Below, in pieces: positions 1-20,000 of a stretch of 20,000 nucleotides of DNA. This stretch comes from an uncultured virus (IMG/VR IMGVR_UViG_3300033069_000856). Lineage: Duplodnaviria; Heunggongvirae; Uroviricota; Caudoviricetes. The position numbers and the translations under genes are program-made. Every line of letters starts with the position of its first letter. Position 1 is the first letter of the stretch. The DNA lies in the IMG/VR virus record IMGVR_UViG_3300033069_000856; one strand, 5' to 3'. The notes below the pieces were generated by a model. That model was not told the origin of the DNA and did not search any database. It worked only from the letters and a program-made list of their open reading frames with translations.

Positions 1-294
1 TTTAATCAACGGAAGATTAGGCCAGTGAGGGATACTTATGTGGTTGAAGAGGGATTTGCTGGGGCTGCCTACACAATGAAAGCCGAGTCAGCTCTGAGCA
101 AGCATTCTTGTGCTAAGCTTGAGGATTGGTGCAGACCTTACCATGTAGGTAGGTTAGATAGTACGTTTGATCCAGAGTGGTACACTCAGCGCTACCCAGA
201 GGCAACCAAGCTCTGGAAAGATTCGCTTGATCGAGATGAGACCATGGTACTCAGGAGACATTTCATTGAAAACACTTCAGTACACAAATTGTGA
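1..294 (+). CDS. Hypothetical protein, 5'-truncated by the window edge; probably a member of the small-ORF array
   Basis: Frame 1 is open from position 1 (FNQRKIRPVRDTY...) to TGA at 294 and overlaps the next gene start by 29 nt. The true start lies outside the window or at GTG 25. Confidence 0.6.
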   Translation, partial: FNQRKIRPVRDTYVVEEGFAGAAYTMKAESALSKHSCAKLEDWCRPYHVGRLDSTFDPEWYTQRYPEATKLWKDSLDRDETMVLRRHFIENTSVHKL

Positions 295-532
295 AGTCTT
301 GGACTGCAGCACCTCTGGTGGTTATCTGATATCGTATGGGCCTTATATACTTAATGCCTTGTGCACTCCGTGGAGAAAACTGAAATGGTATTCAGTCTTA
401 CGATATCAAGCATTAATATACCGCTTTAGAACACGCGATAGCCTTTATCAGAATGTGGATTGTCGATGCAAACCCAGAACTAAATTCAAGGATTTTGACT
501 TACTGATGGAGGTCTCTCATGAAAACACTTGA
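266..532 (+). CDS. MxTL-tag small protein, family A (88 aa, TTG start, MKTLQY...)
   Basis: TTG AAA ACA CTT at 266 with AGGAGA at 253-258. It lies inside track ORF 167..532. Contains L-x-x-L-x-x-PW-RK like the downstream paralogs. Confidence 0.75.
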   Translation: MKTLQYTNCEVLDCSTSGGYLISYGPYILNALCTPWRKLKWYSVLRYQALIYRFRTRDSLYQNVDCRCKPRTKFKDFDLLMEVSHENT

Positions 533-779
533 TTGGGTTAAGCTAGCCAATTCACGAAGAAGGTCTGAGGTCCAGCCGTACACCTATAGGGGTATAACTG
601 ACACACTCATATACCTAAGCAGTCGTTGGCGTAAAACTAAGTTTGACTGGCAGGATACTGACGTTAGGCTTAGTGCCGGAGAGCTCGGTAGATACTGGGT
701 CTTACCTTTGGACAAACGCTACAGGACTAAAGACTGGGATAGCGTTGCACTGTTCCCCTTATCGGTGGTCGTCAAATGA
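519..779 (+). CDS. MxTL-tag small protein, family A (86 aa, MKTLDW...)
   Basis: GGAGG upstream. Motifs LSSRWRK and LPLDKRY match family A. Confidence 0.85.
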   Translation: MKTLDWVKLANSRRRSEVQPYTYRGITDTLIYLSSRWRKTKFDWQDTDVRLSAGELGRYWVLPLDKRYRTKDWDSVALFPLSVVVK

Positions 780-1030
780 AAACACTGAACCTAACTGTCT
801 TATACAAACCTATCCCTAGTAACTACAGTCCAGCTTTAGCGTATAGCATAAAGCTCTGCCTAACCAGGATGTCGCAGCCATGGCATAAACGCTTAAAGAT
901 TTGGGACTCAAACGTAGTACGGTGGAGTAGGATCGGATTTACACGTATGTATGACCTTCCAGTTGATGATAGGTTCAAGTTCAAAGACTTCGTATCCCAA
1001 AAGGACTTTCTCATCCTGAAGTTCAAATGA
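776..1030 (+). CDS. MxTL-tag small protein, family A (84 aa, MKTLNL...)
   Basis: ATGA overlap with the previous stop. Motifs LTRMSQPWHK and GFTRMYDLPVDDRF. Confidence 0.85.
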   Translation: MKTLNLTVLYKPIPSNYSPALAYSIKLCLTRMSQPWHKRLKIWDSNVVRWSRIGFTRMYDLPVDDRFKFKDFVSQKDFLILKFK

Positions 1031-1290
1031 AAACACTCAATTTCGTTAAATTAGCCAAGAATGATATAGTCAGATTTTGCTCTGCCGATAATGAACTGGC
1101 AAATATACGCTGCATGCTATCTAGAATGTCAAGACCATGGCGTAAGCATTTGTACGTAGGTGAGGGTTCTAGTGTGTCTTGGCACAGAACTGGATTCGTG
1201 TATGTGTACGATTTGCCAGTGGATAATAGGTACAACGAACTAGATTACTTAACCGATTTACCGCTTGCCCTAACGATCAAAATCAAATGA
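1027..1290 (+). CDS. MxTL-tag small protein, family A (87 aa, MKTLNF...)
   Basis: ATGA overlap. Motifs LSRMSRPWRK and GFVYVYDLPVDNRY; clear paralog of 776..1030. Confidence 0.85.
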   Translation: MKTLNFVKLAKNDIVRFCSADNELANIRCMLSRMSRPWRKHLYVGEGSSVSWHRTGFVYVYDLPVDNRYNELDYLTDLPLALTIKIK

Positions 1291-1550
1291 GAACACTAGA
1301 CTGGCCTCAGTTAAACCCACCACCTCTTACATGGCGTGGCCTATCAGAGGTTGTTCTTAATGAACTAAATGATGCTTTGCACGTGCTTTCACTCCCATGG
1401 GCGTCATCAAAAACAGTTAATAACCACTGTACGATACACGGCAATCGTTATGGCTTTCTGAATATTTGGGATGCTCATCTGGATATGCGGTATAAGCCCA
1501 GGCCGTTCATGTCAGACAACGCACTCCAATTGTTGATAGAGGTTAAATGA
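1287..1550 (+). CDS. MxTL-tag small protein, family A (87 aa, MRTLDW...)
   Basis: ATGA overlap. Motifs LSLPW and GFLNIWDAHLDMRY. Confidence 0.85.
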   Translation: MRTLDWPQLNPPPLTWRGLSEVVLNELNDALHVLSLPWASSKTVNNHCTIHGNRYGFLNIWDAHLDMRYKPRPFMSDNALQLLIEVK

Positions 1551-1849
1551 AAACACTACGAGCCCAAAATCTCAGTTATGCAGAACAGAACTCAGCTAAG
1601 ACTTTACGGTTCTGCTTCAACATGATGACCGGTCTCCGGTACCTGGTGGTGGACCAGCACAAGCCTGGCTCCCTTAAAAGCCTTCCAAGGATGAATCCAA
1701 GAGCTGTAGTCAAGTTCAAGAAGGATAACGTAGAGTGCTCCCGCAGTTCTGCCCGTGGTAAGGAAGAGCAGGCCAAGGAAGGGCACCACTGGTCAAGGCC
1801 CATCTACGGGGCCTTCTCGATTAACTCAGAACTTGACACCAGTATTTGA
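1547..1849 (+). CDS. MxTL-tag small basic protein (100 aa, MKTLRAQ...)
   Basis: ATGA overlap and GAGG upstream. The body is unrelated to family A and uses many C/G-ending codons. Confidence 0.75.
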   Translation: MKTLRAQNLSYAEQNSAKTLRFCFNMMTGLRYLVVDQHKPGSLKSLPRMNPRAVVKFKKDNVECSRSSARGKEEQAKEGHHWSRPIYGAFSINSELDTSI

Positions 1850-1873
1850 CTTCTAAGCCAAACCAGGTAAACT
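1846..1873 (+). promoter_or_regulatory. Putative sigma70-type promoter (TTGACT-16 nt-TAAACT), probably driving a leaderless mRNA for 1880..2503
   Basis: TTGACT at 1846-1851 and TAAACT at 1868-1873. The ATG at 1880 sits at the expected +1 and has no SD sequence. Confidence 0.5.
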
Positions 1874-1879
1874 ACATAA

Positions 1880-2503
1880 ATGGCAACAATTACCCCTAAT
1901 ACTCAGTACCAGCCCGGATCAGTTCCTGGATTCGAGAGCTTCACAATGATCCCTACTAGCAAGTCAACCGCTACAGGGGATGATTTCTCTGGTTTGGCTA
2001 TGGGAGGGTACTCCCCCCATGAGGCCGCCCCTACCTTGGAATATGATGAAAATGGTAGGGCCTATGGGGTACGTGATCCCCAGACTGGGCGTATCTACAA
2101 CGTTTCTAATCTACCGCCCAATGTGACCAGCCAGGACCTCGCTAACTTCATTGCCAGCGTCCGGATGCCCCCTAAGGTACAAAGCGCCCCAGCGGTCTCT
2201 AATGCCCCCAGGAAGCAAGCTATGGAGAAGCCTAGAACCACCTCCAATATTGTCCTGAAGCTTAATGGTATTAAAGTCTCATTAGCGGTATTAGAGGGTA
2301 TTGTCAGCGATGACAGGACCAGCTTAATGCTGATATTCCCTTCCGAGAACGAACAACCAATTGAACTAGATAGACAGCTAGAGGGCCTTGTATTCGCCCT
2401 CCCCACCTGTAGCCTAGTGTGTAGCTACTACGGGCAGAAGTTCAACCTGAAGTCCGGTGACACTGCGGTTATCTTTTTGATCGACTCGATCCAGGATAGC
2501 TAA
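1880..2503 (+). CDS. Hypothetical phage protein (207 aa), no MxTL tag
   Basis: Long ORF with a Pro/Thr/Gly-rich N-terminal half and a beta-rich-looking C-terminal domain. It interrupts the small-ORF array. Confidence 0.8.
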   Translation: MATITPNTQYQPGSVPGFESFTMIPTSKSTATGDDFSGLAMGGYSPHEAAPTLEYDENGRAYGVRDPQTGRIYNVSNLPPNVTSQDLANFIASVRMPPKVQSAPAVSNAPRKQAMEKPRTTSNIVLKLNGIKVSLAVLEGIVSDDRTSLMLIFPSENEQPIELDRQLEGLVFALPTCSLVCSYYGQKFNLKSGDTAVIFLIDSIQDS

Positions 2504-2515
2504 AAGAAAGCACAA

Positions 2516-2776
2516 ATGAAAACACTGAAGAATCCCCGGTGGCTTCACCTGGGGATTTTGTGGCATTGTATTAAGAACTGGAAAGAGAGCGTTAAGAACC
2601 ATGGTATCCACACCTTCCTACAGTCGACCCACTTAATGGCTCTTGGCAGGAGGGTAGAGCTCCTAAATGACGTAGCCACCTTGTCGAGCTACCCTATGTT
2701 CTTCGGTAGTACTCCTAGTAATAACATATGTAGGAAGACTGAGATTAGGCGGAGGAAGTACCAATTCAAACGCTAA
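2516..2776 (+). CDS. MxTL-tag small protein (86 aa, MKTLKN...)
   Basis: caaATGAAAACACTG junction, as seen at the family A starts. Confidence 0.75.
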   Translation: MKTLKNPRWLHLGILWHCIKNWKESVKNHGIHTFLQSTHLMALGRRVELLNDVATLSSYPMFFGSTPSNNICRKTEIRRRKYQFKR

Positions 2777-3084
2777 AGTCTTCTGACGTGTTCATTACGC
2801 ACGAACCTTTTATAGACAATTACGATACTAGTTATTACCTTTCGCTGCTGTATGTTGAGCAGCAAGTAGACAAGTTTAAACTGAGGTGGGAGTGGTATGC
2901 TGTTACTGGTGCACGTATTAAGTTTGATAACGTGTTAAGAAGGGGAAAATGCTCGCTATTGTTCCAGCACCTATACACAGAAGAAGTCAAGGATAGAAAA
3001 GAAATGGGTATAGGCTGTGCCCTAGCCGACTGGCCCCATATCCCTAGCACACAAATCAAACTCTCAAGTAGGACATTCCTATGA
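2764..3084 (+). CDS. MxTL-tag small protein, family B (106 aa), probable non-canonical ATT start
   Basis: ATT CAA ACG CTA (I/M-Q-T-L) at 2764 is in frame with track start 2788, with GGAGG at 2751-2755. Paralog of 3081..3419 (LYVEQ-x-VDK, W-x-A-x-x-G-x-x-IK, WP). Confidence 0.75.
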   Translation: MQTLKSSDVFITHEPFIDNYDTSYYLSLLYVEQQVDKFKLRWEWYAVTGARIKFDNVLRRGKCSLLFQHLYTEEVKDRKEMGIGCALADWPHIPSTQIKLSSRTFL

Positions 3085-3419
3085 AAACACTACACACAAC
3101 TAATGTTCTTGTCATCAAAGACAAAGGCTCTCGGCCTCGGCAGCACTCTGCCCTTTCAAGGTTATACGTTGAACAGCCGGAGGTTGACAAGTATAAGGTA
3201 GGCTATACCTGGTTCGCTTCCTTAGGTGTGTCTATTAAGTTACGTGGGTGGGGCGGAGTAGCAGTTGGCATGCTACGAACTCAGTTATTCGTAGAAGAGA
3301 ATTACCCAGGTAGGCAGTTTGGGGCAGGGTCTGGAGTAGACAACTGGCCCCTAGTCTCTAATAACAGGGTTGACCTGAACTGGAACTTCTACAATGAACA
3401 CTTTACACCCGCTTACTAG
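3081..3419 (+). CDS. MxTL-tag small protein, family B (112 aa, MKTLHT...)
   Basis: ATGA overlap. Motifs LYVEQPEVDKYK, LFVEE and DNWP are shared with the upstream gene. Confidence 0.85.
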   Translation: MKTLHTTNVLVIKDKGSRPRQHSALSRLYVEQPEVDKYKVGYTWFASLGVSIKLRGWGGVAVGMLRTQLFVEENYPGRQFGAGSGVDNWPLVSNNRVDLNWNFYNEHFTPAY

Positions 3420-3615
3420 TGCATTGGCTGCGTTCTCATACCCACAGAAAAAGTACTATGCCAGGTATACCGTTACCCATCACAGGTACTACAAGCAATT
3501 CAAGCTTCTGCCAGCAAAGAGGCATTGGCGCTCGCAACTATATGGAGCCTCAATCACTCCAGTAATGTACGGGACAAAAATGCCAGAAGGTTGGAAAGAA
3601 AAATGGACACACTGA
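3394..3615 (+). CDS. MxTL-tag small basic protein (73 aa, MNTLHP...)
   Basis: ATG AAC ACT TTA; overlaps the previous gene by 26 nt. Confidence 0.7.
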   Translation: MNTLHPLTSALAAFSYPQKKYYARYTVTHHRYYKQFKLLPAKRHWRSQLYGASITPVMYGTKMPEGWKEKWTH

Positions 3616-3977
3616 AAAACAAAGACGACTACAGGTTAGCCAGGTTTAATGAGTTGTGCAAACCTGATTCAGATAGAGCGCGTACTGCTAGAGTGCATGC
3701 TCAATGTGACGTCAGTAAATGGTTCTGGCCTAAAACTAGCCCATTCTCTTTGGGAAGGTGTGGCCCTCTCGACCCGATTGCCCTTTCTTCCATATATAAC
3801 CCCGGGATAGCTGCAGTAATCACTGACCTGGACTTCTATGGGGCTAGCATCAAAGACGTTAAGACGCTTTATTACGTTGCTGTAGACACAGTAATTAACG
3901 CAGCTTCGTTAGATAAAGTGTTATGGCACGGCAAGGTAAGAATCACAATCTATAGCTCTAAATATAGAAGGGGCTAA
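3603..3977 (+). CDS. MxTL-tag small protein (124 aa, MDTLKN...)
   Basis: Internal ATG GAC ACA CTG at 3603 within track ORF 3525..3977; 13-nt overlap with the previous gene. Confidence 0.75.
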   Translation: MDTLKNKDDYRLARFNELCKPDSDRARTARVHAQCDVSKWFWPKTSPFSLGRCGPLDPIALSSIYNPGIAAVITDLDFYGASIKDVKTLYYVAVDTVINAASLDKVLWHGKVRITIYSSKYRRG

Positions 3978-3978
3978 A

Positions 3979-4236
3979 ATGGACTCAACTCTACAAGTAG
4001 ATTGGGATGAACTAGAGCTCAAGGACTTACCGTCAGTTGTACTTGCGAGAGGTACTTGGGATGGGGCATACGCATATAGAGTAACTACCAGGTTTTACAA
4101 CAAAAGTATGCCTATCCGCTCAGCAGCTTCACCCCATAAGTTTCGTTCATTTGTGCTAACTCTTGAGTCCACCCCATCATGGCTAAGTCCTTTGCCCTCT
4201 ATCTTCTATGCCTACAAACCGGAGTTACCCTGGTAA
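3979..4236 (+). CDS. Small protein with variant tag (85 aa, MDSTLQ...)
   Basis: Starts 2 nt after the previous stop, with AAGGGG upstream. The TL is shifted by one residue. Confidence 0.7.
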   Translation: MDSTLQVDWDELELKDLPSVVLARGTWDGAYAYRVTTRFYNKSMPIRSAASPHKFRSFVLTLESTPSWLSPLPSIFYAYKPELPW

Positions 4237-4511
4237 TGAAAACACTAAGAGCTCAAACGATTAAAGCAAGAACAGCTACACGACCCCCATTCTTAGGTCA
4301 CCACCATTACTTACAAACATGGGGAGCAAGGGCGGTAGTTGATCCAGCTGCTGCGACCGATGACAACATATGCCGTACTTGCCGAATTCGTAATGGCATC
4401 GCTGACATACTTCAAGAGGCTGCTGATTATTGCCATTTAGTTTGGGTTAGCCAAGAAGAGTGGCGTAGCTCTAATAGTATGGAGTTCATATGCAAACACT
4501 CAAACCGGTAG
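4236..4511 (+). CDS. MxTL-tag small protein (91 aa, MKTLRAQ...), CxxC
   Basis: TAATG overlap at 4234-4238. Contains CRTC. Confidence 0.75.
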   Translation: MKTLRAQTIKARTATRPPFLGHHHYLQTWGARAVVDPAAATDDNICRTCRIRNGIADILQEAADYCHLVWVSQEEWRSSNSMEFICKHSNR

Positions 4512-4708
4512 AAGACCTTTTAGTGGAAGAACTTGTGTTTCCTTGTGTATTACCCAAGAGAACTAAGACGCCGCTATGGCACGGCGATCTAGGTTATAGG
4601 GTACTAGAGCTTCAACGTAAAAATTGTGAGTGTGAAGTTTGTGCAGAAGCTGTAGGATTTTCTGACGTACTACACCTACTTAAAGTAGGGAAATATGAAA
4701 ACCCTTAG
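4490..4708 (+). CDS. MxTL-tag small protein (72 aa, MQTLKP...), CxCxxC
   Basis: GGAG upstream. Contains CECEVC. Confidence 0.75.
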   Translation: MQTLKPVEDLLVEELVFPCVLPKRTKTPLWHGDLGYRVLELQRKNCECEVCAEAVGFSDVLHLLKVGKYENP

Positions 4709-4964
4709 TAACACCATTCAACTAGATGTCTGTATACAAGATGATGCTCCGTTTACTTGGCATAAGATGAACACAAGACATAGCGTAGGTGAGAACTATA
4801 AGTCCTATTCTTATTCAATAACCATTAGGTCTGGTGGTTGCCAGTGTGGCCAATGTGTTCAAGAGAGGTACCTGATCTCTTTTCATCGTATTAAAGACCT
4901 GTATACACAAGGAGATCCTCATTACTCATTGCTTGCAGATCCATTACGCTTTGATGAGCTTTAG
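4695..4964 (+). CDS. MxTL-tag small protein (89 aa, MKTLSN...), CxCxxC
   Basis: Contains CQCGQC; 14-nt overlap with the previous gene. Confidence 0.75.
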   Translation: MKTLSNTIQLDVCIQDDAPFTWHKMNTRHSVGENYKSYSYSITIRSGGCQCGQCVQERYLISFHRIKDLYTQGDPHYSLLADPLRFDEL

Positions 4965-5169
4965 TCCTCCGAAGATAATAGATCGGCCATGGCTTATGAT
5001 CGGCGTACACATCACCAACTGGTACATGTGGTTAGAGAACCTAGGTGTTATCCAGTTCGCGTCAGGTGGCTCGGCCTACTTACCTACTATGGGTCGACAT
5101 TCAATCAGTGGTATTCGCCCTACTTACGGTTTCATAGATGAAAACCCTCAACTTCAATCTAAGCTTTGA
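4933..5169 (+). CDS. Small hypothetical protein without the tag (start uncertain: TTG 4933 or ATG 4954)
   Basis: Fills the gap between two tagged genes, overlapping both. Confidence 0.55.
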   Translation: MQIHYALMSFSPPKIIDRPWLMIGVHITNWYMWLENLGVIQFASGGSAYLPTMGRHSISGIRPTYGFIDENPQLQSKL

Positions 5170-5356
5170 TACTGACTTTAATGCCCATGCTGATATATTG
5201 CCTACTACTCCCAGTCTGTACAAGTGGTTCGCCTGGTCTAAGGTAGTGAAGTTCATACTCAAGTTTCCAAGTTCCACTAGTAATCTAGACCGCAGTGCTC
5301 GCCATGTTTTGCGTATACCAGCAATATACTACCCATTCAGTCCGTGGGAGGATTAA
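5138..5356 (+). CDS. MxTL-tag small protein (72 aa, MKTLNF...)
   Basis: ATG AAA ACC CTC start; its TAA overlaps the next ATG. Confidence 0.75.
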   Translation: MKTLNFNLSFDTDFNAHADILPTTPSLYKWFAWSKVVKFILKFPSSTSNLDRSARHVLRIPAIYYPFSPWED

Positions 5357-5565
5357 TGAAGACACTCCAAGACAGAAAACGATTGCTAGCTAAGAATGGG
5401 AAATATGGGGTATACACTTACCCGCATAAGACGCTTGTTCACTATAGTGTGATCAAGGGAGAGGCGCTCTGGAAGTTAGGGCGTAACTCCCATTCCAGTA
5501 AAATATCCTTTACCCAAGTACTCAAGGCATTTAAGCTATGGGAGCTAGTACGTGCAAACCCTTAA
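5356..5565 (+). CDS. MxTL-tag small basic protein (69 aa, MKTLQD...)
   Basis: TAATG overlap with GGAGG upstream; internal start in track ORF 5344..5565. Confidence 0.75.
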   Translation: MKTLQDRKRLLAKNGKYGVYTYPHKTLVHYSVIKGEALWKLGRNSHSSKISFTQVLKAFKLWELVRANP

Positions 5566-5806
5566 AGACATCTCGATTATTGGCATCATGAACTTCAAGT
5601 GCAGGCAGTTTACGGCCCCAGAATTGGCGCATGAGGACAGCATCATTTATCCTTGGGGCATTAAGATACTAACTCGTGAAGGTCTCTGCTACTTCTTTGA
5701 CAAATATGACGACCGTAAAAAGGTACGCTCGGAGGCGGGCATCACCTACAAGTCAGCCCTGCGGTGCATCCGGTGCCTGCACTTGTTGAAGAAGGTAAAG
5801 CTGTGA
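5552..5806 (+). CDS. MxTL-tag small protein (84 aa, GTG start, MQTLKD...)
   Basis: GTG CAA ACC CTT with GGGAG upstream. Confidence 0.75.
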   Translation: MQTLKDISIIGIMNFKCRQFTAPELAHEDSIIYPWGIKILTREGLCYFFDKYDDRKKVRSEAGITYKSALRCIRCLHLLKKVKL

Positions 5807-6075
5807 GGACTCTAGACTGTATTGGTATCGATTTCAGCTTTAACCCAGATTTCATGATGGCACAATACTATACAAGTGATTTTGGTGTGGAGGCTGGTAT
5901 ACATATTTACGCATCCGCGCTCTGGGTTGAGTTCTCTACTGTCCCAATTGAGATATTTGCCTTTGTTTGGAGAAAGCTAAATGCACACACTAGAACACCA
6001 CTCCCAGATCATTACCGAGACGTTCCAAGCTCAGTACATCCCGTCATTAGACGGCAGGAGGAGTTGGATCGGTGA
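5803..6075 (+). CDS. MxTL-tag small protein (90 aa, GTG start, MRTLDC...)
   Basis: GTGA overlap with the previous stop; GTG AGG ACT CTA with AAGGT upstream. Confidence 0.7.
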   Translation: MRTLDCIGIDFSFNPDFMMAQYYTSDFGVEAGIHIYASALWVEFSTVPIEIFAFVWRKLNAHTRTPLPDHYRDVPSSVHPVIRRQEELDR

Positions 6076-6127
6076 CTACTGGGTACTCCCAGATGTGACT
6101 TAACTTAGGTACGAAGCCGAGGTAGGT

Positions 6128-6277
6128 ATGTACTTCAAGAAGAAGGTGTTTGTACCCCCTGGTGAGTTTCATGGGTTGGAGTACAACACACTACACTCCA
6201 GGACCAACTTTCTTAACCCAACATCCATCCCGCACTATCGTTGGGTGCATGTCTACATGGAGGCGTACAAATGGTAA
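6128..6277 (+). CDS. Small untagged ORF (49 aa, MYFKKKVFVPPGEF...YKW), absent from the ORF track; possibly the remnant of a damaged array unit
   Basis: ATG at 6128 preceded by GAGGTAGGT; TAA at 6275-6277 overlaps the next start. It fills the only gap in this part of the array. Confidence 0.5.
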   Translation: MYFKKKVFVPPGEFHGLEYNTLHSRTNFLNPTSIPHYRWVHVYMEAYKW

Positions 6278-6603
6278 CTCTTGACTTGACCCAGTTCCCA
6301 GAGCAGTTACCTAATATCCCAGAGCTAGAGAAGGCCCGCAAGCCGTGGGTGTTCACCAACATATGCGGTCTTTACTCTACAGACCTACTGATAGAGCTTC
6401 TTCTATACCACTATGCCCTAGGTATGTACGTTAACCCCAATAGTAACTATGTACTGGCAGAGAGGTCGGCCAGGAGACATATGCATAGGCTTTATTTCTC
6501 TCAGTCTTACTTTACCTTCGGACAAGTGAACAAAGCCGTCTACCTGATATTCCGTATCCCTGTGCTGGAAAAGGTGGATATTGCCCTGACTGGTCTAATA
6601 TAG
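6271..6603 (+). CDS. MxTL-tag small protein (110 aa, MVTLDL...), family C-like
   Basis: ATG GTA ACT CTT at 6271 with GGAGG at 6259-6263. Motif KPW...DLLIELL. Confidence 0.75.
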   Translation: MVTLDLTQFPEQLPNIPELEKARKPWVFTNICGLYSTDLLIELLLYHYALGMYVNPNSNYVLAERSARRHMHRLYFSQSYFTFGQVNKAVYLIFRIPVLEKVDIALTGLI

Positions 6604-6636
6604 GGCTAATCCAAGCCTGCATAAACCAAGCTAATT

Positions 6637-6661
6637 TGTTAAAATAGGGGTGACCCTATTT
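6637..6661 (+). promoter_or_regulatory. Extended -10-like element (TGtTAAAAT) overlapping an 8-bp inverted repeat with a GTGA loop
   Basis: TG-T-TAAAAT at 6637-6645; AAATAGGG (6642-6649), GTGA, CCCTATTT (6654-6661); immediately before the AAGGA RBS of 6673..6819. Confidence 0.45.
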
Positions 6662-6672
6662 AAAGGAAAACT

Positions 6673-6819
6673 ATGAATACGAACATCAATCAATTTGAGA
6701 AGAATGGCGAATCTCCCCGTTGCAACTGTAAGTGCGCCTGCAGCACTCCTAAGGAGATGCTAGCTAAGAAGGCGGAGGAAGCCAAGAAGGCCGCTGGAAG
6801 TGCTTCGACACCCAAGTAA
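6673..6819 (+). CDS. 48-aa Cys-cluster peptide (MNTNINQFEKNGESPRCNCKCACSTPKEMLAKKAEEAKKAAGSASTPK), absent from the ORF track
   Basis: AAGGA RBS, ATG at 6673, TAA at 6817-6819. Uses AAG/GAG/GCC codons like the structural genes. Contains CxCxCxC. Confidence 0.7.
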   Translation: MNTNINQFEKNGESPRCNCKCACSTPKEMLAKKAEEAKKAAGSASTPK

Positions 6820-6822
6820 AAC

Positions 6823-6865
6823 AATCGCGATTAGCTCTAGAGCTGATTAGCGTTTGCCTAGAGCT
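6823..6865. repeat. Adjacent palindromes AATCGCGATT and AGCTCTAGAGCT plus a second CTAGAGCT copy
   Basis: Perfect palindromes at 6823-6832 and 6833-6844; CTAGAGCT recurs at 6858-6865. Intergenic. Confidence 0.55.
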
Positions 6866-6891
6866 TTAACCCCTATAACCTAAGGAATGGT

Positions 6892-7218
6892 ATGCAAACC
6901 ATTGACCACTCTACCTACACGGTAGCTGAGGTTTTATCGTTCGTGGTTTATTCTGTTCCAGCATACGCTATGGAAAGCGTAGAACACCATTATGCGTATC
7001 GTACCAATGCTGTGCCCGAGTTTAACTTAGCCGAAGTTAGACTCCCATTCTTTGATCACCTAATGGGAACAGTACTGACATACCACATTGCATGGCGTGA
7101 ATACATGCACCCATACAGGTATGTTCATTACATCAATTACCCTGCTGACAGGAGTGGGGGAGATACTAGAAGAATCACATATTTCGGGGTTGGTTTATCT
7201 CAAGGAAAGCATCGATGA
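6892..7218 (+). CDS. Small protein with variant tag (108 aa, MQTIDH...)
   Basis: TAAGGA RBS; first gene of the second block of the array. Confidence 0.8.
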   Translation: MQTIDHSTYTVAEVLSFVVYSVPAYAMESVEHHYAYRTNAVPEFNLAEVRLPFFDHLMGTVLTYHIAWREYMHPYRYVHYINYPADRSGGDTRRITYFGVGLSQGKHR

Positions 7219-7538
7219 AAACACTCGAAGGGCATACAAAGTTGATAGCTGATCTCTGGAAGAGCCTAGAGCCATGGCAGTGCTACAACCCTGCTGCTGT
7301 AAAGTATGATAACGAGAGAATAGTTGACATTTATAGGCCTGGTGATAGCCTGTTTATAGAGCTTTCCGGGCAAATGCTATCAGTGGTATACGGGATTAGT
7401 AACAATAGTGATGTGAGTAAAGTTGGATCGTGTCACGAGGTTTGGGATACTGAGCGAGGCTGGGAGGGTGGTCACCAGATAGGTTGGAGGTTCAACAGAT
7501 ACTTAACAGCGGCAGAGATGGTAAGGGACATCGTATGA
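7215..7538 (+). CDS. MxTL-tag small protein, family C (107 aa, MKTLEG...)
   Basis: ATGA overlap and AAGGA RBS. Motif SLEPW...LFIELSGQML. Confidence 0.85.
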   Translation: MKTLEGHTKLIADLWKSLEPWQCYNPAAVKYDNERIVDIYRPGDSLFIELSGQMLSVVYGISNNSDVSKVGSCHEVWDTERGWEGGHQIGWRFNRYLTAAEMVRDIV

Positions 7539-7780
7539 ACACACTCAAAGACCCCAAAGACCCTGAGACAGCATTTACTTACTCAGCTAATACGCGTTGG
7601 GAACTAAATTATTCATGCAACATCTGTGGGCATACTGACCTACCAGATAAGGACCTGTTCCAAGAGCTGCACTCTCAAATGAAAATCTACAGCGCCCACT
7701 TAAACTCAGAGGGCTGCTTAGATTTTCGTTCATCTGCAGACAATGGATACAGAACGTCTAGCCTGTGGCAATACGAATGA
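7535..7780 (+). CDS. MxTL-tag small protein, family C (81 aa, MNTLKD...)
   Basis: ATGA overlap at 7535. Motifs CNIC and LFQELHSQM. Confidence 0.8.
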   Translation: MNTLKDPKDPETAFTYSANTRWELNYSCNICGHTDLPDKDLFQELHSQMKIYSAHLNSEGCLDFRSSADNGYRTSSLWQYE

Positions 7781-8088
7781 ACACACTTATCAGTGACTCT
7801 TCAATAGTTGATGAGTTTAAGCAAAACATACCCCCTTGGCGGGCGAATTACTCTCACACAGATATTCAAGAATTAGCTGAGTTAAGAATCAAGAATACGG
7901 ATAGTCCTCTGTTCATGACATGCATAGAGATCGTGTACACCCCGTACAACCTTGGCGATGGGTACGGATATCTGGGGTTTGCCGCTTATGAGAATAATCA
8001 GCACTTCCGTCTTGTTCACTTTACGGCTTATGAATCAATAGGCAATTCAAAGAAGCCATGGGAGGTGCTACATGACGACTCTCATTGA
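7777..8088 (+). CDS. MxTL-tag small protein, family C (103 aa, MNTLIS...)
   Basis: ATGA overlap at 7777. Motif DEFKQNIPPW. Confidence 0.8.
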   Translation: MNTLISDSSIVDEFKQNIPPWRANYSHTDIQELAELRIKNTDSPLFMTCIEIVYTPYNLGDGYGYLGFAAYENNQHFRLVHFTAYESIGNSKKPWEVLHDDSH

Positions 8089-8386
8089 TCCAAAAATTTG
8101 CATACATGAGGTGTACAGTTGTTTACCGAAGTGGGTAGAGAGTAGTAAGGTTACGCCAGTGAACTACCACATCCTTAGTTTACACTTAGACGTGCCCTTT
8201 CTACCTGCCCTGTTCAAGCAGATGCTTAGTGTGCATGAGTTCTGTAGTGGTAAGGCTAACTCCCTAGGATGGTGCCTTCATGCTTTAGCTCCTGATAGCA
8301 TGACAGCAGATGCTCACTACTATATAGGTCTTATCTACAATCCTAACCTGGAGCATAAAGGTGAATGTATTTTCCCAAGACTCTGA
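8072..8386 (+). CDS. MxTL-tag small protein, family C (104 aa, MTTLID...)
   Basis: GGAGGT RBS. Motif LPKW...PALFKQML. Confidence 0.8.
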   Translation: MTTLIDPKICIHEVYSCLPKWVESSKVTPVNYHILSLHLDVPFLPALFKQMLSVHEFCSGKANSLGWCLHALAPDSMTADAHYYIGLIYNPNLEHKGECIFPRL

Positions 8387-8579
8387 GGTAGTTCTCGAAG
8401 AATTCGCTTCCTATATATCTCCATGGTGCTTTTACTATACAGCCGGTCAGTTCTTGCTAGAGTACTTGCACTCCGAGCTTTACCACAATCAATCGATAAG
8501 AAGCGTGGCTAAGCTGGAAAAGACTGGTGCGTTCGGAACAATAACAGCCGAATGGAGGTACCGTGAGTACTTTGGATAA
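8361..8579 (+). CDS. Family C small protein with degenerate tag (72 aa, GTG start, MNVF...)
   Basis: GGAG upstream. EEFASYISPW resembles DEFFQSMSPW of 8819..9121. Confidence 0.7.
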   Translation: MNVFSQDSEVVLEEFASYISPWCFYYTAGQFLLEYLHSELYHNQSIRSVAKLEKTGAFGTITAEWRYREYFG

Positions 8580-8835
8580 AGACAAATTCGACACTGACTT
8601 CCTTACTCCATGGTATGAGCCTTGGAGGTACAACGCAGATAAGCATTTTGCTCACAAGTTTAGCCAACTTTTCAGTGAACTAGAGGAAGAGATGATTAGA
8701 TACAGGAGTGAATGCCCGCTAGGTGTTTACTTACTACTAGAACAGCCAGAAAGCGGATGGAGCATAGAACTTCGGCAATGTCACCCGATAGTCTCACGAT
8801 TCGGCAATTGGAGGCAGAATGCCCACGCTAATTGA
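8563..8835 (+). CDS. MxTL-tag small protein, family C (90 aa, GTG start, MSTLDK...)
   Basis: GGAGGT RBS. Motif YEPW...LFSELEEEM. Confidence 0.8.
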   Translation: MSTLDKDKFDTDFLTPWYEPWRYNADKHFAHKFSQLFSELEEEMIRYRSECPLGVYLLLEQPESGWSIELRQCHPIVSRFGNWRQNAHAN

Positions 8836-9121
8836 CTGCTTCAGCAAGACCGCAGCATACTCTGTGCTTTGGGATGAGTTCTTCCAATCAATGAGCCCTT
8901 GGCAGACAGGGCACACTACTAGAGTTCCAATTGAAGGTCTACGCAGGCCCAGGCTGTTGAACTTCTTGTGCTTCCAATTACTAGAGTATGATGCCCGCCA
9001 TCCAATCCAAGGTATAGCCCTAATGTACTTTAGGGAGTCTTATTGGATAGTGAGCTACGATAAGTCTAAGTTTAAAGGGAGGGACTATGCAGACCTTGGA
9101 ATTAAGCGTTACGGTCGATGA
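8819..9121 (+). CDS. MxTL-tag small protein, family C (100 aa, MPTLID...)
   Basis: GGAGG RBS. Motif MSPW...LLNFLCFQLLEY. Confidence 0.8.
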   Translation: MPTLIDCFSKTAAYSVLWDEFFQSMSPWQTGHTTRVPIEGLRRPRLLNFLCFQLLEYDARHPIQGIALMYFRESYWIVSYDKSKFKGRDYADLGIKRYGR

Positions 9122-9323
9122 CCGCTTAGTGGATAGCCTGAAAGATTGGTGGGTTTGGAGGTCGATTAAACTATCGACTAGGTCCTTTGACTTAGCCTTC
9201 ATCAAGTACCTATACCATCAAATATTCGAGTACAGGATTAGGCAAGATACCGGGGATGGCGTCTATTTTTATGTGTTTGACATTAGGCCTTTCTACTTTA
9301 AAATGTGGCTGAAGAGGACATAG
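9087..9323 (+). CDS. MxTL-tag small protein, family C-like (78 aa, MQTLEL...)
   Basis: GGGAGG RBS. FIKYLYHQIFEY resembles the corresponding segment of the upstream gene. Confidence 0.8.
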   Translation: MQTLELSVTVDDRLVDSLKDWWVWRSIKLSTRSFDLAFIKYLYHQIFEYRIRQDTGDGVYFYVFDIRPFYFKMWLKRT

Positions 9324-9325
9324 CT

Positions 9326-9577
9326 ATGCAGACACTTGAGTCTTGTGATCCACCTGTGTTGATCATTAACCTAGATCCGCCTTCAGGTAAGTACGCATTC
9401 ATAGCAGCAGCCCACCCAGAACTAGACTTACTATATAGGCTTGTCAGGATACTCAGTGACTGGGAGTATAAGAAGCGTAATGACTGGGTAATCTATCCGG
9501 ATTTCTTCCATGCATGGTATCCAGACGTCGGGCGAGAGCTCTCTAAAGCCAGATGCTTTAAAAGGTGGCACCCATGA
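9326..9577 (+). CDS. MxTL-tag small protein (83 aa, MQTLES...)
   Basis: ATG at 9326 with GAGGA RBS, 2 nt after the previous stop. Confidence 0.75.
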   Translation: MQTLESCDPPVLIINLDPPSGKYAFIAAAHPELDLLYRLVRILSDWEYKKRNDWVIYPDFFHAWYPDVGRELSKARCFKRWHP

Positions 9578-9786
9578 AAACACTAAGATACCCAAGAGAC
9601 TTGAAGCAGCTCGACTTCAATCTAGTCCCCAATGTAAAGTACTGGCTATCCTATCCACCCCTTTTTCGTGATTTGCTTCTACTTATGTACACGCTCTACG
9701 TTACTGCATGGGACAGGTGTGTATTCAACCTAGCTGACATCTCTTACAACCAAGCCTCTACTGCCACTTGGAGACGACATAAATGA
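9574..9786 (+). CDS. MxTL-tag small protein (70 aa, MKTLRY...)
   Basis: ATGA overlap at 9574; AGGTGG upstream. Confidence 0.75.
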   Translation: MKTLRYPRDLKQLDFNLVPNVKYWLSYPPLFRDLLLLMYTLYVTAWDRCVFNLADISYNQASTATWRRHK

Positions 9787-10052
9787 ATACTCTGGACGGC
9801 AACACTACGGTTAAGCATGACTTACTGTCTTTTGTAGTTCCTTGGAGATTAGAAAGAAAGATTGAGTGGTTTTACGATCCGCACCCTGATACGCCCTTAT
9901 TAACAGAGATCTTTGAGCAAATGCACCACGCATTCCTGGAACTTACATACCCCAAGCGTTGTAGTGCTACTACCCGCAGGGCATCTATTACTACGAAGAC
10001 ACGTAGAGAACCGCTGTTGCACCTGCACCTCAAACAATACATGTTGGTCTAA
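9783..10052 (+). CDS. MxTL-tag small protein, family C (89 aa, MNTLDG...)
   Basis: ATGA overlap. Motif VVPW...PLLTEIFEQM. Confidence 0.8.
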   Translation: MNTLDGNTTVKHDLLSFVVPWRLERKIEWFYDPHPDTPLLTEIFEQMHHAFLELTYPKRCSATTRRASITTKTRREPLLHLHLKQYMLV

Positions 10053-10054
10053 CC

Positions 10055-10309
10055 TTGAAAACACTAACACTGTACGAACCTATTGACCTTGACATTAAGA
10101 GATTACCCGGCCCTGCCTACATAGTAGATATGCTGCGTAGCAGGCTAGAGATATTTCAGCAATTAGCTACTGCGGCGAAGTACATTGTAGAAGCGATTGA
10201 CCCATCACGTAGGAAGTACAACTTCCACGCTTATGGCTGGGGAAGTACCGAGACAGTCTCTGGGATTTTCACTGAATACAAGGAAGTCATCTTATTCCTT
10301 AGGCACTAA
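10055..10309 (+). CDS. MxTL-tag small protein, family D-like (84 aa, TTG start, MKTLTL...)
   Basis: TTG AAA ACA CTA. LP...VDMLRS...FQQLAT resembles 12400..12684. Confidence 0.75.
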   Translation: MKTLTLYEPIDLDIKRLPGPAYIVDMLRSRLEIFQQLATAAKYIVEAIDPSRRKYNFHAYGWGSTETVSGIFTEYKEVILFLRH

Positions 10310-10536
10310 TGAAAACACTCCAACTAGAGCTGATAGCTCCGTTCTCAAATATTGGCATAGACACTCTTTGGTACTACGCAAGTCACCGTACAGTAATAGG
10401 TAACCTACCAACTGACTGTAAAGGGTTCATGATGTTTGGGACTGTGATATGTGATTATCTAAGCGTACACCAGCTATACGCTATCAATCTATTCACACAC
10501 TCTAGCTTGCGCCTAAGGCAGAAGGTATGGGCATGA
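10309..10536 (+). CDS. MxTL-tag small protein (75 aa, MKTLQL...)
   Basis: TAATG overlap. Confidence 0.75.
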   Translation: MKTLQLELIAPFSNIGIDTLWYYASHRTVIGNLPTDCKGFMMFGTVICDYLSVHQLYAINLFTHSSLRLRQKVWA

Positions 10537-10793
10537 ACACACTTATTACATTTGACGTACTTTCTACTGTTCAAAAACAACCAATAGAAGACTTCTATAA
10601 AGTCCTAAATGTGTGCAGGACCAGGTTCTCCGCATTTGACTACGGTATAAAACCCCACACTATGTACAACTGGTGGGGTTTTGAGTTCTCTAACACACGC
10701 GTGTACTCAATGCTGGTGTTGGAAGGTCCCAGAAAAATGGCCTTTCATTGGTGGGTGACAAGTATAATGGAGGCACGCTATGCCGACCCTTGA
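10533..10793 (+). CDS. MxTL-tag small protein (86 aa, MNTLIT...)
   Basis: ATGA overlap at 10533. Confidence 0.75.
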   Translation: MNTLITFDVLSTVQKQPIEDFYKVLNVCRTRFSAFDYGIKPHTMYNWWGFEFSNTRVYSMLVLEGPRKMAFHWWVTSIMEARYADP

Positions 10794-11016
10794 GTACATT
10801 GCCGTCCAATTGATCGTGTTTGACGAGCCGCTATACAAGTTTAATCATGTATTCGATCTTTACAGAACAGGTCAAGTAGGCTGCTACTTTGACAGCTGTC
10901 CTTTGAAGCACGGTGAGTGGATATTACTTACACATGTACGCTGGCGTTCACTGTGTGTGACGTACTTACCCGAAGTAGCTTTCCAATACTCCTTAACCAG
11001 ATGGTGGCTAGTCTAA
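10780..11016 (+). CDS. MxTL-tag small protein (78 aa, MPTLEY...)
   Basis: GGAGG RBS; 14-nt overlap. Confidence 0.75.
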   Translation: MPTLEYIAVQLIVFDEPLYKFNHVFDLYRTGQVGCYFDSCPLKHGEWILLTHVRWRSLCVTYLPEVAFQYSLTRWWLV

Positions 11017-11297
11017 TGCACACACTCAAATCACATGCTAATATGTTTGTCGGATTTGACACAATCTCCATTGCGCCTTGGAGCAGGGTGTACGAGCATC
11101 GCGAAAACCCGCATACCCATAAAGGCTATTACGTTGATAATGGTAAGTTTGAGACGGAAAGAACAATCTTAGGTCGTGATTTCGTACTTCGTTACGGGTT
11201 CTGCAGCTTTAACTATGGCCCGTTTGAGCAGCTGGCGTGGTGGACTTCGCAATACACTGACTATACTGAGAATGCGCTAGGAGAGAATAGGGTATGA
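11016..11297 (+). CDS. MxTL-tag small protein (93 aa, MHTLKS...)
   Basis: TAATG overlap at 11014-11018; internal start in track ORF 10917..11297. Confidence 0.75.
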   Translation: MHTLKSHANMFVGFDTISIAPWSRVYEHRENPHTHKGYYVDNGKFETERTILGRDFVLRYGFCSFNYGPFEQLAWWTSQYTDYTENALGENRV

Positions 11298-11554
11298 AAA
11301 CACTCAAGTCCGGGATACAAAAGTTAACCCCGCCATCTATGAGCTCCATGACACGTAATAACCTTGTTGCGGTTGATTACTTAAAAAGCAAGTGCAGCTT
11401 GTTACAGAACTTAGCTGCATTGTGCTGGGAGCTTGACGCCCAAGGAGTAATGGAGGCATTTGCTTACCCAAGTAATAGGCCCCGTATCTGCGAGGTAATA
11501 TGGATAGGATTTGATAATGACTCATACCACAGATTGTCAAGGCTCGCACAATGA
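11294..11554 (+). CDS. MxTL-tag small protein, family D (86 aa, MKTLKS...)
   Basis: ATGA overlap and AGGAG upstream. Motif LKSKCSLLQNLA...AF...EVIWI. Confidence 0.8.
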   Translation: MKTLKSGIQKLTPPSMSSMTRNNLVAVDYLKSKCSLLQNLAALCWELDAQGVMEAFAYPSNRPRICEVIWIGFDNDSYHRLSRLAQ

Positions 11555-11778
11555 ACACGCTCAACCCCAGTACTTCAATCGAGCTGATTGGTTTTGATGC
11601 TGCTCTAGATATCAGCTATATCTTAATTCAGTCCCTAGAGTTCACCGAGGCTTGGAACACATTTAGGATGTATTACACCAATAGGCCTCACTTGAGGATT
11701 GGCTATCTTCCAGCGCATTTTAGGTACTACCTGGATCTGCCGGAGCTATTAGTACTAAAGTTCAGGGAATTAGAATGA
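11551..11778 (+). CDS. MxTL-tag small protein (75 aa, MNTLNP...)
   Basis: ATGA overlap. LIGFDA resembles the N-terminal segment of family D. Confidence 0.75.
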   Translation: MNTLNPSTSIELIGFDAALDISYILIQSLEFTEAWNTFRMYYTNRPHLRIGYLPAHFRYYLDLPELLVLKFRELE

Positions 11779-12113
11779 AAACACTAGCACCAACAACAGA
11801 CCCAACATGGGGTTTCACAATCTTGCCCGACATTGACCTAAGTGAATTTGACGTTAATCGACCGCTTCCTTGCCCTAAGACAAAGGTACTGTACCTAGAG
11901 AGCGACTGCGCCCAGTTACAGCTGTTTGCTACTCTTACTGAGTCTATACTGTCATGGACTAACTCTACGACTCCACGCTTCCTGGATTCTTATGCATTCG
12001 ATGTATATACCAGCATACTACGTGACCTACCTAGGGTGGCTATAGCAGAAGTCGTCTGGGTAACAACCTCACCTAATCCGTTTCCTTGGGACCTTATAAC
12101 TAGATTACGGTAA
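11775..12113 (+). CDS. MxTL-tag small protein, family D (112 aa, MKTLAP...)
   Basis: ATGA overlap. Motif FD...PLP...LESDCAQLQ...YAF...EVVWV...FPW. Confidence 0.85.
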   Translation: MKTLAPTTDPTWGFTILPDIDLSEFDVNRPLPCPKTKVLYLESDCAQLQLFATLTESILSWTNSTTPRFLDSYAFDVYTSILRDLPRVAIAEVVWVTTSPNPFPWDLITRLR

Positions 12114-12122
12114 GGTACAACA

Positions 12123-12440
12123 ATGCACACACTAACGATGTCACTAGCCGGATTTGACGCCTCTAAACCATTGCCGGATATTGTCCCTGTACTTGGCGGG
12201 CTAGCAAGTGAGTGCCACAATCTTCAGTTGTGCGGCACTGTCCTACGAGACTGCACAACTGACGTAAAAGACAAAGTAATGTACGCGTTCACCTTATACA
12301 CTACATACAGCGGGGACGATAAGGACGTATACCTAGAAGTTGCATGGGTGTGCTCTCGGGGACAGAACTACCCTTGGCTAAGAATACAGGAAGGAATGTA
12401 TGGACACACTAGACGTGGATTTGAGACAGTTCGAGCCTAA
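12123..12440 (+). CDS. MxTL-tag small protein, family D (105 aa, MHTLTM...)
   Basis: TAAGGT RBS. Motif FD...PLP...LASECHNLQ...YAF...EVAWV...YPW. Confidence 0.85.
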   Translation: MHTLTMSLAGFDASKPLPDIVPVLGGLASECHNLQLCGTVLRDCTTDVKDKVMYAFTLYTTYSGDDKDVYLEVAWVCSRGQNYPWLRIQEGMYGHTRRGFETVRA

Positions 12441-12684
12441 TTTTCCTCTGCCTCCAGTTCGTTCATCTGTAGATTGGCTCATAAGCCAGTGCAGTAAGTT
12501 CCAAGCACTGGCCACTGTAGTCAATAACAGCAAGTATAGCTCGCGTAATGCTGGAGGCTACCAGCGTAGTTTCTATGCGTTCAGGCACTCAGCGATTGTC
12601 AGCCCTAACGATGTAATCTTCCAGGCACTGACCCCACACTGTGCCGACGATGGCTTAGTGTATGAGTCAATCCTGCTGATTTAA
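12400..12684 (+). CDS. MxTL-tag small protein, family D (94 aa, MDTLDV...)
   Basis: AAGGA RBS. Motif FE...PLP...LISQCSKFQALAT...YAF. Confidence 0.85.
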   Translation: MDTLDVDLRQFEPNFPLPPVRSSVDWLISQCSKFQALATVVNNSKYSSRNAGGYQRSFYAFRHSAIVSPNDVIFQALTPHCADDGLVYESILLI

Positions 12685-12686
12685 CC

Positions 12687-12932
12687 ATGAACACACTACA
12701 CATAGACATAAGTGAGTTCTATGGTTATAACGAACCATGGACGCATGCGAGATTAACTAAAAATGCGTTTGGGGTTAGACAACCTCAGCCACTACTTGAG
12801 GAACTGCGAATACAGTGCTACTTTGGCTGGTACAGGTTTATTAATAACCCTGATTTTAGATTTGTAAGAGTTGTAAACATTACAGAGAGGAAGGGCTTAG
12901 CTATTATTGGGATTATCCGAGATATGCAATGA
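12687..12932 (+). CDS. MxTL-tag small protein (81 aa, MNTLHI...)
   Basis: Family D-like start (DISEF) and a family C-like EPW...PLLEEL segment. Confidence 0.8.
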   Translation: MNTLHIDISEFYGYNEPWTHARLTKNAFGVRQPQPLLEELRIQCYFGWYRFINNPDFRFVRVVNITERKGLAIIGIIRDMQ

Positions 12933-13234
12933 ACACACTAGACATAACCCTGGATGGCTTTAATGGTAGTGAGATATTACCTAAACCTTTGTTGACATAC
13001 TGCCCTGACTTCGCACTTGACTGCAGGTTATTAAGGATACTCGCTGTTACAGCTTTTACCTCACTTGAGTCTTTGAAGGACACTGATGAATATAGACAAA
13101 TATACAGCTTTTCCTTAACCCACCCAGATATGCGCTTTATGCCTACTAAGGCCCTGGAGGTAGTATGGGTAGCGGAAATGCGTTTAGAGAACTATCCTTG
13201 GCGTGGCTTGAGGAATTTCAACCTGGACTTATAA
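12929..13234 (+). CDS. MxTL-tag small protein, family D (101 aa, MNTLDI...)
   Basis: ATGA overlap. Motif DCRLLRILA...YSF...EVVWV...YPW. Confidence 0.85.
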   Translation: MNTLDITLDGFNGSEILPKPLLTYCPDFALDCRLLRILAVTAFTSLESLKDTDEYRQIYSFSLTHPDMRFMPTKALEVVWVAEMRLENYPWRGLRNFNLDL

Positions 13235-13437
13235 TGAACACACTATACCACTGCCCTCAGCCATTAGAAAGAATTTCATTAGAATTTCCTCCGATTGCCC
13301 GTATCCACACCTCTGGCATACCCTGGGGCTTCATCCACATAGATTGGATACTGTACGGATTATGTCTTGATCACAAATATTATAGGAAGGCATCCAATAC
13401 CCTCCATGGGTACTATATCGTTATACTGTACCGCTAA
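13234..13437 (+). CDS. MxTL-tag small protein (67 aa, MNTLYH...), last unit of the array
   Basis: TAATG overlap at 13232-13236; internal start in track ORF 13165..13437. Confidence 0.7.
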   Translation: MNTLYHCPQPLERISLEFPPIARIHTSGIPWGFIHIDWILYGLCLDHKYYRKASNTLHGYYIVILYR

Positions 13438-13481
13438 GATGGAGATAAAGAAACAGCACTGGCTTGTCCAACGATAAGAAA

Positions 13482-13510
13482 GTGCTTTACCTGGATAAAT
13501 CCTGTATACT
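13482..13510 (+). promoter_or_regulatory. Possible promoter for the portal-like/structural block
   Basis: TATACT -10-like hexamer at 13505-13510 in the only intergenic gap before 13545. The -35 candidate is weak (GTGCTT at 13482-13487). Confidence 0.3.
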
Positions 13511-13544
13511 CAAGTACACACAGCCCTAACCTGGAATACCAAAC

Positions 13545-15383
13545 TTGTCGCTCTTCGACTATAACGTATCAGAACCCCTGCGTAGGTTCGGCTCATCCAA
13601 TCGGGTGTATCCGGACCCCTTCCGTTCCCATACTTCCATGTTCATTCCACGCACCGTTACGGAGATGCTCCGGTGGTGTGAAGGGGTCTGGTTGAAGAAC
13701 GGTACGTATGCTAGGGCCCTTTCTAGAGTTGTAAGCTACTTTTTAACCCGTTTAGAGTGTAAAAACCTAAATGGTAAAGAGAAGAAAAGATTAGAGGATT
13801 TACTGAATAATGACCTCCAGTTGCTAGCAGAACTGTCGAAGGTCGGCATCGATTACATGTGCTATGGGAATAGCTTCACCCTTATCTACACTCCATTCCT
13901 CCGTAGCCTACCCTGCTCCGAGTGTAAGATCATACTTCGTATCGAAGAAATTAAACAGTTCACCTTCGACGATGGTATCTTCCGTTGGAAGTGCCCCCAC
14001 TGTGAGAAGAACTCTCAGTGCAAAGAACCACTCGACCACAAGCTCTCAGACATCTCTGATGTCCGTATTCATAGGCTTAACCCCCATGAGATGCAGCTAG
14101 TCGAGCACCCCCTATCAGGAGACAAGCAGTTCTTCTGGGACCCTCCCGCAGACACAGTAAAGAAGATCAAAGAGGGCGATCCTTTTTTTATCCGTTACTT
14201 TCCTTGGGAGATGATCCAGGCGATATTAGAGGGTAAGATGTTCGAGTTTGCCCCAGGGGTTGTGTACCACTGTGCCAATACTACCCTATCTGGTATACGT
14301 GCTAAGGGCTGGGGTGTATCCCCAATGATGCACGTATTCCACTTGGCATACTATGTACAGACAGCTAAGCTCTATAACGAAGTGCTTATGAATGAGTACA
14401 TTATCCCTTTCCGGGTAGTGTCCCCATCCAAGGGCTCAGGGCCTACTGGTGATCCCCTACAGAACTCATCTGTGGGTAATTTCAATGGAAAGCTGCTCAA
14501 GATGCTGGATGAGCATCGTAGGAACCCAGGTGGTTACTATGCCCTGCCATTCCCCATTGACTACCAGGCTATCTCTGGTGAGGGTGCTACCCTTACTACC
14601 CATGAGCACATCAATGCTGCAGTGGATGAGATGCTCAATGCTGTAGGCGTTCCGGCTGAGCTTTATAAGGGCACTATCCAATTTCAGGCATTGCCAACTG
14701 CCCTACGGCTATTTCAGCAGACCTGGCCAGGCTTTGTTCGGGAATTAAACAACTGGACACAGTGGTGTGTAGACCAGCTCTCTGAGATGTATAACCTGGA
14801 TAAGCCTAAGGTAGCCCTACAGCCGGTAACCCTGGCTGATGACCTCGAGAAGCGTAATATCCTGCTTCAGCTCCTTGCTGGTAACCGTATCAGTGCCGAG
14901 ACAGCATTCGCACCACTCGGGCTTGACCCCAATGAAGAGGGTAAGCGTATCTTGTCAGAGCAGGAGCAGGCACAGGAAGCCCAGGACGAGTACACAGAGC
15001 GTATGTCGCAGCGTAAGCAGCTCCAGCAGGAGATGCAGGGCGCAGCTGGGGGTGCTGCAGGTGGACAGGCTGGCGGTGATCCTAATGCTTCTGGTGGGGG
15101 TATGCCACCTGGCCCACAGAACTCAGCCTGGAACACAGCTAACATGTCCCCCGAGGATATGCAGAATGCTGCCTCTACTGAGGCCCAGCGTATGCTACAA
15201 TTACCGTATGAAGTACGGCGTGGCCAGCTTAATCAGCTGCGCCAGACAGGTGGCGATACACTCTGGATGCTGGTTAAGGGTGAGATGGAGAAGCTGCGTA
15301 GCTCAGCTAAGTCCCAGGGTGGATACTCAGCGCTACAGCAGATGGTTAATCCAGAAGGCCCTGGTATGGGCGGCGGACAGTAA
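13545..15383 (+). CDS. Probable phage portal protein with an inserted zinc ribbon and a Gln/Gly-rich C-terminal extension (612 aa)
   Basis: Portal-like motifs recognised by eye: DYMCYGNSF, IHRLNPHEM, VYH...GWGVSPM, EMLNAVGVPAELYKG. CSEC...CPHC insertion. TTG start. No HMM search was run. Confidence 0.7.
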   Translation: MSLFDYNVSEPLRRFGSSNRVYPDPFRSHTSMFIPRTVTEMLRWCEGVWLKNGTYARALSRVVSYFLTRLECKNLNGKEKKRLEDLLNNDLQLLAELSKVGIDYMCYGNSFTLIYTPFLRSLPCSECKIILRIEEIKQFTFDDGIFRWKCPHCEKNSQCKEPLDHKLSDISDVRIHRLNPHEMQLVEHPLSGDKQFFWDPPADTVKKIKEGDPFFIRYFPWEMIQAILEGKMFEFAPGVVYHCANTTLSGIRAKGWGVSPMMHVFHLAYYVQTAKLYNEVLMNEYIIPFRVVSPSKGSGPTGDPLQNSSVGNFNGKLLKMLDEHRRNPGGYYALPFPIDYQAISGEGATLTTHEHINAAVDEMLNAVGVPAELYKGTIQFQALPTALRLFQQTWPGFVRELNNWTQWCVDQLSEMYNLDKPKVALQPVTLADDLEKRNILLQLLAGNRISAETAFAPLGLDPNEEGKRILSEQEQAQEAQDEYTERMSQRKQLQQEMQGAAGGAAGGQAGGDPNASGGGMPPGPQNSAWNTANMSPEDMQNAASTEAQRMLQLPYEVRRGQLNQLRQTGGDTLWMLVKGEMEKLRSSAKSQGGYSALQQMVNPEGPGMGGGQ

Positions 15384-15398
15384 TTAACAGGATAATAA

Positions 15399-16883
15399 AT
15401 GTCAATCGACTATAAAGCATTAGCACAGGCAACAGCCAGAACACTGGCTGCTTCCCTTACATCGGCTGAGACTAGCTACTCTACCTACTTTGGTAACCCA
15501 GACAATGCTGGTAGCTCAGGTAAGGTAGAGTGGTTCCTATGGGGTGGACTCTATGCTAGCTATGGGCTAGAGAAGCCTACTACCTGCTATATCCAGTCTG
15601 GCACAGCCCAGTCAGTGGTTATGTCTAGCTTGGCGACGTCAATGACTATTACCCTAGTCACTACTGACTCGTCTAACATCGGTAAGGCTATCCAGGCTGG
15701 TACGGCTACCATCGATACTGATGCCCTGACTGAGCTACTCTACACTTGCTTTGACTCTAGGCTCACTAGCCGTGGTACAGCTATCCGTAGGCCACAGGCT
15801 ATCTCTAACCCTAAGGTCAAAGTGTTCGGCGCTATTATGGGCCCGGATGCTGCCCAGGTAGATCTAACTACTGATCTGTTTCCAGTGAAATTAGATCCGG
15901 TGCTGTTCTTGACAGCTGACACAGGTAATACCTACTGTGGGCCGTATCCTATTTTAGACCCTTCGGACATCAATAACTATCCAGTGAGTGATATCCCCAA
16001 TGACCCAGGTGAATGGGGAGACTGGATTCGCCGTACTGGCTTACTGGGCGTAGCAGCTGGTGCAAAAGCTAGCCTTAACGTAGATGACATTATTACCTAT
16101 TTCTCAGTTCGAGAAGATTACGAGGATGTTGGGTTTGACCAGGCTACCTTTGATGGACTGATCTACATCGATATGCCCAGTAACCACGGTATCTTCTGGG
16201 ATAACTTTGCTGATAACTCAACGTTCCTAGACTCAGAGTCATATATTGCTGGCGATTATTCTGGGGGTAATGCCTCGTATAATAACGCCATTAACTCGAG
16301 CTGGGGCTTCTATGCTAGCAAGCTCTCTCGAGCAGCTATTCTGCGCTGGCACAAGAGTACCCCTAATGCTTGGGGTATTGCCATTGCTACTCCCATCTAT
16401 ACACCTAAGACTGATTATTCGTCTTACCTGTCTCAAGCTGGCGATCTAGAGAACTTCATTGGCTCTTCAGCTAACCGTGGGCTGTTCTGCCGTACGCCAG
16501 TAGGGTCAGACAACTTCACTGAGCTTAGCCAGCTAGCAGTAGTGCTTAGACTACACAATGATGATGGTATCGTTCCAGAGGGTAGCGACGTCGCCAATGA
16601 TGTAGTAGTCGAAGCGCTTAGTGATAGGATCGGCGCATTCATTGATGCTATCCGGGTGACTGCACCTGAGACGCCCATTGTGCTCAGGGTAGACTTGAAT
16701 AATACTGCCGGTGATCCAGTGTCAGCCACTTATCTGGATATCTTGTTTAGGGAAGTAATTCCAAACCACGTAATTCACGGTATTCTTCTTTATGCATACG
16801 TAGCAGATGCTAATGATTACGTGGATATTGTGAAGGTAATCGCACCTCACCTGGCTCAGCTCCAGCGCAATGGACTAGGATAA
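15399..16883 (+). CDS. Acidic hypothetical protein (494 aa), probably virion-associated; possible alpha/beta-barrel C-terminal domain
   Basis: AGGA RBS; long ORF directly downstream of the portal-like gene; Asp/Ser/Thr/Tyr-rich. Confidence 0.8.
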   Translation: MSIDYKALAQATARTLAASLTSAETSYSTYFGNPDNAGSSGKVEWFLWGGLYASYGLEKPTTCYIQSGTAQSVVMSSLATSMTITLVTTDSSNIGKAIQAGTATIDTDALTELLYTCFDSRLTSRGTAIRRPQAISNPKVKVFGAIMGPDAAQVDLTTDLFPVKLDPVLFLTADTGNTYCGPYPILDPSDINNYPVSDIPNDPGEWGDWIRRTGLLGVAAGAKASLNVDDIITYFSVREDYEDVGFDQATFDGLIYIDMPSNHGIFWDNFADNSTFLDSESYIAGDYSGGNASYNNAINSSWGFYASKLSRAAILRWHKSTPNAWGIAIATPIYTPKTDYSSYLSQAGDLENFIGSSANRGLFCRTPVGSDNFTELSQLAVVLRLHNDDGIVPEGSDVANDVVVEALSDRIGAFIDAIRVTAPETPIVLRVDLNNTAGDPVSATYLDILFREVIPNHVIHGILLYAYVADANDYVDIVKVIAPHLAQLQRNGLG

Positions 16884-16887
16884 TACG

Positions 16888-18558
16888 ATGGCTAACCTCC
16901 CATACAAAGCACCAGTCGGCGTACCAGGTATTCCTACAGTTGGACCACTCAAGACACAGAAGAATATGCTAGCAAACAACAGACTCCAAACACGAACCAA
17001 GCTTGGTAAGCCAGAGTCTGCTGTAGCTACCAACCCAGTAGGATCGGAGATTAAGCAGGCTCTTGCTCAGCCTGGAACTGCGCCTAACATTGGGCTCAAC
17101 ACTCCACCTGTACGTGGATTCCTTAATGACATGAATGGCGCTGTTAAAAGTGTATTGCCCGATGCAGGTAAGAAGCTGTACGACAAGGTTAATCCGCCAC
17201 TACAGCCACCTTTACCACCCCCTGGTCAGACTGCAAAGATAAACAGGAATACCGATCTAGGTAACATGGCGCATGAGGCTAAGGCAAACGCAATGAACTC
17301 AGCCCAACGAATCATTGCTAGGCCTACACCAGAGAAAGTAGTGGCTAAAGCTACTAATGCTATTAGCCCATTGCCAGGTATGGGTCCATTGAATACAGTT
17401 GTACGAGGGGCAAACGCTTTGGCTCAGAACTCAAACTTACAGTCACCATTGAGTACATACAGGCAGGGCAAGTATATCGAAGGTAAGATTAAACGTGAAG
17501 GGCAGCAGGACTTCAACGCTGGTAATAGTCCAGAGGGCGACTACAACAAGCAATCCGACATCTCGAGTATCTTGGCTAAGCTCAAGCAATACCTGACTAG
17601 CCCTGCAGCTGGAGCTGAGTTCCGCTCAGTATCCAAGGCTCCAGGCTCGTCTATGCTCGGATCTAAGCTCAAGCCTCATACTCTGTACGATCCCAACACT
17701 ATCCATCTCCTTGGTAAGAACAAGCTACAGCAGCGCTTGCTGACAGGCTTAGACTTAGGTGCACCTGCTGTCATTGCTGGATCTATCCAGGAAGGCACAG
17801 GCGGTATGGGTAGGCAGGAGAATGAGAGTTGGACTAACTACATGCTACGCACTACTGGTGCAGTAGCCTCTGGTCTGGCTCTTAACCCTATTGAGCTAGC
17901 TACTATCAAGAAGCGTATCCCGTATATCCGTATGGCACAAGGTCAGCCTGGTTTGACCACTGCCACAATGAAGGGTACTCTGGGCCCGCTTATCACCAAG
18001 GCCACAGTCGGTGGTGTTGGTCTAGCGCCATCACTCTTTAGTGACTTGAAGTCATTCTTCGGTAATGCAGCTGGTGCAGCCGAGAACGTCAACAAGGGCA
18101 CAGAGGGACTGGACACTGGCAAGGCAGTCAGGCAGATTGGTGAGGCTGGTTCTGGTATTGCGGCTGGCTCACAGGGTGCATCCAATGCCCTTAACCAGCT
18201 ACCTAAGCTACTAAGGGAGCAGACAGAAGCTCAGCTCAAAGCACAGGCTGAGCAGGGCAAAGGTCTTCAAGACGCTGTCAAGCCTATTGGTGACTTTGCC
18301 AATACACTCAATGGTATGGCTACCTGGACTAAGAACAACGCTGGCTACATCGCTGGCGCGGGGGCTGCAGGTATTGGTGGTGTTATCCTTGCTAACCGCC
18401 TGATGAAGATGCGCGAGAACATCGCCAAAGAGAATACAAAGCAAATGGCTCTCAATCGCCCTGCGTCTACTAAGAAGCGCAAGCTTGTTATCGACCCAGG
18501 TGACTATGATATTGATATCAAGAATTTCCAAGTCAGCCCTGAACACGGAATCTATTAA
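16888..18558 (+). CDS. Ala/Gly/Pro-rich basic protein (556 aa), putative internal virion or ejection protein
   Basis: AGGA RBS. Low-complexity N-terminus and Gly-rich hydrophobic segments (ATVGGVGLA, GYIAGAGAAGIGGVILA). The function is inference. Confidence 0.75.
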   Translation: MANLPYKAPVGVPGIPTVGPLKTQKNMLANNRLQTRTKLGKPESAVATNPVGSEIKQALAQPGTAPNIGLNTPPVRGFLNDMNGAVKSVLPDAGKKLYDKVNPPLQPPLPPPGQTAKINRNTDLGNMAHEAKANAMNSAQRIIARPTPEKVVAKATNAISPLPGMGPLNTVVRGANALAQNSNLQSPLSTYRQGKYIEGKIKREGQQDFNAGNSPEGDYNKQSDISSILAKLKQYLTSPAAGAEFRSVSKAPGSSMLGSKLKPHTLYDPNTIHLLGKNKLQQRLLTGLDLGAPAVIAGSIQEGTGGMGRQENESWTNYMLRTTGAVASGLALNPIELATIKKRIPYIRMAQGQPGLTTATMKGTLGPLITKATVGGVGLAPSLFSDLKSFFGNAAGAAENVNKGTEGLDTGKAVRQIGEAGSGIAAGSQGASNALNQLPKLLREQTEAQLKAQAEQGKGLQDAVKPIGDFANTLNGMATWTKNNAGYIAGAGAAGIGGVILANRLMKMRENIAKENTKQMALNRPASTKKRKLVIDPGDYDIDIKNFQVSPEHGIY

Positions 18559-18827
18559 TGACTCTAGAGTCGGTACTAGCTATGCTTAACTCAGCAATTG
18601 CTCAAGACAAAGAAGCAATCGCTGATATTCTTGATTATCGAGTTAGTTGCTCCAAGTCACTAGCAGACAGCCCACATGTGGTCGTACTGGAACTTGCAGG
18701 TGATAATTACGCCGTAGGTGCACTAGGCCTTATCAATGCTACACTCACTTCACTAGGGCTACCTCGAGTAATGGCCGTGTACAATGACTCCGGTGAACTA
18801 ACAGAATTTGTGGAATATAAGTGCTAA
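18558..18827 (+). CDS. Small hypothetical phage protein (89 aa)
   Basis: TAATG coupling to the previous gene. The pattern LNSAIAQDKEAI...RVSC...LADSP...VGALGLIN resembles phage hypotheticals from memory (not verified). Confidence 0.75.
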   Translation: MTLESVLAMLNSAIAQDKEAIADILDYRVSCSKSLADSPHVVVLELAGDNYAVGALGLINATLTSLGLPRVMAVYNDSGELTEFVEYKC

Positions 18828-18828
18828 G

Positions 18829-19188
18829 ATGTCCAGTACGTTCCCGGACAATGAACTGGTGTTTCGGCAGCTTGGTCCTGACGTGGCTAACAACTTCCAC
18901 GCTGGGACAGCCAGCATGTCTATCCTATCAGACCCAACTATAGCGCCCACTCAAAAGGCGCTACTGTTGGGCATTGTCCAGAAAGCCACTGAGAATACTG
19001 GTGGTCTTTCTTTTAGCACTTCAGATCTTACTCGTGCCGCTGTTGGCACGGGCATTGGTTATTACGGGGCTAAGGCTACTGCCTCAGCCCTTAGCACAGT
19101 ATTTGAATTATCGCCTCAAACACAATCAGCAATAGCTATAATTGGTGGAGTGGGTGGATTACTACGCTCTACCGGTGTTTGGAAGTAA
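18829..19188 (+). CDS. Glycine-zipper-like hydrophobic protein (119 aa from ATG 18829), putative virion or membrane-interacting protein
   Basis: ATG 1 nt after the previous stop. Segments AAVGTGIGYYGA and IAIIGGVGGLL. Confidence 0.7.
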   Translation: MSSTFPDNELVFRQLGPDVANNFHAGTASMSILSDPTIAPTQKALLLGIVQKATENTGGLSFSTSDLTRAAVGTGIGYYGAKATASALSTVFELSPQTQSAIAIIGGVGGLLRSTGVWK

Positions 19189-19206
19189 TTAAAGAGGAAT
19201 TCTCAA

Positions 19207-19518
19207 ATGGATAAGCGTCTCGCACAAAAGGTTCTTGGTAACTGCCAGCTTGGCTTACTCAACCACGATGCAGTCAAGGAAGTCGCACTTTATCAGGCTG
19301 ACGTCGAGGACCGTAATAGCTGTACTATCCTAGTGCGCACTCACGGCGCAGCTACAGCCGGTACTAGCACTAATGTTCAGACTCTTGTATACGATGCCGC
19401 TGCTGTATTCGGCAAGACATCAAGCAATTGCAACCTGACTATTGCTACTCATGACAAGTCACGAGTTCGCCATCAGTGGGTTGGCTTCGGTGGGCGTAGC
19501 AAGGGCGTGATCGGCTAA
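19207..19518 (+). CDS. Hypothetical protein (103 aa)
   Basis: AGAGGA RBS; collinear with its neighbours. Confidence 0.75.
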   Translation: MDKRLAQKVLGNCQLGLLNHDAVKEVALYQADVEDRNSCTILVRTHGAATAGTSTNVQTLVYDAAAVFGKTSSNCNLTIATHDKSRVRHQWVGFGGRSKGVIG

Positions 19519-19530
19519 TTAGAGGGTAAT

Positions 19531-20000
19531 ATGCACAACGCAGACTTCGAACGTGGCTTGCTACGGGCTTTTGCTCAGCAGGGATTAACCCCTGATCGAG
19601 CAGAAGCTCTTATCGCTAAGCGAGCAGAGAAGCGGGCTTCGTGGTGGCCTAAAACTAAAAAGCCAAATAAGGATGAGGGTTATCGAGGTAACCTCTTGGT
19701 AAATAACAAAGGCGAAAAAGGCCGTGTTCTCATAGCTCCTAAAGATTTAAAGGGCAAAGACCTTACAGACTGGTATATCAATGAAATGATGAAAGAGTCT
19801 GCAGAGAAGCGGGCAGTCAATCTGTTTATTGACTCAGCGACTGCCATGAAGGGTCTAAAGAACCTGGGTGTACTCGGTGCACTTGGCCTGGTCATTCCAC
19901 CTGCTGTTGCCCTTGGCGGTGGCTATGCCGCTGGCCGTATGGCAGCTTCTGGCTACGATGCTATGGCTGACCAGGTGATCCCTAAGCCCAAGAAGGATGT
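19531..20000 (+). CDS. Putative virion protein, 3'-truncated by the window edge (MHNADFERGLLRAFAQQG...), with two AEKRA motifs and a Gly-rich hydrophobic segment
   Basis: GAGGG RBS, ATG at 19531, frame open to the window end. It is missing from the ORF track because it has no stop in the window. Confidence 0.75.
   Translation, partial: MHNADFERGLLRAFAQQGLTPDRAEALIAKRAEKRASWWPKTKKPNKDEGYRGNLLVNNKGEKGRVLIAPKDLKGKDLTDWYINEMMKESAEKRAVNLFIDSATAMKGLKNLGVLGALGLVIPPAVALGGGYAAGRMAASGYDAMADQVIPKPKKD
19624..19814 (+). repeat. 14-bp perfect direct repeat GCAGAGAAGCGGGC (AEKRA) flanking an A-rich in-frame segment
   Basis: Copies at 19624-19637 and 19801-19814, 177 nt (59 codons) apart. Confidence 0.75.

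What the first reader, a model, noticed from the sequence alone, without database searches (positions are those of the whole stretch)
266..13437. About 13-kb array of 42+ small, diverse proteins sharing an N-terminal M-x-T-L tag, next to the portal gene: candidate tagged-effector (capsid-loading) system
Seen: after moving starts to the coupled/RBS-supported codon, 42 ORFs of about 65-125 aa begin M-x-T-L (17 K, 9 N, 5 Q, 2 each R/D/H/P, 1 each V/T/S). MDSTL and MQTI are near-variants. The bodies belong to at least four apparently unrelated families plus singletons. None of the larger genes (1880, 13545 onward) has the tag. Established: T4 internal proteins IPI/IPII/IPIII are small, encoded in a variable locus, and packaged via a shared N-terminal capsid-targeting sequence (IPIII: MKTYQEFIAE); IPI* inhibits the GmrSD restriction enzyme. 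Inference: MxTL is a minimal address recognised by a phage chaperone, scaffold or portal, or by a protease or export machine, letting the phage deliver a large variable library of anti-defence or host-takeover proteins. Residues 5-10 do not match the T4 consensus, so this would be an analogous system. I do not recognise it as described.
Basis: partly seen in the sequence, partly recalled or inferred. Interest (0 to 1): 0.93.

Follow-up and report, generated by a model that had tools for sequence, protein, structure and literature searches.

The report
Phage small-gene array sharing MxTL start
An uncultured freshwater phage carries about 45 tightly packed, otherwise unrelated small genes next to its portal gene, and nearly all begin with the same four residues (Met-x-Thr-Leu), a pattern seen in no relative examined and still without a known function.

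Summary
On the + strand of 1-13500 there are 49 matches to start-NNN-ACN-Leu, against about 4 in shuffles, 5 on the - strand and 2 in the structural genes. 41 of 45 tiled small genes (42 of 46 with a doubtful 40-aa ORF) begin M-x-T-L. None of the 8 larger genes does.

The bodies form four families with no detectable link (BLAST, HMM, HHalign) plus about 20 singletons. All are ORFans.

Conservation follows codons. First and second positions of Thr3 and Leu4 are nearly invariant, third positions vary, and Leu is sometimes TTR. This points to protein-level selection. On top lies an A/C-rich, unstructured initiation context (AAA, ACA far above body usage), strongest where no GGAGG ribosome-binding site precedes the start.

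One relative (portal 52% identical) has a syntenic array with a different, basic N-terminus (M-K/R-R). More distant relatives have neither array nor motif.

The defining features of the T4 capsid-targeting sequence (10-residue leader, L/I-x-E cleavage site) are absent. Capsid loading is possible but unsupported.

Best reading: a lineage-specific, tandemly amplified ORFan array whose proteins keep a four-residue N-terminal handle for a common, unknown partner. Main rivals are a translation-level signal kept by descent and an RNA operator.

The parts
266..1849 (+). Sub-array A: 6 small genes (starts 266, 519, 776, 1027, 1287, 1547), all M-x-T-L. Family F1 = 519, 776, 1027, 1287.
1880..2503 (+). 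Conserved 207-aa gene (starts MATI), not an array member. Homologues lie just upstream of the portal in L009 (8988-9755) and L032 (8701-9399).
   Evidence: no Pfam or NCBIfam hit; no tblastn match in cultured phages
2516..6603 (+). Sub-array B: 14 small genes plus the doubtful 5981 ORF. 12 are tagged (13 with 5981). Untagged: 2788 (MFIT, paralogue of tagged 3081 = family F4) and 3979 (MDSTL). Two gaps, 4965-5137 and 6104-6270.
6182..6193 (+). Motif copy TAC-AAC-ACA-CTA with no start codon, in frame inside the short ORF 6128-6277. Probably a decayed array member.
6673..6819 (+). Conserved 48-aa Cys-rich gene (FEKNGE motif, starts MNTN). It lies directly upstream of the portal in relatives and is flanked here by hairpins near 6645-6661 and 6833-6865.
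6892..13437 (+). Sub-array C: 25 small genes, 23 tagged. Untagged: 6892 (MQTI) and 8361 (MNVF). Holds most of family F3 (7215-9121; its member 6271 lies in sub-array B) and family F2 (10055, 10309, 11294-13234).
13455..13486 (+). Hairpin followed by a short U run, in the 107-nt spacer between the array and the portal. Possible terminator; z-score not significant.
13545..15383 (+). Portal gene (TTG start, 612 aa) and start of the untagged structural genes.

Best explanation
The region is a lineage-specific ORFan (hyperplastic) array in a large uncultured freshwater phage. The phage is distantly related, by its portal, to Vibrio phage D69 and Salmonella phage Arash.

- **Origin (shown).** The array grew by tandem duplication and very fast divergence around two conserved genes that normally sit next to the portal.
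- **Expression (inferred).** The genes are probably translated as coupled units of long polycistronic messages.
- **What all members keep (shown).** The first four residues, M-x-T-L, encoded by ATG-(A/C)A(A/C)-ACA-CTN.
- **Two layers of selection (shown).**
  - Thr3 and Leu4 are kept as amino acids.
  - The synonymous and second-codon positions are kept A/C-rich and G-poor. This gives an open initiation region and matters most where no strong Shine-Dalgarno sequence is present.
- **Function (inferred).** I take the tetrapeptide to be a shared N-terminal handle. One common partner, phage- or host-encoded, would treat a library of about 45 different small soluble proteins alike. Candidates are sorting into the prohead and timed proteolysis.
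- **What the proteins do (inferred by analogy only).** They would be host-takeover or anti-defence effectors.
For: **Array and tag.** 49 matches against 3.9 expected; 41 of 45 tiled genes are tagged.

**Codon-structured conservation in the unconditioned set of 45 genes.** Non-consensus counts are pos 7: 2, pos 8: 2, pos 9: 15, pos 10: 7, pos 11: 2, pos 12: 30.
- Thr uses all four codons.
- Leu is TTR in 3 genes (3394, 8563, 9087).

**Genes with a GGAGG site (post hoc split).** In the 8 genes preceded by GGAGG, ACA is used in only 2 of 8, against 27 of 34 in the rest (Fisher p = 0.006). Codon 2 is diverse and both TTG-Leu cases lie in this group.

**Tag on unrelated bodies.**
- BLASTP gave 8 pairs at E<1e-3 among 48 proteins.
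- HMM iteration gave four families plus about 20 singletons.
- HHalign between families gave 0.5% or less.
- The AF2 models are of low confidence: F2 pLDDT 57.8 and F3 55.8. They differ in secondary structure and leave residues 1-5 or 1-7 as coil.

**Array-specific.**
- 0 of 8 larger genes in the window carry the tag.
- ATGAANACACT has 0 matches in 5 relatives' records, 673 kb in total.
- No N-terminal motif appears in two relatives read whole, 119 and 112 kb.

**Syntenic array in L009.** It has a different protein-level N-terminus, M-K/R-R, with Arg coded by AGA, CGA, CGC and CGT.

**Tandem growth.** Family members are neighbours.

**Soluble proteins.** 0 of 47 small proteins have a hydrophobic 19-aa window.

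**Precedent.** T4 Ip1-3 share nothing but an N-terminal leader that directs packaging (PMC12373910 and PMC3012670, passages read).
Against: **No partner, no expression data, no virion data.**

**Strong nucleotide-level bias shows that part of the signal is not protein-level**:
- Lys AAA:AAG is 16:1, against 38:62 in bodies.
- Thr ACA is 29 of 42, against 30% in bodies.
- Leu TTR is 3 of 42, against 34% in bodies.

**Start regions are less structured than gene interiors.** MFE is -4.4 against -6.5 kcal/mol, p = 2e-4.

**A four-residue handle is shorter than any documented phage sorting signal.**

**Two family members (2788, 8361) keep their ORFs without the tag.**

**Fast divergence.** The conserved 207-aa gene is barely alignable between the window and L009 (E = 0.058). 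All members could therefore be one paralogous family diverged beyond recognition.

**Composition.** The amino-acid make-up is close to random translation (r = 0.84), though Trp is 2-fold and Tyr 1.5-fold enriched.

**Untested.** The rest of the genome could not be checked for the tag.
Confidence: 0.38

Rival explanations
1. **No dedicated handle.** All members descend from one founder gene. The first four codons are kept because they make a good start context and early-elongation 'ramp' for translationally coupled genes that mostly lack a strong Shine-Dalgarno sequence. Any change lowers expression, so the motif survives by descent while the bodies drift.
For: - Codon choice is A/C-rich and G-poor, far from body usage.
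- Start regions are unstructured.
- 16 junctions are -4 and 5 are -1.
- The bias relaxes in genes with GGAGG.
- L009 starts are also A-rich: ATG-AAA-AGA or CGA.
- Family members are neighbours, so the array grew by tandem duplication.
- Non-core genes diverge very fast.
Against: - A-richness does not explain an invariant C at position 8 or CT at positions 10-11. ANA alternatives are equally A-rich, yet position 8 departs from C in only 2 of 45 genes.
- Genes with a strong GGAGG site still keep Thr and Leu while changing codons.
- The larger genes of the same phage lack the motif.
- Small-gene regions of relatives lack it too.
Confidence: 0.27
2. **RNA operator.** AUG-(A/C)A(A/C)-ACACU on the mRNA is bound or cut by one phage factor that switches the whole array on or off together. 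The models are T4 RegA, a translational repressor whose sites overlap the AUG of about 30 early mRNAs, and RegB, which cuts GGAG in early mRNAs.
For: - The motif covers +1 to +11 of almost every array mRNA and of nothing else in the window.
- Synonymous sites are biased.
- Precedent: PMC3014915 (passages read); PMC1702504 (abstract in the listing only).
Against: - Variation is confined to third codon positions, and Leu switches to TTR synonymously.
- RegA sites are A+U-rich and poorly conserved, unlike this motif.
- No RNA-binding protein or RNase is recognisable in the window.
- There is no Rfam match.
Confidence: 0.13
3. **The first reader's specific model.** M-x-T-L is a capsid-targeting sequence that loads the proteins into the prohead for injection, as with T4 internal proteins.
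For: - Diverse small proteins share only an N-terminal tag, as T4 Ips do.
- The array has the same orientation as the portal and lies beside it and other conserved head-side genes.
- About half of the proteins are basic: 22 of 42 have pI above 8.
Against: - The tag has 4 residues, not 10.
- Residue 7 is not conserved.
- There is no L/I-x-E site: 8 of 42 against 7 of 42 in the control.
- No protease or scaffold was identified.
- Relatives with the same portal family lack the array.
- A possible terminator hairpin separates the array from the portal.
- 12 of 42 proteins are acidic.
Confidence: 0.12
4. **DNA-level boundary element.** The 11-nt repeat serves as microhomology for unequal crossing-over or cassette exchange, like the PeSL motifs of T4-type hyperplastic regions.
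For: - The only repeated DNA in the array is the start motif.
- The array occupies three different intergenic positions around conserved genes.
- Precedent: PMC2839356 and PMC4122927 (abstracts in the listing only).
Against: - 11 nt is very short for recombination.
- The motif is strictly in frame with start codons and varies by codon position.
- In contigs of 4 runs from 2 studies the array was identical, with no joint inside it.
- No promoter or stem-loop composite is present.
Confidence: 0.05

Closest known systems
T4-type internal proteins (Ip1-3 and the polymorphic ip loci) with their capsid targeting sequence
   Same: - Small, non-homologous, variable proteins encoded in clusters.
- They share only an N-terminal signal.
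- Known members are injected anti-restriction proteins.
- Sources: PMC12373910, PMC3012670 and PMC9026906, passages read.
   Different: - The T4 leader has 10 residues, with targeting determinants at 4 and 7, and ends in an L/I-x-E site cut by gp21.
- Here only residues 1-4 are conserved and no such site exists.
- T4 has 3 Ips and its relatives about 10 kinds. Here one phage has 41-42.
- Packaging is untested here.
Hyperplastic regions / 'ORFanage' regions of T4-like phages, with PeSL cassettes
   Same: - Clusters of small ORFan genes wedged between conserved core genes.
- They are lineage-specific.
- Papers PMC2839356, PMC4122927 and PMC4503421 were seen as titles and abstracts in listings only.
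   Different: - PeSLs are intergenic promoter plus stem-loop composites.
- Here the genes overlap, sigma-70-like promoters are not enriched (18 against 30.6 expected), and the repeat lies inside the coding sequence.
T4 RegA translational operators
   Same: A short site overlapping the AUG of many mRNAs of one temporal class (PMC3014915, passages read).
   Different: - RegA sites are A+U-rich with no clear consensus.
- Here the site is A/C-rich, nearly invariant and varies by codon position.
Syntenic array in metagenome locus L009 (portal 52% identical)
   Same: - About 31 small + strand genes upstream of the same conserved gene pair and the portal.
- Tight tiling.
- A shared N-terminal signature.
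   Different: - The signature is basic (M-K/R-R, often followed by more basic residues) and less uniform: about 20 of 33 genes.
- No protein of one array matches one of the other.
N-terminal ClpX degrons (N-motifs 1-3)
   Same: - Short, unstructured, transferable N-terminal tags read by one machine (PMC12723719, passages read).
- From recall, not from any call: the N-motif-1 consensus (polar, T or hydrophobic, hydrophobic, basic, hydrophobic) resembles K/N-T-L-x.
   Different: - Residue 5 is basic in only 13 of 42 and acidic in 13 of 42.
- The host is unknown.
- Nothing was tested.

Membership tests
T4-type CTS-tagged internal proteins | Otherwise unrelated small proteins share an N-terminal leader | tested here: met
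   41 of 45 array genes begin M-x-T-L. HHalign between the four families gives 0.5% or less, and only residues 1-4 or 1-6 align.
T4-type CTS-tagged internal proteins | Leader of about 10 residues with targeting determinants at residues 4 and 7 (PMC9026906) | tested here: not met
   Information content falls from 3.3 bits at residue 4 to 1.06 at residue 5 and 0.36-0.60 at residues 6-12. The commonest residue at position 7 is T, in 7 of 42.
T4-type CTS-tagged internal proteins | L/I-x-E prohead-protease site closing the leader | tested here: not met
   [LI]xE occurs within the first 25 aa in 8 of 42, against 7 of 42 in residues 31-55. The E positions are scattered: 8, 10, 13, 18, 21, 24.
T4-type CTS-tagged internal proteins | gp21-like protease and scaffold core encoded by the phage | tested here: inconclusive
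   No Pfam, PHROG or NCBIfam match for the genes after the portal. The 494-aa protein has no match in cultured phages. The rest of the genome is not held.
T4-type CTS-tagged internal proteins | Proteins present in the virion and injected | not testable with these tools
   Needs virion proteomics.
Hyperplastic ORFan region (T4-like HPR / ORFanage) | Cluster of small genes without known homologues between conserved core genes, variable between relatives | tested here: met
   - 0 of 46 Pfam hits, 1 of 46 marginal PHROG hit, 0 of 49 NCBIfam hits.
- Families F2 and F3 have only their own members in 5.8 and 1.84 billion proteins.
- Conserved flanking genes are shared with L009 and L032, and the array is absent in L032 and others.
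Hyperplastic ORFan region (T4-like HPR / ORFanage) | PeSL-type intergenic promoter plus stem-loop repeats at gene borders | tested here: not met
   - Genes overlap.
- 18 promoter-like sites against 30.6 in shuffles; 17 terminator-like sites against 14.7.
- All repeat families centre on the start motif.
RegA-type translational operator set | Site overlaps the AUG on many mRNAs | tested here: met
   The motif spans +1 to +11 of 41-42 genes.
RegA-type translational operator set | A+U-rich, loosely conserved site and a regA gene in the phage | tested here: not met
   The site is A/C-rich and nearly invariant. No family match for any window protein. The rest of the genome was not available.
Single paralogous protein family with a structural N-terminal strand | All bodies homologous or of one fold, with the tag part of the fold | tested here: inconclusive
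   - No sequence link between families.
- The AF2 models differ (F2: helix plus hairpin; F3: mostly helical) and leave the tag as coil, but pLDDT is only 56-58.
- Divergence beyond recognition cannot be excluded.

The most novel reading that the evidence does not exclude
M-x-T-L is a minimal, transferable N-terminal sorting signal. A phage-encoded receptor reads it and loads a library of more than 40 different small effectors into one destination, either the prohead for injection or a protease for timed removal. The related phage L009 would use a different, co-evolved signal (M-K/R-R). That would make this the largest tagged-effector system known in a phage and a ready-made tag for cargo delivery.
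Probability: 0.15. Interest if true: 0.9.

Novelty: new variant of a known kind. Interest (0 to 1): 0.64.

Why it matters
- **If the tetrapeptide is a handle,** it marks about 45 unknown proteins as one functional class and gives a simple rule for finding them. It also offers a very short tag for directing cargo in phage engineering.
- **If it is a start or early-elongation signal,** it is an unusually sharp natural example of selection on codons 2-4. That is testable with simple reporters.
- **Either way,** the array is a clear case of rapid birth and divergence of phage ORFan genes around a fixed core. In contigs of two studies, with runs dated 2019 and 2025, it was identical wherever covered.

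Tried and rejected
**Sources that were closed or missing**
- Whole genome not held. No genome-wide count was possible.
- Repoila 1994 (PMC395341) not held.
- One literature search failed on a too-short term and was re-sent.

**Searches for the array or motif elsewhere**
- Two-copy motif pattern in viral contigs: 6 loci, at most 3 tagged small ORFs each.
These are chance matches.
- Portal relatives: 23 metagenome loci and 20 viral loci. Only L009 has an array, and none has M-x-T-L.
- Two relatives read whole.

**Homologue searches for array proteins**
- Only the window's own proteins were found.
- The profile search added 2 spurious tandem-repeat proteins.
- ESM Atlas: best score 0.80, at chance level; its own model has pLDDT 0.38.

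**Origin of new bodies by frameshift.** tblastn of the small proteins against the array DNA gave 13 non-self hits, all in frame. Rejected.

**Hypermutation or cassette turnover on short time scales.** In contigs of 4 runs the array was identical, with no joints inside it. Three 1-nt insertions at 13100-13108 sit in one depth-2 contig with loose ends on both sides.

**Expression.** No RNA holder was listed, so nothing can be said.

**Other scans.** No Rfam family and no tRNA.

**Secretion.** No signal peptide or membrane segment, so a Sec-type export signal is rejected.

**Structure.**
- Both models have pLDDT below 60, so I ran no fold search on them.
- Complex prediction was not used. I claim no binding pair, and no candidate partner has more than neighbourhood in its favour.

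**Literature.** Searches for a described array of phage small proteins with a common N-terminal motif found none. That covers only the held library and those terms.

Full report
**What is there**

The + strand of 266-13437 is tiled by about 45 small ORFs of 67-124 aa. The pattern start-NNN-ACN-(CTN|TTR) occurs as follows:

| Region | Matches | With ORF of 60 aa or more |
|---|---|---|
| + strand, 1-13500 | 49 | 41 |
| - strand, whole window | 5 | 0 |
| + strand, 13500-20000 | 2 | 0 |
| 200 mononucleotide shuffles of 1-13500 | mean 3.9, max 13 | - |

- The tagged start codon sits at the end of the preceding ORF. There are 16 junctions of -4 (ATGA) and 5 of -1, and 38 of 41 lie within -41 to +12 nt. 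The starts were therefore not picked to fit the motif.
- Of 45 tiled array genes, 41 begin M-x-T-L. With a doubtful 40-aa ORF at 5981 the count is 42 of 46.
- The exceptions are 2788 (MFIT), 3979 (MDSTL), 6892 (MQTI) and 8361 (MNVF).
- None of the 8 larger genes has the tag.

**Context**

- The 612-aa protein at 13545-15383 is a portal.
  - tblastn gives 26-30% identity to Vibrio phages D69, D181 and D148 and to the annotated portal of Salmonella phage Arash.
  - It has a weak PHROG_64 match.
  - It has 304 metagenomic relatives.
- No genome is held.
- The same DNA occurs in contigs of coded runs from two studies. Two runs are labelled riverine metagenome and dated 2019 and 2025.
  - Wherever covered, the array is identical and has no internal joints.
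  - Variant patches lie in the structural genes instead.
  - The best holders may be the source sample.

**Relatives**

- L009 (portal 52% identical) has a syntenic array of about 31 small + strand genes. They lie upstream of homologues of the window's 207-aa gene (1880) and 48-aa Cys-rich gene (6673), which there sit directly before the portal.
- In the window the array lies on both sides of these two genes, so it grew around them.
- L009's genes begin M-K/R-R in about 20 of 33 cases. Arg is coded by AGA (14), CGA (4), CGC and CGT.
- No protein of one array matches the other.
- L032 (45%) and the other relatives with 6 kb or more upstream have normal-sized genes.
- ATGAANACACT is absent from five relatives' records, 673 kb in total.
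- Two relatives read whole have small-gene regions but no N-terminal motif.
- Pattern scans of viral and prokaryotic collections gave only chance matches.

**The bodies**

- BLASTP, iterated HMMs and HHalign define four families:
  - F1: 519-1550.
  - F2: 10055, 10309, 11294-13234.
  - F3: 6271, 7215-9121.
  - F4: 2788, 3081.
- About 20 genes are singletons.
- Between families the HHalign probability is 0.5% or less. With full sequences only residues 1-4 or 1-6 align.
- Family members are neighbours, which points to tandem duplication.
- Nothing matches Pfam (0 of 46) or NCBIfam (0 of 49). One of 46 has a marginal PHROG hit.
- F2 and F3 have no relatives in 5.8 and 1.84 billion proteins.
- The proteins are soluble. 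Their pI is mixed. They are enriched in Trp and Tyr, against a composition otherwise near random translation.
- AF2 models from the paralogue alignments are weak (pLDDT 57.8 and 55.8). Their secondary structure differs and the tag is coil in both.
- There is no sign that new bodies arose by frameshift.

**Protein or nucleic acid?**

Both levels show.

*Protein level.*
- In the unconditioned 45 genes, departures from consensus are 2, 2, 15 at positions 7-9 and 7, 2, 30 at positions 10-12. That is a codon pattern.
- Thr uses all four codons, and Leu is TTR three times.

*Nucleotide level.* Synonymous choice is far from body usage:

| Codon choice | In the tag | In gene bodies |
|---|---|---|
| Lys AAA:AAG | 16:1 | 38:62 |
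| Thr ACA | 29 of 42 | 30% |
| Leu TTR | 3 of 42 | 34% |

- Start regions are less structured than gene interiors: MFE -4.4 against -6.5 kcal/mol, p = 2e-4.

*Link between the two.*
- In a post hoc split, the 8 genes with GGAGG use ACA in 2 of 8, against 27 of 34 in the rest (p = 0.006). All eight carry Thr-Leu, since the split was made within the tagged set.
- I read this as amino-acid selection on T3 and L4, plus selection for an open, A/C-rich start where coupling replaces a strong ribosome-binding site.

**Comparison with the T4 CTS**

- T4 Ips share only an N-terminal leader that directs packaging (PMC12373910, PMC3012670; passages).
- The CTS is the first 10 residues. Targeting depends on residues 4 and 7, and gp21 cleaves after L/I-x-E (PMC9026906, sections 2.5-2.6, passages).
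- Here conservation ends at residue 4-5.
- [LI]xE is not enriched: 8 of 42 against 7 of 42.
- This is therefore not a member of that family, though it could work in a like manner.
- PeSL-type borders are absent.
- RegA-type operators overlap the AUG but are A+U-rich and loose.

**Verdict**

- The interpretation as a tag on diverse bodies is supported at sequence level.
- The capsid-loading mechanism is unsupported.
- I favour a shared protein-level handle with an unknown partner (0.38).
- The rivals are:
  - a translation-level signal kept by descent (0.27);
  - an RNA operator (0.13);
  - a strict T4-like capsid-loading signal (0.12);
  - a DNA boundary element (0.05).

Noticed in passing
window 1880-2503, 6673-6819, 13545-15383; L009 8988-11815; L032 8701-11896: - A conserved set of genes recurs across the clade: a ~207-255-aa protein with a beta-rich C-terminal part, a small Cys-rich protein with an FEKNGE-like motif, and the portal.
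- The small protein's MEKNGE/MEKQNE-like start recurs upstream of the portal in L010, L020, L021, L023 and L029.
- Neither small gene has a known function.
   Followed up: partly
window 13545; L009 9995: The portal gene appears to start with TTG in both the window and L009.
   Followed up: no
window 6182-6193: A motif copy, TAC-AAC-ACA-CTA, lacks a start codon and lies in frame in a 49-aa ORF inside one of the two gaps of the array. It is probably a decayed member. The other gap (4965-5137) may hold another.
   Followed up: partly
window 16760-16820, 18093-18162, 19315-19344, 19950-19968: Contigs of the laid runs show clustered variant patches in the structural genes. The array showed none wherever it was covered. 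A co-occurring strain that differs in virion genes is likely.
   Followed up: no
window 6645-6661 and 6833-6865: Hairpins flank the 48-aa Cys-rich gene; the second includes a perfect 12-nt palindrome. They may set it apart as its own transcription unit. The z-scores are not significant.
   Followed up: partly
proteins P0015, P0090, P0104: Some portal homologues are 930-1016 aa long and carry Hint/intein and LAGLIDADG domains (PF05203, PF01079, PF14528, PF14890). This suggests inteins inserted in the portal genes of relatives.
   Followed up: no
L033 and L034 (one viral contig, both ends): The same portal locus appears at both ends of a 66.7-kb record that is classed as having inverted terminal repeats. 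This is either a long inverted duplication or an assembly artefact.
   Followed up: no
L057, L062, L088, L095, L110, L111, L126 (Robertmurraya kyonggiensis); L100, L127, L129 (Pallidibacillus thermolactis): The two-copy motif pattern hit many places in these two Bacillaceae genomes. That suggests a dispersed repeat that happens to contain it. It is unrelated to the phage array.
   Followed up: no
window 18558-18827: The 89-aa protein matches PHROG_21281 (unknown function, E = 8e-13). It is the only clear family match in the window.
   Followed up: no
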